Sequence record: KC295538
DNA length: 64,000 nt
Strand: one strand, 5' to 3'
Source: Escherichia phage PBECO4
Shown here: piece after piece, positions 1-64,000 of the stretch
How the letters are laid out: every line of letters starts with the position of its first letter
How positions within the stretch are numbered: the first letter of the stretch is position 1
Translations under genes and position numbers: made by a program
The notes under the pieces: model-generated
What the model was told of the DNA's origin: nothing
What the model saw: only the letters and a program-made list of their open reading frames with translations
Databases searched by the model: none

Positions 1-238
1 TATTTTCATCATTGAAATCTAAAATATGTTCATTGTATAGGTAACTAATGTACTTGTTTTTGCATAGTCTAGCATTCATTAGTAACATTTCTACTGCACG
101 TTCATAAGAACAAGGAACAAGGTATAACTTAGTACCATCTTGGTGAATAATTTCCTCAGCACCATGTGGTATAAAACGTTCTGCTGTATGTGGAATATAC
201 GGCTTAGTTTTAAAAATAATTTTGAATTTAGTATCCAT
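1..238 (-). CDS. hypothetical protein (partial; C-terminus beyond window edge)
   Basis: ATG at 236-238 with GGAGG ~7 nt upstream; frame open to position 1 (MDTKFKIIFKTKPYIPHTAERF...). Confidence 0.5.
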   Translation of the reverse strand, partial: MDTKFKIIFKTKPYIPHTAERFIPHGAEEIIHQDGTKLYLVPCSYERAVEMLLMNARLCKNKYISYLYNEHILDFNDEN

Positions 239-254
239 ACCAAATCCTCCAGAT

Positions 255-1103
255 TTATAATGTTTCTTTTATGTTATGTAACATAGTATTAACTATGCAC
301 ATCTTACCACCTAACTTGTAGTAATATTCTAACTTATTAATAATATTACTTTTTAATATATCAAATATTTGATATTCATTTGGATCGAAACTAAGTTCGA
401 ATTGGAATGTATATAAATTGTTAAAGAGGTGAACTAATGATGCATCTGGTGATTCCATTGTAACTGTATATTTTTCACGATAACCAGTACTAATCACTAC
501 TTCGGATATATCACCTTTCATGTATATATCAATATTGTACATCATTGGTCTGCCTGTGGCAATATCTTTCATGCGAAAGAATGCAGTGCTACGATATACA
601 ATGCCTTCTGAAACCTGTTCTTGTATAGTGATATTTGAAACTTCACTCTCTTGGAATTTGGACTCGAATGAATGAGTGTAATTTGTTTTTTCATTATCCG
701 TGTGCATAGTACATGTGTATTTTCCAAAATCATCTCTAGATGTATATGATTTATCACTGCTAGTTTTATAGAACGAAACACCATTGATATGTTGTTCTTT
801 ATACATCATCGTGTCATGGGATTTGTAGTATGAACAATTAGGTGTTGCAAGAGATTCAAACTTGTTCACATCATGACAGTAAGAAATAGAAGAATCGCTA
901 TACATTACTACATCACGAATTGCAACTTCTTTTGTAATACCTTTTTTGACGGAAATTTGAAAGTCATTGTATGGGAAGATTGTATATCCATCGTATGCAT
1001 CTGATGTACTGATACCAAATGGTGTAGTAGAATTCAGAAATTCGTTGATATGTTCAAGTACTGAATACTTTTTAAAATTAAGAAAATCTGAAATGTCTAA
1101 CAT
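255..1103 (-). CDS. hypothetical protein
   Basis: Track ORF 255..1109 starts at TTG; first ATG at 1101-1103 (MLDISDF...). Confidence 0.6.
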   Translation of the reverse strand: MLDISDFLNFKKYSVLEHINEFLNSTTPFGISTSDAYDGYTIFPYNDFQISVKKGITKEVAIRDVVMYSDSSISYCHDVNKFESLATPNCSYYKSHDTMMYKEQHINGVSFYKTSSDKSYTSRDDFGKYTCTMHTDNEKTNYTHSFESKFQESEVSNITIQEQVSEGIVYRSTAFFRMKDIATGRPMMYNIDIYMKGDISEVVISTGYREKYTVTMESPDASLVHLFNNLYTFQFELSFDPNEYQIFDILKSNIINKLEYYYKLGGKMCIVNTMLHNIKETL

Positions 1104-1132
1104 ATACAATCCTCATAAATTTAGACAAAAAA

Positions 1133-1264
1133 TTAGTCGAGAATAAATCTCGACTTGTGTTTTACTTTACCATTTTTCATTTCTTTTTTACGATCCACAT
1201 GTGTCTGAGGTTTATTAAACTCATTCATGTGTTTCTGTACGAAATTGTTAACTTTCTTCGACAT
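1133..1264 (-). CDS. small lysine-rich hypothetical protein (43 aa)
   Basis: ATG..TAA ORF MSKKVNNFVQKHMNEF...; ends in terminator hairpin; below track size cutoff. Confidence 0.3.
   Translation of the reverse strand: MSKKVNNFVQKHMNEFNKPQTHVDRKKEMKNGKVKHKSRFILD
1135..1155 (-). terminator. intrinsic terminator hairpin
   Basis: agtcgagaataaatctcgact inverted repeat followed on minus strand by T-run. Confidence 0.5.
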
Positions 1265-1266
1265 AA

Positions 1267-1740
1267 TTACTCCAAACTAGGATCTTTAACTGTTAGACTT
1301 TCTATGTCACTCGCATAAAGAACTACATTGGATTGATTTTCAGATACTTTAAAGTCGTGATAACTGTCTTTTACGATAAAATTATCTAATATAAACCCTT
1401 TACTACAGCACATCATAATTTTATCATCTTTGATTGTGTAGGTGTTTTTCTTTTTACGTACTTCAGATTGTGGCGTAATACTATCGTTATTACGAATAAC
1501 ACAATCAATATATTGTTCATTTGTACTCATAGGCATACCCATGATAAACGAGTTTTCAGTACTGATTGTTAGTATAAAAACGTTAGTATTTGGGTTGTGA
1601 AAAAAATCATGCATTGTCTTGCTACACAAAAATAGACATTGAATAATGTCCTTCACATTAAACATTATATCATGAACTTTGAATGCGTCCAACTCTAAAA
1701 TGTCATCAATTTTCCCATTTTCAACAGTTTTAATCTCCAT
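1267..1740 (-). CDS. hypothetical protein
   Basis: 157 aa ORF, tightly abutting neighbours. Confidence 0.6.
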   Translation of the reverse strand: MEIKTVENGKIDDILELDAFKVHDIMFNVKDIIQCLFLCSKTMHDFFHNPNTNVFILTISTENSFIMGMPMSTNEQYIDCVIRNNDSITPQSEVRKKKNTYTIKDDKIMMCCSKGFILDNFIVKDSYHDFKVSENQSNVVLYASDIESLTVKDPSLE

Positions 1741-1782
1741 GATCTATCCTTGATCTTCTAATGCACTCCATGTGCGTTTTTA

Positions 1783-2280
1783 TTAAGTCACTGCATTATA
1801 CTTCTCTATAGCATTAGTAATATTTAATATAGCTTCAGGAACCATTTCTTTATTGTATTCACGTTTTAAATTTTCCATTTTCTTAATAATTTCCAAGAAA
1901 AATGGCAAAATACATGAAGTATCTGTAAAATTACATGAGTACAAAGTACTCATTTGAAATAATTCACCTGAATCAATATTAAGAGTATTGTATTCCTTAA
2001 CAATGTTTTCGTTTGAATTGAAAATGTGAAATACTGTTCCCATGTGATGAAGATATACACCATTCTCATTTTGAATATTGCATGGTGTGATTACAATAGC
2101 AGTGTTGTCAATATTATTTACTATTGATAAACGCAGACTATGTAAACCAAAAATAACAGTGCAATCACTTGAACTGCTTTGAATTTGGTCAGCAGTTTGT
2201 GTAACACTTGTAATATTTTCTCCATCAAGACAACTCTTGATTTTATCAAATGAATTTTTCATTGATTTAGTTAGATACAT
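1783..2280 (-). CDS. FamA paralog (FQxS C-terminal module)
   Basis: 165 aa; motif GELFQMSTLY. Confidence 0.7.
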   Translation of the reverse strand: MYLTKSMKNSFDKIKSCLDGENITSVTQTADQIQSSSSDCTVIFGLHSLRLSIVNNIDNTAIVITPCNIQNENGVYLHHMGTVFHIFNSNENIVKEYNTLNIDSGELFQMSTLYSCNFTDTSCILPFFLEIIKKMENLKREYNKEMVPEAILNITNAIEKYNAVT

Positions 2281-2684
2281 TTATGAACACCTTCGAAATA
2301 TTTGATTAATGATTTTATCATATCGCTACTAATGCCATGTAAGTCAACACCTAAACACTCGTATTGAAAAAAATCAATATCCTCCAGCGTGTTTAGATCA
2401 ATTTCCACCTTATCATGACCCAACGAATTCATAATAACACTGCTATCATTAATTGTCAAGAAAGTTTTATTACTTGAACCTAAAAAGATTTTAACATGTT
2501 TATTTGGCATTGCATCATAAGACAACGATTGTGAACCATAAATGTATGTACCTTCCATCGAACCAGTATCTATAAAGTATAGACGAATCCCTTTATGGTA
2601 TTTTGACTCCTTAGTGATCGCCTCTATTAGTTCATCTGTGGTTGTTAACCTTGTTTCTTTCTTCTCTAAATTGCTCAAATGCAT
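2271..2684 (-). CDS. FamA-like paralog (divergent)
   Basis: 137 aa; DIDFFQYECLGV. Confidence 0.55.
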   Translation of the reverse strand: MHLSNLEKKETRLTTTDELIEAITKESKYHKGIRLYFIDTGSMEGTYIYGSQSLSYDAMPNKHVKIFLGSSNKTFLTINDSSVIMNSLGHDKVEIDLNTLEDIDFFQYECLGVDLHGISSDMIKSLIKYFEGVHKCI

Positions 2685-3105
2685 AAAATAATACCTTGAT
2701 CATTTGTAATGTTTCTGACATTACATCAGCAGAAAATTGAACATCAGTGTATTTTACCATAGTACTTTGAGTAAAGAAAGTAGCTTCAATATCTTCAAGG
2801 TCAAATGGCTCATCAAATAAATTAGTACTGAACATATCAGTTTTTTTCTTATAAGTCAACATAAACTTAGCACTGTATCTCAGTACTATTTCATCTTTAC
2901 TTACTAAAATTCGTGCAATGTTCTGTCTTCCAAGCGTCGTAATGTTAACATTAAATGTATTTTTACGTGTCTCGATAATATCAACAAAATATCCATCACC
3001 CTGATAAACATTGTGGTGAACTTCTAAACCTTGTTGTACTGTATTAAACAATGCATCTTGAATAAAATAATTTGCAGTGTCGATGTTTCCTAAAATATCT
3101 AACAT
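2632..3105 (-). CDS. FamA-like paralog (divergent)
   Basis: 157 aa; EATFFTQSTMV. Confidence 0.55.
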   Translation of the reverse strand: MLDILGNIDTANYFIQDALFNTVQQGLEVHHNVYQGDGYFVDIIETRKNTFNVNITTLGRQNIARILVSKDEIVLRYSAKFMLTYKKKTDMFSTNLFDEPFDLEDIEATFFTQSTMVKYTDVQFSADVMSETLQMIKVLFYAFEQFREERNKVNNHR

Positions 3106-3617
3106 AACTTCTCCTTTATAGCTGTCATATTTAGAAGAAATTCAGTAAGCAATTCCTCCGTAACATGCTCTGTATACCAGAATATCACAATATCTTTTGA
3201 AAGTCGTGTATTCATAAAAATATCTACTAACTCTTTGTAGTACTCTAAATCATTAAGATCTTTTAAAATCAATGAGTACTGAAAGAGTAATTCTTCAGTT
3301 AGATTAAATTCTGGGTAGAGTAAATCATTAAATTCATGTGACGCTGTTTGAACTTTAATTTCTTTGAAATCATTTGTTATTCCTCCACATGTTCCATATA
3401 AAGCTGCATAGTCCATGAATCTGGCTTTGGGGTTCAAGTCAAGAACCGTTTCCCCTTTATAGGATAAACGATGGAACGCAGAGAACTTGGTTAATTCCCA
3501 CGGTTGCTTAATGCCTAATTCAAGTATATCAACCCCACTGTACAAAATATCAGTGAATATCTCACCAATCCTCAATAATAATTTAGTACGTGCTAGTACT
3601 GTCATAGGTTCAATCAT
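3099..3617 (-). CDS. FamA paralog
   Basis: 172 aa; EELLFQYSLIL. Confidence 0.7.
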   Translation of the reverse strand: MIEPMTVLARTKLLLRIGEIFTDILYSGVDILELGIKQPWELTKFSAFHRLSYKGETVLDLNPKARFMDYAALYGTCGGITNDFKEIKVQTASHEFNDLLYPEFNLTEELLFQYSLILKDLNDLEYYKELVDIFMNTRLSKDIVIFWYTEHVTEELLTEFLLNMTAIKEKLC

Positions 3618-4030
3618 TATACACCTTCATATTCATCAAGGAAATCTTCGATGATCATTTCAGCTTCATCCATATGCATCGCATCAACTTCAATAATACG
3701 AATTTTAGATGTATCCCAAATCATAAAGCTAGGAACATTGTCTGGCTCGTAATCATTTTTGTACTGAACAGCATCATAACCTTGAGCCGTGCAATTCTCA
3801 ATAAGTGAACGCCACTCATCATCACTGCCTAAATCTTCACACAGAAGCACGTTATCAACATCAACTTCTAAGGTATGCAAGTATACTGTACATGCGTCAA
3901 CAACGTTTAGTGGGCTTCTCAGCTTGCGTAATGCAGCTTCCAAAGCACTGTGTTTGCCTCCCATATGAAGTCCACCATACGGGATATAAAAGTTATCAAT
4001 TTTTACAGTACTCGCATGATACAGTTTCAT
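3617..4030 (-). CDS. hypothetical protein
   Basis: 137 aa ORF; no family motif. Confidence 0.6.
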   Translation of the reverse strand: MKLYHASTVKIDNFYIPYGGLHMGGKHSALEAALRKLRSPLNVVDACTVYLHTLEVDVDNVLLCEDLGSDDEWRSLIENCTAQGYDAVQYKNDYEPDNVPSFMIWDTSKIRIIEVDAMHMDEAEMIIEDFLDEYEGV

Positions 4031-4039
4031 ATTTCATTC

Positions 4040-4624
4040 CTATTTCAGTACTTTAGTCAATGCTTTCACAGCGGTTTCGAGTTGAGCATAGTCGTTAATT
4101 GTAAGGTAATGAATACCATGTGCATTCATTTCAGCATCTATTTTACTATATAAATCAAACATGTCAAGGATATGATTGTATGCATATGAAGTATTTGAAA
4201 CACACAATTCTTGGAACAAACGTTCTTCCAAGTCATTCACAACTTCACCATGAATGTCAAGTACTACACCATCTTTGTAAGTATAGTATTCTTCACTCCA
4301 CTCTTCAGAAAGTCGGAACAGTAACGGATTCCCGCCGAACACTTCCATGTCATAGGAATTTATCTCACTAAGTAGTGTTTCACCTGGTTCTGGTGTGAAG
4401 TCGAAATATGCGAGTGTTGAACCATCATAGTCCTTGAGTGATATACCAGTATGATTTAAGCTTACTTCACCATAATTATTATTCTTGAACTTGATTTTGA
4501 TATTAATCTCAATGTATTTTATTGTCTCATCATCACTGAAATTGTAATCAATTTTATACTTTTCCCAAAGAAGTTTGATATCTTTGAAGTACTTTAATTT
4601 ACTTTCAATTTCTTTAAAGTCCAT
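4040..4624 (-). CDS. FamA paralog
   Basis: 194 aa; EERLFQELCV. Confidence 0.65.
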   Translation of the reverse strand: MDFKEIESKLKYFKDIKLLWEKYKIDYNFSDDETIKYIEINIKIKFKNNNYGEVSLNHTGISLKDYDGSTLAYFDFTPEPGETLLSEINSYDMEVFGGNPLLFRLSEEWSEEYYTYKDGVVLDIHGEVVNDLEERLFQELCVSNTSYAYNHILDMFDLYSKIDAEMNAHGIHYLTINDYAQLETAVKALTKVLK

Positions 4625-5216
4625 CTGGAACCACCATTTCTTGAATGTGCTTACATTTTATATTTGCCATATTAGTATGCAATATAAGGGTGTGATTACG
4701 CAATGATTTTACTTTATAGCACTCATTGAGTACTGAAATAATTCCCCATAACTCTTCTACACTAATAGTGATAGGTTCACTTGTACTCAGTTGCATTAGT
4801 GCTGCTTCAACATCATCTTTGTTATTAATAGTGAACTGAATTCCTCTTTTGAGAATTTTAGTTTTTGGATTGTATTCAGCTAATACATCACCTTCTGGAT
4901 AACCCTCATGAAGTAATAATGTTGTTTCAAAATCACCGCAGTTGAAGTTAATTTCATCATAATCAGGTACACAAATGTTTCCTTCCCCGTACTCATTAGG
5001 TTCAGATTCTAGTGTTAAAATACGCTGAGTCTCATTGCTCAGGATGATAGAATCATTCCAGTACTGGGTAGTGAATGCTCTACGTTTCTTTTGAAAGCAC
5101 ATACTCGACATTGACCCATACTTCTTGTATATGGACTTCTTGAACTCAATAGCAGCAGGAGCCACCTTGATAACTTCACGAATTAAGTCAATAGCTTCTT
5201 GATAACTTTTTCTCAT
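4614..5216 (-). CDS. FamA-like paralog (divergent)
   Basis: 200 aa; EAALMQLSTSE. Confidence 0.55.
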   Translation of the reverse strand: MRKSYQEAIDLIREVIKVAPAAIEFKKSIYKKYGSMSSMCFQKKRRAFTTQYWNDSIILSNETQRILTLESEPNEYGEGNICVPDYDEINFNCGDFETTLLLHEGYPEGDVLAEYNPKTKILKRGIQFTINNKDDVEAALMQLSTSEPITISVEELWGIISVLNECYKVKSLRNHTLILHTNMANIKCKHIQEMVVPDGL

Positions 5217-5764
5217 TTATCGTATCCATATAAAATATGATCTAGTGTACTTTGGACTTCTTCATGAAAGAATGAAGGGTAAACTAGTATTAATTTATCT
5301 TTAAGTTCAAGGGAATGGCATAGTTCTAATGTTTTGTAACAATCCTCGTACTGTGCCAGAACATGCAATGTACTTAACTGAAAATGTTGTTCTTCAGAGT
5401 ACAATAAATCATAAACCATATTATCGGATAAAAGATTAGATTTGATTGAAGGATCAAGTACTGTCTGATGGTGACCAACCCAAAAGATAGCTTTGGAGTT
5501 AATGTTATTACAACCCCATCCTTTCCCCATCTTTTGGTGAATAGCAAATACACAGGAATCATACAAATTAATGTTCAGACGTTCTTCGTCTGCATGGATA
5601 GTTACACCATCAATAGATAGTGTATATTTGAAATCCATAGCCCCCTCACTTCGTGCACGGGAACTAAAGACGATATATCGATGAATTATGGTATTGATTT
5701 TATCTGCCCATCCTTCAACACATTTGGATGCACATAATGTAAAAAGATCATGATTGTAGTTCAT
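5213..5764 (-). CDS. FamA paralog
   Basis: 183 aa; EEQHFQLSTLH. Confidence 0.7.
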   Translation of the reverse strand: MNYNHDLFTLCASKCVEGWADKINTIIHRYIVFSSRARSEGAMDFKYTLSIDGVTIHADEERLNINLYDSCVFAIHQKMGKGWGCNNINSKAIFWVGHHQTVLDPSIKSNLLSDNMVYDLLYSEEQHFQLSTLHVLAQYEDCYKTLELCHSLELKDKLILVYPSFFHEEVQSTLDHILYGYDK

Positions 5765-5825
5765 AAAATTCTCCTTGAGAACAATGTATCATACAAAAAA
5801 ACCAGAGTCAACCCCTGGTACAAAT

Positions 5826-6407
5826 TTAATCCATCATAAGTGGGATGATTGCCCATATCTTTTTCATAATCATATCTTCAGTAAAAACAAATGTTTTAGG
5901 AGCAGTATATGATATTGACACACCAAATGGAAGTTTGATTGCATCATCAATTATATTATGAATATCAAACCATGTTTTAACATAATCATATGGTGGAAGT
6001 TCATGAATTGTACTTAACTGAAAGTAATGTTCTTCACCAAAATCATTATATTCAATTTCACAAATTTTAGTGAATTGTTGATTCCATTTAGATATAATAC
6101 TATTTTTATTATTGTACATAGTAGTTCTATGCATAAAACCATTTTTGCTAGTATGATTTGATATTACGTTTTCTTCAATGTCAGTATCTATTTTAAAATT
6201 CATATCAAAGTTGTAGTACGGACTCGAAGATTCTTTGAATTTTAAATGTAAATTACGATTGTTATTAATTTCAATTTCAATACAAAACACATCTGAATCA
6301 AAACGATTAAACTTGTAATCGTTATCTTCCGGTAGATTCTGTATTTTTTTCATAATACTAAGCATAGGGTGTACTACACTTTTAATAAAATCATTTGTTA
6401 TTTTCAT
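5826..6407 (-). CDS. FamA paralog
   Basis: 193 aa; EEHYFQLSTIH. Confidence 0.7.
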   Translation of the reverse strand: MKITNDFIKSVVHPMLSIMKKIQNLPEDNDYKFNRFDSDVFCIEIEINNNRNLHLKFKESSSPYYNFDMNFKIDTDIEENVISNHTSKNGFMHRTTMYNNKNSIISKWNQQFTKICEIEYNDFGEEHYFQLSTIHELPPYDYVKTWFDIHNIIDDAIKLPFGVSISYTAPKTFVFTEDMIMKKIWAIIPLMMD

Positions 6408-6900
6408 AGTATTCCTTTAGAACTTTATATGATTCAACAATACTATCTTGTGTATAATTTGAACTATATACAACAGCACTTGTTTTAGTTGACCATAGAT
6501 ATGACATAAAGGTTATAACACTACTACATGGACTTAATGTATTGTTTTGGAATTCAATTTCTTCAATGTTATCAGTACTGGTATTGATGAATTGTAAAGT
6601 ATCCATTGATTTATTGTACAGCGATACTATAGTAGAATCCGTACCAGGACTATACATGAATGTCTCATTGCTAATAGTACTATCATTAGTATATGATGGT
6701 TTAGGAATATAAATCAAACGCATGATATCACGCTCCAGACCTGACTTATTACTTTCCACCAAAGAAATCATATCTATATTTGTTATATGTTCAACACTGA
6801 CATGGAACTTTTTGTTTAGAATTACATCTTTTGGAGAATTTTTATATGAAGATAAGATCTCATACATCTCAACTAATTCTCGTGCATTTAATAAACTCAT
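6391..6900 (-). CDS. hypothetical protein
   Basis: 169 aa ORF in array; motif not clear. Confidence 0.55.
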   Translation of the reverse strand: MSLLNARELVEMYEILSSYKNSPKDVILNKKFHVSVEHITNIDMISLVESNKSGLERDIMRLIYIPKPSYTNDSTISNETFMYSPGTDSTIVSLYNKSMDTLQFINTSTDNIEEIEFQNNTLSPCSSVITFMSYLWSTKTSAVVYSSNYTQDSIVESYKVLKEYYENNK

Positions 6901-7325
6901 GTTTTGTCTCTTAATGAAAGAATATCCTTAGTATAAACTGAAACAGAAATATGATTATATTTCATCATTAATTTATACACATAAGAAGCTAGTACTAAAT
7001 CGTAAATTAATTTAGTATTATATAGTACTTGGTATTGTAACGCAAGTGAATCAATATCATCTTTACTTTCAATATCCAGAAATGTACCAAAAATTGTAGT
7101 ACCGTGGAGATGAAAAGTGGAATTAATGCAATCAATGCATTCATTGTCCAACAGAGTAGATGATGATGCCCTCGGTGAATCCCAAATAGTCACTGCGTGT
7201 ATGCCCTCAACGAACAAATCTATCCATATTTTGTGTCGTTGTCTTTTTTTTGTTTTATAATTTTCTGGATTTGAAAGTGTAGTTTCAATTATATCCCATA
7301 TGTACAAACAATCATCTCTTGTCAT
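6897..7325 (-). CDS. hypothetical protein
   Basis: 142 aa ORF; stop/start overlap with neighbours. Confidence 0.55.
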   Translation of the reverse strand: MTRDDCLYIWDIIETTLSNPENYKTKKRQRHKIWIDLFVEGIHAVTIWDSPRASSSTLLDNECIDCINSTFHLHGTTIFGTFLDIESKDDIDSLALQYQVLYNTKLIYDLVLASYVYKLMMKYNHISVSVYTKDILSLRDKT

Positions 7326-7903
7326 TATAGCACCTTATCCATTGCTGCATTTAATGCTTTTAAACGATCTACATTCAAATTATTGAAGATGTATGTTCCT
7401 AACATGTGGAAATCGAACTGGTACTTTTTGTATTCATGATAAATTAAACTACAAAAAATAACAGTACTAAGAACCTCTTCATGTATAACAGTGCTCATCT
7501 GGAACAGTTCTTCTTCAACTGTACTTGATTCTGGATTGATAGCTTTTAACACATACTCTTCATCACCGAATAGTACTTTAATATTATATAAAACACTAAT
7601 AGTACTAATATGGAATGGGTGGTGTGAAAAACTTCCATCATCCTTAATTTGTATATCGGTTCTAATCTCACACTCTTCATTACTTTTATTTTTATTTTTT
7701 ACAATACAAATATTTCTAGCCCCAGAAATAGTAAGAATACCGTGATCGTAATATTCATTGGACCAACATTTAGATGAAATTGCTACATCACGGATGAGGT
7801 ATTGTTTTTCAATTTCTTTTGCACTACTAACAATTGATAACATTTTTGTACTGATATCATATAATAACTGATGGCGTTCTGTCATATAACTATAAGCGTT
7901 CAT
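7325..7903 (-). CDS. FamA paralog
   Basis: 192 aa; EEELFQMSTVIH. Confidence 0.7.
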   Translation of the reverse strand: MNAYSYMTERHQLLYDISTKMLSIVSSAKEIEKQYLIRDVAISSKCWSNEYYDHGILTISGARNICIVKNKNKSNEECEIRTDIQIKDDGSFSHHPFHISTISVLYNIKVLFGDEEYVLKAINPESSTVEEELFQMSTVIHEEVLSTVIFCSLIYHEYKKYQFDFHMLGTYIFNNLNVDRLKALNAAMDKVL

Positions 7904-8474
7904 ATTTTTCCTTAACCGATTCTATATTTTGAAGTAGTGTATTCAGAACATCAGTCTTGTAATTGATAAAATCATTGTACATAACTAGTTCACCACAATC
8001 AAGAACTTTTGCAGTATCGTAACAAAGCATTAAGTACTCGAATTCTTTGTAATTGTCCAACAATGATTTCTGGAAAATGAATGCATCTCGAATATCTTCA
8101 CTTTGGTCTAATTCTGGTGGAACATCCAACCCAATAAAACCATCATCTTCACTGAAATCAGATTCTACAATTTTATTCATTTTTTCATGTAATGCATTCG
8201 CAAATACCATATTAGAAGAAATAGAACCAATACGTTCACGATTTCTGGATGTGCGAATGTACATAGTAATCGTATCCCATGAACTTTTAATTTTTTTAGA
8301 AAATTCATAAGTTTTATATACATCCAACTGAACTGAACCAAAACGATGTTTGGATTTGTTTTCAATTTTCAGTCGATAATCATCAAATTCAACAATTTCT
8401 GTAATGTCATGAATCTCTGAAAGTTCTGCAATGTCATGCATGAGTCTCAAAATTTTAGTTCTGATATGGTTCAT
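7890..8474 (-). CDS. FamA paralog
   Basis: 194 aa; DAFIFQKSLLD. Confidence 0.7.
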   Translation of the reverse strand: MNHIRTKILRLMHDIAELSEIHDITEIVEFDDYRLKIENKSKHRFGSVQLDVYKTYEFSKKIKSSWDTITMYIRTSRNRERIGSISSNMVFANALHEKMNKIVESDFSEDDGFIGLDVPPELDQSEDIRDAFIFQKSLLDNYKEFEYLMLCYDTAKVLDCGELVMYNDFINYKTDVLNTLLQNIESVKEKYERL

Positions 8475-9037
8475 TGTGCATCCTCGAATTTAACAGGTAC
8501 ATATTCATTAATGAAATTCTTAAGAGCCTGTACTAAATCCTCTAATTCTTTTGTACTGTATTTTAAAATAGTTTTAAAGTGAATCAAATCTTTTCTTTCC
8601 ATGATCTTTGGAATTTTATATGCTAACTCTAAACAGCGTACAGTACTGGCATCATACAAAAGGTTTGCGTTGAACATTAGCACATTGTATTCATCAGATG
8701 AAATTTTATAATTATATGTATCAATCACTTCATGTGTGTATAAATTCTTATACACAATTTTATTCTCACTGAAGTTTGAGCAAACACACAGATAATCGTT
8801 GTAAAATGAAGAACGATAATCTTGTTTACGTTGTACATCTGCTATGATTTGTAATACTGTATATTTTTCTTCAGAATCCAACTCAATGTTAGCATAACTG
8901 CTCGCAGTTTCAGATACAAGGATATTGATGTTATATTTCTCATTAACTTTAATGTACTGGCGTGAACCAGTATCAGGAATGAACTTAAAACAATGCTTCA
9001 GAAGTAAGGTAACTTCTTTAATTAATTCAGTACTCAT
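8471..9037 (-). CDS. hypothetical protein
   Basis: 188 aa ORF; motif degenerate. Confidence 0.55.
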   Translation of the reverse strand: MSTELIKEVTLLLKHCFKFIPDTGSRQYIKVNEKYNINILVSETASSYANIELDSEEKYTVLQIIADVQRKQDYRSSFYNDYLCVCSNFSENKIVYKNLYTHEVIDTYNYKISSDEYNVLMFNANLLYDASTVRCLELAYKIPKIMERKDLIHFKTILKYSTKELEDLVQALKNFINEYVPVKFEDAQ

Positions 9038-9108
9038 ATCTTCTCCTATCCTCTATTAAAAGCGATTATAACACATCTGAATGCTACTGTAAAGACATAA
9101 ACACAAAA

Positions 9109-9124
9109 AGACCCATAAGGGTCT
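9109..9124. terminator. bidirectional intrinsic terminator
   Basis: agacccataagggtct hairpin flanked by A-run and T-run. Confidence 0.55.
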
Positions 9125-9691
9125 TTATTTTGGTAAAACACTGTCAATGTACGCTAGAGCTTCATCTCTAAGGTACGTCCCATCTATTGTTAGGTAATAG
9201 TTCATGGGAATATCACTCCCAACGTTCTCATAAATTTTCATACATGATATCACATCTTCATCACAAATGGTACTCAATTGAAAAAGTACTTCATCGGTTA
9301 ACGGTACGATATCAAGTTTAGATATAGGATTGGTATTTTCATTCAACACAATATTAATCAAGTTAGGAGTATTCTTTGACGAAATGTAACGATGCTTACT
9401 ACGAATTACCATTCTCGATAGTGAAATACTGGAACTCCATCTTGGATCAACATCTTCATATGATAACGATATTAACATCTCGTGAAAATCTTGAAATTTC
9501 ATTGACGCATAATATGTTTTGTCCTCACCGTACATTCCAAATGATTTGAATTCAATATCCCCTACTTTGTATGTATCGACATCATTATTTGAGAACTTTA
9601 TTAAACTCTTAATTAGTCTAATTAGAATATCATCTTTATCCATTCTTAAATAACTCCAAGTGCATGTCGTATAAATCTCTGAAGTCTTCAT
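9125..9691 (-). CDS. FamA paralog
   Basis: 188 aa; DEVLFQLSTICD. Confidence 0.7.
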   Translation of the reverse strand: MKTSEIYTTCTWSYLRMDKDDILIRLIKSLIKFSNNDVDTYKVGDIEFKSFGMYGEDKTYYASMKFQDFHEMLISLSYEDVDPRWSSSISLSRMVIRSKHRYISSKNTPNLINIVLNENTNPISKLDIVPLTDEVLFQLSTICDEDVISCMKIYENVGSDIPMNYYLTIDGTYLRDEALAYIDSVLPK

Positions 9692-10199
9692 AGAAATCTT
9701 TTTCTACCAGAATATCCTTTAAACTAGGAAACTCTTCCATAATTTCTTCTATATCCGATTCTATGAAAAACCCTGATCGATTATCGTAGTTTTGTAACAG
9801 ATAACTGAAAGTAATAATGTAAAGAAGTTCATTAGGATTGTGAATTAAACTTAGCTGGAACATAGCTGATTCTAAATCGGATTCAGTACTAAGATCAACC
9901 CAACGTGAATTTCTATAATCAATTCGTACTTGACTTGTATTTGGATTCCATGTGAAGCAATGTGTACCAATATGACCTATACAACCAACCCTTGTACTGT
10001 CTCCGGTATCAACACTGATATCAACAAATAGTTCAACACAGATATCGGATGATGTTACACGACCTTTTTTCAGAAATAAATCATTATCCTTACGAAATTG
10101 TTTGGATGAAAGAGTGTCAATGATGCACATCAATGTTTTTGCAAATGCAACACAATGACGAAATTCAAGCCTATGAAATTGGTAATCATTGATATTCAT
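9636..10199 (-). CDS. FamA paralog
   Basis: 187 aa; ESAMFQLSLIH. Confidence 0.7.
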   Translation of the reverse strand: MNINDYQFHRLEFRHCVAFAKTLMCIIDTLSSKQFRKDNDLFLKKGRVTSSDICVELFVDISVDTGDSTRVGCIGHIGTHCFTWNPNTSQVRIDYRNSRWVDLSTESDLESAMFQLSLIHNPNELLYIITFSYLLQNYDNRSGFFIESDIEEIMEEFPSLKDILVEKDFYEDFRDLYDMHLELFKNG

Positions 10200-10738
10200 A
10201 ATTCAACCCCCAATATTTTATCAGCAATTGATATAACCTTATCATTGAATACATTACCAATCTCAATCCTTATATACATAGCAGGTGGAATCTTTCCTTG
10301 TAGTGAATAATATGTTTGTATACCTAAGTACTCATTATCTGATAATGAAAATTTGATTCTCTCCATATCAATGTCTGTTACTGGTAAATCAATCATTTCA
10401 TAATGGTAGTCAACGTTTTCAGTGTATATTTTATCGAAGTAATTTGAATAATCACTACTAATATAGATGCTATCATCACGAATAATCACTTTATAATCAG
10501 AAGGTTCAAATTTATCTTTAGAAGAAAAGAATGCATCATCTATCTTCTCTTCTCTTATACCGAATAACATTTTACCATCATATTTTACATCAAGAATACT
10601 ACCTAGTATATTAATGGTACAATGCTCATCAATATTATGACGTAAAGAATGAGTCTTGTATTTTGGGTTAATGAAAATTTTCATTAATTTTATACAAATG
10701 TCAGTAATGCATTTTACATTCTCATTTTCTATGTACAT
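10196..10738 (-). CDS. hypothetical protein
   Basis: 180 aa ORF. Confidence 0.55.
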   Translation of the reverse strand: MYIENENVKCITDICIKLMKIFINPKYKTHSLRHNIDEHCTINILGSILDVKYDGKMLFGIREEKIDDAFFSSKDKFEPSDYKVIIRDDSIYISSDYSNYFDKIYTENVDYHYEMIDLPVTDIDMERIKFSLSDNEYLGIQTYYSLQGKIPPAMYIRIEIGNVFNDKVISIADKILGVEL

Positions 10739-11216
10739 TAAAAGCCCTCTTTAATTCTTTTACATTTTTAATGAATACTTTCATTGCAGAAATCTCAAAA
10801 GATAATGTATTAAATTTGCAGTACTTTTTAAAGTACGACATAATGAATAGCATTTTGAGTTCTTTTTCTGTGTAAATTAAACTATTTTGAAAGTAACTTT
10901 CTTCTGATAAATCATCAAGAAACGGATATAAAACTCCATTTGTTCTCAAGAACATGATACCTTCACTCCATGATCTAAATGAAAGGTAATCAGTCTTACC
11001 ACATTCATATAAGGAGTTTATCATTCCATCAATCATTAAGGAGAACTCAATACTGTATCCTAATCTTTCACACTTGTATCTCTTATCTTCTTTCTTTGTA
11101 ATTACGAAGTGATGACCCAGTGAGTCTTTGTTATCGAAAATGAAATCAACTGTCTCTAAACACTCCTTAGCGAACTTCATAGTTTCTCTGTACTTTCGGT
11201 TCATTAGTCTCTCCAA
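10722..11216 (-). CDS. FamA paralog
   Basis: 164 aa; EESYFQNSLIY. Confidence 0.7.
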   Translation of the reverse strand: MERLMNRKYRETMKFAKECLETVDFIFDNKDSLGHHFVITKKEDKRYKCERLGYSIEFSLMIDGMINSLYECGKTDYLSFRSWSEGIMFLRTNGVLYPFLDDLSEESYFQNSLIYTEKELKMLFIMSYFKKYCKFNTLSFEISAMKVFIKNVKELKRAFNVHRK

Positions 11217-11617
11217 ACTTTACCAGGGAAGTGTTTCTCGTAGTACTCATCATCACTTAACATATAATCAGGAGTTTCTACTTCTATGGTTTTGAAGATT
11301 GTTTCTGGAATGTGTGTGACTTTATTGGGTTGTACTTTATGTTCGCGTAAAACCTTCTGTATCGCTCCTAGACGTTGTAAATCGATACATGTAGGAAAGA
11401 CTAAGCTGTACTGAAATAACTCATCAGGGGTCATTATAGACACATCTTTCGCTTGTTTGATTTGATAATTAGTACTAATGAATATATCAAATCCTTGTAC
11501 AGCATTATAGCTTACATAGGTTGTTTTATTTTTGTCAATAGGAGCACTTAAACGATATCCATATACCCCGTGTTGATCAACAAGACAGCGTTGTATAATT
11601 TTAATCATTTCTAACAT
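11204..11617 (-). CDS. FamA paralog
   Basis: 137 aa; PDELFQYSLVF. Confidence 0.7.
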   Translation of the reverse strand: MLEMIKIIQRCLVDQHGVYGYRLSAPIDKNKTTYVSYNAVQGFDIFISTNYQIKQAKDVSIMTPDELFQYSLVFPTCIDLQRLGAIQKVLREHKVQPNKVTHIPETIFKTIEVETPDYMLSDDEYYEKHFPGKVWRD

Positions 11618-11963
11618 AATTTACCTCATATGTATTGTAACACCACGGTTTAACAATATCGATTTGTATATCATTTGCTTCATGAAAATGTTTAAGTACC
11701 TTCTGGTATTCCATTATTTCGTACACATCTTCAGTACTGATAGTGCTCTCCTGAAATAATTCCTCTTCTGATAAAGTACTATAATCAGGGATTTTTATTT
11801 CTGAATATATATCATTTATCTTTCCATTATTTTGATAAATCTGGATATAAAATTGATTGTACTCTGGAATATAGGTTACATAATGGTTGTGGTTGATTAC
11901 ATATCTTGAAACAAAGTATTCAGTACCATCCGTCATGTACTGAATTGTTGTTGTATTATGCAT
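11601..11963 (-). CDS. FamA paralog
   Basis: 120 aa; EEELFQESTIS. Confidence 0.7.
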   Translation of the reverse strand: MHNTTTIQYMTDGTEYFVSRYVINHNHYVTYIPEYNQFYIQIYQNNGKINDIYSEIKIPDYSTLSEEELFQESTISTEDVYEIMEYQKVLKHFHEANDIQIDIVKPWCYNTYEVNYVRND

Positions 11964-12438
11964 TCAAATAATCCACGCATTGATGGTATACAACTAAATC
12001 TATAAAGAATCGTTGTTTGTATTTGTAATGATGAAGTAGTGCACCATAAAGTAATATAGCATTAAGTACTTTTGCATCATGAATACAAGACCCTTGGAAG
12101 TACATTTCTTCTGTCATGAAAACTAACTCACTATAAGGGACAAGCACTGAATCTCTAAAGGTATCAATATTAATCTTCAAATCAGACCCAGGGCAATATG
12201 AAATATATTCGGTTTTGTAATGAAAGTCATTATCATCAAAGTACTCCGCGTAGATTTGATTACCTCTAACATTAGTAAATGCTAGTCTTCCTTTAGATGA
12301 ACTGAACTCATCGTATTGAAACATACCACCAAAAGGCATTCCACCAAAAGGCTTAGGACTTCTGAACTCCTTTGCAATGCGATAGATATTTTCTGTAAAT
12401 TCTAAAACACCATCGTAATCATATTCTGTAGTAATCAT
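11956..12438 (-). CDS. FamA paralog
   Basis: 160 aa; EEMYFQGSCIHD. Confidence 0.7.
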   Translation of the reverse strand: MITTEYDYDGVLEFTENIYRIAKEFRSPKPFGGMPFGGMFQYDEFSSSKGRLAFTNVRGNQIYAEYFDDNDFHYKTEYISYCPGSDLKINIDTFRDSVLVPYSELVFMTEEMYFQGSCIHDAKVLNAILLYGALLHHYKYKQRFFIDLVVYHQCVDYLNA

Positions 12439-12911
12439 AAACCATTTTTCTCCAGGTACTCAATAATACAATCGACATTGTTCAGGTCCAAGTAGAAATG
12501 ATCACTATCGGAATTTAGTTCATTTTTAAGGGCAGTGTAAATCACAGAACTGAAAACAATCCTCTCTGGATACACAGTACTGTACTGGAAGAACTCTTCT
12601 TCAGTGTTAATTACAATCGTATTAAATGCTTCATTTATAAGAAGATGATTGTAGTATTTGAAATTATCTGAACTTGGAAAATGGTATGAAATAAAATCAC
12701 CACTTGGTACTTCATCAAGTACTCTAATGCTACAAGTTGATTCATCTGAACTATAGAGTAACCCATCCATAAATGAAAGGTATCCATTTCGTTTAATAAC
12801 TTTATGTTCCCCCACGGAAAAATCTTCAGTAACATTCGCAAGGAATTTATAAACCCTGATAATGTCTTTTGCTATTTTTTGTGCATTGCTAAATGATAGG
12901 TCTTTGGACAT
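12435..12911 (-). CDS. FamA paralog
   Basis: 158 aa; EEEFFQYSTVY ... FYLDL. Confidence 0.7.
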   Translation of the reverse strand: MSKDLSFSNAQKIAKDIIRVYKFLANVTEDFSVGEHKVIKRNGYLSFMDGLLYSSDESTCSIRVLDEVPSGDFISYHFPSSDNFKYYNHLLINEAFNTIVINTEEEFFQYSTVYPERIVFSSVIYTALKNELNSDSDHFYLDLNNVDCIIEYLEKNGL

Positions 12912-12970
12912 TGTGATATAACCCTTTACAATTAATATAAAGAGATTATATCACAAAGAATCGGAGGGTG

Positions 12971-13555
12971 TCAAGATGGGTTGCGAAGTTCTACCATTTC
13001 TTTCCAAACTAATTGGTAATCTTCTAAGTCCAGATAGAAGTCTTCATTCCAGTGCTCATAAAAGTACTTATACATGAATAGAACTCCTAAATCGTATGCA
13101 GGAAACAATAATGATAGTTGAAAGTAGTATTCCTGATTTAAAACTATATCAATGAACTCTAATGTACGTATGCCACCTTTCGATGAACGTATCTCAATGT
13201 GTGAGGTATCCTTTATACTGTAACACATGAAACCGCCTCTGAATTCTGGATCATATTCACATTCGAACTGCTCACTGTTGTTATAGAAATCTCTCCCACT
13301 TTCTTTATCTTTCGGTCTACGTACTGATACATGAATATTGTTATCACGGTACATTGAACGATTTAGTATTTTCAAACATTTGAACTTATTTTCTTTAATG
13401 AACTTGATAATATCAATTATATCTTGTGCTGTACTGATAGCTGATTCGAATGTATCCAACTTAAGATGATTATATTGTGTTCCATTGTTCATTTTTTCAT
13501 CTAACATATAAACCTCATAATTCATACATTTTTGATTTGAACTGCATATGACCAC
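12971..13555 (-). CDS. FamA paralog
   Basis: 194 aa; QEYYFQLSLLF ... FYLDL. Confidence 0.7.
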   Translation of the reverse strand: MVICSSNQKCMNYEVYMLDEKMNNGTQYNHLKLDTFESAISTAQDIIDIIKFIKENKFKCLKILNRSMYRDNNIHVSVRRPKDKESGRDFYNNSEQFECEYDPEFRGGFMCYSIKDTSHIEIRSSKGGIRTLEFIDIVLNQEYYFQLSLLFPAYDLGVLFMYKYFYEHWNEDFYLDLEDYQLVWKEMVELRNPS

Positions 13556-13850
13556 CTATTTCACATGGATAACAATTCATAATTTTGTTCAATAAAATCT
13601 GGTATTTTTTAATAACTTCTATATCAATTTTTATATTACTATTAAAAACTAATGATTCTTGAAATAATTCACCCTCGTCAAGTGAAGTAAAATCATTTAT
13701 CTTCAACGGTATATTGTTGCATCGCAAGGAGAATGTATTTTCATCACGAATTAAAGTATAGAAATCATTATGTTTTTTATTATAATCAAATTTCACAAGT
13801 AGTAGTTTAATATGAGTAGCGTACATTACTTTCACTAATTCAGTCTTCAT
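13515..13850 (-). CDS. FamA paralog
   Basis: 111 aa; EGELFQESLVF. Confidence 0.7.
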   Translation of the reverse strand: MKTELVKVMYATHIKLLLVKFDYNKKHNDFYTLIRDENTFSLRCNNIPLKINDFTSLDEGELFQESLVFNSNIKIDIEVIKKYQILLNKIMNCYPCEIGGHMQFKSKMYEL

Positions 13851-14202
13851 AACGGAATAAAATTCTCCTGTACTGCTCCGGTCCAGTACTCAATCTCTTC
13901 ACTGGATAATTATCAAAGATTCTTTTCATTTCTTTCTGGATTAAACATAAGAAATCAAAGTTACAATCGTACTTATTATCCCATACTAAACTTTCTTGGA
14001 ATAACTCATCCTCTTGCATTAGTGTAGTGTCAATTACATCTTCACGAACATAGCTATATACTTCATAGCTCTTGAAGCCATCTTCTGATAATTCTAATTC
14101 ATATGCAGCCATATCAAACATATCATCATGGTTTGTCTTCAATGATATAAAACAAGTAACTAATTTTTTAGTTGTATAGTATGTAATACTTAATGTGTTC
14201 AT
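13840..14202 (-). CDS. FamA paralog
   Basis: 120 aa; EDELFQESLVWD. Confidence 0.7.
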   Translation of the reverse strand: MNTLSITYYTTKKLVTCFISLKTNHDDMFDMAAYELELSEDGFKSYEVYSYVREDVIDTTLMQEDELFQESLVWDNKYDCNFDFLCLIQKEMKRIFDNYPVKRLSTGPEQYRRILFRYED

Positions 14203-14207
14203 TTGTT

Positions 14208-14810
14208 TTATACCTCAGTATAAAGCTTACAATAGCTTTCATCAAAATCACAAACACTTCTCAAGTACTGACACAGGTCAGTAAAAATATTTACATTTGC
14301 TATATATACATTATCAAATTCTACTCGTTGAAAGAATGTATGCATAGAATTTGTAATATATCTCATTGCAGATTCACGTTCCATCGTTAAATCATTTGTG
14401 AACATTGCATCTTCATCAGTACTGACTAATTCAATATCAAATGATTGCATATATGGAATACTCTTTCCTAGGGCATAACTATCACCATATGATGCTTCTA
14501 CTGCACCGTTAGAATACACCAATTGATATAAGTCCGAAATAGGGTTATAAAAAGTGCGGCAAATTGAGGAACATAATTTATTATTCATCCAATAGAAAAC
14601 CCTATTTGAATTACCGTCAAATGCTATACGCAATCCATCACCATCTAGAGTAATAATCCCATCCAGAATAAAAGAGAACTGAACTAATGCTTTTTCTAAG
14701 TCCATTCTTTTGTGATAAATGATTTCTTGCATATAGATAATATCATTTACTAATTTCTTAAAAAACAAATGCACATCTGCACTACAACATTTATTTGCAT
14801 TTATTGGCAT
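14208..14810 (-). CDS. FamA-like paralog (divergent)
   Basis: 200 aa; EKALVQFSFILD. Confidence 0.55.
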   Translation of the reverse strand: MPINANKCCSADVHLFFKKLVNDIIYMQEIIYHKRMDLEKALVQFSFILDGIITLDGDGLRIAFDGNSNRVFYWMNNKLCSSICRTFYNPISDLYQLVYSNGAVEASYGDSYALGKSIPYMQSFDIELVSTDEDAMFTNDLTMERESAMRYITNSMHTFFQRVEFDNVYIANVNIFTDLCQYLRSVCDFDESYCKLYTEV

Positions 14811-15361
14811 AATAGTTCCTTATACATATTATGTACTTTACAAATCTCATTATAGTATTTCATATCAATATCATTTGTATTAAAAACGGAAACAGACAAT
14901 ACCGCTAAATCATCAATGAAGTAATTATTATCGGCGTACTCTTTTAACTTATTGAACATATAGATGCATTTTATACTTAATTCATCATGCAACACACTGT
15001 TCTGAAAAATATTCTCTTCAGTATTAGGAGATAAGTAATCTTCAATTATATACGATAAACTACTATCGCAATCTTTATAGATTGAAATTGATGGATGTAA
15101 TGTGTCATACATTACACAAAACAGATCACCGTCATATGTGGATATTAAACTATTATTGGAAACAGTAGGATGATAATATTTCAGTACTGAAAACTTTGAA
15201 CAATCAGTGCAGTAAAAATGATCCATCCCTCGACGACTTTCGTATGAGAATAGTTTACTTGTATATTCAATCCCTTTGGTGCGACGGATTGTTTCATGCA
15301 TTTCATTGCATTGCATTAAAATTACCATACGTTCAAACGCAAGATCTAAATCATCGTACAT
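14801..15361 (-). CDS. FamA paralog
   Basis: 186 aa; EENIFQNSVLHD. Confidence 0.7.
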   Translation of the reverse strand: MYDDLDLAFERMVILMQCNEMHETIRRTKGIEYTSKLFSYESRRGMDHFYCTDCSKFSVLKYYHPTVSNNSLISTYDGDLFCVMYDTLHPSISIYKDCDSSLSYIIEDYLSPNTEENIFQNSVLHDELSIKCIYMFNKLKEYADNNYFIDDLAVLSVSVFNTNDIDMKYYNEICKVHNMYKELLCQ

Positions 15362-15542
15362 AACGGATATCCTTCTTCAACGAATTAATATATTCTAAAA
15401 TAACTTGTTCTTGGTATTGGGTTCCTAAGTACATCAGTACTTTCAACTCTTTGAATTCAGTACTATATGAGTCTGTTTGCATCATTCTAGTAGAATATAT
15501 ATTGAATAGTTTAGCAATGTCATTTTGGTCTATTATTATCAT
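15351..15542 (-). CDS. FamB paralog (LGTxxQE motif) embedded in FamA array
   Basis: 63 aa; MYLGTQYQEQVI. Confidence 0.6.
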   Translation of the reverse strand: MIIIDQNDIAKLFNIYSTRMMQTDSYSTEFKELKVLMYLGTQYQEQVILEYINSLKKDIRYVR

Positions 15543-15738
15543 ATATTCTCTTCTGGATTAGTTCCTGTAAGTGCTGAATATAACCCTTCATTGCAACATC
15601 CTGTTTGTTAGAGCCAACGAAGAACAAGAGCTTAAAGTCATGGTAATCCATTTTTGGTTTAGTAGTGAACCATATGTCCCACACTGCACTCACAGTTCTC
15701 ATGTATTCAATTCGATTAAATGTTTTTGAATACTTCAT
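15520..15738 (-). CDS. FamB-like paralog embedded in FamA array
   Basis: 72 aa; FFVGSNKQDVAM. Confidence 0.55.
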   Translation of the reverse strand: MKYSKTFNRIEYMRTVSAVWDIWFTTKPKMDYHDFKLLFFVGSNKQDVAMKGYIQHLQELIQKRIYDNNRPK

Positions 15739-16252
15739 CGATGTTCATCGCCAATAAGTTAATATACAAATTACTGTTAAATGCAATCTGCAATTCCATA
15801 TAGAACTGAATGATAGCATAGTCAGGGTCAGTACACGATAGTTGAAAACACTGTTCGTCAAATGCATTGTAATTGTACTTAGGGATGTGAATTTCACGCT
15901 TCAAATCAGGTTGACCCCACTTCATCGCATACACACCAATGTTATTGTTCTTTTTCCTTTTCTTAAATGTTAATTGTTGAATATTTCCAGCGTTGTCTAG
16001 GAAAATAGTATTATTCGACACAGGTGCACCAATAGAAAACAATGATGTATCAATTACGTGTGTCTCACGCACCTCACACTTCTGGAATGCCCCAGTACCC
16101 TGTAATACATAATGAAAATTGTACTTCTCATTAACAACAGTACTAGGATCGATTAAACCAGTACTGCATTTTTTGAGTACTGGTACAATGGTGCGAATCT
16201 TTTTTGATAAATCTTGTAATGCATCAAAGTCATTGATGTTAACTTTCATCAC
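15716..16252 (-). CDS. FamA-like paralog (divergent)
   Basis: 178 aa; DEQCFQLSCTD. Confidence 0.55.
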   Translation of the reverse strand: MMKVNINDFDALQDLSKKIRTIVPVLKKCSTGLIDPSTVVNEKYNFHYVLQGTGAFQKCEVRETHVIDTSLFSIGAPVSNNTIFLDNAGNIQQLTFKKRKKNNNIGVYAMKWGQPDLKREIHIPKYNYNAFDEQCFQLSCTDPDYAIIQFYMELQIAFNSNLYINLLAMNIDEVFKNI

Positions 16253-16698
16253 TCGAATGTAGCCTCTTCAGTAGTAACAAAATTGGTTAGTGTATCCAGT
16301 TCAGCAGTGTCAAGATAAAATACATCTAGTACAGATTTCTGATATATTACACTGAATGTGCATAGATTGTCAAGTGTTCCTTGTTCATAAACAGTACTAC
16401 CCTGGAAGTACCCTTCTTCAGTACTCAGGGATAAAATATCTGAAATTTTAAAAGATTCTTCAGTTGTATGTCTTTCTATATTAACTATATTGCCGTTTCG
16501 GTTCAATGAAATATAATCGTATGCTAACTCAATTAGACTATAATTATCCGCATTAGTGTCAAATAAAGCGACAATTTTTCGTCTCAATCTCTCATCGTGA
16601 TCATGGTTTTCATCAGCTAAGTATTCAGGATTTTCTTTGAAGAACTTAACAACTTTTAGAATATCATTTGCTTTCTTGATTGCACTTTCGTAACTCAT
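16249..16698 (-). CDS. FamA paralog
   Basis: 149 aa; EEGYFQGSTVY ... FYLDT. Confidence 0.7.
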   Translation of the reverse strand: MSYESAIKKANDILKVVKFFKENPEYLADENHDHDERLRRKIVALFDTNADNYSLIELAYDYISLNRNGNIVNIERHTTEESFKISDILSLSTEEGYFQGSTVYEQGTLDNLCTFSVIYQKSVLDVFYLDTAELDTLTNFVTTEEATFE

Positions 16699-17003
16699 AA
16701 TAATTCAACCACTCCATCTCTAAAGTACATATAACTACCACCATTGGATACTGTGAATTCTATTGTCCCCAATAATATATTATATTTTTTTATTTCACAT
16801 GTAGTACTTGTAGTGTAAGGCTCACCATCTCCTAAGTACATTGACATATGACATAGAACTTTTCTACCAGCATATTTCTCTTCAAACGATTGTTCAAAAC
16901 TATGCATAATTTGATTTAAAGCTGAAATGTAATTAATAAAGTCAGGTATTTCTGTCAATGAATTATAAACCGTACAAAGTGAATCAAATTCATTTTTAGT
17001 CAT
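16695..17003 (-). CDS. hypothetical protein
   Basis: 102 aa ORF; no family motif. Confidence 0.55.
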   Translation of the reverse strand: MTKNEFDSLCTVYNSLTEIPDFINYISALNQIMHSFEQSFEEKYAGRKVLCHMSMYLGDGEPYTTSTTCEIKKYNILLGTIEFTVSNGGSYMYFRDGVVELL

Positions 17004-17317
17004 TATATTTCTATCTCAATGTAATCCTGTGTGATTAAGTAATCCCAATGATACTTCACCTGCTTTTGTAATTCAATTAACGTAAAGAAGTTGATCGATT
17101 TATCCCACACGAGCGATTCCTGGAAAATAAATGATTCATGTTCATCGTAATAATCACACTCTAAAAAATCAGGTATATATTCACTATCGTGAATGTATTC
17201 AACAAACGAACTAGCTTGGCATTTCTTTACTACTAGTAATAATGAATTATCATGATCAAACAGATACAATAAACTAATTTCACCAGGGACGTACTGAACA
17301 CTGAATAAGTTTTTCAT
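17003..17317 (-). CDS. FamA paralog
   Basis: 104 aa; ESFIFQESLVWD. Confidence 0.7.
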   Translation of the reverse strand: MKNLFSVQYVPGEISLLYLFDHDNSLLLVVKKCQASSFVEYIHDSEYIPDFLECDYYDEHESFIFQESLVWDKSINFFTLIELQKQVKYHWDYLITQDYIEIEI

Positions 17318-17766
17318 TCTATACCTTCTGGATCTTTACGAAGTTCTTCGAAATCCAAATAAAATCGAGGACAGTTAACACTCTTTAAGTACCACATAAT
17401 AACTAATGCTTCAAGTACTTCATCATCGTAAACAGTACTGTTTTGGAAGTAATATTCTTCACTATCCCACGGACCATCCAGTACTTCATAATTCAAAATT
17501 AATGGTTTTTTGCGATTAATAAAACGAATGCTACCATTTTCAACATAACTAATAAATTCTGCATCTCTATTGTATTCAGAAAACGATATAGGACTATTGG
17601 AATTCAACCCAAGAATAACCCTTACACCAACGGAGTTATTATACATTTCATCTTTGTAGTAGTTGCCGTTCTCGGCTTTGTACACTTCTTTGAACTTTCC
17701 TGCCTTTATATCGTCAAAGTATCCATGTAGTTCTTTTGCTTTTTCAAGAGCACTTTGTAATGACAT
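17314..17766 (-). CDS. FamA paralog, MSLQSALEKAK subfamily copy 1
   Basis: 150 aa; WDSEEYYFQNSTVYD; FYLDFEEL. Confidence 0.75.
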   Translation of the reverse strand: MSLQSALEKAKELHGYFDDIKAGKFKEVYKAENGNYYKDEMYNNSVGVRVILGLNSNSPISFSEYNRDAEFISYVENGSIRFINRKKPLILNYEVLDGPWDSEEYYFQNSTVYDDEVLEALVIMWYLKSVNCPRFYLDFEELRKDPEGIE

Positions 17767-18232
17767 TACCTTCTCCTACAGTATTCTCTACATATTCATA
17801 ATCAAAATAGAAACTACTGGAGTCAATACTTTTGAAATACCACATAATCACAATAACATCCAGTTCTTCTTCATTGTACAACGTACTATTCTGGAAGTAA
17901 TACTCTTCACTATCCCACGGACCTTCTAGTACTGAATAAGGAATGATAGTGTCATCAGCATCACTATCTGTGTTGTAGATGGTAATATCTTCATTACGGC
18001 AATAACTAATGTACTGATTGTACATATGATATTCACAGTTATCACTGTCACCAGTATCAGTGTGCAGTACTAATGTTTCTGCACATATCTCGGACTCGTC
18101 ATAATCGTCACGGTCTTTTACAAAAAATTCAGTATCAGATGTTTTATATACACCTGGAACTGAACCTTCTTGTACCATAATCATATACTCATGAATCTTC
18201 TTTGCTTCTTTCAATGCACTTTGTAACGACAT
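17744..18232 (-). CDS. FamA paralog, MSLQSALEKAK subfamily copy 2
   Basis: 162 aa; WDSEEYYFQNSTLYN. Confidence 0.75.
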   Translation of the reverse strand: MSLQSALKEAKKIHEYMIMVQEGSVPGVYKTSDTEFFVKDRDDYDESEICAETLVLHTDTGDSDNCEYHMYNQYISYCRNEDITIYNTDSDADDTIIPYSVLEGPWDSEEYYFQNSTLYNEEELDVIVIMWYFKSIDSSSFYFDYEYVENTVGEGNVITKCS

Positions 18233-18675
18233 TACAAATCCCCTGAACTTAAATATTCACATGCTCCCCAGTCAAGAAAGAATGGTTCAAAATTCAATTC
18301 CTTAAAGTACCACAACACAACCAAGGAATCAAGCATTTCTTGGTTAAAAATGAAACTCTGTTGGAAGTAATACTCTTCAGTACCCCACGGGCCATCAAGT
18401 ACCCCGAAGTCAACAGGTGCATTTGATGTGTCAAACGTAATCTTAGTACCTGGAATATATACAAAAAAACTAGTATATTGACTACATGAAGAGTACTGTA
18501 TAGTATTGTCTTTATCCTGTCCCATAAGTAAAATATCATCAGAATATGTCTTTATACCTGATAGATAATACTCATCACCAAATGCACTTACTTTATCACC
18601 ATAGAACCCACTTTTTATGTTATCGTGGAAGTGATGTATTCTGTGTGCTAGTTCAAGTGCACTTGCTAAACTCAT
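18232..18675 (-). CDS. FamA paralog, MSLQSALEKAK subfamily copy 3
   Basis: 147 aa; WGTEEYYFQQSFIFN. Confidence 0.75.
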   Translation of the reverse strand: MSLASALELAHRIHHFHDNIKSGFYGDKVSAFGDEYYLSGIKTYSDDILLMGQDKDNTIQYSSCSQYTSFFVYIPGTKITFDTSNAPVDFGVLDGPWGTEEYYFQQSFIFNQEMLDSLVVLWYFKELNFEPFFLDWGACEYLSSGDL

Positions 18676-19142
18676 ATATCCTCTTTAATAACTCGTAGTA
18701 GATCCAAGTCCAAATAGAAGCTAGGACAATCTGTATTATTAAAGTACCACAGAATGACAAGCTTGTCAAGTACATCTTCTGCGTAGATCGTATTCTGCTG
18801 GAAGTAGTACTCTTCACTTCCCCAGTCATTATCCAGTACTGAATACGGAAGATGTTTCTCTGCTGCACCAGATATAATGTCAGAATCTTGTATTAAAATA
18901 TCAGCATCACGACAGAAGTACATGTAATTATCTTCCAAATTAACATCACACCCATTGAGTGTTGTTTCAGAAGAATCTAAGTTTTCTTCATACATGTGAA
19001 TGTACTCACTACTGTCATCGTATCTCATTCGACAATAAGATTTACCTTCCTTGAATAGATATCCATTGAGACAATTTGCTACAATTTCTTTGCTGCATAA
19101 ATCAATTAACTTCGCAATCTCTAATGCTCTTTCTAAACTCAT
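18672..19142 (-). CDS. FamA paralog, MSLQSALEKAK subfamily copy 4
   Basis: 156 aa; WGSEEYYFQQNTIYA. Confidence 0.75.
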   Translation of the reverse strand: MSLERALEIAKLIDLCSKEIVANCLNGYLFKEGKSYCRMRYDDSSEYIHMYEENLDSSETTLNGCDVNLEDNYMYFCRDADILIQDSDIISGAAEKHLPYSVLDNDWGSEEYYFQQNTIYAEDVLDKLVILWYFNNTDCPSFYLDLDLLRVIKEDI

Positions 19143-19143
19143 T

Positions 19144-19635
19144 TTAACCCCTGTTAATACCGTTATCTACAGTTTTCTTTACGTATTTGTAATCGAAATA
19201 GAAGTTCCCAGAACCAATACTTTTAAAGTACCACATAATTATAATAACATCAAGCACTTCATTATCGTATACAGTACTTTGTTGGAAGTAATACTCTTCA
19301 CTATCCCACGGACCTTCCAGTACTTCACTCGGAATTATAATGTCATCGGAATCGCTATCAGTACTGTAGATGGTATCTGTATCATTAATATAGACCATGT
19401 ACTCATTATGCATATTAATGAAGCATTCATAATCATTAGGGTCGGTATCCAGTACACACGTTTCTGTATCCAGTACGCACGTTTCTGTATCTGAGTCGTC
19501 ATTATTAAGGAGGTTATCCGGTACATAATATTGAGTACTTGTGTCTTTGAAAACACCGTAAACTGAACCTTCTTTTGCCATATTCATGTACTCATGAATC
19601 TTCTTTGCTTTTTCCAATGAACTCTGTAATGTCAT
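19144..19635 (-). CDS. FamA paralog, MSLQSALEKAK subfamily copy 5
   Basis: 163 aa; WDSEEYYFQQSTVYD. Confidence 0.75.
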   Translation of the reverse strand: MTLQSSLEKAKKIHEYMNMAKEGSVYGVFKDTSTQYYVPDNLLNNDDSDTETCVLDTETCVLDTDPNDYECFINMHNEYMVYINDTDTIYSTDSDSDDIIIPSEVLEGPWDSEEYYFQQSTVYDNEVLDVIIIMWYFKSIGSGNFYFDYKYVKKTVDNGINRG

Positions 19636-19644
19636 TTTATAATC

Positions 19645-19998
19645 TCATATATTGAAATAATAATTATTCGTTCTTGATGGGGATGGATTAAATACGTTTT
19701 CTTTTTCAAATCTCTTCATTTCATTTTGCAAAGAAACCATTTCTTCAAATGTACAGGAGTACTTATTCTTATCAAACACTAATGCAGCCTGAAATAGTTC
19801 ACCATCGTCCAGTACTGTATAATCTATAAGACTCTCAGATTCATAGTCATCATGTGATACATGAATAAATTTAAAACAAGAATCTTTGTAATGCATATAT
19901 AAACTCAACTCATGTTCCGAGTCTCCCTTAATAAGATTACAGCACAAGTCCCATCCTTTAGGTAACTTATAATAGTACATAGAATAATCATATGTCAT
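19645..19998 (-). CDS. FamA paralog, LFQxALVFDKKY subfamily
   Basis: 117 aa; DGELFQAALVFDKNKYSCTFEEM. Confidence 0.7.
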   Translation of the reverse strand: MTYDYSMYYYKLPKGWDLCCNLIKGDSEHELSLYMHYKDSCFKFIHVSHDDYESESLIDYTVLDDGELFQAALVFDKNKYSCTFEEMVSLQNEMKRFEKENVFNPSPSRTNNYYFNI

Positions 19999-20354
19999 TC
20001 TTGAATTCCTAAATTGAATTTGTATTCTTGATTAATACTTGCATTGGGTTTATTCAAAGCAGCATACTCTTTCATTTCATTTTGTATTGCAATAACTTCT
20101 TCAAATGTACACAAGTACTTCTTATCAAATACTAATGATTCTTGGAATAGTTCTGCGGTATCCATTAATGTATAGTCAGGCATATCTTGGTGTGGATACT
20201 GTAATGAACTGTAATCAATGAATGTAAATTTACCCTGAGTGTAATGAATATACTCATTTGCACTGTGCATTAAATCACCTTTGTTTAAATTACAAAAGTA
20301 CTGATAACTGTGCTTAAAAGAATGTACTGATATTAAAAAATCAAATTCCATCAC
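19995..20354 (-). CDS. FamA paralog, LFQxALVFDKKY subfamily
   Basis: 119 aa; TAELFQESLVFDKKYLCTFEEV. Confidence 0.7.
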   Translation of the reverse strand: MMEFDFLISVHSFKHSYQYFCNLNKGDLMHSANEYIHYTQGKFTFIDYSSLQYPHQDMPDYTLMDTAELFQESLVFDKKYLCTFEEVIAIQNEMKEYAALNKPNASINQEYKFNLGIQE

Positions 20355-20728
20355 TCTTCCCCTAGATTGAAATGATTACAAAAATTATCTTCACCAGTAC
20401 TGCACCAGATATCTATACATTCCCTGTGAATACATTTAATTCTACGCTGTAATTCAATCATCTCTTCTAATGTACAGATGTACTTCTTATCAAATACTAA
20501 TGCCTCCTGAAACAGTGCAGCATCATCAAGTACTGTATAGTCCAACATCTCGGTTGCTTTACCCCTAAACCCAGTACTAAAATCCATCAAATAAAAGTCA
20601 GCATTCCAGTACTTTAAAATCTTGTCCCTAGCGTAGTTTAAATCACCCTTGTATAAGTTAGAGTGCGTAACTAACTCACCAGTGTACATCCATGTCCTTG
20701 CACAAAATTCATTATATTTTATTTCCAT
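20351..20728 (-). CDS. FamA paralog, LFQxALVFDKKY subfamily
   Basis: Start moved to ATG at 20728 (MEIKYNEF...); DAALFQEALVFDKKYICTLEEM. Confidence 0.7.
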   Translation of the reverse strand: MEIKYNEFCARTWMYTGELVTHSNLYKGDLNYARDKILKYWNADFYLMDFSTGFRGKATEMLDYTVLDDAALFQEALVFDKKYICTLEEMIELQRRIKCIHRECIDIWCSTGEDNFCNHFNLGEE

Positions 20729-20778
20729 CTTAATCTCTACTATAATTAATAAGGTAAACTCCAATATAAGGAGCACGT

Positions 20779-20909
20779 TGCGGGGCGGGGTATTTTTTTG
20801 TTTCAGGAAACATGCCCTGTACTCTGAAAAACACAATATAAAACTTTATATTAAACATATACCTTAACATGTTTTTCAGCGGAAATTTTTTTGACCCCCC
20901 CCTGCGGCC
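20779..20909. other. GC-rich structured intergenic element (G-tract ... C-tract)
   Basis: gcggggcgggg + T-run at 20780-20800 and gacccccccctgcggcc at 20893-20909 can pair across ~100 nt; unusual in AT-rich context. Confidence 0.4.
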
Positions 20910-20927
20910 TGTCAAAATGAAACGTCT

Positions 20928-21137
20928 CTATTTATTCAGCCTAGAAAGCTTGATTTCTTCAATCCTTTTCATTGCACAAAGCCTTCGACTCGTCATCTCG
21001 TATAAATTCAATACTCGGTTTACCGTATTATCTACACTCTGAACCAAATATGTATCCTTCAAAATCAAATCCATCATGTATTCAAAACCCTTAATACTAT
21101 GCGAACTTATCACTTCCGGCTCTTCAAACGTAATCAT
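20928..21137 (-). CDS. hypothetical protein
   Basis: 69 aa ORF. Confidence 0.5.
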   Translation of the reverse strand: MITFEEPEVISSHSIKGFEYMMDLILKDTYLVQSVDNTVNRVLNLYEMTSRRLCAMKRIEEIKLSRLNK

Positions 21138-21327
21138 AATTCCAATCCCCTATTCCCTCTAACCTTCTAAGATATCTTGCGTAAATTATTTCGAAATATC
21201 TGTGCAACGAAATTACGGATTGCTCATAATCATCATTCCTGTACATTGTGCATGTAAGAAAATCATTTAAACCGTAATCTAAACTGCACTTGAACTTCTC
21301 CTTTGCAACATCTCTAAAATTATTCAT
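21124..21327 (-). CDS. hypothetical protein
   Basis: 67 aa ORF. Confidence 0.5.
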   Translation of the reverse strand: MNNFRDVAKEKFKCSLDYGLNDFLTCTMYRNDDYEQSVISLHRYFEIIYARYLRRLEGIGDWNYDYV

Positions 21328-21487
21328 AATATGTCCTCTGTACAGCGTAGGTGTACTGTGAACTCAGCACCACTAATAGGTAATCTATATTGTAAGCACG
21401 ATTTCCTCGTTGACTAGCACGACTGGAATAAAGAATATTATCCACATATGCATTGAACTGATCTTCAAATAACTCTTTCATCAGCAT
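21324..21487 (-). CDS. small hypothetical protein (54 aa)
   Basis: ATG ORF MLMKELFEDQFNAY...; ATGA stop/start overlap with downstream gene. Confidence 0.35.
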
Positions 21488-21509
21488 TATACCATCACAT
21501 AATCATACA

Positions 21510-22061
21510 TCATACATTAACAACTTTATCGATGTAATCTTCTAACATATCAATATATCTGGTATTGGTTCTAACTAAAAGGTATGCAAATCCAGAAAAC
21601 TCCTGTGTATAATGCTTTACAGCGTACATACAACGAAGCTTATCATTGTCATACATTGTACTGTACTGAAACAAACTCTCGTCTGATAGCTCTAATAACG
21701 CTTGGGCTTCACTTCTCGTGAACTTCATAGGGTCATGTACTGCATCACAAAAACAAACCTGTGTCTCGCTATTGAAACCCTGTGATAGATATATACCTTC
21801 ACACTCTGAACGCACCGATACTGCATTATAACTATGTGTTGCCCCCATCATATCTGAACTCAAAACTAAAATCAACCCATTTTTATTTTTAATCAACAAA
21901 TCTGACTTAAGGGATTTGATCTCCGTATGGGAAATATCACCAAATCTTCCTGGGACTTCAAACTTATCAACGTTGTATACAATCTTTTGTACTTGCTCTT
22001 TTAAACGCTTAATTGCACTTCTGTCTTTTTCTAATGTATCTAATAAACTCATTGAACTCAT
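21510..22061 (-). CDS. FamA paralog
   Basis: Start moved to ATG at 22061 (MSSMSLL...); DESLFQYSTMYD. Confidence 0.65.
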   Translation of the reverse strand: MSSMSLLDTLEKDRSAIKRLKEQVQKIVYNVDKFEVPGRFGDISHTEIKSLKSDLLIKNKNGLILVLSSDMMGATHSYNAVSVRSECEGIYLSQGFNSETQVCFCDAVHDPMKFTRSEAQALLELSDESLFQYSTMYDNDKLRCMYAVKHYTQEFSGFAYLLVRTNTRYIDMLEDYIDKVVNV

Positions 22062-22071
22062 TGTACTTTCC

Positions 22072-22416
22072 TTACATATTTGTACCGAACAAAACGGAAC
22101 TTTGAATGCCATTAATCGACACTTCATGTACATATATATTTTGTCTGAACAAAGGAACTAATTGAACTAAACTCGTTTGCATAATAATATGCATATGTAC
22201 ATTGTCATATGCCGTTTCGTATTGGAATCGTGCAGCTTCATCTTCTATGAAATTCGGAACTTGGACTGGATTCTCAAAATTTGTCCTTGTACTGAACTGT
22301 ACATCATTGTCCTGTACCTTAATACCATATGAATTATCATTGTTATCAACTACATCAAATTCAATTAAACTACCATCTTTACTGACGTTTACTATATAAA
22401 CCGAAAATCGACTCAT
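22072..22416 (-). CDS. FamA-like paralog (divergent)
   Basis: 114 aa; EAARFQYETAYD. Confidence 0.5.
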   Translation of the reverse strand: MSRFSVYIVNVSKDGSLIEFDVVDNNDNSYGIKVQDNDVQFSTRTNFENPVQVPNFIEDEAARFQYETAYDNVHMHIIMQTSLVQLVPLFRQNIYVHEVSINGIQSSVLFGTNM

Positions 22417-22928
22417 AAACCTATTTCCTCTAAATCTTTGACAAATGTATCATAATCCGATAATGACAAAAATATGTCTGTACTGATGTTCTGACGTAAT
22501 GTATTAAACAAATTATGTACCTGTAATAAATCAGGTGAATAAATCAGGGATTGCTGGAAATACGATTCTTCTGTATCTAATATATCCCTGCACTCAATTT
22601 CACGAACTCGTTGGTATATTGAATTTAATAATACATTTTCATCTTTGAGCATTGGAAGGTATCGGATGTACATGTTCTCCATCAACTCATCTTGGATTGA
22701 ACCCCTGAACTGCAACACGTATTCAAAACACATCACTACATCTTGTAGGTAATTGGCACTGTACTGATTACTATACACGATTTTATGACAACTGAACTCG
22801 GAATCATTTCTGAACCAATTGTTACCCTCTTTCCTGTACTTATGACTAAGCTTCCCATCCTCCAACGCTCGAATGAACTTCATAATGTTAATTGCAAAAT
22901 CATATGAATGATGCTTGTGTTGATGCAT
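22413..22928 (-). CDS. FamA paralog
   Basis: 171 aa; EESYFQQSLIY. Confidence 0.7.
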   Translation of the reverse strand: MHQHKHHSYDFAINIMKFIRALEDGKLSHKYRKEGNNWFRNDSEFSCHKIVYSNQYSANYLQDVVMCFEYVLQFRGSIQDELMENMYIRYLPMLKDENVLLNSIYQRVREIECRDILDTEESYFQQSLIYSPDLLQVHNLFNTLRQNISTDIFLSLSDYDTFVKDLEEIGL

Positions 22929-22936
22929 TTTTTACC

Positions 22937-23131
22937 TCAATTCTGTCCGAAAAAATAACCAAAATGTTTAAAGCAAGAAAGCATTACTATGTTCATCACT
23001 CTATCATCAAATTCATCTTGTGTTTCTGCACATAATGTTTCACTGATATTCATATGTAATAATTCAAGCTGGAAACTATCGGTGAACCAATCAAACTTAC
23101 GGTATTTTTGTTTAACATCAACTGTAAGCAT
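22937..23131 (-). CDS. hypothetical protein
   Basis: 64 aa ORF. Confidence 0.45.
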   Translation of the reverse strand: MLTVDVKQKYRKFDWFTDSFQLELLHMNISETLCAETQDEFDDRVMNIVMLSCFKHFGYFFGQN

Positions 23132-23132
23132 A

Positions 23133-23756
23133 CTATATATCCAACCCTTTTACAACATCTACGAAATGTTCAAACACTTCTTTTGAAAAATAACCACCTT
23201 CACAAAAAAGCATACTAAACGGTGGCAGCATGTCCGATAACTCTTTAGCTAAATTGATTTCTGCTCTTAACTCTTGAACATCAATGATATCATGTACTAA
23301 AGATAATTGAAACATGAATGCATCTACATCTTCATTCATTTCTGAATTGTAATATAACTCTTCAGGGAATTTGTCGGTTTCGTAATAATAAAAAACTTTA
23401 TTGTTGAACACACCACTAATAGGAACATCATTTTCATCTTTCTTTGAAATGTTTGTTTCCCATGACTCTATATTATTAGGAACAAAAAAATCATAGGCTG
23501 ATTTTGAACCCTGTACTGAATCCAACTTTATTCCATAATATTCCGTATCCATGTATTTCTGCTGTAATGTAATACCACGTGTACTGACATTCACTTGGAA
23601 TATATCATCTTTATCTGGAACGCTAAATGGAATACATAACACTGAATTCTCAGGGTATTTGGCAATGAATGCATCCAGCACTTTATTAAGCACTGGAATG
23701 GCAATTTTACTGTACTGCATCAAATCATACATTTTAATTCTGGTCATATCATTCAC
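23133..23756 (-). CDS. FamA paralog
   Basis: 207 aa; DAFMFQLSLVHD. Confidence 0.7.
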   Translation of the reverse strand: MNDMTRIKMYDLMQYSKIAIPVLNKVLDAFIAKYPENSVLCIPFSVPDKDDIFQVNVSTRGITLQQKYMDTEYYGIKLDSVQGSKSAYDFFVPNNIESWETNISKKDENDVPISGVFNNKVFYYYETDKFPEELYYNSEMNEDVDAFMFQLSLVHDIIDVQELRAEINLAKELSDMLPPFSMLFCEGGYFSKEVFEHFVDVVKGLDI

Positions 23757-24279
23757 CTGTGTATGTTTTCACCCTTAGCGATTCAAAATCCCATACATCA
23801 CTGATTGTACCATTGTGCCTGTAATCATAATATTCTACTAATACATTATACAATAACTTCAACGATACAAATTCATGATTCCACGGAGCTTTATTCTCAT
23901 GAACACATTTGGTGATATAAGGTATAATATATAAACTAAACAACACTAATGGTGAATGTATACATTGCATTTGAAAATATTCTTCTTCTTGCATACAATG
24001 TTCAGGAATAATTAGATCATAATGTGTCTCAAATAAATGTAAACCTATTGTGGTTTTTTTCGTATCACATGCGTACCATATTGTACTATCCGAAATAAAT
24101 GGAATGATACCATTATTGTTTGCAATGTACATCATATGGTAAGAGCGATTTGTCTTGTTAAATATCTCGATACTTTCGATATTACTACAAATCATGTATT
24201 CAAGGCAATCAATGATCTTATCTTTAAATGTACCAATTTCATTGAATGACATTGCTTTCTGTACTGTTGTACTGCTCAT
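23749..24279 (-). CDS. FamA paralog
   Basis: 176 aa; EEEYFQMQCIH. Confidence 0.65.
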   Translation of the reverse strand: MSSTTVQKAMSFNEIGTFKDKIIDCLEYMICSNIESIEIFNKTNRSYHMMYIANNNGIIPFISDSTIWYACDTKKTTIGLHLFETHYDLIIPEHCMQEEEYFQMQCIHSPLVLFSLYIIPYITKCVHENKAPWNHEFVSLKLLYNVLVEYYDYRHNGTISDVWDFESLRVKTYTGE

Positions 24280-24818
24280 ATGTTCTCCTTAAAAAAATCC
24301 AAATACTCTTCATTGAAAGCATATGTATCATCTTTTATGTTATGCACCACATAATCATAAAGAGCTATGAATGCAGGGATTATGATCTTACATGATGTAT
24401 TATTATATTTGTGCTGCTCCAAATCAACGGTATTCAATTTAGCAATAAGCATAGCAACAAAGATATCTTCATGGCGGTGTACTGTACTGTACTGAAAATA
24501 TTCATCCTCTCCAATATCAGGATGATATAACGGTATATCCAAATTATTACGAATTGACATTTTATATTTTTGTAATGCAGCTAAATGCATGAACCACAAT
24601 CTATCTTCATGGAAAGATGGAAAAATAATTTTGTCTGTGCTAATAAAAATTTCTTCATTTCGATTATTTGTCACAAGAGGTGCATACATTTTAATTTTTG
24701 CAGATCTAATAATTAAATTAAAAATATAATGAATCTTATGAACTGCACTTGATGCATCTTCGTATGTACTTGGGATTATGAAACTCACTATATGTTCTCC
24801 TTTAAAATGATTACACAT
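24276..24818 (-). CDS. FamA paralog
   Basis: 180 aa; EDEYFQYSTVH. Confidence 0.7.
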   Translation of the reverse strand: MCNHFKGEHIVSFIIPSTYEDASSAVHKIHYIFNLIIRSAKIKMYAPLVTNNRNEEIFISTDKIIFPSFHEDRLWFMHLAALQKYKMSIRNNLDIPLYHPDIGEDEYFQYSTVHRHEDIFVAMLIAKLNTVDLEQHKYNNTSCKIIIPAFIALYDYVVHNIKDDTYAFNEEYLDFFKENI

Positions 24819-24870
24819 GATAACAGCTTTGGTCTTCTATGTCAATACCAAAACGAAAAAAGCCCATATC

Positions 24871-25377
24871 TTACGATACAGGCGTTCTGGGCATGTTTAT
24901 TTGAATTTCATTGTACAAATCATCAATATATAGACATGAAAACGATACACTTTCTTTAACTATATTGTTGTGATAAAGCATTTTAAATGCAATATAGAAA
25001 AATAAATCAATATCATCATGTACTAAATTCTGCTGGAACCACCACTCTTCTGTTAAATCTTGTGCATTAAAATCATCAGGAACTACAATTGACGACATAT
25101 CAGAATCTTCTTTGTACTCAAACCACATGTCGTCATTCGGATAACGTTCATGCTTCTCTGGGTAACAATTGGTGGGATTAAATGCTAAAATATAAAATGC
25201 CGTCGAAGAATGTTCTTTATTAAAAAATGAATTATTCCACACCTGATACCTTTCACCAACATCAAGCTCTTTTGATACTGATGTTATTGCACATAATGTA
25301 CTGTATATTGTTTCTATTTTGTGAACAAATTTAAATGCTGCATCTAAACTGAACTCTAAATCAGACATGCGGTGCAT
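24871..25377 (-). CDS. FamA paralog
   Basis: 168 aa; EEWWFQQNLVHD. Confidence 0.7.
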   Translation of the reverse strand: MHRMSDLEFSLDAAFKFVHKIETIYSTLCAITSVSKELDVGERYQVWNNSFFNKEHSSTAFYILAFNPTNCYPEKHERYPNDDMWFEYKEDSDMSSIVVPDDFNAQDLTEEWWFQQNLVHDDIDLFFYIAFKMLYHNNIVKESVSFSCLYIDDLYNEIQINMPRTPVS

Positions 25378-25697
25378 AAAATTACCTCAACTAAAACAAG
25401 AACGGTATTGAATTCGATGCAACCTTTGATTCCTTGATTGTACATGTACTTTGCTACTACATATTTCTGTACTAAATTATAATTTTTAAATTCCTCAAAA
25501 TTGTAATTTAGAACAAAATCTGTACTCAAAAATAACTTATGCATCTCTAATGCACTTTGATAATACGCGTACAACTCACGGATATCAATACTGGTTAAAT
25601 TATATTGTTCATATCTATGATACGGGATGGCTTCAATTTCAATACTATAAAACCATTCTCTTAACTTATTAATATCAAATGTATTATTCAGCTTCAT
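25356..25697 (-). CDS. hypothetical protein
   Basis: 113 aa ORF. Confidence 0.5.
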   Translation of the reverse strand: MKLNNTFDINKLREWFYSIEIEAIPYHRYEQYNLTSIDIRELYAYYQSALEMHKLFLSTDFVLNYNFEEFKNYNLVQKYVVAKYMYNQGIKGCIEFNTVLVLVEVILCTACLI

Positions 25698-26250
25698 AAC
25701 TCAATACCTCCATTAAACACTCATACACACCATCAATCGCATAAGCACAAAAATTGAAATTAATTTTGTGATTCTTGTGTAATGGACTATTGTGTACTGT
25801 ACTCATTATGACATTATAAAATAACAAACGCACTGGTACAAGCATTGAACCTTGGAAAAATTCTTCCTCTGATTTATATGTATTGTACTCTATTGCTTTG
25901 TTCGTTTCTGTATCATATTTTACCATTACTAACGGGGCATTTTTATTATACCATGCGTACTCTAAATCATTCTTTCCAATAACAGCACCAGGTGCAAAAT
26001 CCAAAAGACCAATAACACTACGGGCATTTGGTGTATCAGGTGTATTGAATCGTTTATCAAAATGACTCGTGCACGTAATATATGTATTGTACTTCGATGG
26101 AATAATACCAATACATTTGTGGAAATGACGCTTGTGATATTTCTGGGCATTATATAAGGCTGCAACAATACAAGCTAACTTTTGTCCCATAAGGATGGCA
26201 TTAGCGTAGGTGTACTGAATATCATTGCTGGTACGGTACTTCGAGGTCAT
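25684..26250 (-). CDS. FamA paralog
   Basis: 188 aa; EEEFFQGSMLV. Confidence 0.7.
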   Translation of the reverse strand: MTSKYRTSNDIQYTYANAILMGQKLACIVAALYNAQKYHKRHFHKCIGIIPSKYNTYITCTSHFDKRFNTPDTPNARSVIGLLDFAPGAVIGKNDLEYAWYNKNAPLVMVKYDTETNKAIEYNTYKSEEEFFQGSMLVPVRLLFYNVIMSTVHNSPLHKNHKINFNFCAYAIDGVYECLMEVLSYEAE

Positions 26251-26533
26251 AATATTTCCTTTGCCATATCATGGGCTTAAAATCAATAACAGCTTTCTGT
26301 ATCTTTTTTAATAATAAGACATCATAACCACCCGTGTCAATCACTAATTGCTGTTGGAACAATTCTTCATCGGATAATGTATTGAAATCTACAAAATAAT
26401 CTGTAACTATCGAATCATTTAAATGTGCCATGTACCAACCTGAACTTCTTGAATAAATCAAATTCCACCCATCGTCATCATCTTCTAATTCAACATAAAT
26501 CATATCTGGGGTATACATCATTTTATACTTCAT
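26222..26533 (-). CDS. FamA paralog
   Basis: 103 aa; DEELFQQQLVID. Confidence 0.65.
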   Translation of the reverse strand: MKYKMMYTPDMIYVELEDDDDGWNLIYSRSSGWYMAHLNDSIVTDYFVDFNTLSDEELFQQQLVIDTGGYDVLLLKKIQKAVIDFKPMIWQRKYYDLEVPYQQ

Positions 26534-27077
26534 AACTATATCCTTGCATTAATAAATCATAAACTACATGGACTAAATTTAATTGAATATAAAATTTTAA
26601 ACCTTTAATTAATGAATTCAAATGCATTGTACTGAATAACATTAGATACATCATCTCATGCGGTTTTGTGATTAATGATTTTTGAAATACTTCAGCTTCA
26701 TCATAAGGGTCTATGAACTGAAATTTGTCTTCATCATAATTTGTATTGGAATGCTGATATATAAAATAATCATCATTGGTATTGTACCACAAATATCCTT
26801 CGAATCCTGTACTAACATCTTTGGTCAATGGGGATGCTGATACTGGATTTGAACTGATTAATGCACCTACATCAACAATCCCCGTTGTATCATATTCGAT
26901 TTCAACATCAATGTCAATATCAATGTATTTCCTTGCGATATCTGCGTTTATGGACAAATATAAACTACCACCTGTCCTCTGACTCAGGATTCCATCTATC
27001 TGCGATATAGGATGGTTGTTATTGAGGATAAGCATTATTGTACTTATCTTGTGTGCTAATAACTCTATCTCATTCAT
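26523..27077 (-). CDS. FamA paralog
   Basis: 184 aa; EAEVFQKSLIT. Confidence 0.7.
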   Translation of the reverse strand: MNEIELLAHKISTIMLILNNNHPISQIDGILSQRTGGSLYLSINADIARKYIDIDIDVEIEYDTTGIVDVGALISSNPVSASPLTKDVSTGFEGYLWYNTNDDYFIYQHSNTNYDEDKFQFIDPYDEAEVFQKSLITKPHEMMYLMLFSTMHLNSLIKGLKFYIQLNLVHVVYDLLMQGYSYEV

Positions 27078-27277
27078 AATTTACCTATCGATGGATACCT
27101 AGGATTTGTAGGATGTAAAATCCTGTCCTGTACTGAAAGGTGCTCAAATGTAATTAAACTCAAATAATAATCGTAATTATCAATACCACCCTTCAAATGT
27201 ATATTGTAATACATCTTAATACTATCTAATAATGAATCCTGTAATGCATTTAATGTTATCGTATTAATCTTTTGCAT
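27074..27277 (-). CDS. hypothetical protein
   Basis: 67 aa ORF. Confidence 0.45.
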   Translation of the reverse strand: MQKINTITLNALQDSLLDSIKMYYNIHLKGGIDNYDYYLSLITFEHLSVQDRILHPTNPRYPSIGKL

Positions 27278-27425
27278 TAATGTTCTTCTCTTAAAAATCG
27301 TTTGATAGCATAATCTAAATAAAATTCATAACACATGCTATCTCTGTTCTTTATCCATATTTTGTAATCGGATTTTATATTACGCAACAAATAATTTGTA
27401 TTAATTGTGTAATAATCTAATCGCC

Positions 27426-27812
27426 CTAATCTTTCCATTTAATAGGATACTCCTTTCCTTGTACTATATATGACAAAATCCATCCGTAATGAATAGGATG
27501 ATTTTTATCTGAATCAGGAATAAAATATAAAGCTGTACTTGGATTATGACTGAATAAATCTTTATTGTCAAATGTAAAATGTGATAATATAATTTTCCTT
27601 GTACTTGGACGAATAACATTCTTAACACTGAACTCTGTTCCTTTGTATTTCTCCGAGAATTCAAATAATGCATCTGTAATTAAATCACTGAACTCTTGGA
27701 TTACAAAATTCTGATAAAATGCATTAATCTCTTTTAACTCTGTATACAATTCACTTCTGGTATTCAAAAGGAATATTACTTGTTTAAGATCCTGTACTAT
27801 TGTTGGGTTCAT
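27426..27812 (-). CDS. hypothetical protein
   Basis: 128 aa ORF. Confidence 0.55.
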   Translation of the reverse strand: MNPTIVQDLKQVIFLLNTRSELYTELKEINAFYQNFVIQEFSDLITDALFEFSEKYKGTEFSVKNVIRPSTRKIILSHFTFDNKDLFSHNPSTALYFIPDSDKNHPIHYGWILSYIVQGKEYPIKWKD

Positions 27813-28071
27813 ATTTGTTTATCTCATTATGTACCTTAAGCATAAAAATTTGCATATGAATTTTTTGTTCAAGGTGCTTGATAAATTTCTGTACTGTATC
27901 TTCTTGATCTTTTGTACCAAGATAAAATAACATATTAAATTCAGATAATCTCAGAGAGAAATCTTCCTCTCCCCCTCGTAAACAAAAATCCCTGTACTTT
28001 GAAGCGTACAATAAAGAATCTACCTTTTTATATATTTGGGTCTGCATTGTATCTCCATTTTCAAGGACCAT
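27784..28071 (-). CDS. FamB paralog
   Basis: 95 aa; LFYLGTKDQEDTV. Confidence 0.6.
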   Translation of the reverse strand: MVLENGDTMQTQIYKKVDSLLYASKYRDFCLRGGEEDFSLRLSEFNMLFYLGTKDQEDTVQKFIKHLEQKIHMQIFMLKVHNEINKYEPNNSTGS

Positions 28072-28232
28072 ATGAGCTTATCAACGCATTGATCCTGTGC
28101 TATTGTCCCTAGATAAAATAATACATCAAAATCTGATATTTTGATATTAAAAGGATCGGTGTGTACATTTTTAATAAACTCCCTGTACTTCATTTCATAT
28201 GCATTAGGTATATTCTTATATGTCAATTTCAA
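28020..28232 (-). CDS. FamB paralog
   Basis: 70 aa; LFYLGTIAQDQCV. Confidence 0.6.
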   Translation of the reverse strand: MKLTYKNIPNAYEMKYREFIKNVHTDPFNIKISDFDVLFYLGTIAQDQCVDKLIWSLKMEIQCRPKYIKR

Positions 28233-28533
28233 TGATCCTCCCTGACATACCTTGTATTAGCTTATCATACATATCGAGCATCACTTTTTGAATACTAATT
28301 AGTACTGGCATCGTGCAAATATCAATGTCGTATACTAAGCTGTACTGGAATAATTCATCTTCCTGCATTTGTACTAAATTAGGTAAAAGATAATTGTCTG
28401 CCTCTTCATCCTGGTACTTGAAATGCATAACACCATCCTTTTTGTACAAAAGAATGTCAATATCACCCAACTCTTCGGCATAACCAAATATACATATATT
28501 AGATGTTTTTGCTATATTAAATTTCATCTCCAC
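28216..28533 (-). CDS. FamA paralog (short)
   Basis: 105 aa; EDELFQYSLVYD. Confidence 0.7.
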   Translation of the reverse strand: MEMKFNIAKTSNICIFGYAEELGDIDILLYKKDGVMHFKYQDEEADNYLLPNLVQMQEDELFQYSLVYDIDICTMPVLISIQKVMLDMYDKLIQGMSGRIIEIDI

Positions 28534-28769
28534 CTCTCTCCGTCAGCACAAGAGTACTGGTACGTTGTCGTTAGGGTAGGGACCATGTTCGTAATGGGCA
28601 TGTTGTTAACAATAACCGTAACAGGCATAAGAATCGTCTCTACTCTACTCTGTCCTGTCCTTGTGCAATTCATCTTCTGCATTTCATCTGAATCCATGAA
28701 ATACAATACAAATGGTGCAATCCCAAGAACAATACACAAGACGATAAGGAAATTTAAAAAATTTAACAT
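28524..28769 (-). CDS. small membrane protein (single N-terminal TM helix)
   Basis: 81 aa; hydrophobic FLNFLIVLCIVLGIAPFVLYF. Confidence 0.5.
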   Translation of the reverse strand: MLNFLNFLIVLCIVLGIAPFVLYFMDSDEMQKMNCTRTGQSRVETILMPVTVIVNNMPITNMVPTLTTTYQYSCADGERWR

Positions 28770-28830
28770 AATTTTCTACCCTAATGATTAACGTACAGGT
28801 ACTATATCAGTAATGAAAAGTACTGTCAAG

Positions 28831-29226
28831 CTAGTATTGCACTGTTCTAATGAAAGTACCTTTACTCATGGATTTAAGCTTATGAACCTCTTCCTGTATA
28901 CCCTTGATTAACCCTAAAGGTATAGGTACATCATGTACTAAGCTGTACTGAAAGTATTCTTCTTCAGATAAAGTACTAACATCTGGAACGCCAATTTTAG
29001 TTAGATAATCTTGATGTGTTGACCAATAAATTATATCTTCAGTACTATTGTACTCCCCATATACTGAACAATATTGATGAATATCTTTCCTGTACCCTTG
29101 AGCAATAAAGAACTTATCTACTGCATTACCAGCATTAATAGAATTCACTTCGATTGTCACAGTACTTGAGCTTGTATAACTCTTAATATTATCAGTACTC
29201 AACTGTGTGTTCTTCATAATCACCAT
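28831..29226 (-). CDS. FamA paralog
   Basis: 131 aa; EEEYFQYSLVHD. Confidence 0.7.
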   Translation of the reverse strand: MVIMKNTQLSTDNIKSYTSSSTVTIEVNSINAGNAVDKFFIAQGYRKDIHQYCSVYGEYNSTEDIIYWSTHQDYLTKIGVPDVSTLSEEEYFQYSLVHDVPIPLGLIKGIQEEVHKLKSMSKGTFIRTVQY

Positions 29227-29536
29227 TAGGCTCCTGTTTAGATTCTTTCATTAGTACTATCATCTTATGTACTAATGGCATAGGAAACTCTAAATCCCAT
29301 ACTAATGATTCCTGAAAGTATTCCTCTGGTGATAAAGTACTTAAATCTTTAATATCAACGTGCTTGTATATTTTATTTTCGTAATTAACAAATGATATAT
29401 ATAAATCACTAACATAAGAATCATAGGTAATTGTGAATGGCTTACCCTTGTAATCCATTACATCTCTACATAGACTACTTTTGATATATGTATGTTCAAA
29501 TGATTTATATACCTTGAGTTGTATATTAGTTTTCAT
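29192..29536 (-). CDS. FamA paralog
   Basis: 114 aa; PEEYFQESLVWD. Confidence 0.7.
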   Translation of the reverse strand: MKTNIQLKVYKSFEHTYIKSSLCRDVMDYKGKPFTITYDSYVSDLYISFVNYENKIYKHVDIKDLSTLSPEEYFQESLVWDLEFPMPLVHKMIVLMKESKQEPNGDYEEHTVEY

Positions 29537-29801
29537 ATTTCTCTTTATTAGCTTGTTTGGTTTTATAGTGAATTAAATCTATTAATGTAATCAAGTACAA
29601 CGTCAAATAGTACTCTTGTTGATCTGTACCTAATGATACAAAGAACTTGTGCTCATAGATTAAAACCTGTTTCTCTTCAAATGGACATTTAATCCTCTGT
29701 ATAGGCTTAAGTAAATGATAGTACTTATTAAATCTATGATACATTTCTAGTTCTGTCAGTACTTTCATATTAAACATGTACTCCATTAGCAGTAGCATCA
29801 C
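29526..29801 (-). CDS. FamB paralog
   Basis: 91 aa; FFVSLGTDQQEYY. Confidence 0.6.
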   Translation of the reverse strand: MMLLLMEYMFNMKVLTELEMYHRFNKYYHLLKPIQRIKCPFEEKQVLIYEHKFFVSLGTDQQEYYLTLYLITLIDLIHYKTKQANKEKYEN

Positions 29802-29991
29802 GTAAAGCTGTCAAATACTTCTGTACGGCTTGCTCTTGCTTATTTGTACCTAAAAGTATATACATCCATAATTCACTGTAATGTACATCTTGTGTATAAG
29901 GGTTGTTGTAACTTTTTGATAATATAGCATCAAATTCAGATGCATGAACCCTTGTGAACTTAAGAATATCTTGTTGTGTTATGATTCTCAT
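29770..29991 (-). CDS. FamB paralog
   Basis: 73 aa; YILLGTNKQEQAV. Confidence 0.65.
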   Translation of the reverse strand: MRIITQQDILKFTRVHASEFDAILSKSYNNPYTQDVHYSELWMYILLGTNKQEQAVQKYLTALRDATANGVHV

Positions 29992-30203
29992 ATCTTTTCC
30001 TGAACTATCTGCATAAGAATCCCTATGTGTGAATTAACAGTTCTCTCTTGATGCTGTGTTCCTAAGAGTGTCAGTACTATCATCTCTGAACGCAAAAGAT
30101 TTTTTTCAAGTTCACTTATATCAGTTCTTGAATCAAGTGCCATATATTTGTGATTATTCTTCCTGAATAGTGCCAAGTACTCTTGATTTGATATTTCCTT
30201 CAT
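29988..30203 (-). CDS. FamB paralog
   Basis: 71 aa; LTLLGTQHQERTV. Confidence 0.65.
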   Translation of the reverse strand: MKEISNQEYLALFRKNNHKYMALDSRTDISELEKNLLRSEMIVLTLLGTQHQERTVNSHIGILMQIVQEKI

Positions 30204-30430
30204 AGTTTATTCCTGATGCCATTTAAAAGTGCTCTAATATGCTCATTGACAAATCGCTCTTGGGAATCTGTTCCTAGAGTGAGTAGCAATCTTAAATCTG
30301 AACTTTTGATGTGATATTCTAAATCATTCTTTGATTCTTGCATCAGTTTCTTAAAGGATGAGAAGTTTGCAGCCATTAGTTCAATGTATTCTGCTGTTCC
30401 TAGGGGTTTGTGTGTGTGCTGTCTGTGCAT
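30200..30430 (-). CDS. FamB paralog
   Basis: 76 aa; LTLGTDSQERFV. Confidence 0.65.
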   Translation of the reverse strand: MHRQHTHKPLGTAEYIELMAANFSSFKKLMQESKNDLEYHIKSSDLRLLLTLGTDSQERFVNEHIRALLNGIRNKL

Positions 30431-30642
30431 TTTAATTGTATTACCCTTTTGAGTGTATTAATGTAATTATACACATTGGCTTCTTGATAGTTTGTTCCTA
30501 GAGTAGCTTGAACGTAGATTTCATTTAACTTAATAATTTTATCAGTATCTGGAAGTTTTGATGTGTTAATGGCAAATAACTTCGAAAACAGTCCATTTAT
30601 GATTGTTAGGTATTCTACTTCGGTAATGATTCGCATTTGCAT
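30400..30642 (-). CDS. FamB paralog
   Basis: 80 aa; QATLGTNYQEANV. Confidence 0.65.
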   Translation of the reverse strand: MQMRIITEVEYLTIINGLFSKLFAINTSKLPDTDKIIKLNEIYVQATLGTNYQEANVYNYINTLKRVIQLKCTDSTHTNP

Positions 30643-30854
30643 TGGATAAACCTTTTTAGTTCATTGATGTAATCATTAATATTGCATTCTTGATAGTTAG
30701 TCCCTAGTGTAGCTTGAACATAGATTTCACTTACTAGAATACTTATTTCATCATCTGGTAATTTCATGCTTTTTGTTATAAACAGCTTTAGAATTAAACT
30801 ACTTAATAGTTGGTTGTATTCTGTGGGTGAAATGATTTTCATTTGCATTTGCAT
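30615..30854 (-). CDS. FamB paralog
   Basis: 79 aa; QATLGTNYQECNI. Confidence 0.65.
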   Translation of the reverse strand: MQMQMKIISPTEYNQLLSSLILKLFITKSMKLPDDEISILVSEIYVQATLGTNYQECNINDYINELKRFIQCKCESLPK

Positions 30855-31060
30855 TTTCTCAGTACTGATTCTTTAAGTTCATTAATGTAGCACTCTACAT
30901 ATTCTTCTTGTAGGTTTGTTCCGATATGTAACAGTACTCTTAAATCTGCTCTCAGTACTTCTTTGTCATCTTCATCTATATCAGACAGTGTTATGTTTAA
31001 GAATTTACTTGAACTCTCTATAAGTAATATTACTGAATCACCTTTGCTTAAAATTTTCAT
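30839..31060 (-). CDS. FamB paralog
   Basis: 73 aa; LLHIGTNLQEEYV. Confidence 0.65.
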   Translation of the reverse strand: MKILSKGDSVILLIESSSKFLNITLSDIDEDDKEVLRADLRVLLHIGTNLQEEYVECYINELKESVLRKCKCK

Positions 31061-31268
31061 AATCTCTTTTTGCTTTCCTCGCCAAAAGGTACATATACGA
31101 TTCTTCGTATTGTGCTTGGAAGTTTGTGTTTAAGAGTCGAAACAACTTCTGTTCTGCTAGAACGAGTTGCTTATCTTCATAACAACGGTAGCGTATCAAC
31201 TTTTTGTATTCGATGTTGATTACATCCATTACTATAAGTCCATGTTCATCATCTGTCAAGTGTTTCAT
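31038..31268 (-). CDS. FamB paralog
   Basis: 76 aa; FRLLNTNFQAQYE. Confidence 0.6.
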   Translation of the reverse strand: MKHLTDDEHGLIVMDVINIEYKKLIRYRCYEDKQLVLAEQKLFRLLNTNFQAQYEESYMYLLARKAKRDYENFKQR

Positions 31269-31507
31269 GCATTTTTTCTTTTTCTTATATGTTTAGTTAA
31301 AAGGTATATTAGTTTTCTGATGTATTCTTCCTGATAGTTTGTTCCTAGGAGTGCAAGAAGTTTTGCTTCAACTAAAGCTAATTGACGTTCTTCGAATGTG
31401 TGTTCCAGTATGTACTTGGGGTTTGATTTTTTAGAAATTGCACTATTAGTTTTCATTACAATCGTATGATATTCATTAACTGTTAGGATTTTTAAATTCT
31501 TGAGCAT
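31265..31507 (-). CDS. FamB paralog
   Basis: 80 aa; LALLGTNYQEEYI. Confidence 0.65.
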   Translation of the reverse strand: MLKNLKILTVNEYHTIVMKTNSAISKKSNPKYILEHTFEERQLALVEAKLLALLGTNYQEEYIRKLIYLLTKHIRKRKNA

Positions 31508-31727
31508 GTATCTTTTCCTTTATAGAGAATTTAAGATATCGAAGCATACTTTCAATGTAATACTCTTGTCTGTCAGTGCCAAGAAAGTACATGAGTTGAA
31601 TGTATAAAACTTCTGCACTCCTTTCGGCATGTGACTTGTTTGTGTCGTTTGGAAGTTGATTTGTAAGTTTTCTGGATTTAATTAGTCGTTCTTTTAACTC
31701 ATCGTCTGTTAAGTATTTCATTTGCAT
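31476..31727 (-). CDS. FamB paralog
   Basis: 83 aa; MYFLGTDRQEYYI. Confidence 0.65.
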   Translation of the reverse strand: MQMKYLTDDELKERLIKSRKLTNQLPNDTNKSHAERSAEVLYIQLMYFLGTDRQEYYIESMLRYLKFSIKEKIHAQEFKNPNS

Positions 31728-31953
31728 TTACTTTTTCCTTAATAGTGATTTTAAGATATCTAATCATACGTGCAACATATTCCTCTTGTCTATCAGTTCC
31801 AAGAAGGTATGGTAGTGATTGGAATAAAACTTCTGCACTCCTTTCGGCAGGGGTTTGGTTTAGGTCAATTGGACGTTTATTGGTATATCTCTTGGCACGA
31901 ACTAATCTCTCGACGTATTCATTATAGGTTAAGTATATCATTTCATTTTGCAT
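31699..31953 (-). CDS. FamB paralog
   Basis: 84 aa; PYLLGTDRQEEYV. Confidence 0.65.
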   Translation of the reverse strand: MQNEMIYLTYNEYVERLVRAKRYTNKRPIDLNQTPAERSAEVLFQSLPYLLGTDRQEEYVARMIRYLKITIKEKVNANEILNRR

Positions 31954-32169
31954 TTACATTCTCTCATGTACATCCTGGGTTAAAAGATCAATCCAGATTT
32001 CCACATATCGTTGTTGGTGTTGCGTCCCTAATAGTACACCCAACTTAGCTTCACACTCTAATAACAATCTGGTTTTGTATGGTAGACTTTGGAATCCTAT
32101 AGTAGCATCTAATTTGGTAATTGCATAGTTGATTCGGATGAATCTTTCTTGCAATGTGATGTTGATCAT
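31954..32169 (-). CDS. FamB paralog
   Basis: 71 aa; GVLLGTQHQQRYV. Confidence 0.65.
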   Translation of the reverse strand: MINITLQERFIRINYAITKLDATIGFQSLPYKTRLLLECEAKLGVLLGTQHQQRYVEIWIDLLTQDVHERM

Positions 32170-32429
32170 TTCTTAGTACACCTCAGTGGTTGGGTCATTT
32201 GATGAAAGTACAGCTTACCTCTGATTTCCAGTAGCAACTCCGCGATTAAGCGATTTACTTCTGTATCTTGATAGTTTGTTCCTAAGAATACACCCATCTT
32301 TAACTCACGCATCATAATCATTTTCTTACTGTGTTGAATTTCTGGGTTGTGATAGATTGTATTACGTTTGTGCGTAATTTTTGTCATACGCTCGGTATAT
32401 TCATCTTTACTTAAATTGATCATTTGCAT
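32166..32429 (-). CDS. FamB paralog
   Basis: Start moved to ATG at 32429 (MQMINLSKDEY); GVFLGTNYQDTEV. Confidence 0.65.
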   Translation of the reverse strand: MQMINLSKDEYTERMTKITHKRNTIYHNPEIQHSKKMIMMRELKMGVFLGTNYQDTEVNRLIAELLLEIRGKLYFHQMTQPLRCTKK

Positions 32430-32458
32430 GTTAATTACCCTTACATTTATTTTCAATA

Positions 32459-32698
32459 CTATTCTTTAGTTTGTAGATATAGTTTTCTTCCAATGTATCT
32501 CTTAAGTGCGATTATGTATTCATCTACATAATACTCCTGATAGTTTGTTCCTATGAATGCACCCACCTTTAACTCAAGTTTCATAATCATCTTATTTCCG
32601 TGTTTAATGACTTCTCCGTGATGGATTTCATTAAGTCCAGGTGCAATTTTTACCAGGCGTTCTTTATATTTTGCTTGAGATAATTTAATCATTTTCAT
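32459..32698 (-). CDS. FamB paralog
   Basis: Start moved to ATG at 32698 (MKMIKLSQAKY); GAFIGTNYQEYYV. Confidence 0.65.
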   Translation of the reverse strand: MKMIKLSQAKYKERLVKIAPGLNEIHHGEVIKHGNKMIMKLELKVGAFIGTNYQEYYVDEYIIALKRYIGRKLYLQTKE

Positions 32699-32699
32699 G

Positions 32700-32930
32700 T
32701 TAATTACCCTTACATTTATTTTCAATACTATTCATGAGTTCTATAAGATAGTTTTCTACCTTACCTTCCTGATAGTTAGTCCCTAGGAAGTTGCACAACA
32801 CGGCTTCTATGATTTTGATTTTCCTGATATCAGGCTTCAATCTTTTGTTATTGAATATTTGAATCCTTATATCTCTGGATGCATTTAAACGTTTTTGATA
32901 TTCATGGTAAGTTAAATTAATCATTTTCAT
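32700..32930 (-). CDS. FamB paralog
   Basis: 76 aa; CNFLGTNYQEGKV. Confidence 0.65.
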   Translation of the reverse strand: MKMINLTYHEYQKRLNASRDIRIQIFNNKRLKPDIRKIKIIEAVLCNFLGTNYQEGKVENYLIELMNSIENKCKGN

Positions 32931-33145
32931 TTACGTTTAACCTCTCGCTGGAGGGCATCAATTAACATCAGTACAGCATTCTCTTGATAGTTTGTTCCTA
33001 AGACTGAAAGCATCTTTATCTCATTTACTAAAATCAACTTCTTTGAGGGTTCAATAATGTGACTATCATAAACGGCCTTACGTGCTGGATAAGTTTTCGC
33101 CAGTATAACATAAAATTCGTCTTTACTTAAATTAATCATTTGCAT
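32927..33145 (-). CDS. FamB paralog
   Basis: 72 aa; LSVLGTNYQENAV. Confidence 0.65.
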   Translation of the reverse strand: MQMINLSKDEFYVILAKTYPARKAVYDSHIIEPSKKLILVNEIKMLSVLGTNYQENAVLMLIDALQREVKRK

Positions 33146-33354
33146 TTACTTTTAACCTCTTTCTGTAGAGCGTCAATCCATAGATCTACATACATTTGTT
33201 GATAGTTTGTGCCTAAGAGTGCACCTACATAGAGTTCAGTTACTAGTGCGTGCTTAAGGTTAGCTTGGATGCTCTTATCGCTTGATAAGATTTTCCTTCT
33301 GCTGGTGCATGTTTTCAGGAGTCTGATGTATTCAAAGCCTTGTAATTTTCTCAT
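33136..33354 (-). CDS. FamB paralog
   Basis: 72 aa; GALLGTNYQQMYV. Confidence 0.65.
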   Translation of the reverse strand: MRKLQGFEYIRLLKTCTSRRKILSSDKSIQANLKHALVTELYVGALLGTNYQQMYVDLWIDALQKEVKSKCK

Positions 33355-33566
33355 TCTTTTGATATCACCTTGTTACGTAAGGCACTTAACAATACGTCAG
33401 TGTAGATGTTTTGATAGTTTGTCCCTACGAAAGCACCCAACTTCATTTCAGCTATTATAACACATTTGTCCTCTTGTGCAATAGATTTGTTTAACACAAT
33501 ACTATACACTTTTGATTTGATAGTTTGTAACCTCCAATGATACTGATACTCATTAAGGATTATCAT
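33351..33566 (-). CDS. FamB paralog
   Basis: 71 aa; GAFVGTNYQNIYT. Confidence 0.65.
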   Translation of the reverse strand: MIILNEYQYHWRLQTIKSKVYSIVLNKSIAQEDKCVIIAEMKLGAFVGTNYQNIYTDVLLSALRNKVISKE

Positions 33567-33801
33567 TCTCTTTCCTCCAGATTTCGGTTCTCATGTGTTG
33601 GCAGTGTGCTTCGATGAACATATCTATTGATTTGGCAATTGCGTTTTTATCAGTGCCTGTCATCAGTACAAGCATCTCTGCCTCACTATGAATTAAACGC
33701 ATGATATCATAGGGTAATATTTCAGATACAGTGTCATAGTGTTTCTGTGCCAGTGTCTGCAATAGTTTACAATACATTTTGTGATTTAGTCTTTGTCGCA
33801 T
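33553..33801 (-). CDS. FamB-like paralog (divergent)
   Basis: 82 aa; LVLMTGTDKNAIA. Confidence 0.5.
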   Translation of the reverse strand: MRQRLNHKMYCKLLQTLAQKHYDTVSEILPYDIMRLIHSEAEMLVLMTGTDKNAIAKSIDMFIEAHCQHMRTEIWRKENDNP

Positions 33802-34058
33802 TGTTTATTCCATTCTTTTTTGGCTCTATGGGTTTTATATTGGATTTGGTTTCTCAATGCTGCCAGGTATCGTAGAATGAACAGTTCTTGATAGTTTGTT
33901 CCAATGAATTTCATAAGATAAACATCACCGTTGATAACATCCAATTCAGGTGCACCATGTAATGTATAGTTTTTTCTAAGGGTGTTAAGAATAGAGAAGA
34001 GGGCGGTTTGATACTCAGAGCTTGATAAAGTTTTCATATTTTTCCACAATTCGTTCAT
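33786..34058 (-). CDS. FamB paralog
   Basis: 90 aa; MKFIGTNYQELFI. Confidence 0.65.
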   Translation of the reverse strand: MNELWKNMKTLSSSEYQTALFSILNTLRKNYTLHGAPELDVINGDVYLMKFIGTNYQELFILRYLAALRNQIQYKTHRAKKEWNKQCDKD

Positions 34059-34272
34059 TTAGTTTTATCTGTATAAGATCCATTAGTTGTTCAAGATAAT
34101 CGGTACAATATTTCTCTTGATATTGGGTTCCCACAAAGTACAGCAACCATAGCTCATGAACTTTAACTTTCATCTCGTTCCATGAAAGTGCATCGTCATC
34201 GTAGATTACTCTTGCTTCTGGGGTGAGCTTTCGAATTCTAAGTGAATATTCATCGTTCGTCAAGTGTTTCAT
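34015..34272 (-). CDS. FamB paralog
   Basis: 85 aa; LYFVGTQYQEKYC. Confidence 0.65.
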   Translation of the reverse strand: MKHLTNDEYSLRIRKLTPEARVIYDDDALSWNEMKVKVHELWLLYFVGTQYQEKYCTDYLEQLMDLIQIKLNERIVEKYENFIKL

Positions 34273-34273
34273 T

Positions 34274-34428
34274 TACATTTATCCCTTATTAGATTTGTGA
34301 GTGCAACTATGTGTTCATGGATATAAAAATTCTGATGAGAAGTTCCAAGAAAGTACAACATCCCTCCCTCACTCTGCTCGACTTCTAGTTTAGTATCGAG
34401 TTGGTCAGATATGTTAATGAAAACCATT
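34274..34428 (-). CDS. FamB paralog (51 aa, below track cutoff)
   Basis: ATG ORF MVFINISDQ...MLYFLGTSHQNFYI; ATGA overlap with upstream gene. Confidence 0.5.
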
Positions 34429-34651
34429 AGTTCTTTTCCTTTCTTTCTATTTGTTTCATAAGAACATTGATATACTCACCCGCAAACCTATTCTGATACT
34501 GCGTCCCCATGAATTCCAACATCCATACTTCAGCAACCTTTTCTTCAATTTCAGTCCATTGTAAGTACATCATAGTGAAGTAAATGGTGTTCTCTTTTTT
34601 TCTGGCACTCTTAGCACGGGCCTCGTATTCAAAGTTATTAATGATGTTCAT
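34427..34651 (-). CDS. FamB paralog
   Basis: Start moved to ATG at 34651 (MNIINNFEYE); LEFMGTQYQNRFA. Confidence 0.6.
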   Translation of the reverse strand: MNIINNFEYEARAKSARKKENTIYFTMMYLQWTEIEEKVAEVWMLEFMGTQYQNRFAGEYINVLMKQIERKEKN

Positions 34652-34865
34652 TACATTTGTCCATAATGTAATTCTTGAGTGCAACTATGTGTGCAATAAC
34701 ATACTCTTCCTGGAAGTTCGTCCCCAGTACAGCCATCATGCGTTTATCGGTGGTGTTTATCCTGTGTTCCCTTACACATAAACCTTCTTTGTGAGGAAGT
34801 GTAAAATATTTGTTTATTGCAGCAACGATAATTTTATTCTTCTCGGAGTTACTTAAATGTTTCAT
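34638..34865 (-). CDS. FamB paralog
   Basis: 75 aa; MAVLGTNFQEEYV. Confidence 0.65.
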   Translation of the reverse strand: MKHLSNSEKNKIIVAAINKYFTLPHKEGLCVREHRINTTDKRMMAVLGTNFQEEYVIAHIVALKNYIMDKCNEHH

Positions 34866-35074
34866 AGTTTACTCCTGATATAATTCTGAAGTGCAATTAA
34901 GTATTCCCCTACATAATACACCTGAAAGTCTGTATCAAGGAATGCACCCATAAGTAAATCTTTTTCTAATACCCTTGATAAGTTAAGGTCTGCATTTGAA
35001 AGGTATATAAGTAAGATTTCACCCTGTGCGGAATTGAAACGTTTCTTATATTCTTCTGGTGTTAAAAAAATCAT
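34862..35074 (-). CDS. FamB paralog
   Basis: 70 aa; GAFLDTDFQVYYV. Confidence 0.6.
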   Translation of the reverse strand: MIFLTPEEYKKRFNSAQGEILLIYLSNADLNLSRVLEKDLLMGAFLDTDFQVYYVGEYLIALQNYIRSKL

Positions 35075-35286
35075 AATTTGCTCCTGATATATTTCTCAAG
35101 AGATGACAAATACTTTTCCTCATAATACTTCTGATAGTCTGTTCCTAAGAATGCACCCAATAGTATATCATTTTCCAATACCTCGGCTAAGTTTAAATCA
35201 GAAGTCTCTTCGTATATTATGAGGATTTCAAGTTGTCTGGCAGCGATGCGTTCAGTATATTGATATGAGTTTTCTATAATAATCAT
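35071..35286 (-). CDS. FamB paralog
   Basis: 71 aa; GAFLGTDYQKYYE. Confidence 0.65.
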   Translation of the reverse strand: MIIIENSYQYTERIAARQLEILIIYEETSDLNLAEVLENDILLGAFLGTDYQKYYEEKYLSSLEKYIRSKL

Positions 35287-35492
35287 AATTTACTCTTTAT
35301 ATCTTGAATTAAAAATCGAATCCATTCTTCAACATAATCTTCCTGATGGTTTGTGTTCAGTACAGCCAACATGCGGATCTCTGCTCTTGCAACTTCAATT
35401 TCAGTTTTAGGAAGGTCTTTGCTGATATCCACCATTAAGTCCATGTATTTCAAGATAAGACCGTATGATTGGGTTCGTGTTATAGTTTTCAT
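35283..35492 (-). CDS. FamB paralog
   Basis: 69 aa; LAVLNTNHQEDYV. Confidence 0.6.
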   Translation of the reverse strand: MKTITRTQSYGLILKYMDLMVDISKDLPKTEIEVARAEIRMLAVLNTNHQEDYVEEWIRFLIQDIKSKL

Positions 35493-35689
35493 TGTTTCCT
35501 CGTGGACAATATTTTATTTTTCAATGTATCCATATATTGAATCACCCATCTTTCCTGATAGTTAGTTCCCAAAGTAATCAAAAGGTATAACTCCATTCGT
35601 TCTACGTGTGTGTCTGTATTATAAATCTTTGTGAAGTTTTTACGTAACAGTGATTGATATTCTTCTTTATTTAAAATACGCATTTTCAT
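35489..35689 (-). CDS. FamB paralog
   Basis: 66 aa; ITLGTNYQERWV. Confidence 0.65.
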   Translation of the reverse strand: MKMRILNKEEYQSLLRKNFTKIYNTDTHVERMELYLLITLGTNYQERWVIQYMDTLKNKILSTRKQ

Positions 35690-35883
35690 AGTTTACTCGT
35701 TATATCTTCAATTAAATACCAAATCCAATCGTTGACATACCTTTCCTGAAAGTTAGTTCCAATGAATAGTGCCATAATTAATTCACGCTTATAGGCAATA
35801 CCACGGTCATGGGACTTATACATTATCATAGCCATGTTATTGATAAGTCTTTCGTGGTGCTGTTCTTTAGTTAAAATACGCAT
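35686..35883 (-). CDS. FamB paralog
   Basis: 65 aa; LFIGTNFQERYV. Confidence 0.65.
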   Translation of the reverse strand: MRILTKEQHHERLINNMAMIMYKSHDRGIAYKRELIMALFIGTNFQERYVNDWIWYLIEDITSKL

Positions 35884-35916
35884 AGGATAAAATCCATAGG
35901 TTCATATGTGAAAAAA

Positions 35917-35942
35917 CATCATACCCCATGTGAGGCATGATG
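35917..35942 (-). terminator. intrinsic terminator
   Basis: catcataccccatgtgaggcatgatg hairpin followed on minus strand by T6. Confidence 0.5.
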
Positions 35943-35969
35943 TCAAGATGTTTTGTTCATATAAATGCA

Positions 35970-36335
35970 TTATACTTCAAATGAAATATTCCCAGTAGCA
36001 CGTGAGTCTTTACAATTCTCAATAGTAGTACATCCCAATTTTTGTATTTCACGTACCAATTCAATAGGAAGTTTAAAATCCCATTTCTTCGCTTCTTTTG
36101 CGAACGCTTTCTCGGACAGTACAACTAAGTTTTTTATACGAATCAATGAATAGATATCTGCATATTGATTTTCATCAATAGAAAATACCATTTCGTTATT
36201 GTTGCTAACAACTGATACAAGGGTGTCAGGTGCTTCAGTGATATCAGCAATGAATGATTTTATAGTAGATGTAGGTTTAAAAAACAACCATTCTACATTA
36301 AAGGAAGTACCACATTTATTAGATGATGGATTCAT
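35970..36335 (-). CDS. hypothetical protein
   Basis: 121 aa ORF. Confidence 0.55.
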   Translation of the reverse strand: MNPSSNKCGTSFNVEWLFFKPTSTIKSFIADITEAPDTLVSVVSNNNEMVFSIDENQYADIYSLIRIKNLVVLSEKAFAKEAKKWDFKLPIELVREIQKLGCTTIENCKDSRATGNISFEV

Positions 36336-36425
36336 AGTTCGGTGACCTCTAAAGTTGAGTTAATGTAACTAACATATAAAATATGAATGAAATATAATAT
36401 AGACTATATATTATCAGAATTATAT

Positions 36426-36590
36426 AAAAAGTCAAGCCCCTATCACTCCTTTTTTCGAAGTCGCTAAGGTTACCCGCCCTTTAGCCCCCTACGCATTTTG
36501 CCATAGTCCAATCCCTTTTATTTCAAAAAAGTCAAGGGATTACCTATGCATTTTTTTAACGCATAATTTTAAAAACGCCTTGACTTTTTT
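36426..36590. repeat. intergenic repeat cluster (aaaaagtcaagg direct and inverted copies; tacgcatt repeats)
   Basis: aaaaagtcaagcccc, aaaaaagtcaaggg and inverted ccttgactttttt within 165 bp of ORF-free DNA. Confidence 0.5.
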
Positions 36591-36618
36591 CTGAATCAGT
36601 ACTAGATCCCTTTACGCA

Positions 36619-36828
36619 TTAATCCTTCGTTACGCTAACGATTATCTGTGTATCCCCGTAGTCCTGCCATACTTCCACGCCATCGGTCGCCCTGGTTAGT
36701 CGTGCTGTCATCTGCTTAATGGTCTTAGGCTTTAGTGGAACCTGTTGCAGTACTGTACGCATAGCATCATTGACGTTATCATGTACGCCTGCAATAGTAC
36801 CTAGAACGCTGTATACTGTATAGAACAT
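36619..36828 (-). CDS. hypothetical protein
   Basis: 69 aa ORF; AGGAG SD. Confidence 0.55.
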   Translation of the reverse strand: MFYTVYSVLGTIAGVHDNVNDAMRTVLQQVPLKPKTIKQMTARLTRATDGVEVWQDYGDTQIIVSVTKD

Positions 36829-36896
36829 ATGTATGTACTCCTGATATAGTTAAGGCCGCTACAAGGCGGCCTATGATGTTTGGTGATGTGTAACGC

Positions 36897-37298
36897 TTAC
36901 AGTCCTAAGATAGTGCGTGCTTCGTTACGTTCCGTACACAGCTGCATGATGTGAGCAAGTAAGTCCTTGCTAATGTATCCGTTGTCCATAGCTTCACGGA
37001 TAGATACATCATAAGCACCGAACCCCGTGCGAACGATACGCACATCATTCAGGTTAGTATTATAGATACCGCCGAGATCAACGGCTTCGAATACTACATC
37101 AACAGAATATTCATTGTTGCCATCGTGGAAGTTTTCCAGTGCAATAGTATTGGATACCGCCCAACGTTTGCAGTTTCCAATGATGCGGCACTGTTCCGGT
37201 TGGATAGTGCCATTACTTACAGCGTACTCCAGTGCATCTTTACCGAAAGTCCGAGCCAGTACTAAAACGTCAGCGAAGGAATTGATTGAGAAGGTCAT
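36897..37298 (-). CDS. hypothetical protein
   Basis: Start moved to ATG at 37298 downstream of leader hairpin and AGGAG SD. Confidence 0.6.
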   Translation of the reverse strand: MTFSINSFADVLVLARTFGKDALEYAVSNGTIQPEQCRIIGNCKRWAVSNTIALENFHDGNNEYSVDVVFEAVDLGGIYNTNLNDVRIVRTGFGAYDVSIREAMDNGYISKDLLAHIMQLCTERNEARTILGL

Positions 37299-37318
37299 GA
37301 TAAAACTCCTTAATTTAG

Positions 37319-37380
37319 GAGGGAGAACCATTTCCCCCTCTCTATGTAAAACATTATACTTGATTCTAAGTACTATGCAA
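37319..37380 (-). promoter_or_regulatory. sigma70-like promoter + 5'-leader stem-loop (PeSL-like cassette)
   Basis: minus strand TTGCAT-N16-TATAAT, then gagggggaaatggttctccctc hairpin, then AGGAG-ATG. Confidence 0.6.
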
Positions 37381-37387
37381 GTACTTT

Positions 37388-37720
37388 TTACATTTTAATT
37401 CCTGGATTCAGGTAACGGTGAGATCCATATTCTGGATAGGTTTCGTTCCAGTACTGTAAATCGATAGTACCTTTCGCGTTAATCTTGTCTACCAGCTTAT
37501 TCATCTTAGCGTATACTACGTCAGCATCGATGCGTTTAAAGCCAGTAGCTTTAGTGAAGTAGTAGTGATTTGCTTCACTATCATTAAGGATATACCGAGC
37601 ACCGTTTGCAGTCTGTGCGATAATGATTGAGTATTCTACTTCCCGATCCAGACCGTCGATGAATACAGATGAAACATTGGTACGGATGAAAGCTTTAACG
37701 ATAGCGATTGAAGTACTCAT
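37388..37720 (-). CDS. hypothetical protein
   Basis: 110 aa ORF. Confidence 0.6.
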   Translation of the reverse strand: MSTSIAIVKAFIRTNVSSVFIDGLDREVEYSIIIAQTANGARYILNDSEANHYYFTKATGFKRIDADVVYAKMNKLVDKINAKGTIDLQYWNETYPEYGSHRYLNPGIKM

Positions 37721-37870
37721 TTTGAATCTCCTAACTTTGTGGGCCGTCGCACCATTGCCGCCCTACGAGATACATTATTGCAGTACTGATATACTTTGTC
37801 AATACTTTTTTATTAATAGTTTTAGTTCCACCAGCAGATAGTTACTCACCGTTATTAACTATATATTTTG

Positions 37871-37953
37871 GATACACTTATGCACCCTGTGGGCTGATTT
37901 GTTTCTATGCGTATATAATAGCAAAGGGACTGACCGGAGTCAATCCCTTTTTT
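37871..37953 (+). repeat. terminator-bearing repeat, copy 1 (candidate small RNA cassette)
   Basis: gatacact..gcaccctgtgggc..tatataatagcaaa + gggactgaccggagtcaatccc hairpin + T6. Confidence 0.5.
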
Positions 37954-37964
37954 ATTCTTTTTTG

Positions 37965-38165
37965 TTAGATGATTCTCCAATCATCAACGATCATGGTAAG
38001 ATACCGAACCAGTGATTCGAGTGATTCGTGTTCTCGATAGTCTGCCGCACCGCCAGCGGTACAAGTACAGCCGATTAAGCCGTTTTGCAATTCCTTAATC
38101 TGTACATCGATAAGGTTGGCTTTAGCTTCTTTCAGTACTTCAACCAGGGCGAGAGCGATAGACAT
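37965..38165 (-). CDS. hypothetical protein
   Basis: 66 aa ORF; GGAG SD. Confidence 0.55.
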   Translation of the reverse strand: MSIALALVEVLKEAKANLIDVQIKELQNGLIGCTCTAGGAADYREHESLESLVRYLTMIVDDWRII

Positions 38166-38188
38166 AATGTTTTACTCCAAACTATTGG

Positions 38189-38250
38189 CGGGAGAACTAT
38201 TCCCCCGCTCTATGTAAAACATTATACATTACTGGTTAGTACTGTCAAAT
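38189..38250 (-). promoter_or_regulatory. sigma70-like promoter + 5'-leader stem-loop (PeSL-like)
   Basis: TTGACA-N17-TATAAT then gcgggggaatagttctcccgcc hairpin. Confidence 0.65.
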
Positions 38251-38255
38251 AGTTT

Positions 38256-38513
38256 TTATGAAATATCTTCGATGTAGTCGGCCCATTTCATTTTTTCAGT
38301 ACTGTCAATGGCTACCGGATTATTTGGATCAAACCATTCACCATTACCGCAATACATACCAACGGCTACGGTTTTATAGCCATCCTGGGCCGTACACCAC
38401 GACATTGCACGATAGATATGGCCTTTAACTGGTTGCAGTACTGGTAACGTTTTATGGTCTTCTACGTAGGCCATAGCTTGAGGATTTACCCGATATTGTG
38501 TGAATTGTTCCAT
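38256..38513 (-). CDS. hypothetical protein
   Basis: 85 aa ORF. Confidence 0.55.
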   Translation of the reverse strand: MEQFTQYRVNPQAMAYVEDHKTLPVLQPVKGHIYRAMSWCTAQDGYKTVAVGMYCGNGEWFDPNNPVAIDSTEKMKWADYIEDIS

Positions 38514-38589
38514 TATGTTTCCCCTTGTAGTTAGTAAAGTTATTACATCAGTACTATCAAGCTATGTCAATAGTACTGAAATAAAACTT

Positions 38590-38814
38590 TTAGATTAGAT
38601 TATTGAGGCCGTCAATGGTAGACTCACTTTCTTCTTTCTCCCATTGTCGGTAGTACTTCCATGCTTCATGATAGGTGGCGATTAGTTCATCTTTTTGATC
38701 CTGGTTACATGCCAGTACTGAATCACGGTGAGCGGTGTTATAGATAGAATCGAATGATTTCTTCTCTTCTGCCAGGTTAGCTACTTCCCGCATCAGTTCA
38801 TCAAAGTTAGCCAT
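38590..38814 (-). CDS. hypothetical protein
   Basis: 74 aa ORF. Confidence 0.55.
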   Translation of the reverse strand: MANFDELMREVANLAEEKKSFDSIYNTAHRDSVLACNQDQKDELIATYHEAWKYYRQWEKEESESTIDGLNNLI

Positions 38815-38832
38815 TTTATTACTCCTTTTAGT

Positions 38833-38889
38833 GGGGGAGGATATCTCCCCCTATGCAAAACATTATACTTTGTTTTAGTTATTATGCAA
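38833..38889 (-). promoter_or_regulatory. PeSL-like promoter + leader hairpin
   Basis: TTGCAT..TATAAT then gggggagatatcctccccc hairpin. Confidence 0.6.
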
Positions 38890-39145
38890 GTACTTTTTTC
38901 ATATAAACATTAAATTCTACACCGCCGTAACCTTCCACGATGATATGTTTTGCGTTATCACGTTTGCACATAGTGAAACCATCGTTTACGTGTTTTGCAT
39001 TTTCCAGGGCGACATCACCGATAGCGGCACATACAGCACTAATAACGATATTCCGCAAAGTACTGGTATCATTAGCGGTCATAGTAGTTTGCATGATTAC
39101 GTTGTCGTATACGTGTGCATTGATAGTGATTTCGATAGTGTTCAT
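38882..39145 (-). CDS. hypothetical protein
   Basis: 87 aa ORF; AGGAG SD. Confidence 0.6.
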   Translation of the reverse strand: MNTIEITINAHVYDNVIMQTTMTANDTSTLRNIVISAVCAAIGDVALENAKHVNDGFTMCKRDNAKHIIVEGYGGVEFNVYMKKVLA

Positions 39146-39162
39146 GGTGTATCTCCTGGACT

Positions 39163-39224
39163 GGCGGGAGAACTATTCCCCCGCTCTATGTAAAACATTA
39201 TACGTTAATCTAACTACAATGCAA
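39163..39224 (-). promoter_or_regulatory. PeSL-like promoter + leader hairpin
   Basis: TTGCAT-N17-TATAAT then gcgggggaatagttctcccgcc. Confidence 0.6.
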
Positions 39225-39231
39225 GTACTTT

Positions 39232-39423
39232 TTAAATTTTATTTCCGATATAGTCTGGCCTGTTCTTTTCGGTCATACGCTTAAGCATTTTTTGCATATG
39301 GCTTATTGCTTGTAGTGTATCCTCTTCCAGGGATGAATCGAGATAATCAGGATCATTCTTCACCTTGCAATGATTATGATAGCGTAGTACTGCCAGTACT
39401 TTTTTAACTTCTTCAACTGTCAT
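39232..39423 (-). CDS. hypothetical protein
   Basis: 63 aa ORF. Confidence 0.5.
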   Translation of the reverse strand: MTVEEVKKVLAVLRYHNHCKVKNDPDYLDSSLEEDTLQAISHMQKMLKRMTEKNRPDYIGNKI

Positions 39424-39692
39424 AATAAGTACTCCACTTCGTTAGCTTTCAGGTTAGTATCAATCATCAATGGTTTTTTGTAGTTCACAAAACGATTAGT
39501 TTTTTCGATAGCGAATCCCATATAATCCAGCTTACTAACAGTACATTCATTCTTAAAAACTTCTTTCGCTGCATCGATGGCTGATTGCATGGATAACCGA
39601 CCATCTAAATTAATGTTTCCAAATGATCCACCAGCAGAAGTAGGATTACCGTTCATATCTTTAATGATCATAGTAGCGGAGTAGCTGGACAT
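39420..39692 (-). CDS. hypothetical protein
   Basis: 90 aa ORF. Confidence 0.55.
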   Translation of the reverse strand: MSSYSATMIIKDMNGNPTSAGGSFGNINLDGRLSMQSAIDAAKEVFKNECTVSKLDYMGFAIEKTNRFVNYKKPLMIDTNLKANEVEYLL

Positions 39693-39713
39693 AATTTTGT
39701 TTCCTTTTAGTAT

Positions 39714-39773
39714 CGGGGAGAACTATTCTCCCCTTGATGTAAACTATTATACAGTACTAATATACTTTGTCAA
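39714..39773 (-). promoter_or_regulatory. PeSL-like promoter + leader hairpin
   Basis: TTGACA-N16-TATAAT then ggggagaatagttctcccc. Confidence 0.65.
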
Positions 39774-39776
39774 TAC

Positions 39777-39998
39777 TTAATTACGTTTAAAATGATATGT
39801 GCCTTTATCATCCTGTACGCCCCATACTGATTTACCATCAACACCAGTGAAGCCGGATTGTAATTCAATATGGAAACCATTATTATCAACTACAAAAACT
39901 TTTTTATTTTCATCCCGATAACATTGATATTCTGAATCAACATTAAAGGCCGCATCATTCAGAAGATTGGAAGCGTAAATGCAAGTCATTGTAGTCAT
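39777..39998 (-). CDS. hypothetical protein
   Basis: Start moved to ATG at 39998 (MTTMTCIY...); track N-terminus MFYIERGKRFS is the translated leader hairpin. Confidence 0.55.
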   Translation of the reverse strand: MTTMTCIYASNLLNDAAFNVDSEYQCYRDENKKVFVVDNNGFHIELQSGFTGVDGKSVWGVQDDKGTYHFKRN

Positions 39999-40017
39999 GA
40001 TTTTATTCCTTATTGCC

Positions 40018-40078
40018 AGGGAGAACCGTTTCCCCCTCTCGATATAAAACATTATACTTGATTCTAAGTACAATGCAA
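40018..40078 (-). promoter_or_regulatory. PeSL-like promoter + leader hairpin
   Basis: TTGCAT-N16-TATAAT then gagggggaaacggttctccc. Confidence 0.6.
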
Positions 40079-40120
40079 GTACTTTTTTAAAATAGTTTTC
40101 AGTACTGAATACTTATATAA

Positions 40121-40210
40121 TAGATACACTTCCGCACCCTATGGGTCAGTGAGTTATCTCTCAATGAATATATAATAGCAAAGGGACTGACCGGAGTCAA
40201 TCCCTTTTTT
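40121..40210 (+). repeat. terminator-bearing repeat, copy 2 (candidate small RNA cassette)
   Basis: TATAAT-agatacacttccgcaccctatgggtc...aaagggactgaccggagtcaatccc + T6. Confidence 0.5.
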
Positions 40211-40218
40211 AATCTTTT

Positions 40219-40803
40219 TTATCGTGTTATAGTTACGGCTTTTACATCACGCTTTTTATAGTACTGATTCCAGATATTGCGGGTTAAACCGTAATCAAGT
40301 ACTTTAATAAGGCCGTTGCGATCCTGGCCGATATTCTGTTTTCTGATATCTCTTATCGTTAGTGTTGACAGTGTATCATCAACGTGTTGTAGTGCATCAG
40401 CAAAGCGGTGCTGGCGTTCAATAGCATTACGTTTAATATTGTACTTTAATTCGTTGCACGCGTTAACGTGCTTCACACTGCCTTTACTTGCAGTACTCAA
40501 CCGATCCATAACAATAAACATATTATCAGGATCGCTTAAATGCATATGCACTTTAGCGAAGAACTGTTTCAACTGAGGGCGGTCATAGTCTAAAAAATTC
40601 CATACCCTACATTCTGTTTCATTTTGTTCTACACCCGCATCACAATTCGCGACCTTGATCACTAACCGATCATTTAAAGCGAAAACTATACGGGAAGAAC
40701 CCGCACCGATGATCTCCAGACCAGCTAACCGACAAGCTGAAAGGATCTCTTTGTTGGTTTCCATTGCTGACAGGGTACGGATGAATTTAGTATAATTACG
40801 CAT
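40219..40803 (-). CDS. putative protein kinase (minimal eukaryotic-like kinase fold)
   Basis: Gly-rich loop IGAGSSRIVF, VIKV lysine, DIRKQN catalytic-loop-like, DYG (DFG-like), all in canonical order; start moved to ATG at 40803 with AAGGAG SD. Confidence 0.55.
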   Translation of the reverse strand: MRNYTKFIRTLSAMETNKEILSACRLAGLEIIGAGSSRIVFALNDRLVIKVANCDAGVEQNETECRVWNFLDYDRPQLKQFFAKVHMHLSDPDNMFIVMDRLSTASKGSVKHVNACNELKYNIKRNAIERQHRFADALQHVDDTLSTLTIRDIRKQNIGQDRNGLIKVLDYGLTRNIWNQYYKKRDVKAVTITR

Positions 40804-40831
40804 TGCATGTTCTCCTTGAGTTAATGAAACT

Positions 40832-40860
40832 ATCTTACAGTACTTTACTATCAATGGCAA
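40832..40860 (-). promoter_or_regulatory. sigma70-like promoter
   Basis: minus strand TTGCCA-N17-TAAGAT upstream of kinase-like gene. Confidence 0.5.
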
Positions 40861-41077
40861 CTACTTTTTTTACACTAACCGCGTGAATCACTTCCTTAGT
40901 GTTTTTAGTACTGAATACTTTCGCCGTGCCTTGTTCTACTGCAATACGATAACGACCGTTAACATCAACCATATTAATAAAGTCCGGTGTACTAAACCGA
41001 GTAGTTTTACATTTCAGTACTGTTAACAGTTCCACCAGCGATGTGGTTTCTTTGATACGTTTTTCTAAAGTAATCAT
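40835..41077 (-). CDS. hypothetical protein
   Basis: Start moved to ATG at 41077 (MITLEKRIKE...). Confidence 0.5.
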   Translation of the reverse strand: MITLEKRIKETTSLVELLTVLKCKTTRFSTPDFINMVDVNGRYRIAVEQGTAKVFSTKNTKEVIHAVSVKKVVAIDSKVL

Positions 41078-41130
41078 TTTGTTTTCCCCGTGTTGGTATG
41101 TACATATAGTACTAAAACATTTGAGTACTG

Positions 41131-41385
41131 TCAACGTGATATTAGTTTTATTTTCTTATTATATTGTTGATGTTCATAAAGGTTTATCTTTCCTGTGTTC
41201 TCTATTACTATTCTGTTGTTAGTGTCTACATCGATTACACGCAGTTTTCCGTTGCTTAACTTCCTTGGTAATAGGTTACCATTAATAAACTCATTAGCAA
41301 GCTGTACGGCCTTTGTGATGATTCTCTGAGGTGCTTTATAGTGTACCCGCAAGATATTATCTTTAGATAGTTGTACCTTAATCAT
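41131..41385 (-). CDS. hypothetical protein
   Basis: 84 aa ORF. Confidence 0.55.
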   Translation of the reverse strand: MIKVQLSKDNILRVHYKAPQRIITKAVQLANEFINGNLLPRKLSNGKLRVIDVDTNNRIVIENTGKINLYEHQQYNKKIKLISR

Positions 41386-41406
41386 TTTAGTTTATCCTAT
41401 AAAAAA

Positions 41407-41425
41407 GGCGGGAACTGATCCCGCC
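41407..41425 (-). terminator. intrinsic terminator
   Basis: ggcgggaactgatcccgcc hairpin followed on minus strand by T6. Confidence 0.6.
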
Positions 41426-41447
41426 GTGTTGTTAGTACTGCAAGTTA

Positions 41448-41843
41448 TTAGATAACCTGTCGGCGTTTACTATATACTGTTACACGATTACCCTTACGGT
41501 CGTGTCGGATCTCTTTCTGGTTGCGTACCAGTTCACTTGGACGCTTCAGGTTTGCCAGGTGATCCGCGTGAGTCCAAGCGGTATGGTTTGTCTGTACTTT
41601 GATATCAGAATCAGCGATAAACTCATCTTGTGCATCAAGTATTGACGCCAGTAAATCCGCTCGTTTTAGTTCTGCTGCTGTTAGTACTGGCTCCGGTGAA
41701 TTCACAATATCAGAGATCTCTTTGAACTGTACGGCCCAGCGTTGACCTTTCGGTGCATCTTTGCCCATGTCTTTAAATGTTTCGCCTTCCTCGCGTGCAA
41801 CAATACGGGCAGCTTCACGGGTAGCGTAGAATTTAGTAATCAT
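41448..41843 (-). CDS. hypothetical protein (paralog of 54341..54607)
   Basis: shared KFYATREAARIxAR..GxTFKDMG and DRKGNRVTVY; start moved to ATG at 41843. Confidence 0.65.
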   Translation of the reverse strand: MITKFYATREAARIVAREEGETFKDMGKDAPKGQRWAVQFKEISDIVNSPEPVLTAAELKRADLLASILDAQDEFIADSDIKVQTNHTAWTHADHLANLKRPSELVRNQKEIRHDRKGNRVTVYSKRRQVI

Positions 41844-41938
41844 GGTATACATCCTATTAGTTGAGTTAGTACTACAAGTTAGAGTCTATTATAAAGTACT
41901 ATCTGGGCAATGTCAAATAGTACTTTAAATGGATTCTA

Positions 41939-42262
41939 TTACATGTCTTTCTTACGTTTTACATCGTGGTAGCGAACTGTTATTTCTTTGTTGATCTCTT
42001 CCTCGATGCGGTGAATAACTGTTTCTTTCGGGTTGAAACCTATAACGGTTTCTTTAATGATCTCCAAGCCCGTGTATTCTCCTTGTGTACCGTAACCGTA
42101 AGTAAAGGTTTCATGTCCCAGGTCTTCCCAGCGGTCGCCAATTAACGCGGACACGTAGCAAGAGTGGTAAGTGTTACCGTTCCGATCAGTCCAGCGATTA
42201 ACTTTAATGTCAAAGGAGGTTACAATTTTCAGTTCTACTTTCTGGGTAAGGATCATAGCCAT
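41939..42262 (-). CDS. hypothetical protein (paralog of 48709..49032)
   Basis: shared RWTDxxGNTYHSC.VS and DVKRKKD. Confidence 0.65.
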   Translation of the reverse strand: MAMILTQKVELKIVTSFDIKVNRWTDRNGNTYHSCYVSALIGDRWEDLGHETFTYGYGTQGEYTGLEIIKETVIGFNPKETVIHRIEEEINKEITVRYHDVKRKKDM

Positions 42263-42286
42263 TTTTATTTCTCTCTCTCTTTGTTA

Positions 42287-42350
42287 GGAGGGGAACCGTT
42301 TCCCCTCGCTTGATGTAAACTATTATACAGTACTAAGATACTTTGTCAAT
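42287..42350 (-). promoter_or_regulatory. PeSL-like promoter + leader hairpin
   Basis: TTGACA-N17-TATAAT then ggggaaacggttcccc. Confidence 0.65.
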
Positions 42351-42352
42351 AC

Positions 42353-42535
42353 TTATTTTTTGGAAAGTTTACGCATTAATTCTACGCTTTCTTGTGAACG
42401 TTTTGCTACCTGGCAATCTGTATGGGTAGTAAACATTTTTGTATAGTCTGACGGTTTGCCACCGAACCGAGCGGCACGCTCACGGGCACTTGGAACTAAT
42501 ACGATTTCTTTCTTACAGATAGTGCACTTAGCCAT
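42353..42535 (-). CDS. hypothetical small protein (possible Cys/His metal-binding)
   Basis: 60 aa; CTICKK ... HTDC. Confidence 0.5.
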   Translation of the reverse strand: MAKCTICKKEIVLVPSARERAARFGGKPSDYTKMFTTHTDCQVAKRSQESVELMRKLSKK

Positions 42536-42557
42536 TTTTATTTCTCTCTCTTTGTTA

Positions 42558-42616
42558 GGAGGGGAACCATTCCCCCCTTGATGTAAACTATTATACAGTA
42601 CTAAGATACTTTGTCA
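42558..42616 (-). promoter_or_regulatory. PeSL-like promoter + leader hairpin
   Basis: TTGACA-N16-TATAAT then gggggaatggttcccc. Confidence 0.65.
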
Positions 42617-42620
42617 ATAC

Positions 42621-42896
42621 TTAATTATTGTAAATGCAGTGAATAGTGATAAAGTTTTTACGACCGTAAACCTGCAAATCAATATCAATGTAGTGCTTAT
42701 CAAGTACATCCTCGACGCTTAACGCGGTGTCGTGAATATCTTCGTAGAATTGAGGATCTACAATCTTGCTTAAGTCATCCGGCGTTAACTTATCGTTAAG
42801 CCATTGAACCGCCTGGATATCTGCTTCACGTTTCCAGTCTTCCAGGTTAGTAGTCAGTACTTGCTCGATTTCGTTAGCTGTCAGTAGAATCCGCAT
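42621..42896 (-). CDS. hypothetical protein
   Basis: 91 aa ORF. Confidence 0.6.
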   Translation of the reverse strand: MRILLTANEIEQVLTTNLEDWKREADIQAVQWLNDKLTPDDLSKIVDPQFYEDIHDTALSVEDVLDKHYIDIDLQVYGRKNFITIHCIYNN

Positions 42897-42961
42897 TTTT
42901 ATGTTTCCTTATCAGTAGTTGATGTAAGTATTATACTCGTTTACTTTCTATTGTCAATCTT

Positions 42962-43060
42962 TTTTTATCAGGGGAGTTTTTCGTATGTCTTACTCCTGGA
43001 CTACTTAACGGGGTTACTTGTTTTGTTCCCCGTCCTGATGTAAAACATTATACTTGATTC
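42962..43060 (-). promoter_or_regulatory. long conserved 5'-leader element (copy 1 of 3) with promoter
   Basis: atcaggggagtttttcgt..cttactcctgg..acgggg..ccccgtcctgatgtaaaacattatac; near-identical at 53653-53760, variant at 50455-50555. Confidence 0.5.
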
Positions 43061-43093
43061 TAAGTACAATGCAAGTACTTTTTAAAAATAGTT

Positions 43094-43258
43094 TTACTTA
43101 CTCATATTAACAGGCTTGAACGGTGGCAATGTAAGATCATGCGGGGTTAAACTATCATGCTTTGCCCACATACCGGAATCCCTACGGAATAATACCTTAT
43201 TGTTTTTTATACGATAAAAGTTACCATTATCAGTGTTTTTGTACCATATCATTTTCAT
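43094..43258 (-). CDS. small hypothetical protein (54 aa)
   Basis: ATG ORF MKMIWYKNTDNGNFYRIK...; AGGAG SD; below track cutoff. Confidence 0.45.
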   Translation of the reverse strand: MKMIWYKNTDNGNFYRIKNNKVLFRRDSGMWAKHDSLTPHDLTLPPFKPVNMSK

Positions 43259-43343
43259 TTACTCCTGGTTATGTCGTTATTAAACATTATACGGGGTTAT
43301 AGATAGTTTTCAAGTATATTTCAGTACTAGCCACCAGCATATA

Positions 43344-43430
43344 ATAGATACATTTATGCACCCTATGGGCTGATTTTTTTCTATGCGTATATAATAGCAA
43401 AGGGACTGACCGGAGTCAATCCCTTTTTTA
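43344..43430 (+). repeat. terminator-bearing repeat, copy 3 (candidate small RNA cassette)
   Basis: TATAAT-agatacatttatgcaccctatgggctg...gggactgaccggagtcaatccc + T6. Confidence 0.5.
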
Positions 43431-43437
43431 ATTCTTT

Positions 43438-43587
43438 TTAAACTTCTTTCGGGTTGCGATATGTGATAGCGTTCGGGTACATTTGTTTAATGTTATTCCA
43501 TGCCTGGTTAACATTGTAACCACTTGAGCGAATCAGTTGGTTACTACCGACACCTTGAAACACTACTTCGAATAAGAATTCTTTCAT
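43438..43587 (-). CDS. small hypothetical protein (49 aa)
   Basis: ATG ORF MKEFLFEVVFQGVGS...; GAGGTG SD. Confidence 0.4.
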   Translation of the reverse strand: MKEFLFEVVFQGVGSNQLIRSSGYNVNQAWNNIKQMYPNAITYRNPKEV

Positions 43588-43756
43588 GCTTTCACCTCGC
43601 TATCTGCTTTACCTTTACGCCAGGACATTACTAATTGTTCGCGTTGCCATAAATCGAGTGATACAAAAAGTTTTGCGGTATCACTTTTAGGATACTCGCC
43701 AGTAGTACCTAACCGATAAAACAGATCTTTCAGTACTGATAATTCTACTTGAATCA
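43584..43756 (-). CDS. small hypothetical protein (57 aa)
   Basis: ATG ORF MIQVELSVLKDLFYR...; AGGAG SD; ATGA overlap. Confidence 0.4.
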
Positions 43757-43863
43757 TTTTATTACTCCTGATTGATTTAATACTTCTACTATTGCATGAA
43801 TGATCATAAGTACAGCTAAAACAATAATCATCGGATTCATTTGCATAAGCTGTACTCCTTCTA

Positions 43864-44076
43864 TTAATCTTTCAGCCAATGATCTTGAATGAATTTTTCA
43901 CAGAATCCCTGTTTCATGGATTCCAACAGGCGTTCGCGGTGAGCGTTTGCGAATTGCTCAGTACTATGCGTTACGCCAGGCTGATAACGTGATACCCCAT
44001 CCGGTCCGATGTATTGTACATCCCACGGTTTTTCGTTAGTATCAGACCATTTACGAACGATTAGTTGACCTTGCAT
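43864..44076 (-). CDS. hypothetical protein
   Basis: 70 aa ORF. Confidence 0.55.
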   Translation of the reverse strand: MQGQLIVRKWSDTNEKPWDVQYIGPDGVSRYQPGVTHSTEQFANAHRERLLESMKQGFCEKFIQDHWLKD

Positions 44077-44092
44077 TTTTCTTTCCTCTCAG

Positions 44093-44153
44093 TGGGGAGA
44101 ATCATTTCTCCCCTTCATGTAACTTATTATACAGTACTAGATTATCTTGTCAA
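44093..44153 (-). promoter_or_regulatory. PeSL-like promoter + leader hairpin
   Basis: TTGACA-N16-TATAAT then ggggagaaatgattctcccc. Confidence 0.65.
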
Positions 44154-44159
44154 TAGTTT

Positions 44160-44483
44160 TTATTCACCTTGTTTGAATTTAGTTTTCTCCATTGATTCCA
44201 TGATTGCAACCAATACGCCGTGGATCTCGCTTAACGCGGAATCACTGAAAGCATTAATGAATAGTCGATCATTCTCGCGAATATTTTTAATGTACTTTTC
44301 AGCAGTAGTTGCGAATTCATTCAACGGTAGATCAAATGCTTTATCCCATGATGGATGGCGTAATTGTAACAGTACTGGATTATCACGATCACCAGGGGAA
44401 AACGTACCAGTGATGAAACATACGCCCGGAATACTTTCGAACTGGCAACGGACTTCCTTTGTGATAGTAGTATGAATGTACAT
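44160..44483 (-). CDS. hypothetical protein
   Basis: 107 aa ORF; GAGGA SD. Confidence 0.6.
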   Translation of the reverse strand: MYIHTTITKEVRCQFESIPGVCFITGTFSPGDRDNPVLLQLRHPSWDKAFDLPLNEFATTAEKYIKNIRENDRLFINAFSDSALSEIHGVLVAIMESMEKTKFKQGE

Positions 44484-44510
44484 TTATTGTTATCCTCTAT
44501 TAAATTAATA

Positions 44511-44705
44511 TTACAGTTTATGAATCAATTCTTTATCTAAGCGATAGCGTACATTATTAATAGTAACGGCATTGTTTTTAATGCTACGCTGTACAGGTCC
44601 ACCAGCAATAACAAATGTTGCTTTATTACCCCGAACAATGATAGCACTTCCAGGATTACCGAAATCATCTTGTACTAAAATACTTGATAAGTTTTCCATT
44701 TTCAT
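44511..44705 (-). CDS. hypothetical protein
   Basis: 64 aa ORF. Confidence 0.55.
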   Translation of the reverse strand: MKMENLSSILVQDDFGNPGSAIIVRGNKATFVIAGGPVQRSIKNNAVTINNVRYRLDKELIHKL

Positions 44706-44716
44706 TTCCTCTTAGT

Positions 44717-44773
44717 AGGGGAAGATGTTTCCCCTTGATGTAAGTACTATAACACTACTGGATAGTACTGTCA
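44717..44773 (-). promoter_or_regulatory. PeSL-like promoter + leader hairpin
   Basis: TTGACA..TATAGT then ggggaaacatcttcccc. Confidence 0.55.
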
Positions 44774-44780
44774 ATACTTT

Positions 44781-45038
44781 TTATCTCATAGATCTATGCC
44801 AACAATTACGCGGGGGACGTTTAAAAGTACTATCATGATCCTCCTGGCAAGTTATGCAGTACTTACATCCCTTAACGGCCTGGCGTCGTTTCTCAGGGAT
44901 TATATCGCCGCAGTCGAGGCAATGTATCAGTGATTCTATTTGTGCGTTAATTTGCTTTCTAGCGTGGTTAACGGCGGCCTGAATCACTGCGTTAATCTCG
45001 TCTTGTTCGGCCCCATCTTTCGCGAATCCTACAGCCAT
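44781..45038 (-). CDS. TraR/DksA-family C4 zinc-finger protein
   Basis: CLDCGDIIPEKRRQAVKGCKYCITCQ: CxxC-N17-CxxC typical of phage TraR/DksA-like proteins. Confidence 0.6.
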   Translation of the reverse strand: MAVGFAKDGAEQDEINAVIQAAVNHARKQINAQIESLIHCLDCGDIIPEKRRQAVKGCKYCITCQEDHDSTFKRPPRNCWHRSMR

Positions 45039-45242
45039 TATTTTAACCTCATTATAAAAATACTATAGTACTGTAATGCGACAATAATATTACTTGTTCT
45101 TACTTTTTCCAATCCACATGATACCACATATTCATCCCCATATGTGCGGAACGATACACCATGAAAATTTTTATACACTTGCACTACTAATCATAACCTT
45201 TCGTCTAACCAACTGCATAGAATTATACTACTTTACGCAAAT

Positions 45243-45275
45243 TGATCAAGTATTGATCAGATCATTTTTTGATCA
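45243..45275. promoter_or_regulatory. cluster of three TGATCA palindromes (GATC sites) in long leader
   Basis: ttgatcaagtattgatcagatcattttttgatcaa; overlaps TTGATC-N17-TATAAT on minus strand. Confidence 0.45.
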
Positions 45276-45369
45276 ATATTATACAGTTACATTTGTGCAC
45301 CCTATGGGTTAGTGACGTTCTCGTCTTGATGTAAGTATTATGCCAGTACTTGATGATATTGTCAATAGT

Positions 45370-45567
45370 TTATTTTAATTTTTTTCTGTCATTGATTAAT
45401 GCTTTCAGTACTATACTAATGATTTGCAATGATTCATCAATGACTATAAAATTATTCTCTTTCATTAGATGATAGTTACCATTGATTGTATATTCTAAGG
45501 AGTACTGTTTACGTTTAATTTTTGATAATGTTTCTATTTGTTTTTGTACTGATTTCATGCTAATCAT
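45370..45567 (-). CDS. hypothetical protein
   Basis: 65 aa ORF. Confidence 0.5.
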   Translation of the reverse strand: MISMKSVQKQIETLSKIKRKQYSLEYTINGNYHLMKENNFIVIDESLQIISIVLKALINDRKKLK

Positions 45568-45672
45568 TGTTAAACGTCCTGTAACGCATTCTAACGAGAT
45601 AAACGGTTTAGTACTGGCATTGTATAGGGTAATGAATTAAAGCCCACCAGCGTTAACCAGTGGGCTATAATC

Positions 45673-45816
45673 TTACATCTTGCGGATAATCTTAACAGTA
45701 TCTTTCACCGATTTACCGTCTTGCTGGCATTGCTCGATCATTGCGTATTGTTCTGCTGTAAGATCCTCGCCAGTTTTTGCCAGTACTGCGTCGATGAATG
45801 AATCCAGTGCGATCAT
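45673..45816 (-). CDS. small hypothetical protein (47 aa)
   Basis: ATG ORF MIALDSFIDAVLAKTGEDL...; below track cutoff. Confidence 0.4.
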   Translation of the reverse strand: MIALDSFIDAVLAKTGEDLTAEQYAMIEQCQQDGKSVKDTVKIIRKM

Positions 45817-45915
45817 TTTGTTTCTCTCTTAGGTTAAGTTAACTACTGTTTATAAAACTTATTATACAGTACTATCAAACGTTGTCAATATCTTTAATAG
45901 TACTGGTAATATATT

Positions 45916-46158
45916 TTAGCGGTAATCGTCGTATGCTTTATTCACCTGGCGAATGTAACTTTCAAAGGCTTCGTCTACCGTTTCATACTCCCGAACATAA
46001 TCACCATAGGAAACTACATACATACCTTTTTGATCTTCAAACGACATGATGATAGAATCCAGGCCGATGATTTCAGTTTTTGCGATGATAGCCATTTTTA
46101 ATTCCTTAGTAGTGTAGTTGATAAAAGTTATTATGCCAGTACTATCAATCAGTGTCAA
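45916..46158 (-). CDS. hypothetical protein
   Basis: 80 aa ORF. Confidence 0.55.
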   Translation of the reverse strand: MTLIDSTGIITFINYTTKELKMAIIAKTEIIGLDSIIMSFEDQKGMYVVSYGDYVREYETVDEAFESYIRQVNKAYDDYR

Positions 46159-46178
46159 TAGTACTGTGATAATATTTT

Positions 46179-46391
46179 TTAGTTAATAATAGTCAGTGTA
46201 AAATTGTAATCCCCTGCCTGGTATAGTACTTTATCGCCGAACGTTCCAACACGTTTCATATTGCAATAGATACCCATAACACTTTTTACATCTTTGATAT
46301 TCCGAACGCCAGTAATATCCTTGTTTAAATGATCGTGATCAGAAAATAAAACTTGTTTTGCATTTTTCAGTACAGTGCAGATATTAGCCAT
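46179..46391 (-). CDS. hypothetical protein
   Basis: 70 aa ORF. Confidence 0.55.
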   Translation of the reverse strand: MANICTVLKNAKQVLFSDHDHLNKDITGVRNIKDVKSVMGIYCNMKRVGTFGDKVLYQAGDYNFTLTIIN

Positions 46392-46411
46392 TTTGTTTTC
46401 TCTCTGTTAGT

Positions 46412-46471
46412 GGGGAGAATCATTTCTCCCCTTCATGTAACTTATTATACAGTACTATAATCTATTGTCAA
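46412..46471 (-). promoter_or_regulatory. PeSL-like promoter + leader hairpin
   Basis: TTGACA..TATAAT then ggggagaaatgattctcccc. Confidence 0.65.
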
Positions 46472-46485
46472 ACTATTTTTTTATA

Positions 46486-46827
46486 TTATTCGAAATCTTC
46501 TGGACCGGACTGATAATCATCTTCACCGTATGCACTTTCTAACTTCTCGCCAGTGTGATCATCAGTTAGTGAATCATCCTCATAATTCACGTCTACGCCT
46601 ACAATGTAAAACTGGCTATCGTCTGGATCATTGAAATTAATTTTCTGAATGTTTACAATAACTGTATTGATGCCCAGGACACAGCCATCAGCCGTTACAA
46701 AGTACTGATAGTTTTCACAACCGCCTGAATTGAAACCGTAATTGATTTCGGCCCGACCATCATTTAAACGCAGTGCCTGGGCGATGATTTCGTTTTCAAA
46801 GTTAGATTGAGCAATTGAGATAGTCAT
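46486..46827 (-). CDS. hypothetical protein (acidic C-terminus)
   Basis: 113 aa ORF. Confidence 0.6.
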   Translation of the reverse strand: MTISIAQSNFENEIIAQALRLNDGRAEINYGFNSGGCENYQYFVTADGCVLGINTVIVNIQKINFNDPDDSQFYIVGVDVNYEDDSLTDDHTGEKLESAYGEDDYQSGPEDFE

Positions 46828-46847
46828 GATTCGTTTCCTTATTACTA

Positions 46848-46906
46848 GGGGAAACCGTTTCCCCTTTCGATGTAAAACATTATACGCTTATTGAGATAGT
46901 TTGCAA
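46848..46906 (-). promoter_or_regulatory. PeSL-like promoter + leader hairpin
   Basis: TTGCAA-N16-TATAAT then ggggaaacggtttcccc. Confidence 0.6.
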
Positions 46907-46960
46907 GTACTTTTTATCAAATACTTTAAAATAGTTTTCAGTACTCAAACATTATACAAT

Positions 46961-47050
46961 AGATACACTCCTGCACCCTGTGGGCTAGTGAGCTATCTCT
47001 CAATGATTATATAATAACAAAATGGCTGACCGAAGTCAACCACTTTTTTC
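46961..47050 (+). repeat. terminator-bearing repeat, copy 4 (variant)
   Basis: TACAAT-agatacactcctgcaccctgtgggct...tggctgaccgaagtcaacca + T6. Confidence 0.45.
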
Positions 47051-47052
47051 AT

Positions 47053-47187
47053 TTATTTTTTAGCTTTAAGTACTGCGGCCTTTCGTGTCATGCCTTGCTT
47101 GATGTATTCCTGTACTTTCGCTTTACGTGCTTTAGCTTTATCTGCTTTAGTTTTAGGAGTACTGTAAACTATACCGTTAGGATTCAT
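47053..47187 (-). CDS. small lysine-rich hypothetical protein (44 aa)
   Basis: ATG ORF MNPNGIVYSTPKTKADKAKARKAK... Confidence 0.35.
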   Translation of the reverse strand: MNPNGIVYSTPKTKADKAKARKAKVQEYIKQGMTRKAAVLKAKK

Positions 47188-47273
47188 TTAAATCACCATA
47201 AAGAATAGATAGGTTACTAACAACGCCGCGATCAATGCACCGACCAGGGCCGAACTGTAATAAGCTAAGGATC

Positions 47274-47426
47274 TCATTTTTTAGCCTGAAAATAATGTTT
47301 AATTTGTGCGGCGGTCAGTGCACAATTACGCAGGAAGTTTTCTGTATAACTGCGGCGAGTATTAAAAGAGAATTGACCTTTACCGTTACCGATAGTTACA
47401 TCCATCCGAGCGTTGTATTGTTTCAT
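47274..47426 (-). CDS. hypothetical protein
   Basis: Start moved to ATG at 47426 (MKQYNARMDV...) after leader hairpin. Confidence 0.5.
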   Translation of the reverse strand: MKQYNARMDVTIGNGKGQFSFNTRRSYTENFLRNCALTAAQIKHYFQAKK

Positions 47427-47444
47427 TTTGTATCTCCTGTTATC

Positions 47445-47504
47445 GGGGAGAATCATTTCTCCCCTTCATGTAAAACATTATACAGTACTAAAAACTAATT
47501 GCAA
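47445..47504 (-). promoter_or_regulatory. PeSL-like promoter + leader hairpin
   Basis: TTGCAA-N17-TATAAT then ggggagaaatgattctcccc. Confidence 0.65.
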
Positions 47505-47507
47505 GTA

Positions 47508-47750
47508 TTATTTTAAACTTTGTGCGACTAATTTCGCACGGTCAATCATATACTGCCATTTTTGGATCTCTTCTGGCAGAAAACGATATTCACCAATAAC
47601 AATAGTGATACACTTTTCAGCTTGGTCAATGTATGTAGTATCAATCTCGACTTGAACGGGTACACGTTCGCCGTATTCAGTCCCTGGGATAATGCAATCA
47701 TTATCATAAGTTACAGTAGTAGTAGTGTCTTTGATTAAAATTGTTTCCAT
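47508..47750 (-). CDS. hypothetical protein
   Basis: 80 aa ORF. Confidence 0.55.
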   Translation of the reverse strand: METILIKDTTTTVTYDNDCIIPGTEYGERVPVQVEIDTTYIDQAEKCITIVIGEYRFLPEEIQKWQYMIDRAKLVAQSLK

Positions 47751-47774
47751 TATACTTTCCTCGTTAGGTGTAAG

Positions 47775-47828
47775 GGGAACGTTTTCCCCTTCATGTAAAA
47801 CATTATACAGTACTGAAAACTAATTGCA
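47775..47828 (-). promoter_or_regulatory. PeSL-like promoter + leader hairpin
   Basis: TTGCAA..TATAAT then ggggaaaacgttcccc. Confidence 0.6.
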
Positions 47829-48029
47829 AGTACTTTCCGAAAGTAAATGCTCATACGCTGCATTAACTACATTTTCAATAACCGACTGTACAGAAAGATC
47901 CCCCACGTCCTGGCTATAGTAGAAATTGCTTACAGTGGTGTCATCGTATGCAAATACTTTACCAGGTACTGCATCAATCACATACATATTAACCTTTAAG
48001 ATGTCGATCTTATCCTGTACAGTAAGCAT
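47820..48029 (-). CDS. hypothetical protein
   Basis: 69 aa ORF. Confidence 0.55.
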   Translation of the reverse strand: MLTVQDKIDILKVNMYVIDAVPGKVFAYDDTTVSNFYYSQDVGDLSVQSVIENVVNAAYEHLLSESTCN

Positions 48030-48034
48030 ATTAA

Positions 48035-48307
48035 TTAACCTTTTAAGTACTGGCTTAAGTAGTCTTTTTGATCTTCGGTGATTGCAGTCATCTTCCCTAG
48101 TACTGGATTGATGATATAATCCCCTGTAACGTCCTGTAACGCATTCTCAGGCGGTTTAACGGCTGGGGTAGCCATAGCCATTGCCTGGACTTGTTCGACG
48201 CTGTAACGCTCATAAAGGCGGCATTCTTCCGGTGTTAACATAGCATCAGTACGCTTCATCGGTTTAATGATGCTTTCGATCTCATTCAGTACTTGATTAA
48301 CGTTCAT
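48035..48307 (-). CDS. hypothetical protein
   Basis: 90 aa ORF. Confidence 0.55.
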   Translation of the reverse strand: MNVNQVLNEIESIIKPMKRTDAMLTPEECRLYERYSVEQVQAMAMATPAVKPPENALQDVTGDYIINPVLGKMTAITEDQKDYLSQYLKG

Positions 48308-48358
48308 GGTATAATCCCCAATATAAGCGGCCTAAATCGACCGCTAACGATGTTTTGA

Positions 48359-48628
48359 TTAATAGGTGTAAGGTTGACGCTCAAACAATGATTGTACGCT
48401 GTACGCCCCGCTAATGGGCTTCGCTGGCAAATCAATTTTATATTGTTCACGCTTAAAGATAATAAAACGGCAATTGTTTTTAACATCAAAATTGATTGAA
48501 CGTTCCAGGAGTTTTCCATCGTGCACAAATACAAGATAACCGCTTGGTACTTGTTTTGTAGAACTGGTTGCAACCATAGACCGACGAACATGTGTACCTG
48601 CATCGATTAAAGTACTGATATTTTTCAT
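48359..48628 (-). CDS. hypothetical protein
   Basis: 89 aa ORF; GAGGA SD; preferred over overlapping alternative frame. Confidence 0.55.
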   Translation of the reverse strand: MKNISTLIDAGTHVRRSMVATSSTKQVPSGYLVFVHDGKLLERSINFDVKNNCRFIIFKREQYKIDLPAKPISGAYSVQSLFERQPYTY

Positions 48629-48708
48629 TTTACTATCCTCTTAAGTTGATTTAATTTCTTTCCCCTATGCAGACACTGTATCAAAGTATCTGCATAAAGT
48701 AAAGCTAA

Positions 48709-49032
48709 TTAAAGATCTTTTTTACGTTTTACATCCTGTACAGTACAATGCAACGGGATAGACAAATCATTACACAAACGAGTAAGGGAGGTTTCAACAG
48801 TATCAAGCCCGTCTACTGATTCCTTTAAGAGATCAAACGCCGTTTGTTGATATGCATCTTCATAGCCATAAGTAAATGATTCAACCGCCAGATCATTCAA
48901 ACCGTTATCCAGTTCAACGCTTACATGACAAGAATGATAAGTATTGCCATATGAATCAGTCCAACGTTTACCGTCAACATTGATTGCATGGATTGCAGCC
49001 AGGGAAACGGTATTGATGATAGTTTTAGCCAT
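48709..49032 (-). CDS. hypothetical protein (paralog of 41939..42262)
   Basis: 107 aa; shared RWTDSYGNTYHSCHVS and DVKRKKD. Confidence 0.65.
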   Translation of the reverse strand: MAKTIINTVSLAAIHAINVDGKRWTDSYGNTYHSCHVSVELDNGLNDLAVESFTYGYEDAYQQTAFDLLKESVDGLDTVETSLTRLCNDLSIPLHCTVQDVKRKKDL

Positions 49033-49123
49033 TTTAGTATTCCTTAAATTAATATGTGTCGTCTTGATAAAATCTATTATGCCAGTACTATCAAACTATG
49101 TCAATAGTACTGTGATAATATTT

Positions 49124-49336
49124 TTACTTACTTTCTTTCGCTGCTTTATATGTTGCCACTGCCATAACCACATCAGCACGAACAAAGTTTTTAACCGTGT
49201 CACTGTAATAATTGATCGCATCATCTATATCTGCGAACGTCCGATACATACCGCACCAAGATACTTTATAACCTTCTTTCACTTCTGCCAGTTTAACGAT
49301 AGTCTTGTTAACTTTGATTTTAGTAATGATAGCCAT
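49124..49336 (-). CDS. hypothetical protein
   Basis: Start moved to ATG at 49336 (MAIITKIKV...). Confidence 0.55.
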   Translation of the reverse strand: MAIITKIKVNKTIVKLAEVKEGYKVSWCGMYRTFADIDDAINYYSDTVKNFVRADVVMAVATYKAAKESK

Positions 49337-49355
49337 TTTAGTTTCCTCATTATCA

Positions 49356-49414
49356 GGGAGAACCATTTCTCCCCTTGATGTAATGTATTATACTTTATTC
49401 GATTTACTTTGCAA
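49356..49414 (-). promoter_or_regulatory. PeSL-like promoter + leader hairpin
   Basis: TTGCAA..TATAAT then ggggagaaatggttctccc. Confidence 0.6.
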
Positions 49415-49423
49415 GTACTTTTT

Positions 49424-49651
49424 TTAATTTAATTCATCCAGGCAAAGGATACGCTCAACGCCCAAATCAGTTAAACTAATCGACGGCACTTGATAGGTTT
49501 CAATGTATGCTACACTTGCCCACTGACCGAACTCATTAACGGCCCAGGTATTCATTGCATTTTGCAATTCCGCACCTGCCTTGTTAGTAATGACTGCAAC
49601 TACTTGTTCGTTGCCAGTAGTACCAGATACGCGAGTAATGATAATAGCCAT
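49424..49651 (-). CDS. hypothetical protein
   Basis: Start moved to ATG at 49651 (MAIIITRVSG...). Confidence 0.55.
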   Translation of the reverse strand: MAIIITRVSGTTGNEQVVAVITNKAGAELQNAMNTWAVNEFGQWASVAYIETYQVPSISLTDLGVERILCLDELN

Positions 49652-49674
49652 TGTTTTGATTCCTTTGATTTGGA

Positions 49675-49734
49675 AGGAGAACCGTTTCCCCCTCTCGATG
49701 TAAAACATTATACGCTAATCTCTTAATCGTGCAA
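49675..49734 (-). promoter_or_regulatory. PeSL-like promoter + leader hairpin
   Basis: promoter then gagggggaaacggttctcc hairpin. Confidence 0.6.
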
Positions 49735-49893
49735 GTACTTTTTATTACTTTTTGCAAAATACTTTAAACGCTCTCAATCGCATTCTAACGACCTTAACGC
49801 CACCAGCTAGGGCGATGTATCAGATAATCAGTTTAATGCGTTAGAATCGATTCTAGGCGGTGCTGGTGGACTGGAATACTACAGACACAAAAA

Positions 49894-49915
49894 AGCCCAC
49901 TGTTTAAGGTGGGCT
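49894..49915 (-). terminator. intrinsic terminator
   Basis: agcccaccttaaacagtgggct + T6 on minus strand; identical copy at 50628-50649. Confidence 0.65.
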
Positions 49916-49936
49916 AGTGATTCAGTACTTTAATTG

Positions 49937-50434
49937 TTATGCTTCAACTTTGCGATGAGCTTCGATCCATTCCTCGCGAGTCATACCGCTTTCTTTGATA
50001 GCGTCCAGTACTACCGCAATGCAGTTACCGCGTACAGGAATCATATGTTCTTCCCCGTTATCAAGTACTACAGTAACACGTTCTTGAATCCATTTTTTAG
50101 GTTTAGATTCTGGCTTATCTTCACCATACTTAACCGCCAGGGCTTTATGTGCCATTTCTACAACTACTTCCAGATCCAATCCAGCCACCGCCGCCTGGAT
50201 ACTTTCGATTGTTGCTTGCAGTTCGGCTTCACGGGCTTTTTTCTGTTCTTCCAGTTCTGCTACCTTTTTGGCTTGCAGTTCTTTAGCTTCACTGTACGCA
50301 ATGTTAAAATTGTTGCGTACTGCTTTCATGGTATCGTTATCCAGGTCAGCCAACAATTCAGCAGCAATAACAGTATCGTTTGAAATCAGTGCTTTCAGGA
50401 ATGATTTTACATTAGCCATTTTATAAATCCTCAA
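49937..50434 (-). CDS. hypothetical protein (predicted coiled-coil, basic C-terminal region)
   Basis: 165 aa ORF; heptad-like AELEEQKKAREAELQATIESIQ. Confidence 0.6.
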   Translation of the reverse strand: MRIYKMANVKSFLKALISNDTVIAAELLADLDNDTMKAVRNNFNIAYSEAKELQAKKVAELEEQKKAREAELQATIESIQAAVAGLDLEVVVEMAHKALAVKYGEDKPESKPKKWIQERVTVVLDNGEEHMIPVRGNCIAVVLDAIKESGMTREEWIEAHRKVEA

Positions 50435-50454
50435 TTAAAGTTTAGTTTACGTTT

Positions 50455-50555
50455 ATTAGTGTATCAAAGTTTTATCGACGTGTCCAGTTTTTCGTTCGAC
50501 TTACTGGCGGTCTACTTAGTGCTCCCCGTCTTGATGTAATACATTCTACGCCTTT
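50455..50555 (-). promoter_or_regulatory. long conserved 5'-leader element (copy 2, variant)
   Basis: gtccagtttttcgttcgacttactggcggtctacttagtgctccccgtcttgatgtaatacattctac. Confidence 0.4.
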
Positions 50556-50627
50556 TTGTGGTAATGTCAACTACTATTTTAAAACTATTTTTAAAGTATG
50601 CAGTACTACGATAATACAAAAACAAAA

Positions 50628-50649
50628 AAGCCCACTGTTTAAGGTGGGC
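50628..50649 (-). terminator. intrinsic terminator
   Basis: same hairpin + T-run as 49894-49915. Confidence 0.65.
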
Positions 50650-50667
50650 TAGTGATTCAGTACTATA

Positions 50668-50967
50668 TTATAAACAGTTAATTACTCCGGTGTGCGTTAC
50701 TTTCTCAGTATCCATAACCGTGACCGATCCACGCTTAGTACTTACATCGTAATAAATTGTCGTGCTACCTTTTTCGTCTTCTTCATGGAACGGGCCGCTT
50801 TTAAATGCTTCTGGCTGGATCTCTAAATCCTTTAAAACAATCTCGCCAGTACTTTCATCTGTCATCGCAACAGTGCACTGAATGAATTTTTCACTACTTA
50901 CATCTAACGACGCATTAACAGCGAAAGAGGAAACAGATAAAGCCAGGGCGATGATTGCAATTTTCAT
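50668..50967 (-). CDS. exported small protein (signal peptide)
   Basis: MKIAIIALALSVSSFAVNA / SLD: hydrophobic core with AxA-type cleavage motif. Confidence 0.6.
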   Translation of the reverse strand: MKIAIIALALSVSSFAVNASLDVSSEKFIQCTVAMTDESTGEIVLKDLEIQPEAFKSGPFHEEDEKGSTTIYYDVSTKRGSVTVMDTEKVTHTGVINCL

Positions 50968-50987
50968 TTGATTATCCTTAGTTACCA

Positions 50988-51046
50988 GGGGGAACCGCTC
51001 CCCCGTGCGATGTAAAATATTGTACAGTACTAAAAACTAATTGCAA
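50988..51046 (-). promoter_or_regulatory. PeSL-like promoter + leader hairpin
   Basis: TTGCAA..TACAAT then gggggagcggttccccc. Confidence 0.6.
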
Positions 51047-51051
51047 GTACT

Positions 51052-51288
51052 TTATGATTTTTTATAAAACATTTCGGCAGTAATATTTTTACCCGTTGGT
51101 TGTACTTTATCCAGAATTTTTTGATGCCCTGGCCGTCCAAATGAATATGATCCGTAAACCGTAAACCAGTAGTTACCCTCAGTGTTTACATGTACAGCAC
51201 AATAGGGAACGCCCCGCGATTCATCACCAATAAAGTGTGATACCGTTCCCGTTACATTAGCAGACGTTGATTTGATTTGTTCAAGCAT
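51052..51288 (-). CDS. hypothetical protein
   Basis: 78 aa ORF. Confidence 0.55.
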   Translation of the reverse strand: MLEQIKSTSANVTGTVSHFIGDESRGVPYCAVHVNTEGNYWFTVYGSYSFGRPGHQKILDKVQPTGKNITAEMFYKKS

Positions 51289-51309
51289 TTTCTTATTCCT
51301 TAGTTACCA

Positions 51310-51363
51310 GGGGGAACCGCTCCCCCTATGCAAAACATTATACGCGTTTAAAAACTAATAGCA
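51310..51363 (-). promoter_or_regulatory. PeSL-like promoter + leader hairpin
   Basis: promoter then gggggagcggttccccc. Confidence 0.55.
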
Positions 51364-51397
51364 AGTATTTTAATAAAAAGTATTTGAAAAATAATTG

Positions 51398-51426
51398 TTG
51401 ACAACTGCATCCAGTACTGGCATAAT
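51398..51426 (+). promoter_or_regulatory. plus-strand sigma70-like promoter (antisense to flanking genes)
   Basis: TTGACA-N17-CATAAT, reading into ..ctaacccaccgggtgc.. element. Confidence 0.5.
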
Positions 51427-51506
51427 TACTACATCAAGACGAAACAGTCACTAACCCACCGGGTGCCGAGATCCGTCTATTAAATGATTCAGTACTTAAC
51501 AATAAA

Positions 51507-51524
51507 GGGGATCAATCGATCCCC
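51507..51524 (-). terminator. intrinsic terminator
   Basis: ggggatcaatcgatcccc perfect palindrome + T-run on minus strand. Confidence 0.55.
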
Positions 51525-51530
51525 TATGTA

Positions 51531-51752
51531 TTACTTAGTAAGGTATAAACAGAAGTCACCTTTATTTGCTACGCCGCCAGTGTAACGCGATGAATAGTTA
51601 GAAACGTCCTGGACTTCTGCTATTACCAGTGTATCATCATTCAATTCGTCGCAGAAGCAAACGGCTGGATCTTTTACGCCGATCTTGTCGGCATGTTCCC
51701 GCATAGATTTAACCAGTGCTTCCAGTTGAGAAAGAGTAGTGATATTAGCCAT
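51531..51752 (-). CDS. hypothetical protein
   Basis: Start moved to ATG at 51752 (MANITTL...). Confidence 0.55.
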   Translation of the reverse strand: MANITTLSQLEALVKSMREHADKIGVKDPAVCFCDELNDDTLVIAEVQDVSNYSSRYTGGVANKGDFCLYLTK

Positions 51753-51771
51753 TGTATTTTCCTCATTACCA

Positions 51772-51830
51772 GGGAGAACCATTTCTCCCCTCTATGTAAA
51801 CTATTATACAGTACTGAAAACTAATTGCAA
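51772..51830 (-). promoter_or_regulatory. PeSL-like promoter + leader hairpin
   Basis: TTGCAA-N16-TATAAT then ggggagaaatggttctccc. Confidence 0.65.
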
Positions 51831-51836
51831 GTACTT

Positions 51837-52025
51837 TTAATTAAATTCCATAAAATCATTCTCAACGTGCACAACAATTTGATTGTTTTTAAAGTCCGCA
51901 GCGAACTCGATGCAATCATAAACCGCTTTTTGTGTTACAATGCTATGAGTACCAATCGGATTAATAGGGGATTGAATTGTTTCAATCTCGTTCCCTTGCT
52001 CATTAACAATTAAAATATTAAACAT
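51837..52025 (-). CDS. hypothetical protein
   Basis: 62 aa ORF. Confidence 0.5.
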   Translation of the reverse strand: MFNILIVNEQGNEIETIQSPINPIGTHSIVTQKAVYDCIEFAADFKNNQIVVHVENDFMEFN

Positions 52026-52081
52026 CGCTGTTACTCCTGGGTAGTGTTAACTCGATATAAAGTATTATACGCCTTTATTGC

Positions 52082-52288
52082 TTAGTGTCCAGTACTTTTT
52101 AAAACATATTCATAAACACTACGCACATCATTGATCATCGCCTGGCGGTTAGCAGGTAACGCACCAGGATCGCCACTATCCCAGGCATTGATAAAACTCC
52201 CCAAATCATGAAAGATTTTATTCTGTAAGCCGATTAACTGCAATTCTTTTTCTTCAAGCTCTTTGATACGGTCAATTAAAAGACTCAT
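52082..52288 (-). CDS. hypothetical protein
   Basis: Start moved to ATG at 52288 (MSLLIDRIKE...); GAGGAttatctaATG context shared with next gene. Confidence 0.55.
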   Translation of the reverse strand: MSLLIDRIKELEEKELQLIGLQNKIFHDLGSFINAWDSGDPGALPANRQAMINDVRSVYEYVLKSTGH

Positions 52289-52305
52289 TAGATAATCCTC
52301 AGTAC

Positions 52306-52593
52306 TTAATTGTAAGATCCGCAACGGTTACAATAGTGCCCGTCTTCCTCGTCATCGTCAACGAATTGACCGACGAAATTATCTACTTTCTCTTTGAGAT
52401 TCTGATAATTGTTTTCAACTTCCTTTAGACGTTCCTGGTAGTATTCCAGGGCTTGCACATACGCCGCCTCAGCCGTTTTCGCTCTTAAGGCTAAATTCAT
52501 GCCACGCGTTTCATCGTACATCCAAAAGCCATCGGTGCACTCACTGATTGACAATGATTTGGTTAACACTTTATAGTCAATTACTTTGCTCAT
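52306..52593 (-). CDS. hypothetical protein
   Basis: Start moved to ATG at 52593 (MSKVIDYKV...) after ggcgggtgtggttcccgcc hairpin. Confidence 0.55.
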   Translation of the reverse strand: MSKVIDYKVLTKSLSISECTDGFWMYDETRGMNLALRAKTAEAAYVQALEYYQERLKEVENNYQNLKEKVDNFVGQFVDDDEEDGHYCNRCGSYN

Positions 52594-52649
52594 TAGATAA
52601 TCCTCAGTAAAGGCGGGAACCACACCCGCCATTGATTCAGTACTGAATG

Positions 52650-52889
52650 TTACATTCCAACCATTGCAGCACGGATCGCCGTAGTGCTATACTTGAATCC
52701 GTCCGGTGTTGTAGTAGTACCGTTGGCTTTTAATCTGCGGTACATACATTGGGCCGCAATATCTTTAGTTTTACATTGTGCGATGCAACTTTGAGCAAGC
52801 CGATATAATGACTCACCGTTATTAATCCACAATGAAACATTCCAATGAGTTTTGTTTTTGTGCCCGTTGTAAGTTTTAGTAGTAGCCAT
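52650..52889 (-). CDS. hypothetical protein (paralog of 54698..54937)
   Basis: 79 aa; shared GHKNKTHWNVSLWINN and TPDGFKYSTTAIRAAMVGM. Confidence 0.65.
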   Translation of the reverse strand: MATTKTYNGHKNKTHWNVSLWINNGESLYRLAQSCIAQCKTKDIAAQCMYRRLKANGTTTTPDGFKYSTTAIRAAMVGM

Positions 52890-52911
52890 TTTTAAATCCT
52901 CGTTTAATTGA

Positions 52912-52973
52912 GCGGGAGAACCATTCCCCCGCCTCGATATAAAGTATTATACGCTTTTAAACTTAGTTTGCAA
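52912..52973 (-). promoter_or_regulatory. PeSL-like promoter + leader hairpin
   Basis: TTGCAA..TATAAT then gcgggggaatggttctcccgc. Confidence 0.65.
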
Positions 52974-52985
52974 GTACTTTTTAAA

Positions 52986-53597
52986 TTAATATGCGATTGA
53001 TTCTACTACGTCATCAATAACATTGAATTGATACTCGTTACCCTCGATCAGTGCCGTGATGTTCTCAGTAGTGAATTGATCCTCATATGCATTCTCTAAA
53101 TCACGGTACAACTTGCGGGACAATTCACGAATAGTATCAGTGAGTAGTTCCTCAAGCTCATTAACTAACGTTTCTTGTTTTGCGGTTAAATCAGTGTAAG
53201 CCGATTCAATGTACCCGCTTACAGTATTCTCATGCGAGTAGTGGGAGTGCGAACGCTTTACACTCATCGCCAAATCATCTTCATTCAGCAAGTGACGGAT
53301 TGAGCGATACTTAGTTAATGCTCTTACCTTGCGTAAAAACTTCACTGCGTCAACGTGGTCAGTACTGATTGATGCACCGTCACCCTGGGACCAAAAACCA
53401 CTGAATTGTATTTCAGCTTCATTAATGCCATATTCCGGTAGTACTGTTTCTTTATAGTATTCAATTTCACTTTCAGAAAAATAATTGTCGTTTGAGTTTT
53501 TTTCACGTTCCCGAACCAGTTCGATAGCTGACGTTTGTTGTTCTGCGTTCAATTCAGAAAAATCCATAACGAAAGTAGTAGTAGTGATAGTTTTCAT
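52986..53597 (-). CDS. hypothetical protein
   Basis: 203 aa ORF; largest gene of cassette region. Confidence 0.6.
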   Translation of the reverse strand: MKTITTTTFVMDFSELNAEQQTSAIELVREREKNSNDNYFSESEIEYYKETVLPEYGINEAEIQFSGFWSQGDGASISTDHVDAVKFLRKVRALTKYRSIRHLLNEDDLAMSVKRSHSHYSHENTVSGYIESAYTDLTAKQETLVNELEELLTDTIRELSRKLYRDLENAYEDQFTTENITALIEGNEYQFNVIDDVVESIAY

Positions 53598-53652
53598 TTT
53601 GTAACCCTCATTCAGTAGTTGATGTAAGTATTATACGCTTTTAAAAACATTT

Positions 53653-53760
53653 GTCAAACTATTTTATCAGGGGAGTTTTTCGTGTGCCTTACTCCTGGGC
53701 TACTTAACGGGAAGTTACTTATTTCGTTCCCCGTCCTGATGTAAAACATTATACGCCTTT
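53653..53760 (-). promoter_or_regulatory. long conserved 5'-leader element (copy 3) with tandem promoters
   Basis: near-identical to 42962-43060; second TTGACA..TATAAT promoter closer to the ATG. Confidence 0.5.
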
Positions 53761-53818
53761 AAACATAGTTTGCAAGTACTTTTTAAAAATAGTTTTCAGT
53801 ACTGAATATTAAAAAAGT

Positions 53819-53847
53819 ATTGACAGCATTATCAAGTACTGGCATAA
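53819..53847 (+). promoter_or_regulatory. plus-strand sigma70-like promoter
   Basis: TTGACA-N17-CATAAT; convergent with a minus-strand TTGACT..CATAAT promoter ~100 bp away. Confidence 0.5.
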
Positions 53848-54022
53848 TATACCACATGACAACAGCTAACCCACCGGGTGCACAATTGTAACTATACTAA
53901 ACTAATTTTTCTATAGATACACTCCCGCACCCTATGGGCTACGGCTTATCTGCCAATGAATACATTATGCCAGTACTGACAAAATAAGTCAATACCGGCA
54001 ATTGTAAAGATTTGTAAACTAC

Positions 54023-54253
54023 TTATACTGCAATCGCGTCCAGGCTATAATAATAATAAGTGCCGTATTGGTGTACTTTATTACCTTTTATTTCAGTACT
54101 GAATGAATCCGAACGATTTGCATATGATGTTAATTTAAAGTACTTTGATTTGCTGATACGTTGCCATACACCACAGATCCGCTGTAAGTAAGTAGTTTTA
54201 TTCGTGGTAGTATCTTTTACGGTTTTAACTTCAGTCATATACATATTAGTCAT
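54023..54253 (-). CDS. hypothetical protein
   Basis: 76 aa ORF. Confidence 0.55.
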   Translation of the reverse strand: MTNMYMTEVKTVKDTTTNKTTYLQRICGVWQRISKSKYFKLTSYANRSDSFSTEIKGNKVHQYGTYYYYSLDAIAV

Positions 54254-54273
54254 TTTTATTACTCCAGGTTATA

Positions 54274-54333
54274 GGCGGGAAGAGTTCCCGCTCTCGATGT
54301 AAAACATTATACGCCTTTAAACATAGTTTGCAA
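54274..54333 (-). promoter_or_regulatory. PeSL-like promoter + leader hairpin
   Basis: TTGCAA..TATAAT then gcgggaactcttcccgcc. Confidence 0.65.
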
Positions 54334-54340
54334 GTACTTT

Positions 54341-54607
54341 TTATTCAAGTACTGCAATCTTTTTAGTACGGTACACGGTCACGCGGTTGCCCTTTCGGTC
54401 GAGCTTTATTTCTACCACTCGACGCGATACACTATCGGGACTTTTTAAGGCCGCTAACCAGTACTGTAATGATCTGGCTGTACTACGCTTTACAATGGCC
54501 CAACGTTTACCACGTTCCGATTGTACGCCCATATCTTTAAACGTTGCCCCGTCCTGGCGTGCGGCGATCCGAGCTTGTTCACGCGTCGCAAAATACTTAA
54601 TATTCAT
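54341..54607 (-). CDS. hypothetical protein (paralog of 41448..41843)
   Basis: Start moved to ATG at 54607 (MNIKYFATREQ...). Confidence 0.65.
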   Translation of the reverse strand: MNIKYFATREQARIAARQDGATFKDMGVQSERGKRWAIVKRSTARSLQYWLAALKSPDSVSRRVVEIKLDRKGNRVTVYRTKKIAVLE

Positions 54608-54697
54608 GCTGTTGCCCTTATCGTTGGTGTATGAATAAAACACTATTATAAAGTACTATCGCAAAAAATGATAGTACTTTAAATAAATTCTATTCTA

Positions 54698-54937
54698 TTA
54701 CATTCCAACCATCGCCGCACGGATCGCAGTAGTGCTATACTTAAAGCCGTCCGGTGTTTTATCTTGTCCAGTCTGTTCTAAAAATAGCATCATATGACGG
54801 GCCGCATCATTACGATTAGTATTGGCGGCAATAAAGTCCTGGGCCAACCGATACAATCCCTCATCGTTATTAATCCAAAGGCTTACATTCCAATGAGTTT
54901 TGTTTTTGTGACCTAAGAACATTTTTGATTTAGCCAT
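54698..54937 (-). CDS. hypothetical protein (paralog of 52650..52889)
   Basis: Start moved to ATG at 54937 (MAKSKMFLGHKNK...). Confidence 0.65.
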   Translation of the reverse strand: MAKSKMFLGHKNKTHWNVSLWINNDEGLYRLAQDFIAANTNRNDAARHMMLFLEQTGQDKTPDGFKYSTTAIRAAMVGM

Positions 54938-54957
54938 TTTTTTAATCCTCTTATATA

Positions 54958-55016
54958 GTGGGGAACTATTCCCCACCTGATGTAAAGTATTATACGCTTT
55001 TAAATTTAGTTTGCAA
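54958..55016 (-). promoter_or_regulatory. PeSL-like promoter + leader hairpin
   Basis: TTGCAA..TATAAT then gtggggaatagttccccac. Confidence 0.65.
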
Positions 55017-55019
55017 GTA

Positions 55020-55253
55020 CTATTTTTTCAGTACTGGTAAACCTTTGATCTCACCTGGCTGTACTTCCTCAAAGGCGACCGCCATCATACGGCTATCATC
55101 TTCCTTACATTCTTCCATCGCATCACAAAAATGATTAATAACGTCCGGTGCAACGTCAACCACATCAAACAAGCCAACCTCAGTGCAACGGCTTAAAGCG
55201 TTTAATAGGTCAGTCAGTGCAACGGATTGAGAAACAGTTAAAATAGTACTCAT
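55020..55253 (-). CDS. hypothetical protein
   Basis: 77 aa ORF. Confidence 0.55.
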   Translation of the reverse strand: MSTILTVSQSVALTDLLNALSRCTEVGLFDVVDVAPDVINHFCDAMEECKEDDSRMMAVAFEEVQPGEIKGLPVLKK

Positions 55254-55273
55254 ACAATTAATCTCTTAATTAT

Positions 55274-55333
55274 AGTGGGGAACTATTCCCCACCTGATGT
55301 AAAACATTATACGCTTTTAAACTTAGTTTGCAA
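55274..55333 (-). promoter_or_regulatory. PeSL-like promoter + leader hairpin
   Basis: same hairpin sequence as 54958-54976. Confidence 0.65.
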
Positions 55334-55347
55334 GTACTTTATTAAAC

Positions 55348-55710
55348 TTATTTGTAAATTTTGCCACTGTCAGCCCATACCAGGAAACGAGGCATATTAT
55401 CCCATGCATCTTGTTTTAAATTTAAACCGTGCAATTCCTCAGTAGTTGCCATCCCTGGTACTGGCTTACTACACACCGCGAAATTTTCGCCCATATACTG
55501 ATAAACCATCGTCAAATCATTTGAGATCATCTTATGGATCATCGCATCAAGCATCACGGTAGCGGCGTATTGTTCACGCTTAAGCGGCAGCATTTTAATC
55601 AGTTCGCGGTATGCGTCAATGTGAGTTTTAACCGTTGCCGCCGGAAGATCTTTCATCTCGTCGCGGAAGTTAACCAGGTTAGCAATAATTTTGGTGATTT
55701 GAGTTGCCAT
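55348..55710 (-). CDS. hypothetical protein
   Basis: Start moved to ATG at 55710 (MATQITKII...). Confidence 0.6.
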   Translation of the reverse strand: MATQITKIIANLVNFRDEMKDLPAATVKTHIDAYRELIKMLPLKREQYAATVMLDAMIHKMISNDLTMVYQYMGENFAVCSKPVPGMATTEELHGLNLKQDAWDNMPRFLVWADSGKIYK

Positions 55711-55733
55711 CGTTTTAATCTCTCTTAAAGTGT

Positions 55734-55793
55734 AGCGGGAACACTTCCCGCTCTCGATGTAAAACATTATACGCTTTTATCAGTACGGTGCAA
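55734..55793 (-). promoter_or_regulatory. PeSL-like promoter + leader hairpin
   Basis: promoter then agcgggaagtgttcccgct. Confidence 0.6.
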
Positions 55794-55825
55794 GTACTTT
55801 CTACAAATACTTTTAAAATAGTTTT

Positions 55826-55917
55826 CTTTCTATATAGGAGTACTATTATTCAGTACTGAATCAATCCAGGGGAACTATCTTTCTATATAGGAGTACTATT
55901 ATTCAGTACTGAATCAA
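55826..55917. repeat. tandem direct repeat (2 x ~40 bp)
   Basis: ctttctatataggagtactattattcagtactgaatcaa twice, 13-bp spacer. Confidence 0.7.
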
Positions 55918-56069
55918 CCAAATCACTACTACACCCCATAAAACGGCCTCAGACGCATTCTAACGCATTAATACACCTAAGCTATACATTTGCACCACTC
56001 CCAACAATCCAGGGCGTTACGGGCCGTTTAAACGCGTTAAATTATTTTCAATTATTTTGTTTTTAGGTA

Positions 56070-56097
56070 TTGACTTGATCCTGAAAAAGCGTATAAT
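56070..56097 (+). promoter_or_regulatory. plus-strand sigma70-like promoter
   Basis: TTGACT-N16-TATAAT in ORF-free region. Confidence 0.5.
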
Positions 56098-56284
56098 TAC
56101 TACATAGACGCGAGAAAGCGGAAACCCCAGAGGGTGCGGAATTACGCCCAAAATTCAAGATATAAAAAAAGGATACACTCCCGCACCCTAGCAGGTAAAC
56201 GCACTTTCTCAGTACTGAATTATAGTACCATAGTCCGGCCCAGGATGGCAAGCAAATTAATTAAAACTTTTTTCATCCAGGGTA

Positions 56285-56312
56285 TTGCTTTATTTTTCCA
56301 GTACTGTATAAT
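56285..56312 (+). promoter_or_regulatory. plus-strand sigma70-like promoter
   Basis: TTGCTT-N16-TATAAT. Confidence 0.45.
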
Positions 56313-56409
56313 AGTTCCATCAAGTCGAGAAAGACTCAAGCCCACCGGGTGCATAGTTACGCCCAAAATTCAGTACTGAAAAAATTTTTAAAAATATCCG
56401 TCCAGGCCG

Positions 56410-56438
56410 TTGACATTGCCCCCAGTTTATAAGATAAT
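56410..56438 (+). promoter_or_regulatory. plus-strand sigma70-like promoter
   Basis: TTGACA-N17-GATAAT upstream of iteron-like array. Confidence 0.5.
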
Positions 56439-56534
56439 GATTCCAGATTCAGAAAAATCTAACTCCAGATACTGCGGGGAAACTATCCCCACGCGGTAGG
56501 GGAACTATTGGAAAAAACAAAATAAAATTTTGAT

Positions 56535-56655
56535 TTAGCCGTCTATACTTCCAGACGTGTAACCATCTAGCCGTTTAGCCGTCCAAACGTCTAGCCATCC
56601 AGCCATCCAGAAATCTAGCCGTTTAGCCGTCTAGATGGATAGCCATCTTTACTTC
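56535..56655. repeat. iteron-like direct repeat array (TAGCCGTY / AGCCATC units)
   Basis: ttagccgtc, ctagccgtttagccgtc (twice), ctagccatccagccatccag, agatggatagccatc within ~120 bp. Confidence 0.65.
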
Positions 56656-57048
56656 CAGACTTCTGGAGGGCTAGACATATCTACGTCCAAAATCCACCCA
56701 GGGTAACTACGCCCAAAATCCGTCAGTACTATACCATAGATCTATCTTTTGAAAGGGAGTATTCAGTACTGCCACAATAGCCCTCACTATGTTACCCTAG
56801 GAGGATGAAGACTATCATGTAGTACTGAATACTGTTAGAGGGAATCCACCAGCTTGTGCTGGTGGCATAATGCTTTAGATTAAAATCAGTACTGACACCA
56901 TTCTGTTAATATCAGTACTGTTATTACGATTTTCATATGAGGTTCAAAAAGATGTACCACCACAGGAGGAACTATCTTTTCTGTACTGTCTCACGACAGG
57001 AGGTAGAGTAAATGAATTGTTCGCAGCAACTCATCACCCTATGTAGAA

Positions 57049-57077
57049 CATTATACAGTACTGAATCATAATGTCAA
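57049..57077 (-). promoter_or_regulatory. minus-strand sigma70-like promoter reading into ORF-free region
   Basis: TTGACA-N17-TATAAT on minus strand; no ORF downstream for >1 kb. Confidence 0.5.
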
Positions 57078-57705
57078 TAGCTTTCTTTCATTATTCAGTA
57101 CTGATATTCTTGAGAACTACCCGACTACAAACATCATTATATCCCACAAATCATAAACGTCCCAACGTAAATTTCAACTTTCGAAGATCCAACTTTTATT
57201 TCATAGGTACTCCAAAATTTTTAGGATCGAGATTTAGGATGGAGTACTAACCAACTTTTTGCTGGAGCCTCAAGGGGTAATGGAATTTTACCCCGAAGGG
57301 TAAAGGGGTAATTGAAATTAAGGTGAAAGTAATAATTCAGTACTAATCATTGCGTGATTACTTTTGATTACATTTGATGTAATTTGAAAAATGGAAAAGG
57401 AGCTTGGAAACTACAAAGTACGGCAGACTTCCTCTGCCTACTTAGTGGCATATCAGTACTGAATCCTTCCCGTGCATTCTTGAGCATTCTTGTCTATACT
57501 AATCAGTACTGAATCATATATAATCATTCTGTGATTCTACGGTGCTCATATAAATGTTTATATATGATTACTTATGACTACCTATGATTACGGGGTTTAG
57601 CCTGGGGAGAATCCTAGTGATCGCATTTGTCCAGGCTGAATTTTAACAATTCGCCTGTACATAAAGGTTGTTCACTAGGAGCTTCCCCTGTCTACTTGTG
57701 TTTAA

Positions 57706-57897
57706 TTACTTCCTATATATAAGCATTAAGATATAGTAGTACTGATTATACTGTACATTCTCTTTAATATTATAAGGGTCTATAGCAATCTCGGTACATC
57801 TGTTAAATGCATATCTATTAAATGCCAGTGGAATTATAGATCTAATCCATACTTGTTCATTTTCTTTTAGTTTACTTATATAGAAGTTTTTATACAT
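57706..57897 (-). CDS. FamC paralog
   Basis: 63 aa; MYKNFYISKL ... YYYILMLIYRK. Confidence 0.6.
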   Translation of the reverse strand: MYKNFYISKLKENEQVWIRSIIPLAFNRYAFNRCTEIAIDPYNIKENVQYNQYYYILMLIYRK

Positions 57898-57912
57898 AGT
57901 ATTCTCTATTAA

Positions 57913-58095
57913 TTAATATGATAGTACTAGTGTTAGTACTGAGCACAATTGTTCTTTGTAGTTCTTAGGGTATATAGAATCTTTTATGCACTCATTGAAG
58001 TGCCATAGGTATAATCTTGGGTCGCATTCTTTATATATTCTTACGGGGACGAATGTTAGTTTTCGTATATAGAATTCTTTATGTTCTTTATTCAT
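57913..58095 (-). CDS. FamC paralog
   Basis: 60 aa; MNKEHKEFYIRKL ... FNECIKDSI. Confidence 0.6.
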   Translation of the reverse strand: MNKEHKEFYIRKLTFVPVRIYKECDPRLYLWHFNECIKDSIYPKNYKEQLCSVLTLVLSY

Positions 58096-58096
58096 A

Positions 58097-58285
58097 TTAG
58101 TACCTGAATATAAGTAGGATTATGTTATAGTACTGGTTAGTACTGCAATGATTCTCTATACATCGATTAACAGTTATGGAATAGCTATATCTGGCGTAAG
58201 CATTATCCAGCGGGATTTTACATTGAGCACTTAGAGAAAGTACAGTAGGTAGTGTATTCAAATAGAAGTCTTTGTAATTATTCAT
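58097..58285 (-). CDS. FamC paralog
   Basis: 62 aa; MNNYKDFYLNTL ... YYNIILLIFRY. Confidence 0.6.
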   Translation of the reverse strand: MNNYKDFYLNTLPTVLSLSAQCKIPLDNAYARYSYSITVNRCIENHCSTNQYYNIILLIFRY

Positions 58286-58487
58286 ACAGGAATAGTATAC
58301 CTATGATACCTGAGTACAGGTTAGTACTGTTACCATCTTCGTTTGCGTTTAAAGTCATTTGAATACAATTATTGTAGCATACTCTGCCGAAAAATGTATT
58401 AGTACTTAAAGGTGGAGTAGTCCTTAGAAACATTTGTTCTGAGGGGCTTATGTATTTGGAGTAGAATTCTTTATGTTCTTTATTCAT
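58278..58487 (-). CDS. FamC paralog
   Basis: 69 aa; MNKEHKEFYSKY ... YNNCIQMTL. Confidence 0.6.
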   Translation of the reverse strand: MNKEHKEFYSKYISPSEQMFLRTTPPLSTNTFFGRVCYNNCIQMTLNANEDGNSTNLYSGIIGILFLYE

Positions 58488-58492
58488 ATTAG

Positions 58493-58678
58493 TTAGTGTC
58501 TGTATATAAGTAATAGTAAGAATACGTACTGCACATCTTCATCTTTAGTATTGAGTACTGTACGTATTGCGTCATTAAACAAGAATATAGTACTTGGGTC
58601 ATGAAAATTTAAAGGGGTTCTGGGTACGGCATGTTTGTAGTTCCCTTTAACAAATTGTGTGTAGTATTCTCTATGCAT
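58493..58678 (-). CDS. FamC paralog
   Basis: 61 aa; MHREYYTQFV ... YVFLLLLIYRH. Confidence 0.6.
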   Translation of the reverse strand: MHREYYTQFVKGNYKHAVPRTPLNFHDPSTIFLFNDAIRTVLNTKDEDVQYVFLLLLIYRH

Positions 58679-58679
58679 A

Positions 58680-58865
58680 TTAGTACCTATATATTAGGGC
58701 GAGAATGTAGTACAATTCATATGGAATGTAATTTGGGGTGATCGCACACTGTGTATGGTAAATGAATTGTTCGGTATTTTTCTTATCCTTGATATCTATT
58801 GGGATTTGTGGTATAAGCATTTTGGAGTTTAGATCGAGATGGCTTAAGTAGAATTCTTTATGCAT
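58680..58865 (-). CDS. FamC paralog
   Basis: 61 aa; MHKEFYLSHL ... YYILALIYRY. Confidence 0.6.
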   Translation of the reverse strand: MHKEFYLSHLDLNSKMLIPQIPIDIKDKKNTEQFIYHTQCAITPNYIPYELYYILALIYRY

Positions 58866-58874
58866 ATTGTTCTC

Positions 58875-59063
58875 TTAGAATACGAAAGCTAGGTACAGGG
58901 TATGATACAGTACTCGATGATAGCTGTCAAAATCTAGTATACATGCTTTAGTGCACATAGTAAAGTACACTTTATCGTTTTGTGCATTGATACCGCGAGG
59001 TTTATCTAATAGATTAGTTCTGAGGTACATTGGGAAATATTTTGTGTAGTATTCTTTATGCAT
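58875..59063 (-). CDS. FamC paralog
   Basis: Start moved to ATG at 59063 (MHKEYYTKYF...). Confidence 0.6.
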   Translation of the reverse strand: MHKEYYTKYFPMYLRTNLLDKPRGINAQNDKVYFTMCTKACILDFDSYHRVLYHTLYLAFVF

Positions 59064-59064
59064 A

Positions 59065-59247
59065 TTAGTACCTGAATATAAGTAGGATAGTGTTATATAG
59101 CTGGTCATAACTACTACTATTTTCTATACTTCGTTCTATGCAGTTATTGAATCCCAGTACTGCCAAATCGTTATCCAGGGGGACTTTGTATCTGGTGTAG
59201 TGTTCAAAAATGCTGGGGAGAAATTGTGTGTAGTATTCTTTGTGCAT
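59065..59247 (-). CDS. FamC paralog
   Basis: 60 aa; MHKEYYTQFL ... FNNCIERSI ... LYNTILLIFRY. Confidence 0.6.
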   Translation of the reverse strand: MHKEYYTQFLPSIFEHYTRYKVPLDNDLAVLGFNNCIERSIENSSSYDQLYNTILLIFRY

Positions 59248-59248
59248 A

Positions 59249-59434
59249 TTAGTACTTATATATTAGTAAAAGGATGTGATACAGTACTCGATTATAGTCT
59301 TCAATATATATCGAGGATTTAGTGCACTGAATGAAGTAGTCTTTTTCGTAGTTTTTTTCTATACCCAATGCAACGTTTGGTACAAGGTGTTGGAGATACA
59401 TTGGGAGTTTCTCTATGTAGTATTCTTTATACAT
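59249..59434 (-). CDS. FamC paralog
   Basis: 61 aa; MYKEYYIEKL ... YHILLLIYKY. Confidence 0.6.
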   Translation of the reverse strand: MYKEYYIEKLPMYLQHLVPNVALGIEKNYEKDYFIQCTKSSIYIEDYNRVLYHILLLIYKY

Positions 59435-59443
59435 ATATTATCC

Positions 59444-59644
59444 TTAGTACTGGAACGCAAGGTACAGGGTGTGGTACAGTTGTACTTGATAATTGTTTTC
59501 ATTAGCTTCTTCATTAAGTACTTGTTCAGTACATGTACGGAAGTAATCAGCTTCATATATACAGTCAATACCGCGAGGTTCATCTTCTAATAGATTTCCT
59601 TGTAGAAACTTTGGTAGTTCTTTTATGTAGAATTCTTTATACAT
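59444..59644 (-). CDS. FamC paralog
   Basis: Start moved to ATG at 59644 (MYKEFYIKEL...). Confidence 0.6.
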   Translation of the reverse strand: MYKEFYIKELPKFLQGNLLEDEPRGIDCIYEADYFRTCTEQVLNEEANENNYQVQLYHTLYLAFQY

Positions 59645-60308
59645 AGTTTGTAATATACGTAATGAGGTGATGCATTTTCTTATTAGTACTGATAATTTCC
59701 TGTACATGTTTTGTCAGATTGTACGCGTTTTTATAGAGTGCTGGATTATCGATTACAGTACTGTACATGAATAGTTCTTCCTCGGATAATTCTTTGCCTT
59801 GTAATTCTTTGAGGAATTGTAGTACTGTATCAGTTTCTTCTGTACGTTGTGCTTGCCAGAAGTGCATATTCTCGTGTACTTTTTCTGCATCAGTAGAGTA
59901 TATGCCACCCATTTGGAATTGTGCTGTATTGACATCGTGGGAGGTGTTACAATTCCCGAAGAAGTATGTATTCCCGAAGTATAGCATTAAAGTGCACGGG
60001 GTATTATCCAACTGCATATTGATGATGAAGGATGCGTTCTTTAGTACCTTTGTGCTCGTATTAGTACTCAATACTTTTAAATCAGTATTATAGATATTCA
60101 TATAATGAACAGCTATATTATTTTTCTTCATGTACAATTCAAGGTTCTTTGATACGTTAACTCCATTTGTACTGGATTTTTCCTTTTTATTTCGTTTCTT
60201 TAGTACATTCGGGTGATACGTATATGCAGATGTAACTGATTCTGCCTGAATACTATTGAGGTACTTAAAGTGCTTAAGGTATTGTTTGCTGTGTGCATTA
60301 AGTTTCAT
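59637..60308 (-). CDS. hypothetical protein with FamA-like motif
   Basis: 223 aa; EEELFMYSTVID near C-terminus. Confidence 0.6.
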   Translation of the reverse strand: MKLNAHSKQYLKHFKYLNSIQAESVTSAYTYHPNVLKKRNKKEKSSTNGVNVSKNLELYMKKNNIAVHYMNIYNTDLKVLSTNTSTKVLKNASFIINMQLDNTPCTLMLYFGNTYFFGNCNTSHDVNTAQFQMGGIYSTDAEKVHENMHFWQAQRTEETDTVLQFLKELQGKELSEEELFMYSTVIDNPALYKNAYNLTKHVQEIISTNKKMHHLITYITNYV

Positions 60309-60318
60309 TTGGTTTCCT

Positions 60319-60498
60319 TTATATAGATGCCAGGGCGAGGATTTCCCTGTAGGGATTATCTTGTGTTAGTACAGCATAAATGCAGCTATTGAGATTAATA
60401 TTTTTAGTACTTTTTGTTCCTAGTTTGTAGTACTTCACGAAGGTGTCGTACATGAAACGGTCTTTTATGGTTATACGTTCTCTATAGAATTGTTGCAT
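60319..60498 (-). CDS. FamC-like small protein (59 aa)
   Basis: ATG ORF MQQFYRERITIKDRFMYDTFVKYY...; below track cutoff. Confidence 0.4.
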   Translation of the reverse strand: MQQFYRERITIKDRFMYDTFVKYYKLGTKSTKNINLNSCIYAVLTQDNPYREILALASI

Positions 60499-60506
60499 AG
60501 TATTCC

Positions 60507-60689
60507 TTAAATAGCGATTAGTTTCATTACTTCTCTGTATGTGTACTTTTCGTTTTGTGCATCTCTTGTGACGACATATAGGAAGGTGTGTTTATCTTTT
60601 TTGTTCCCGCAATTGTAGAAAATATTGAACTTATTGAAGTTGAATCTTTCGGCGTGTTGTAGTTTAGTTAAATAGAATTCTATGTTCAT
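60507..60689 (-). CDS. FamC-like paralog
   Basis: 60 aa; MNIEFYLTKL ... KYTYREVMKLIAI. Confidence 0.55.
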   Translation of the reverse strand: MNIEFYLTKLQHAERFNFNKFNIFYNCGNKKDKHTFLYVVTRDAQNEKYTYREVMKLIAI

Positions 60690-60697
60690 TTTCTTCC

Positions 60698-60883
60698 TTA
60701 CATTTCAATAAGTTTCAGTACTGCTCGGTACGTGTACTTAGTTGTCAGTGCTTCTTTAATAGAAATACAGAAGTAATGTTGTTTGTCTCTTATACTGCCG
60801 CGTTTGTAGTACCACACATGGGAGTTGTGACTGTACTTGTCTCTGTCGGATAGTTGTTGGTAGTAGTAGCTTATATGATTCAT
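60698..60883 (-). CDS. FamC-like paralog
   Basis: 61 aa; ... TKYTYRAVLKLIEM. Confidence 0.55.
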   Translation of the reverse strand: MNHISYYYQQLSDRDKYSHNSHVWYYKRGSIRDKQHYFCISIKEALTTKYTYRAVLKLIEM

Positions 60884-60930
60884 TGTAATTAGCCTTACTA
60901 TGTTAAAGTACTCGGTCCCTGGTGTACCTT

Positions 60931-61125
60931 TTAGAACTTAAAGATGAGGTTCAGGATAGAGCGGTACTTAGTTGCAGGGAACGTATGTTCTATTGCATAA
61001 CGTGTCACCATCCTGAAATCGTAATTATAATACAGATTATCCTTTCTCATAGGTGGTGCTAAAGAGAATGATAGCTGTTCTTGTTTGGGTAGTTTACTAC
61101 AATAGAAATCTTTATGATTATTCAT
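60931..61125 (-). CDS. FamC paralog
   Basis: 64 aa; MNNHKDFYCSKL ... KYRSILNLIFKF. Confidence 0.6.
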   Translation of the reverse strand: MNNHKDFYCSKLPKQEQLSFSLAPPMRKDNLYYNYDFRMVTRYAIEHTFPATKYRSILNLIFKF

Positions 61126-61327
61126 AGAAATATATTAGTCCTATTAAACCTGAGTACATAATATTTTTGTTATTACATTCGATTGCTTCTATAGTACTAC
61201 GTATACAATTATTAAAGCAATCTCTGGCGTGTGGTGTATCTATACTTAAAGGTGATACACTCCTTAGAAACAATTGTTCTTCGTTGCTAAGGTATTTGGT
61301 GTAGAATTCTTTATGTTCAGTATTCAT
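61118..61327 (-). CDS. FamC paralog
   Basis: 69 aa; MNTEHKEFYTKY ... FNNCIRSTI; close paralog of 58278..58487. Confidence 0.6.
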   Translation of the reverse strand: MNTEHKEFYTKYLSNEEQLFLRSVSPLSIDTPHARDCFNNCIRSTIEAIECNNKNIMYSGLIGLIYFYE

Positions 61328-61328
61328 A

Positions 61329-61532
61329 TTAGTACTCGATTAAAAGGGCAAGGATATAATAGTATTGCATACTTTCTGCCCCTTGTAAAGCATTTCTTAT
61401 GATATTACTCCTGTACGAGTTCAGGAGTTTAGGACAACGTTTGTAGTGTATAAAAGTATTTTGTGTATACAGTAGGCTTTCTCGTAGACCTTTTGTTGGT
61501 AGTGCATCGATGTAGTACTGTTCAATGTTCAT
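61329..61532 (-). CDS. FamC paralog
   Basis: 67 aa; MNIEQYYIDAL ... YYYILALLIEY. Confidence 0.6.
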   Translation of the reverse strand: MNIEQYYIDALPTKGLRESLLYTQNTFIHYKRCPKLLNSYRSNIIRNALQGAESMQYYYILALLIEY

Positions 61533-61756
61533 ATAGATAGCAGTACTAAGATTTTTGATAATTGTTTATTGCTATCCCCGCAGATGTTGCTGTGTAAAAT
61601 ACTCACAATGAGGGTATCAATTGCATTGTTCATCATAAGGGTGCATCCTGGACTATTATAATTTTTTAGCTCAATTAGCCACGAACTATCCGCGAGAAAT
61701 TCCCCGTACTCTAGTTCATTTAGAGTATTGAGGTAGTACTTAAGAGTATTTGTCAT
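61529..61756 (-). CDS. FamC-like paralog
   Basis: 75 aa; MTNTLKYYLNTL... Confidence 0.5.
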   Translation of the reverse strand: MTNTLKYYLNTLNELEYGEFLADSSWLIELKNYNSPGCTLMMNNAIDTLIVSILHSNICGDSNKQLSKILVLLSI

Positions 61757-61858
61757 GTGTAGTTCTCCTTATATTCCTTCTATAGTACACCAGTACTGAA
61801 AGGATGTCAAGGGTTTTCTTTATGGGGTAAATATGATATAATGAATAAGGAGGGAAAT

Positions 61859-63061
61859 ATGTTACCTTTTGGAAGAATGGTTAAGTACGCAAATATTGCA
61901 CCAGGTCCAGAACCTGTAGAGTTCTCAGATGTTTTACAACAACATTATACAAACTGTATGTATCTACATAACCCAACTAATACTTTATATGGTTATGGTA
62001 GTAATAACATGTATCAATTTGGTCTTGGGAATTCAGCAGCAGTTTCGTCATTTACAGTACTTGCAAGGAACTGTGCAGCCTTTTGGCTTGGTGTTCAAGG
62101 TTCGTTGATGATTGATTTGGATAATAAAATATACTACACTGGGTCTGTGGCTGCATTTTCTGATTATGGAGATGCAACACCTGTTAATGGTTATTTGACA
62201 ACATGGACTGATGTTACTGTTGCATTTAATAAAATAGGTGTTATGGCTAATATGATCAAGAGTGTATATATAGGTGAAAGTACTAGAATATTATTAACCG
62301 ATGGTAGAGTAATTGCGTGTGGAAGAAATACCAATGGTGAATGTGGCTCTGGTAATAAAAATTCCATCCCTACACTCACAGTTATGACTAATATGGGTGA
62401 AGTTACACATATGGCATGTTCATTACAAGGAACGCACTATATCAAATCAAATAAAGATGCATGGTTTTGTGGTAAGGATAACTTTGGTGAAAGTGGATGT
62501 GGTGGTAGTTCTGTTGTATATTTGAACAAATTCGTGATTAGTAATGTAGAACATATTAGTACTACATACGATGTTACTTGGTGGTTTACTACTGGTGGGT
62601 CTGTATATTATAGCGGGGCTAACAGTACTGGACAAGCGGGTAATGGTACGACTACATCGGTAAATCAGCTAACACCAATTAGGAACACATCGGTCACGGT
62701 TGATGTAAGTAAGTACAGTACTTTTATTTGTCCAAGTAATATGGGAAATGCATCAATTGGTGCACCTATGGCACAATACGCACCATATGTTAGAAGTAGT
62801 GGTGCTAACTCATATGGTCAAGAAGGTAATGGAACTAATACATTAGTTAGAACTTGGAATATTTTTAATCTTAGTGCAATAAGTGGTGGTTATGAAAATG
62901 TTCTTATGGCATCTAAAGATTGGAGCAGAACCATAATAATTACTAAAGATTATAAATTATATGCATGTGGTGGCTGGAATGGAAATGGTGGTAGATTGCC
63001 AGATGGCACTTATAGTATTACTACACTAACATTAATGCCAACGCAGTTATGGCAACAATAG
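61859..63061 (+). CDS. RCC1-like repeat (beta-propeller) protein
   Basis: Repeated G-x-N-x-x-G-Q/E-x-G-x-G units (GANSTGQAGNGTTTS, GANSYGQEGNGTNT, GRNTNGECGSGNKNS); GGAGGG SD before ATG at 61859. Confidence 0.65.
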   Translation: MLPFGRMVKYANIAPGPEPVEFSDVLQQHYTNCMYLHNPTNTLYGYGSNNMYQFGLGNSAAVSSFTVLARNCAAFWLGVQGSLMIDLDNKIYYTGSVAAFSDYGDATPVNGYLTTWTDVTVAFNKIGVMANMIKSVYIGESTRILLTDGRVIACGRNTNGECGSGNKNSIPTLTVMTNMGEVTHMACSLQGTHYIKSNKDAWFCGKDNFGESGCGGSSVVYLNKFVISNVEHISTTYDVTWWFTTGGSVYYSGANSTGQAGNGTTTSVNQLTPIRNTSVTVDVSKYSTFICPSNMGNASIGAPMAQYAPYVRSSGANSYGQEGNGTNTLVRTWNIFNLSAISGGYENVLMASKDWSRTIIITKDYKLYACGGWNGNGGRLPDGTYSITTLTLMPTQLWQQ

Positions 63062-63069
63062 GAGGGAAT

Positions 63070-64000: not shown

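Follow-up and report, generated by a model that had tools for sequence, protein, structure and literature searches.

Divergent gene pairs and single-gene cassette turnover in the terminal repeat of an Asteriusvirus-like jumbo coliphage

The window, i.e., the whole stretch of 64,000 nt analyzed here (Escherichia phage PBECO4, KC295538), belongs by its sequence to an Asteriusvirus jumbo coliphage resembling 121Q and G17. The best-matching records are from this genus, and relatives cover the window patchily; the closest relative is SD-1_S14. A long direct terminal repeat (DTR), present as a single collapsed copy, is colinear with the annotated 21,525-bp DTR of vB_Ec-M-J, and the DTR has been shown experimentally in fEgEco12 (PMC13070987). 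The repeat is made up of small early genes, ~45 in number. Most of these have a sigma-70 promoter to themselves, a 5′ leader hairpin accompanies many, and in relatives the genes of the region are annotated nearly all as hypothetical. Six genes, all on the minus strand and inside the ~21-kb repeat, form the pairs P1A/P1B, P2A/P2B, and P3A/P3B (Table 1). According to an all-against-all BLAST of the ORFs and to family HMMs, each family has exactly two members in the window.

Table 1. Features of the terminal repeat discussed in the text, in window coordinates
Feature	Position	Strand	Evidence or remark
DTR with hyperplastic early-gene array, single collapsed copy	approx. 36476..57442	minus-strand transcription	colinear with annotated DTR
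Intrinsic terminator 3′ of P1A	41407..41425	minus	equivalent site annotated in G17
P1A gene, phrog_8127 long form, 131 aa	41448..41843; alternative ATG at 41852	minus	BLASTP, PHROG
P1A private promoter, TTGACA-N17-TATAAT + 18-mer GATAGTACTTTATAATAG, no leader hairpin	41886..41940	minus	
P2A gene, phrog_6246, 107 aa	41939..42262	minus	BLASTP, PHROG
P2A promoter, TTGACA-N16-TATAAT (42349-42322) + 5′ leader hairpin (about 42307-42288)	42288..42349	minus	
60-aa gene cassette	42353..42535	minus	between two 88%-identical units
Promoter + 54-aa gene cassette	43096..43312	minus	only in window among 8 genomes
Polymorphic slot	47515..47781	minus	80-aa gene in window; 48-aa gene in five relatives
P2B gene, phrog_6246, 107 aa	48709..49032	minus	BLASTP, PHROG
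P2B promoter, TTGACA-N17-CATAAT, extended -10 TG, no leader hairpin	49076..49104	minus	
Terminator copy 1, AGCCCACCTTAAACAGTGGGCT + T-run	49894..49915	minus	in 43-nt block identical to copy 2
Terminator copy 2	50629..50650	minus	in 43-nt block identical to copy 1
Cassette with 78-aa gene (51052-51288)	51005..51326	minus	flanks are perfect 30-nt direct repeats
P3A gene, DUF7249 / phrog_871, 79 aa	52650..52889	minus	BLASTP, Pfam, PHROG
P3A promoter, TTGCAA-N16-TATAAT + leader hairpin (52933-52911)	52911..52973	minus	
P1B gene, phrog_8127 short form, 88 aa	54341..54607	minus	BLASTP, PHROG, family HMM
P1B private promoter core, 18-mer as in P1A, no good -35, no hairpin	54643..54697	minus	begins at P3B stop codon
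P3B gene, DUF7249 / phrog_871, 79 aa	54698..54937	minus	BLASTP, Pfam, PHROG
P3B promoter + leader hairpin	54957..55016	minus	
Polymorphic cassette, 77-aa gene	55022..55266	minus	flanks are 86%-identical promoter-hairpin units

An earlier note on this DNA had described the six genes as paralogs, and they are indeed homologs at the coordinates it gave, with the motifs it quoted. In composition-corrected BLASTP, P1A and P1B are 35% identical (E = 2e-19, with a 45-aa internal gap), P2A and P2B 37% identical across all 107 aa without gaps (E = 3e-27), and P3A and P3B 66% identical over 79 aa (E = 2e-37). Each pair falls within one PHROG, with full-length matches of both P1 copies to phrog_8127 (E = 1e-36 and 7e-26) and of both P2 copies to phrog_6246 (E = 1e-34 and 7e-40). 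The SHEFM2K record carries the same PHROG numbers for these two pairs. The P3 copies match Pfam DUF7249 (PF23907) with 52.6 and 47.8 bits (gathering cutoff 27) at model positions 2–77 of 93; this domain, precomputed also in 157 homologs, has conserved ends and a hypervariable middle. The corrected E-values and shared PHROG and Pfam profiles place the similarity beyond low-complexity segments. The spacing of 6–13 kb proposed for the pairs is right for pair 1 (12.9 kb) and pair 2 (6.8 kb) but not for pair 3, whose copies are only 2.0 kb apart. P2A lies directly upstream of P1A, and P3B directly upstream of P1B.

In a typical cassette of the region, a sigma-70 promoter is followed, usually after a GC-rich hairpin, by an RBS and a short ORF; a stock terminator closes some of the cassettes. 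Between 36 and 57.6 kb there are 35 minus-strand promoter matches, 11 of which are perfect (12/12). Promoter sites overall number 98, versus 66.7 ± 8.3 in shuffles, and the direct-repeat families of the window comprise 27 copies. The hairpin is found in ~24 of the 35 units (ΔG of −10 to −16 kcal/mol), starting 11–13 nt after the −10 box, and probably sits at the 5′ end of the transcript. Its stem varies between units by paired changes, and identical leader hairpins also occur, e.g., GGGGAGAAATGATTCTCCCC, present in three units, and GGTGGGGAATAGTTCCCCAC, present in two. The leader hairpins have no T-run behind them; separate terminators with T-runs occur elsewhere in the region. Because T-runs are lacking, a terminator role such as that of PeSL stem-loops (see below) is doubtful; the hairpin is more likely an mRNA 5′ structure. 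The identical hairpins and terminators, previously taken as a sign of copying, are real, but relatives such as G17 have them at matching sites, and on this evidence they are conserved regulatory modules, with no footprint of recent copying.

Regulatory region and CDS together make up a unit common to the copies of pairs 1 and 3 but not to those of pair 2. The 18-mer promoter core of the P1 genes is unique to their two units, whose homology begins, in the junction alignment, with the stop codon (ATGTAATAGAAT) that ends the gene upstream. The promoters of P2A (hairpin type) and P2B (extended −10 type without hairpin) are unrelated, the similarity of their units ranking only 25th and 15th of 34, and the P2A unit is a near-duplicate of the next upstream unit, at 42617. 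The P3A and P3B units are mutual best or second-best matches among the 34, which could reflect selection on the promoter sequence instead of co-duplication. The idea of promoter–gene cassettes stands insofar as these are self-contained and vary as whole units among relatives, but it does not extend to common promoters in pair 2.

Cassettes were compared in eight genomes: the window, EcMJ, BF17, SD-1_S14, G17, 121Q, SHEFM2K, and phAPEC6. All six genes occur at the same positions in EcMJ, BF17, and SD-1_S14. P3A is present in six of the eight genomes, other cassettes occupying its slot in G17 and 121Q, and the P2B slot of SHEFM2K and phAPEC6 contains a different allele. Overall, the copies keep their places in six of the seven 121Q-group genomes compared, and each of the divergent copies has separate orthologs in dozens of genomes that were sequenced independently, those of P1A being 85–99% identical in nearly all Asteriusvirus among the records listed. 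Synonymous sites are saturated in pairs 1 and 2 (pS 0.88 and 0.77), and dS is 0.89 in pair 3, versus only 0.09–0.57 between orthologs of the window and 121Q. Wherever dS can be estimated, dN/dS stays below 0.5, which holds for the P3 pair and for every ortholog pair; pairs 1 and 2 themselves are saturated. By these measures the paralogs are old and kept by purifying selection.

Whole promoter–gene units are gained, lost, or swapped across the eight genomes. The nearest homologs of the 54-aa gene are 45–52% identical and belong to 141–150-kb phages. The slot of the 80-aa gene is empty in 121Q, with one promoter left, and in SD-1_S14, with two. At the site of the 77-aa gene, four relatives show a lone unit without any gene; the 60-aa gene cassette is absent from 121Q, SHEFM2K, and phAPEC6, which have one merged unit there. 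In 121Q the cassette of the 78-aa gene is missing from its own slot, and a 77%-identical copy is found in the P3A slot. Three cassette deletions (42361–42529, 51054–51328, and 55021–55258) leave one merged unit, which fits a crossover between flanking units. Such crossovers are not universal, since two deletions in SD-1_S14 keep both flanking units in tandem, with only 3–4 nt of microhomology. Promoter count tracks gene count in most slot comparisons among the eight genomes, with the exception of the two empty SD-1_S14 slots. P1B lacks the central ~45 aa present in P1A, and the EJP2 gene in the P1B slot is of the long form. Alleles that join parts of both copies also occur: EJP2_516 resembles P1A in its N-terminal part but P1B at its C-terminus. 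EJP2_520 is chimeric too, with a P3A-like 5′ end (92% versus 68% identity) and a P3B-like 3′ end (87–97%).

Among 36 distinct breakpoints, 27 are intergenic or at gene edges, intergenic sequence being 28% of the region (binomial p ~1e-8, a value that ignores shared ancestry and selection), and nine are inside genes. Junction alignments show nothing beyond promoter-unit homology or microhomology of 3–4 nt, and the cassettes carry only short hypothetical ORFs, both in the window and in annotated relatives; no transposase, inverted repeats, or target duplications came up in these alignments and annotations. In appearance the events fit recombination by homology or microhomology, and not the transposition that had been proposed.

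We consider it probable that the pairs represent three old early-gene families of the Asteriusvirus DTR, a hyperplastic array of single-gene cassettes shuffled by recombination without a transposase. Recombination would add, remove, replace, and partly convert cassette copies, with crossovers in conserved regulatory spacers and conserved gene ends, following a logic that would be that of PeSL-mediated modular shuffling in T4-type phages. We infer both this recombination mechanism and early expression by the host RNA polymerase, and the proteins are presumed to act in host take-over or anti-defence.

The copies of each pair could also be xenologs that entered the array one by one from other phages, in particular rV5-like Phapecoctavirus; we regard this as unlikely for the set as a whole. 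In a DUF7249 tree of 79 columns with weak internal support, P3A and P3B are exclusive sister groups in none of 200 bootstraps, and DUF7249 copies interleave with rV5-like (Phapecoctavirus) genes; dS is smaller between P3B and ukendt_64 (0.66) than between P3A and P3B. The allele in the P2B slot of SHEFM2K and phAPEC6 is rV5-like, 34% identical to the P2B of the window and 80–83% identical to a gene of the Phapecoctavirus ukendt. Separate acquisition also agrees with the phages in which the homologs of the 54-aa gene are found and with a regulatory design common to both genera: the promoter–hairpin design recurs in ukendt, where a 5-kb stretch holds at least six homologous genes. However, the P1 family is restricted to RaK2-like phages, with two copies in Asteriusvirus and a single one each in RaK2, K64-1, and Hallingskeid, a homolog search finding no member in rV5-like phages (Phapecoctavirus). 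The private promoter and the same upstream junction in both P1 copies favor duplication within the lineage, and in the reading that we prefer pair 1 most likely arose in the RaK2/121Q lineage, where a “private promoter + gene” unit was duplicated. Trees are blurred by mosaic alleles, and with such weak support separate acquisition and duplication followed by export are indistinguishable for DUF7249. Pairs 2 and 3 belong, in the same preferred reading, to a pool of homologous cassettes that this lineage and rV5-like coliphages have in common, so that some copies may be separate acquisitions and not in-genome duplicates. As a tentative extension, promoter and 5′-hairpin units might form a “docking syntax” common to unrelated coliphages (the ~350-kb Asteriusvirus in their terminal repeats and the ~150-kb rV5-like phages). 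Co-infection would then pass early-gene cassettes, and even gene segments, by homologous recombination, giving an integrase-free, integron-like pool with P1, P2, and P3 as its diversifying effectors.

Recent in-genome duplication and transposition of promoter–gene cassettes, the reading of the earlier note, is improbable. Promoter sequence and CDS are common to the copies in pairs 1 and 3, terminators and hairpins are identical at several sites, and 121Q has the cassette of the 78-aa gene in another slot, all of which it would explain. Yet protein identity is only 35–66% with synonymous sites saturated or dS of ~0.9, both copies stay in their slots in most of the 121Q-group genomes compared, the P2 promoters are unrelated, the repeated terminators are kept at their sites in G17, and short hypothetical ORFs and junctions of unit homology or microhomology are all that the cassettes offer; divergence and synteny largely refute it. 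That the similarities are due to chance, to low complexity, or to misassembly of the terminal repeat has a negligible probability: only the shortness of the proteins would suggest it, and it is ruled out by composition-corrected E-values of 2e-19 to 2e-37, by one PHROG per pair and a single Pfam family for one pair, and by divergent copies with independently sequenced orthologs.

With shuffling of old families as the preferred reading, single cassettes are the units in which the early block of 121Q-like terminal repeats evolves, much like the PeSL regions of T4-type phages, and the block has genes and regulatory design in common with rV5-like phages. The pattern is ordinary for large lytic phages and reveals no new mechanism. 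It may serve to annotate many “hypothetical” genes of these therapy-candidate phages, to pick comparison points for host take-over or anti-defence genes, and to forecast the unstable parts of such genomes.

The early regions of rV5-like coliphages, whose genomes differ in being about 150 kb, resemble the window in their layout of promoter, hairpin, and RBS. In ukendt, the P2 homolog (ukendt_63) adjoins the P3 homolog (ukendt_64), and at least four other window genes have homologs there too. The rV5 genome paper gives promoters and terminators, not hairpin units or cassette exchange (PMC3606486). Phage CBB, a RaK2-like jumbo phage, has 22 paralogous ORFs; that work lists the paralogs but does not go into which unit was duplicated, how old it is, or how cassettes turn over (PMC5259590). 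Like the window, RaK2-like jumbo phages such as CBB have small hypothetical genes with in-genome paralogs, and a long terminal repeat with about 50 short ORFs and RpoD-like promoters is a further likeness. Integrons, too, line up modules of one gene each, whose gain, loss, and reordering depend on an integrase and attC sites. The turnover of single-gene modules would be the point of likeness, by analogy only, but the cassettes of the window lack integrase and attC and have each their own promoter, and their exchange appears to rely on general recombination, unlike that of integrons.

The closest parallel is the PeSL system, originally of T4-type myoviruses, where a strong promoter of sigma-70 type and a GC-rich stem-loop together make a repeated unit of ~100 bp, the stem-loop lying in one subclass just 3′ of the −10 box (PMC2839356; Comeau et al. 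2014, PMC4122927). These units precede small ORFans in regions of hyperplasticity, where whole-gene indels or replacements bounded by the units distinguish close relatives (PMC2839356; PMC4122927). Action of the stem-loop as a terminator or attenuator, and encapsidated mini-circles formed by recombination between units, count as further traits of the system. The window likewise has repeated intergenic promoters close to the sigma-70 consensus with stable GC-rich stem-loops, directly upstream of small ORFans in polymorphic slots of a hyperplastic region. Indels and replacements are bounded by units, with a hybrid unit left at three events, the two SD-1_S14 deletions differing in this. Its hairpin differs in its one fixed place after the −10 box and in the lack of a T-run, and the window further differs in having separate stock terminators and some deletions that keep both units. 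As the window comes from an Asteriusvirus, with the array inside a ~21-kb direct terminal repeat, and not from a T4-type phage, it is classed as working like PeSL, outside the original T4-type set.

Each of the three pairs of small genes that the earlier note had described as paralogs (P1, P2, and P3, with copies A and B) consists of genuine homologs, all on the minus strand. The P1 proteins share 35% identity around an internal gap of 45 aa (BLASTP, E = 2e-19), the P2 proteins align without gaps at 37% identity across all 107 aa (E = 3e-27), and the P3 proteins, of 79 aa, are 66% identical (E = 2e-37). Each pair corresponds to a single PHROG (8127 for P1, 6246 for P2, and 871 for P3), and P3 exceeds the gathering score of the Pfam family DUF7249. 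Both all-against-all BLAST of the ORFs and family HMMs show that every family has two members in the window, no more and no fewer; in particular, the HMMs detect no additional remote ones. The observation was inaccurate only in its spacing of 6–13 kb, as the P3 copies are 2 kb apart. The identical terminators it invoked (49915-49894 and 50650-50629) have a 43-nt identical block in common, and identical leader hairpins are found as well.

The window comes from an Asteriusvirus (121Q/PBECO4/G17-like) jumbo coliphage, and its segment at ~36.5-57.4 kb is colinear with a 21.5-kb stretch annotated as direct terminal repeat in the related phage vB_Ec-M-J. A ~21-kb repeat was confirmed by restriction mapping in fEgEco12 (PMC13070987). 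Records with both repeats have four places per family, and the window contains a single collapsed copy of the repeat. The top megablast matches cover 32-77% of 41-55.5 kb, in 4-14 pieces with 89-98% identity. The repeat contains about 45 short genes on the minus strand and 35 sigma-70-type promoters, about 24 of which have a GC-rich hairpin (dG -10 to -16 kcal/mol) 11-13 nt past the -10 box, followed by a purine-rich RBS and then ATG. The stems of these leader hairpins (about 24 units, 37380-55333, minus strand) vary between units through paired changes. A search of 36-58 kb with Rfam gives no known RNA family at E <= 0.1, and the leader hairpin has no match.

Other repeats are found in the window. 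The palindrome AGTACT occurs 258 times, about 14-fold more than in shuffled sequences (18.1 +/- 3.7), for example at 41895-41900, 49414-49419, 52639-52644, and 54333-54338. In many intergenic spacers read within 41-55 kb it lies immediately 5′ of the -35 (AAAGTACTTGCAA), ahead of terminators, or directly past stop codons; among the sites listed, none is in ~20.6-28.3 kb or 31-36.5 kb. A noncoding family of ~150-200 nt occupies larger intergenic gaps (40086-40229, 46925-47068, ~43274-43445, and 53612-53811), with a conserved GCACCCTATGGGC motif and a terminator with a long hairpin, AAAGGGATTGACTCCGGTCAGTCCCTTT, of which 40207-40180 and 43426-43399 are identical copies. At 56540-56691, close to where the genome is inferred to end physically (~57442 of the window), there is an array of 8-nt periodic repeats (CGTCTAGC-like). 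Tandem arrays of small paralogous genes, of ~70 aa (>25 members), ~150 aa (5-6 members), and ~60 aa, at 29500-36000, 17300-20850, and 57700-61350, are far larger in extent than the three pairs.

The extent of the duplicated unit, i.e., the promoter with or without leader hairpin ahead of one gene, differs between pairs. In P1, homology sets in precisely with the stop codon that ends the upstream gene (ATGTAATAGAAT) and spans a private promoter without hairpin; an 18-mer in this promoter occurs without mismatch at these two sites alone. The central ~45 aa are absent from P1B, and the gene of phage EJP2 in the P1B slot (the position between conserved neighbor genes) is of the long form, resembling P1A in its N-terminal part and P1B at its C-terminus. 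In P3, homology begins in the -35 region and continues as far as the stop codon, with promoters 96% identical versus 74% for the coding sequences, and among 34 units each of the two ranks as the best or second-best match of the other. In P2, relatedness is confined to the coding sequence: the unit of one copy is of the hairpin type, that of the other is an extended -10 promoter without hairpin, and their similarity ranks 25th and 15th among the 34. A general two-gene module, with P2 or P3 followed by P1, was considered and rejected; it holds in Asteriusvirus, including EJP2, but in RaK2 an unrelated gene precedes P1.

Synonymous sites are saturated in P1 and P2 (pS of 0.88 and 0.77, Nei-Gojobori). 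By the same method dS is 0.89 for the P3 pair and 0.09-0.57 for orthologs between the window and 121Q; dN/dS is <0.5 in every comparison where it could be estimated. All six genes are in the same positions in vB_Ec-M-J, BF17, and SD-1_S14, and the six slots are all occupied in SHEFM2K and phAPEC6; P3A is missing in G17 and 121Q, where other cassettes (units with their gene) occupy its slot. This conservation of the six slots implies that the copies are older than the spread of the 121Q group.

The P1 family is restricted to RaK2-like phages, with one copy in RaK2, K64-1, and Hallingskeid and two in Asteriusvirus. DUF7249 is found by tblastn in 303 phage records, including Phapecoctavirus, Ralstonia phages, and cyanophages, and P3A and P3B are exclusive sisters in none of 200 bootstraps (NJ tree with weak internal support). 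P3B is synonymously nearer to ukendt_64, its homolog in the Phapecoctavirus ukendt (dS 0.66), than to P3A. The two match perfectly over 53 nt, synonymous positions included (54861-54913 versus 2525-2577 of the ukendt stretch), although their overall identity is only 74%; judging from the sequence, this points to a tract recently converted between phage genera. By segment-wise identity EJP2_520 is a chimera, 92% identical to P3A at nt 1-60 and 87-97% to P3B at nt 121-240; P3A and P3B themselves are 89-92% identical at the 3′ end and only 43% in the middle. The P2B slot of SHEFM2K and phAPEC6 carries a 114-aa allele with 80-83% identity to the P2-like ukendt_63 versus 34% to P2B of the window; one of its breakpoints is at the conserved DVKRKKDL tail, the other where the upstream cassette has its start codon. 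In ukendt, the P2-like and P3 genes adjoin, there are at least four further homologs of window genes, and the promoter-hairpin-RBS layout is the same, with a leader hairpin of this design at six of eight promoters within 5.2 kb.

Cassette turnover was analyzed by comparing slots, anchored by conserved neighbors, among eight genomes (see table). Promoter number tracks gene number in most comparisons, the exceptions being two slots of SD-1_S14, the closest relative. At ~12460-12560 and 19000-19100 this genome has "empty" tandem promoter or promoter-hairpin units opposite a window gene: the two deletions remove only the coding sequence, with microhomology of 3-4 nt, and leave both units in tandem. 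The region is 72% coding, and 27 of its 36 distinct breakpoints are intergenic or <=8 nt from a gene end; the binomial p of ~1e-8 is descriptive only, because events are nonindependent and only viable genomes are visible.

Paralogous genes and variable cassettes of the window
Feature	Position	Strand	Observation
P1A	41448-41843	-	other start 41852
P1B	54341-54607	-	
P2A	41939-42262	-	
P2B	48709-49032	-	
P3A	52650-52889	-	
P3B	54698-54937	-	
Promoter and 54-aa gene	43096-43312	-	window only among eight genomes; nearest homologs 45-52% identical, in 141-150-kb phages
Variable slot	47515-47781	-	80-aa gene, 48-aa gene, or none
77-aa cassette	55022-55266	-	flanking units 86% identical; single unit instead in four genomes
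60-aa cassette	42353-42535	-	between 88%-identical units; single unit instead in three genomes
Cassette with perfect 30-nt flanking repeats	51005-51326	-	absent from slot in 121Q; 77%-identical copy in 121Q P3A slot

Location and early-type promoters allow one to guess at roles in host take-over or anti-defense. P1 and P3 have no sequence matches among solved structures. The AlphaFold model of DUF7249 has four helices (pLDDT 89) and no significant PDB neighbor (best Foldseek match E = 4.7). That of P1A (pLDDT 75, pTM 0.33) predicts an N-terminal beta-alpha-beta-beta unit, a flexible helical linker, and a C-terminal beta-hairpin, with no structural neighbor (best match E = 0.04, TM <0.3). An avidin-like fold for P2A was rejected: the PDB entry matched, 2c4i (E = 1.5e-6), is a tandem avidin construct whose score adds two weak matches, E against single avidins is 0.06-0.9, and P2B has no such match.

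In conclusion, the paralogs have long been part of a hyperplastic array of early genes. Duplication and transposition of promoter-gene cassettes, the earlier reading, is partly supported. P1 is explained most simply by duplication of a promoter-gene unit within the lineage; for P2 and P3, the data do not discriminate between duplication and independent acquisition from a pool shared with rV5-like phages. The two SD-1_S14 junctions contradict simple unequal crossing-over as the only mechanism, and transposition by a mobile element is not supported. Recombination at regulatory spacers and gene ends, both conserved, would drive the evolution of the array. The literature searched contains no description of promoter-hairpin cassettes or paralog analysis in Asteriusvirus or rV5-like phages, and the array is a new example of an already known kind of genome plasticity. 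The recombination logic is like that of PeSLs, the promoter and early stem-loop units of T4-type phages (PMC2839356, PMC4122927). The differences are the Asteriusvirus lineage, the location in a terminal repeat, and a hairpin fixed past the promoter and lacking a T-run, which makes a structure at the 5′ end of the mRNA likelier than a terminator.

Follow-up and report, generated by a model that had tools for sequence, protein, structure and literature searches.

The window, by which we mean the whole 64,000-nucleotide stretch of sequence record KC295538 (Escherichia phage PBECO4) analysed here, belongs to an Asteriusvirus jumbo myovirus of the 121Q/PBECO4/G17 type. Its minus strand carries a gene for a 99-residue pre-protein (MKIAIIALALSVSSFAVNASLDVSSEKFIQCTVAMTDESTGEIVLKDLEIQPEAFKSGPFHEEDEKGSTTIYYDVSTKRGSVTVMDTEKVTHTGVINCL, translated from ORF 50668..50967), accompanied by a promoter-like site, a leader hairpin, a Shine-Dalgarno sequence and an intrinsic terminator (Table 1). 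The initial annotation had located this gene and read its N-terminus exactly, the translation opening with MKIAIIALALSVSSFAVNA followed by SLDV; the strand, which it had not given, is minus.

Table 1 Features of the 99-codon gene, its predicted product and its flanking signals, in window coordinates
Feature	Position	Strand	Basis
Sigma70-type promoter-like site, TTGCAA-16 nt-TACAAT, with AAAGTAC before it	51019..51046	minus	consensus match
5'-leader hairpin, GGGGGA-GCGGU-UCCCCC	50988..51004	minus	centroid energy -11.8 kcal/mol
Shine-Dalgarno sequence AAGGA, 7 nt 5' of the ATG	50975..50979	minus	sequence reading and cassette alignment
CDS of the 99-aa pre-protein	50668..50967, stop codon included	minus	ATG start; phrog_31669 match, E=6e-63
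Predicted Sec/SPase I signal peptide MKIAIIALALSVSSFAVNA, codons 1-19, cut after V-N-A	50911..50967	minus	hydropathy, charge pattern
Mature 80-aa acidic domain, predicted all-beta, codons 20-99	50671..50910	minus	AlphaFold2 and alignment
Cys31 codon, invariant, start of predicted strand 1	50875..50877	minus	two alignments and all full-length relatives
Cys98 codon, invariant, end of predicted strand 6	50674..50676	minus	two alignments and all full-length relatives
Intrinsic terminator AGCCCACCUUAAACAGUGGGCU with U-run	50619..50650, stem 50650..50629	minus	fold z = -2.4

Salmonella phage SD-1_S14 shares 99.5% identity with the 1-kb region around the gene, and about 20 Escherichia phages share 92-97%; orthologues are recorded as hypothetical proteins (G17_00043, PBI_121Q_276 and phAPEC6 gp530c). 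Pairwise Nei-Gojobori comparison with five orthologues, G17, fEgEco12, 121Q and EJP2 among them, gave dN/dS values of 0.05-0.18, which, together with the existence of distant homologues, indicate that the 99-codon gene is real and under purifying selection. No paralogue of the protein was found within the window, a weak match at 31041-31292 being unrelated. Divergence along the gene is uneven: the signal-peptide codons (50911-50967) are 95% identical in nucleotide sequence to 121Q and 86% to EJP2, against only 71% and 63% for the codons of the mature part (50671-50910), with dS of about 0.15 across the 19 signal-peptide codons versus more than 1.8 across the mature part. The low dS at the 5' end points either to constraint at the level of RNA or translation, or to recombination, which would homogenise the 5' end and leave the mature domain to diverge.

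The protein is a true member of the family represented by phrog_31669 and by CPT_Muenster_039 of Klebsiella phage Muenster; its match to the phrog_31669 HMM runs end to end (residues 1-99 of 99), and Muenster-type, rV5-type and bacterial relatives match the same profile at 1e-8 to 1e-15. Exhaustive HMMER and profile searches recovered about 45 clusters of relatives, all of them from Enterobacterales phages or genomes. Relatives outside Asteriusvirus carry an insertion of 20-40 residues between the signal peptide and the first cysteine, which the window protein lacks.

The initial annotation had described the gene as lying between its own leader cassette and an identical-copy terminator, and both descriptions hold. 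In addition to the promoter-like site, G/C hairpin and Shine-Dalgarno sequence, a conserved GTTTTACATC-like stretch lies between the promoter-like site and the hairpin, and a 27-nt core of the leader recurs exactly at 51300-51326, preceding a neighbouring 78-aa gene. The terminator begins 17 nt past the stop codon, and 27 nt of it are repeated exactly at 49889-49915, beyond the next gene, when no such copy would be expected by chance; at the orthologous positions, both sites are annotated as terminators in the G17 record. At least 15 related cassettes stand on the minus strand between 44 and 56 kb, ahead of nearly every small gene (copies include 50968-51053, 51289-51375, 49367-49421 and 51783-51837), each composed of a UP-like AAAGTAC, TTGCAA or TTGACA, a spacer of 16-17 nt, TATAAT, GTTTTACATC, a G/C-rich hairpin and a Shine-Dalgarno sequence. 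Promoter-like hexamer pairs as such are not above shuffled sequence in this AT-rich region (14 found vs 12.4 expected), and the case for a promoter rests on the repeated, extended and position-specific cassette, not on the hexamer score.

The hairpin stems of the cassettes vary in a partly compensatory manner, one pair being G-C in seven copies, A-U in six and G-U in two, and the orthologous leaders of 121Q and EJP2 retain the hairpin with a different stem sequence. A role in mRNA stability or as the binding site of a regulator is possible; an Rfam search over 49-58 kb, which included the cassette hairpin, returned no matches.

Two further features of this region are recorded here as separate observations. 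In fEgEco12 and phAPEC6 an extra 76-aa gene (fEgEco12 g11 / phAPEC6 gp529c) lies between the orthologue and its terminator and is missing from the window and from G17 (window 50651-50675 compared with fEgEco12, L008, 5584-5840 and phAPEC6, L017, 922-1152); gene content therefore varies inside one transcription unit bounded by repeated cassettes. On the plus strand, a strong promoter-like sequence, TTGACA-17-(TG)CATAAT, points the opposite way to the early genes, with a conserved stretch of about 54 nt after it. This stretch is present in three copies; the loci (51398-51475, 56093-56146 and 56308-56361) have no Rfam match and could give rise to small antisense or divergent transcripts.

The setting of the gene within the phage chromosome was taken from phage fEgEco12, whose genome has a direct terminal repeat (DTR) of 20,993 bp, as established with PhageTerm and by restriction digestion (PMC13070987). 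When the first 22 kb of the fEgEco12 genome were compared with the window by BLAST, position 1 of that genome fell at window position 57442, in reverse orientation, and its DTR ended at about 36.5 kb. By this alignment, the 99-codon gene lies about 6.5 kb inside the direct terminal repeat of about 21 kb, is the tenth gene counted from the left physical end, and would therefore be present in two copies per packaged genome. Distant homologues in the Klebsiella phages Muenster and fENko-Kae01 also lie within annotated terminal repeats. In jumbo phages, nearly all genes of the terminal repeats are hypothetical.

In CBB, a related phage, short ORFs are preceded by RpoD-like promoters that carry UP-like elements; these promoters reach into the terminal repeat and were read as marking the early region (Buttimer et al., PMC5259590). 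The earlier description of the surroundings as an early-type cassette fits this picture, since the window combines sigma70-like promoters with a terminal-repeat location and the same arrangement was predicted for CBB. Given the position in the terminal repeat and the CBB parallel, early expression driven by host RNA polymerase is a reasonable reading and, in our judgement, likely, its timing resting on promoter consensus; a literature search found no transcript data for Asteriusvirus. Separately, a degenerate tandem array with an 8-bp period (TAGCCGTC, about 12 copies) occupies 56536-56634, within the largely non-coding segment 55258-57442 and about 0.8 kb inside window position 57442, the equivalent of the fEgEco12 left physical end; given this proximity, it could relate to the terminus or to packaging.

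The N-terminus has the organisation of a classical signal peptide, as the initial annotation had proposed, with a basic n-region (K2), a hydrophobic h-region (IAIIALALSV) and a polar c-region ending in V17-N-A19 before S20. The maximum mean Kyte-Doolittle hydropathy over eight residues is 3.3, and acidic residues are absent from positions 1-18. With V at -3 and A at -1, the cleavage site is of the AxA type only in a loose sense. Since no cysteine stands at +1 of the cleavage site to form a lipobox, the first being Cys31, the protein is predicted to be a substrate of signal peptidase I and not a lipoprotein. Among the 218 ATG-initiated ORFs of at least 50 aa in the window, it alone passed a crude home-made signal-peptide filter (basic n-region, hydrophobic run and the -3,-1 rule), which argues that such an N-terminus is no common chance feature of this DNA. 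The n/h/c organisation is present in 42 of 44 full-length relatives, though the signal sequences differ between subfamilies, and the two exceptions are apparently truncated gene calls on very short contigs. In clusters P0015 and P0081, the lipoboxes LSGC and LTGC replace the signal peptidase I site.

That the mature part of about 80 residues resides outside the cytoplasm, as also suggested earlier, agrees with these patterns, with an invariant cysteine pair and even cysteine counts across the family, and with the annotation of CPT_Muenster_039 as a putative secreted protein with SignalP N, H and C regions and a non-cytoplasmic domain. The phAPEC6 virion, with its 62 listed proteins (PMC7247149, Table 1), lacks the orthologue gp530c, and the 99-residue protein is not a virion component. 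Taken on its in silico evidence, export through Sec to the periplasm followed by cleavage is highly probable.

The predicted mature product is 80 residues long (8.8 kDa), with a pI of 4.5 and a net charge of -8. AlphaFold2, run on a 14-sequence alignment, gave a pLDDT above 90 over residues 29-99 and left the signal-peptide region disordered at low pLDDT. The model contains six sequential beta-strands (residues 29-37, 43-50, 60-64, 67-74, 79-85 and 90-97) and one short helix of four residues (52-55). Besides C31 and C98, residues G80 and G94 are invariant, and the mature sequence of every relative contains either two or four cysteines, the even counts and the invariant pair being as expected of disulfides formed in the periplasm. 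Cys31 and Cys98 are presumed to be disulfide partners and, since the first opens strand 1 and the second closes strand 6 of the model, their bond would tie the two ends of the meander together.

The best conserved motif of the family alignment is H-E-E-D-x-x-G-S-T-T (residues 61-70), and the most conserved positions lie in the loop joining strands 1 and 2 (E38 and G41), in the hairpin of strands 3 and 4 (E63, G67, S68, T69 and T70) and in the loop joining strands 5 and 6 (an M-D pair). Because loops 1-2, 3-4 and 5-6 share one end of the molecule in a meander, we infer from the alignment and the model that these conserved acidic loops likely form a binding pole.

Searches of Pfam, NCBIfam, PADLOC and PDB sequences, with the single sequence and with a family profile, assigned no family and returned just noise from the signal peptide or lipobox, and Pfam matched none of the 14 family members at E<=1. 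Foldseek against the PDB with the predicted domain found nothing below 1e-3, and a search of BFVD recovered family members only. No homologue with a known function was found, Pfam, NCBIfam and PADLOC included. Judged by these sequence and model comparisons, the protein is unrelated to the known small periplasmic accessory proteins of phages, and its family is uncharacterised, with a predicted fold that has no informative relatives. To our knowledge, very few phage proteins act in the periplasm (T4 Sp and Imm, T5 Llp, Cor, spanins and antiholins).

The explanation we favour, to which we give somewhat less than an even chance as a whole, is that the gene encodes an early, Sec-exported, disulfide-tied periplasmic binder with which the jumbo phage protects the cell envelope. 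Host RNA polymerase would transcribe the gene right after DNA entry from the gene's own sigma70-type promoter, host Sec would export the pre-protein, and signal peptidase I would cut it after Ala19. An acidic, six-stranded protein of 80 residues would be released in the periplasm, where the Cys31-Cys98 disulfide would join its first and last strands. Its conserved acidic loops (E38/G41, E62-E63-D64..G67 and D86) would bind a periplasmic or envelope target, shielding the envelope of the infected or carrier cell from further phage attack in the manner of superinfection exclusion. The gene itself would be accessory cargo, two copies of which travel in each packaged genome. Both the target and the exclusion function, which the initial annotation had raised as a possibility, are speculative; one candidate for the target, likewise speculative, is the virion-associated lysozyme of incoming relatives, such an enzyme being represented by gp5 in T4 (PMC7677548) and by Gp241 in the phAPEC6 virion (PMC7247149). 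We put forward a function in exclusion or defence, taken by itself, tentatively and as the less secure part of the explanation. Whatever its target, a conserved, predicted-exported and easily expressed protein of 80 residues offers a tractable handle on envelope effects straight after infection.

The main rival to an envelope-protecting binder, and one we think rather unlikely, is a modulator of host physiology in the periplasm, which would inhibit or sequester a peptidoglycan hydrolase, an L,D-transpeptidase or a protease, or bind a ligand or metal. Such an activity could keep the envelope intact or set the timing of lysis over the long cycle of a jumbo phage. A protein that is predicted to be exported, acidic and apparently disulfide-locked, with a conserved pole of acidic loops, would suit this role, as would the location of a small early-type gene amid genes of the host-takeover type; the role is also compatible with a generic likeness to small beta-barrels that bind ligands or proteins, such as hemophilin, NHBA, lipocalin-like proteins and LolA. 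We rank the envelope-protecting binder above the host-directed modulator.

A further reading, which we consider improbable, is that the protein is a divergent, stand-alone PKD-like domain, an Ig-like beta-sandwich secreted to bind a carbohydrate or protein at the surface. Exhaustive HMMER did match the proteins P0011 and P0018 at E-values of 2.8e-6 and 8.8e-4, in both of which Pfam confirms multiple PKD repeats, and hhalign against one PKD repeat was colinear over 59 columns (TD-STG ... PFHE..G) with a probability of 33% and a pairwise E-value of 4.7e-4. However, neither PF00801 nor PF18911 is matched at E<=1, the protein lacks the WDFGDG core, and its predicted topology differs from an Ig-like one. 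The matches to large proteins with PKD and laminin-G repeats are probably spurious, since their significance is a sum of weak repeats.

Also improbable is an N-terminus that stays uncleaved, either as a type II signal-anchor in the inner membrane or on a protein that is not exported. Short hydrophobic N-termini can serve as anchors, but here the uncharged stretch is just about 15 residues long, is interrupted by an internal Ser-Ser and leads into the canonical V-N-A|S site. Moreover, a small-x-small site is kept in all subfamilies, two of which have lipoboxes that need export and processing, and the invariant cysteine pair favours an oxidising compartment.

Homology to T4 Spackle (Sp, gp61.3), with inhibition of the tail-spike lysozyme as by Sp, can be set aside as extremely improbable: fEgEco12 g10 (GenBank PP777464.1; also Gp624) carries the product name 'protein spackle', and the two proteins are alike in length (99 vs 97 aa) and in having a signal peptide and two mature cysteines, but BLASTP gives no alignment to T4 Sp at E<=100, hhalign of the family against it covers signal-peptide residues 1-17 alone at a probability of 10%, so that similarity stops at the signal peptide, and the AlphaFold2 model is all-beta whereas Sp is a compact alpha-helical bundle (PMC7677548). 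The public name derives from an HHpred match to 6X6O_A with E=3.9 and a probability of 69.8% (supplement of the fEgEco12 paper); it is unsupported and, although similarity-based annotation could propagate it, should not be carried further.

Returning to the envelope-protecting binder, several known systems resemble it in kind. T4 Sp is a periplasmic superinfection-exclusion protein that inhibits the gp5 tail lysozyme (PMC7677548), and it shares with the window protein, there as predicted in silico, an early-type gene, a disulfide and a periplasmic destination reached by a Sec signal peptide. A functional analogy to Sp, with no common descent implied, is possible on these likenesses and on the presence of a lysozyme, Gp241, in Asteriusvirus virions. 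Llp of T5 and Cor of T1 and phi80 are small, exported, disulfide-containing and mainly beta proteins that block reinfection and act from the periplasmic side as lipoproteins (PMC9586334); lipoprotein variants also occur in the family of the window protein, but this protein has no lipobox, and no sequence or fold match to Llp or Cor was found.

The lysozyme inhibitors MliC/PliC (PF09864) were suspected as kin from the placement of the cysteines, the duality of lipoprotein and soluble forms and a loose Y-x-x-x-T-K-x-G resemblance. Like the window family, they are small exported beta proteins with soluble periplasmic and lipoprotein forms, in which a cysteine near the first strand pairs with one near the C-terminus; they have an eight-stranded beta-barrel fold and inhibit through loops between beta-strands inserted into the enzyme. 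This candidate was rejected: hhalign of the family against an alignment of 2F09, 3F6Z and 4MIR gave a probability of 0.1% (the E. coli YdhA sequence having been verified against PDB 2F09), there was no Pfam match at E<=1, and the 14 members of the window family did not match the PF09864 profile, its S-x-S-G-A-x-Y and Y-x-x-x-T/S-K-G motifs included.

The distribution of the family extends beyond Asteriusvirus. Its members occur in the terminal repeats of two groups of jumbo phages, in rV5-like phages and in a serine-recombinase island of Enterobacter and Leclercia, and a 124-aa subfamily is found in chromosomes of Enterobacter, Leclercia, Klebsiella, Pectobacterium and Salmonella. In the first two of these genera, the homologue belongs to a conserved island, about 11 kb long, which is inserted with an ABC-F ATPase gene on one side and the gene of a YkuD L,D-transpeptidase on the other. 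Its genes encode, in this order, a large serine recombinase, a 94-aa product, an HTH repressor-like protein, a 101-aa lipoprotein, the homologue, a small resolvase and three proteins that PADLOC matches to components C, B and A of PDC-M60, a candidate defence system, at E-values of 1e-23, 1.5e-35 and 7e-41, respectively.

Presence both in lytic phages and beside candidate defence genes marks the family as mobile cargo. By association, the island context hints weakly at a cell-protective, anti-phage role; the association with PDC-M60 is weak because PDC-M60 is itself merely a candidate and the linkage is that of one conserved island. On a broader reading, which we hold to be doubtful, the whole family (phrog_31669 with its relatives in Klebsiella, Salmonella and Erwinia jumbo phages, rV5-like phages, and Enterobacter and Leclercia) might be an unrecognised class of periplasmic anti-phage proteins. 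Such a class would have a small disulfide-locked beta fold of its own, in soluble and lipoprotein versions, and would be common to jumbo phages and bacterial defence islands; it would be deployed by jumbo phages via the terminal repeat that enters first, and would block an envelope step, for example at the virion lysozyme or at the periplasmic face of a receptor. If the protein is an exclusion factor that phages share with bacterial defence islands, it would define a new family in envelope-level phage defence.

Within the island, the gene for the 101-aa lipoprotein (lipobox LTGC) overlaps the start of the homologue by 4 nt. Its product, which ends in ...TGNCK, had looked by eye like a divergent paralogue, a relationship that was rejected at an hhalign probability of just 3%. 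The island is exemplified by positions 6795-14675 of an Enterobacter metagenome scaffold (L011), and the same arrangement is present in L012-L014 and L007.

Follow-up and report, generated by a model that had tools for sequence, protein, structure and literature searches.

The long ORFs at 48-57 kb in Escherichia phage PBECO4 (sequence record KC295538, of which a stretch of 64,000 nucleotides, here called the window, was analyzed) are on the minus strand, and so are the homologues annotated in phage G17. The first-pass annotation reported two good plus-strand promoters in this region, at 51398 and 53819, with a minus-strand promoter facing the second at about 100 bp and imperfect inverted repeats in between; the arrangement was interpreted as a sense/antisense RNA pair or a transcription-collision control point. 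All of these features were found (Table 1). The second plus-strand promoter starts one base later than reported, and the predicted starts of the two facing transcripts, around 53855 (plus) and A53957 (minus), are about 100 bp apart. No ORF of at least 40 aa was detected downstream of either facing promoter within the 53.8-54.0-kb pair. Sigma-70-like sites are only mildly enriched over the whole region (42 observed against 31.9 +/- 5.1 expected).

The inverted repeat, CCCACCGGGTGC on the plus strand and CCCATAGGGTGC on the minus strand, is not a structure specific to this site. It consists of two opposed copies of a dispersed repeat family, whose invariant core is the cccaccgggtgc segment. The 14-mer AGTACTGGCATAAT has six exact occurrences and 26 at up to two mismatches (0.84 expected at that threshold), and AACCCACCGGGTGC occurs 10 times with up to three mismatches (1.06 expected). 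The regular expression CCCAnnGGGTGC gave 80 copies in the window and seven loci. The covariance model R1 was run on 320 kb, made up of the window plus 15 related loci of RaK2-like phages whose hosts belong to five further genera, and found 117 copies (108 distinct). Ten full copies are in the window, confined to 37.9-56.4 kb. This interval matches the terminal repeat of relatives in which the repeat is resolved; judged from this match, all ten copies lie within the direct terminal repeat, about 21 kb long, of a jumbo coliphage of Asteriusvirus type.

Table 1. Promoters, element copies and neighboring features in the window. Fractions of 12 are promoter matches; bits and E values are from the covariance model.
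Feature	Coordinates	Strand	Details
Family copy	37867-37908	-	terminator-hairpin/promoter composite 37915-37947
Family copy	40119-40165	-	60 bits; 33-nt terminator-hairpin/promoter composite 40172-40204
Family copy	43343-43384	-	33-nt composite 43391-43423
Family copy	45282-45328	-	promoter TTGACA-N17-CATAAT 45365-45337
Family copy	46958-47004	-	53.9 bits; terminator-hairpin/promoter composite 47011-47043
Promoter of single copy	51398-51426	+	TTGACA-N17-(TGg)CATAAT, AGTACTG in spacer; 11/12
Element RNA, single copy	51433-51481	+	predicted start A51433; model match 51435-51481, 31.5 bits, E 2.6e-5
Parts of 51433-51481 RNA			P1 51438-51440 with 51447-51449; core CCCACCGGGTGC 51455-51466; P2 51454-51464; P3 51461-51478
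G+C-rich terminator hairpin of minus-strand gene 51531-51782	51506-51525		terminator scan of minus strand
Promoter, plus member of convergent pair	53820-53848	+	TTGACA-N17-(TGg)CATAAT; 11/12
Element RNA, plus member of pair	53855-53896	+	model match 53861-53896, 28 bits, E 2e-4
Parts of 53855-53896 RNA			core CCCACCGGGTGC 53870-53881; P3 53876-53893; A-rich leader, no P1 hairpin found
A+T-rich spacer between the two model matches of the pair	53897-53911		15 nt; 21 nt from P3 end to P3 end
Element RNA, minus member of pair	53912-53957	-	model match, 45.8 bits, E 6.4e-9
Parts of 53912-53957 RNA		-	P1 TGGC-AGATAA-GCCG 53955-53942; core CCCATAGGGTGC 53938-53927; P3 53932-53915
Promoter, minus member of pair	53992-53964	-	TTGACT-N17-(TGg)CATAAT; 10/12; feature spans 53964-53998
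Family copy, plus member of degenerate pair	56106-56152	+	promoter TTGACT-N16-TATAAT 56070-56097
Degenerate minus partner	56170-56189	-	retains P3 hairpin AGGGTGCGGGAGTGTATCCT alone, then T7: canonical intrinsic terminator
Family copy	56321-56367	+	46.9 bits; promoter TTGCTT-N16-TATAAT 56285-56312

An exact-pattern scan of IMG/VR detected 15 loci, 13 on jumbo contigs of 345-378 kb, one on a 109-kb and one on a 5.8-kb contig. The same type of scan over 185,579 bacterial and archaeal genomes gave 12 scattered, chance-level matches, none of them enterobacterial; host-RNA mimicry and a host or prophage origin were rejected on this ground. Against the Klebsiella phages K64-1 and RaK2, the sole alignable part is 81-82 nt (53911-53992), comprising the element and its promoter, with 84-85% identity. 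The 12-nt box is invariant over six host genera, and its flanks have diverged. Judged from these alignments, the element RNA is better preserved than the surrounding genes when phages from different host genera are compared. No Rfam 15 family reached its gathering threshold in the 64-kb window; at E <= 10, four sub-threshold matches (11.6-19.4 bits, thresholds 37-78) appeared in 53780-54020. ARAGORN detected no tRNA or tmRNA in the window. Short resemblances of single variants to E. coli RNase P RNA, tmRNA and the 16S 530 region are presumably due to chance. The phage records inspected carry no RNA annotation at element sites, and no description of the element was found in the literature on the motif or on transcription and small RNAs of RaK2-type phages.

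The copies are built alike: first a near-consensus sigma-70 promoter, then an A start 7 nt past the -10, the P1 hairpin, and finally CCCAYAGGGUGC. A promoter of at least 9/12 is present in 105 of 115 distinct copies, and for 72 of these 105 the end of the -10 lies 6 nt ahead of model position 1. All ten window copies have it at the fixed distance (9-11/12). Of 81 copies analyzed for orientation, 30 are on the plus and 51 on the minus strand; 51 are co-directional with the genes and 30 (37%) opposed. Convergent pairs account for 26 of the 81. The remaining two thirds or so are unpaired and equally well conserved, with promoter, P1 and core intact.

The structured part is about 47 nt long, and P1 starts 2-3 nt from the predicted 5' end. 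P1 has 3-5 bp and a purine-rich loop, mostly of 6-8 nt, with the classes AGAUAA, AGAACAA, GCGAAA, GAGAAA and GGACACAA; it is missing in about 10-15% of copies. Two-sided changes were observed at all four of its alignment pairs (for example, GC 47, CG 28, AU 4, GU 4, UA 3 and other 1), and 90.6% of the cells are paired. Covariation of the whole structure was 0.442, compared with 0.230 +/- 0.007 for shuffled alignments (none of 500 as high) and 0.054-0.097 when the partners were slid.

The invariant segment (R)CCCAYAGGGUGC can form either P2 (RCCC/GGGU) or P3 (GGGUGCR/UGYRYYY), which are mutually exclusive. P3 is 88% paired. Its five outer pairs vary almost solely from G·U to G-C or from U-A to U·G, the exceptions being three A-U and one C-G in about 540 cells. 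Wobble pairs make up about 44% of the cells, and on the opposite strand they correspond to A·C mismatches. Because the variation takes this form, the P3 helix can form only in RNA of the promoter strand. P2 is 98% paired, and its closing base is a purine in 109 of 117 copies. The rare C2-to-U change goes with G·U or G6-to-A, so that the pair is never broken; the support for P2 comes mainly from invariant bases. Both core hairpins have low stability (means -3.6 and -2.6 kcal/mol), and they are iso-energetic, with a median difference of -0.2 kcal/mol; one is favored in 55 copies, the other in 53. When folded singly, the 42-49-nt elements were no better than shuffles (z -0.2 to -1.1), and some copies favor a long-range stem in such folds.

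Several other roles for the RNA were considered and rejected. A pseudoknot between the P1 loop (AGAUA) and the P3 3' strand (UAUCU), or a long-range closing stem, appears in some single folds and has no covariation in the family, since loops of the AGAUAA class are combined with a wide range of 3' strands. A mini-ORF starting from P3 (GGAG followed by AUG or GUG) would have a spacing of 0-1 nt; NUG occupies the start position in just about 60% of copies, with no conservation of the stops. A CsrA-type sponge was rejected because the P3 loop contains GGA in just some 60-65% of copies. P3 is not a general intrinsic terminator either. Its tail is of the consensus type AUAAUAUA with no U-tract, and the degenerate 56170-56189 hairpin alone qualifies.

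The sequences show that the family combines a place in the terminal repeat (the early, host-takeover region), strong host-type sigma-70 promoters and RNA-type structural constraints on the promoter strand only. We give a probability of roughly 0.5 to the following explanation: the three promoters belong to three of ten window copies of a conserved small-RNA gene family, transcribed early by the host and acting through the invariant core. Host RNA polymerase would make abundant element RNAs once the terminal repeat enters the cell. P1 would shield the RNA 5' end, and the invariant two-state core would be the recognition site of a trans-acting partner, most likely a protein. The element RNA would then work as a product itself (decoy, sponge or regulator) and not by regulating its neighbor gene. 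The starts, 3' ends and abundance of the element RNAs are predictions.

The 51398 unit has no partner promoter facing it. Its promoter drives one copy, which continues into the neighboring gene's terminator hairpin. A separate hairpin/tail scan reads this hairpin, followed by ATGTATTAC, on the plus strand as well, and it is the first one reached by the element RNA. Gene-opposed single copies such as this one would be expected to stop at a terminator shared with the neighbor gene. A G+C hairpin with a T-rich tail lies 20-25 nt past the model end (5 nt once) in 8 of 17 unpaired gene-opposed copies, compared with 2 of 38 co-directional ones. Small antisense RNAs of phages, lambda OOP and P22 sar among them, also come from a promoter of their own, and an OOP-like RNA has its own terminator besides. 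The strong promoter of the 51398 unit is convergent to a protein gene, and its RNA of about 100 nt is predicted to stop at the terminator hairpin of that gene, overlapping the mRNA 3' end. However, OOP and sar are single-copy RNAs with extended complementarity to one target, whereas the element family is multi-copy and in both orientations. The overlap of the 51398 RNA with the convergent mRNA is the terminator region only, and the conserved core is not complementary to the neighbor gene.

The co-directional copies have no terminator of their own and run on into the promoter and coding sequence of the next gene; a second promoter, AGTACTTGCAA-N16-TATAAT, is situated ahead of the ORF. Thus, these copies are possibly leaders, not separate RNAs. 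In the strongest of the alternatives, which we nevertheless regard as unlikely, every copy is a cis-acting leader (nut-, put- or ops-like, or an attenuator) that modifies RNA polymerase for read-through of the early-region terminators. The RNA, or the 12-nt box as non-template DNA, would load a host or phage factor, or P2 (anti-terminator) and P3 (terminator-like) would act as a switch; gene-opposed copies would silence early genes via antisense read-through. The element is indeed placed at a fixed position directly after the promoter, two overlapping hairpins are the form of an attenuator, and P3 with T7 in the degenerate 56170-56189 copy is a true terminator. The co-directional copies begin inside the terminator hairpin of the preceding gene, with no terminator before the next gene. 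The box has the same length as ops, the 12-nt element that RfaH recognizes in non-template DNA. However, with 30 of the 81 copies gene-opposed and 26 facing another copy, there is nothing at these sites to antiterminate, and the usual tail of P3 has no U-tract.

Like the lambdoid nut sites (boxA + boxB) and HK022 put, the element is a short structured RNA directly downstream of strong early promoters. As in nut, a purine-rich-loop hairpin stands beside a conserved linear box in an early region with many terminators, and the P1 loops ending in AA (AGAUAA, GCGAAA, AGAACAA) together with the invariant box recall boxB and boxA. BoxB is a hairpin whose pentaloop is GNRA-like, and it is specific for one N protein. 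The P1 loops vary and P1 is sometimes absent, which may make P1 a poor fit for such a specific protein site. We know of no N-like factor for this family, and the loading factor is hypothetical. The lambda boxA consensus is CGCUCUUUA-like. CCCAYAGGGUGC has no similarity to this consensus, and no boxA-like sequence is present in the family alignment. HK022 put RNA has two stems in about 65-70 nt and acts on RNA polymerase without a protein factor, whereas the element has 47 nt and another layout. Part order and size differ from nut and put, and the copy number is about ten per repeat as opposed to two. Those sites are co-oriented with the operon whose terminators they override, whereas many element copies are antisense or facing.

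Face-to-face pairs were found in every related phage examined (13 pairs from 8 sources), so the arrangement described in the first-pass annotation recurs. As the family's general function, a local sense/antisense control point did not hold, because about two thirds of the copies are unpaired and 51 of 81 are co-directional. Collision or antisense control at the paired sites is possible. At such sites, the small-RNA units facing each other would curb each other's transcripts, through collision or a long read-through hairpin, and the two RNAs would be mutually complementary if either polymerase reads through. A slightly less probable explanation than the leader, which generalizes the first-pass interpretation, is that the pair itself is the functional unit, with head-on transcription or complementary RNAs serving as an insulator, terminator or RNase III processing site for early transcription and with single copies as half-sites or decayed pairs. 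The spacing of the pairs is quantized: the gap between model ends is exactly 15 nt in 9 of the 13, the core-to-core distance is 68 nt, and the starts are 93-128 bp apart. The degenerate pair 56126+/56189- keeps this geometry, its remnant being located where the 68-nt distance predicts. The read-through RNAs at 53.8-54.0 kb fold into very stable long hairpins, with -42.7 kcal/mol (z -6.3) for the minus and -28.8 kcal/mol (z -5.2) for the plus strand. A Fur-box-like GATAATGATAATCATT in the spacer of Munch, Hallingskeid and K64-1 would suit a regulated roadblock, but the window's own pair has no Fur box. Furthermore, the unpaired copies are conserved equally well, and the P1 covariation and P3 wobble pattern suggest that selection acts on the individual RNAs rather than the duplex.

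Two known arrangements resemble the pairs. In coliphage 186, the strong promoters pR and pL form a switch that acts by transcriptional interference; as in the window's pair, where the starts are about 100 bp apart, they face each other and each transcript crosses the other promoter. However, each of them serves the gene set of an alternative developmental program, whereas no ORF follows here, both promoters drive the same RNA motif, and the arrangement is repeated several times per genome. REP/BIME elements are likewise short G+C-rich motifs between genes, in both orientations and often in inverted pairs with a fixed short spacer, which can hold a host-protein site (IHF in RIP-type BIMEs; Fur-box-like here, in some relatives only). 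REPs are chromosomal and have neither a promoter of their own nor a covarying 5' hairpin, whereas every element copy is a phage transcription unit.

PeSLs (promoter-early stem-loops) of T4-type phages are composite terminator/promoter motifs found in the plastic parts of these genomes (Arbiol et al. 2010, PMC2839356; Comeau et al. 2014, PMC4122927). The element shares with them the dispersed intergenic repeats in a plastic early region with small ORFs, the near-consensus sigma-70 promoter and, in co-directional copies, a stem-loop fused to the promoter. This fusion is present at 37915-37947, 40172-40204, 43391-43423, 47011-47043 and 53970-53998, one 33-nt version being identical in the first three. 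In the last, read from the sequence, the -35 of the minus member sits within an 11-bp hairpin (53998-53970). The plus-strand promoters at 51398, 53820, 56070 and 56285 have no such fusion. A PeSL leads from stem-loop and promoter straight into an ORF, whereas a covarying 47-nt RNA with an invariant 12-mer follows here, 37% of the copies are gene-opposed and a third are in convergent pairs. That the copies are PeSL-like DNA cassettes, terminator/promoter modules that provide recombination homology to shuffle small early genes with the transcribed motif as a passenger, would account for the stem-loops embedding the -35, the identical 33-nt version and the many small ORFs that differ between relatives, but is improbable because homology shuffling leaves the P1 compensatory changes, the transition-only P3 variation and the invariant box unexplained, a second promoter intervenes before the ORF, and the plus-strand copies have no PeSL-type stem-loop upstream.

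The small-RNA gene family, which we prefer, can be extended to a new class of host-takeover RNAs, although this bolder form is tentative and we doubt it as a whole. Host polymerase would make a 47-nt two-state RNA from about twenty copies in the genome, ten in each terminal repeat, during the first minutes of infection, and the CCCAYAGGGUGC switch would capture or reprogram a host factor. RNA polymerase, a termination factor, an RNA chaperone, an RNase or a defense sensor are candidates. The pairs would give short, precisely ended RNAs by collision.

The genomes of RaK2-like jumbo phages (Asteriusvirus, Alcyoneusvirus, Mimasvirus and relatives) measure 345-380 kb, with an early region annotated almost entirely as "hypothetical". 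Within the terminal repeat, many of the best promoters of host type, ten of them at 9-11/12, serve a structured RNA and not proteins, whereas a few consensus-grade ones do serve protein genes. The element family is new to the annotations inspected, to Rfam and to the literature found, and it is a candidate addition to RNA-family databases. Small ORF calls over element sites (for example, 121Q gene 270) are probably spurious because of this RNA family. If the RNAs act in trans early in infection, they would open a new way to study the takeover of Enterobacteria by jumbo phages and offer a ready target for antisense or deletion experiments.

The three promoters reported by the first-pass annotation were recovered by inspection of the sequence and a promoter scan: TTGACA-N17-CATAAT at 51398-51426 and 53820-53848 on the plus strand, and the facing TTGACT-N17-CATAAT at 53992-53964 on the minus strand, each with a TG upstream of the -10. 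The inverted motifs described between the facing promoters are also present, cccaccgggtgc at 53870-53881 (+) and its near-complement at 53927-53938, which reads CCCATAGGGTGC on the minus strand. What did not hold is the proposal of a local, one-off sense/antisense control point: the sites are three members (one single, one pair) of a dispersed family with ten copies in the window. The original finding is real, yet it was undersold in one respect and over-localised in another.

Within the window, AACCCACCGGGTGC occurs 10 times with up to three mismatches (1.06 expected), and every occurrence has its own promoter 25-30 nt upstream on the same strand. The same architecture was found in G17, 121Q, Klebsiella phage K64-1, Pectobacterium phage CBB, Cronobacter phage GAP32, Salmonella phage Munch and Erwinia phage Hallingskeid, and a simple regular expression returned 80 copies across the phages compared. 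In a core-anchored alignment, conservation spans about -20 to +26 relative to the core, the invariant CCCAYAGGGUGC, and no further. The family covariance model R1, built from 16 ungapped copies, matched 117 copies (108 distinct) in the 320 kb searched. Exactly ten R1 copies lie in the window, all in the terminal-repeat interval and none in the remaining ~42 kb. In comparisons with the Klebsiella phages, nothing but the element and its promoter (81-82 nt, 53911-53992) still aligns, at 84-85% identity; the genes on either side do not. An exact 23-nt pattern was found at 15 loci in IMG/VR: 13 on contigs of 345-378 kb and the other two on contigs of 109 kb and 5.8 kb. In one genome per bacterial and archaeal species, the same pattern gave 12 scattered matches, none in Enterobacteria, against a rough chance estimate of a few tens.

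Coordinates of element copies, Chi sites and Fur-box-bearing spacers of convergent pairs
Feature	Sequence	Position	Strand	Basis
Element copy	window	37867-37908	-	covariance model
Element copy	window	40119-40165	-	covariance model
Element copy	window	43343-43384	-	covariance model
Element copy	window	45282-45328	-	covariance model
Element copy	window	46958-47004	-	covariance model
Element copy, single (51398 unit)	window	51435-51481	+	covariance model
Element copy, pair member	window	53861-53896	+	covariance model
Element copy, pair member	window	53912-53957	-	covariance model
Element copy	window	56106-56152	+	covariance model
Element copy	window	56321-56367	+	covariance model
Degenerate remnant, P3 only	window	56170-56189	-	terminator scan / sequence
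Chi sites GCTGGTGG	window	37828, 39628, 41032, 43331, 44599, 45644, 49800, 56846	-	sequence count
Chi sites GCTGGTGG	window	49862, 56858	+	sequence count
Fur-box-bearing pair spacers	Munch (L005)	~15915-15940, 22308-22340		
Fur-box-bearing pair spacer	Hallingskeid (L006)	~19375-19400		
Fur-box-bearing pair spacer	K64-1 (L002)	~28305-28330		

By sequence comparison, 51.3-54.1 kb shares 92-99% identity with jumbo coliphages of Asteriusvirus, e.g. SP27, G17, phAPEC6 and 121Q, and in phage vB_Ec-M-J the homologous stretch occupies 3468-3678 within a feature of 21,525 bp that bears the annotation "Direct Terminal Repeats". On relatives with the repeat resolved, window 56.7-58.3 kb corresponds to the point where unique sequence meets the right-hand repeat, and 35-37.2 kb to the inner end of the left-hand one. 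Thus, the terminal repeat occupies approximately 36-57.5 kb of the window. This interval is dense with small minus-strand ORFs, every one "hypothetical" in the records. It also holds all ten Chi sites of the window (0.36 expected), 8 of the 10 in the same orientation; they could protect the linear genome ends against RecBCD.

Several other signals were observed. Perfect (12/12) sigma-70 promoters, TTGACA-N16-TATAAT, lie on the minus strand at 53630-53657, driving a 203-aa ORF (52986-53597), and at 57050-57077, a few hundred bases or less from the predicted physical genome end. AGTACTTGCA has 19 exact minus-strand occurrences between 37376 and 55798 (e.g. 51826-51835, 52969-52978 and 53771-53780), none outside the terminal repeat, and forms the -35 region of the small protein gene promoters, AGTACTTGCAA-N16-TATAAT. 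These are a second promoter class, separate from the TTGACA promoters of the element. Such use of AGTACTTGCA recalls the middle promoters of T4, in which a MotA box replaces the -35. The small early genes have in common a 5' UTR hairpin, GAGGGG(G)A-NNNGGUU-CUCCC, beginning a few nt past the predicted start (51770-51792 and 52912-52933 on the minus strand, and similar sites 5' of other small genes), which is kept in K64-1, Munch and Hallingskeid. The palindrome CAGTACTG occurs 54 times in the whole window (0.7 expected; e.g. 51412-51419, 53797-53804, 53971-53978 and 56887-56920). It lies within the spacers of many promoters (AGTACTGGCATAAT) and 8-20 nt 3' of most copies of the element, and two palindromes can form a hairpin together (56887-56920); possibly it is an operator for an early regulator. 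Just downstream of the minus-strand copy at 45282-45328, four GATC sites with repeated GATCA fall within 28 bp (45244, 45255, 45260 and 45271, in 45242-45277). Similar clusters accompany the orthologous copy in 121Q and one Hallingskeid copy, and the cluster could be Dam/SeqA-type or origin-like.

A promoter matching at least 9 of 12 positions was detected at 105 of 115 distinct copies. Since the -10 ends exactly 6 nt before R1 position 1 in 72 of these 105, the predicted start falls on the A within a conserved CAU. The 5' hairpin, P1, begins 2-3 nt from this predicted end and has at least 15 different stem sequences, with both-sided changes at all 4 base pairs; one pair is GC in 47 copies, CG in 28, AU in 4, GU in 4, UA in 3 and unpaired in 1. 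The covariation score was 0.442, compared with 0.230 +/- 0.007 in shuffles (0 of 500 reached 0.442), and fell to 0.054-0.097 when partners were slid by 1-3 columns. The core can enter either of two further hairpins. In P3, the 5' strand is the invariant GGGUGC(R), and the 3' strand changes almost only in ways that preserve pairing (Y at 19, R at 20, Y at 21-23; GU 70/GC 31, GC 96/GU 10, GU 85/GC 10, UA 71/UG 36 and GU 77/GC 30), while the unpaired positions beside it undergo free transversions. Wobble pairs make up nearly half of P3 cells. Since the opposite strand would have A·C mismatches in their place, the P3 helix exists only in RNA from the adjacent promoter. In the alternative, P2, the core pairs as RCCC-(3-4 nt)-GGGU, with 98% of cells paired, a purine before CCC in 109 of 117 copies and a loop variable in length and sequence. 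Where C2 is changed to U, which is rare, the P2 pair is always kept, since the change comes with G (3 copies) or with G6 to A. P2 and P3 use the same GGGU and cannot coexist. Each is weak (means -3.6 and -2.6 kcal/mol), and over the family they are iso-energetic (median difference -0.2 kcal/mol, 55 vs 53 copies). As judged from the promoters and these substitution patterns, the element is a transcribed-strand RNA unit, beyond a DNA-level motif.

Convergent pairs account for 26 of the 81 copies in the eight main sources (13 pairs). Nine of the 13, among them the 53820/53992 pair, have exactly 15 nt between the ends of the two model hits and 68 nt from core to core, a spacing shared by Asteriusvirus and Mimasvirus. 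The degenerate pair 56126+/56189- has the same geometry, and its minus partner is a textbook hairpin-plus-U7 terminator. Read-through RNA spanning the 53855-53957 pair folds into a long hairpin on the minus strand (-42.7 kcal/mol, z -6.3) and on the plus strand (-28.8 kcal/mol, z -5.2). Since the pair spacing is quantised, a collision, insulator or RNase III model may apply to the paired subset. Several pairs in other phages carry a near-consensus Fur box in the spacer (GATAATGATAATCATTT, AAATGATTATCATT); none was found in the window's pairs. In 121Q, gene 270 ("hypothetical protein", 19994-20179) is annotated over a convergent pair, and short ORFs appear there in several other records; these are probably false gene calls.

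Among the same 81 copies, 51 are co-directional with genes and 30 opposed. Of the unpaired opposed copies, 8 of 17 meet an own-strand G+C hairpin with a T-rich tail 20-25 nt past the model end (5 nt once); for the 51398 unit this hairpin is at 51506-51525, predicting an RNA of ~100 nt. Because orientation is free with respect to the neighbours and antisense singles have terminators, we prefer the hypothesis that the element is a trans-acting small RNA. The -35 of co-directional copies is usually embedded in the preceding gene's terminator, a G+C-rich hairpin whose loop is UCCG or UUCG. One such composite, the 33-nt gggattgactccggtcagtccctttgctattat, is present in three identical copies (37915-37947, 40172-40204 and 43391-43423), which looks like PeSL-type duplication or gene conversion inside the repeat. 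No terminator was found between co-directional copies and the next gene's own promoter, and this keeps alive a cis-acting leader (antitermination or attenuation), which we consider unlikely. For the trans-acting small RNA, host polymerase would give early, abundant transcription, and the invariant core would be a putative binding site for a trans-acting partner. P1 may stabilise the 5' end by analogy with E. coli mRNAs, which 5' stem-loops are established to stabilise. The 3' ends would come from shared terminators, collision or processing.

The element matched no Rfam family, and no tRNA or tmRNA was found. The inspected records annotate no RNA feature at element sites, and some place short "hypothetical protein" ORFs there. 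The CBB genome paper mentions RpoD-like promoters alone (PMC5259590), and a literature search, including for the motif itself, found no account of the element. Among published concepts, the nearest is the PeSL of T4-type phages, a composite terminator/promoter cassette (PMC2839356, PMC4122927) that has its stem-loop-plus-promoter part in common with the co-directional copies. PeSLs have no conserved transcribed RNA and lead straight into ORFs. The nut and put antitermination RNAs, OOP-type antisense RNAs and 186-type convergent promoters each have one aspect in common with the element but differ in at least one defining feature. Based on these results, we conclude that a conserved promoter and structured RNA unit is present in multiple copies, that its RNA is constrained on one strand only and has two alternative hairpins in the core, and that convergent pairs recur at fixed spacing. 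The units form a family of structured RNAs, not described before, that is specific to the terminal repeats in RaK2-like jumbo phages.
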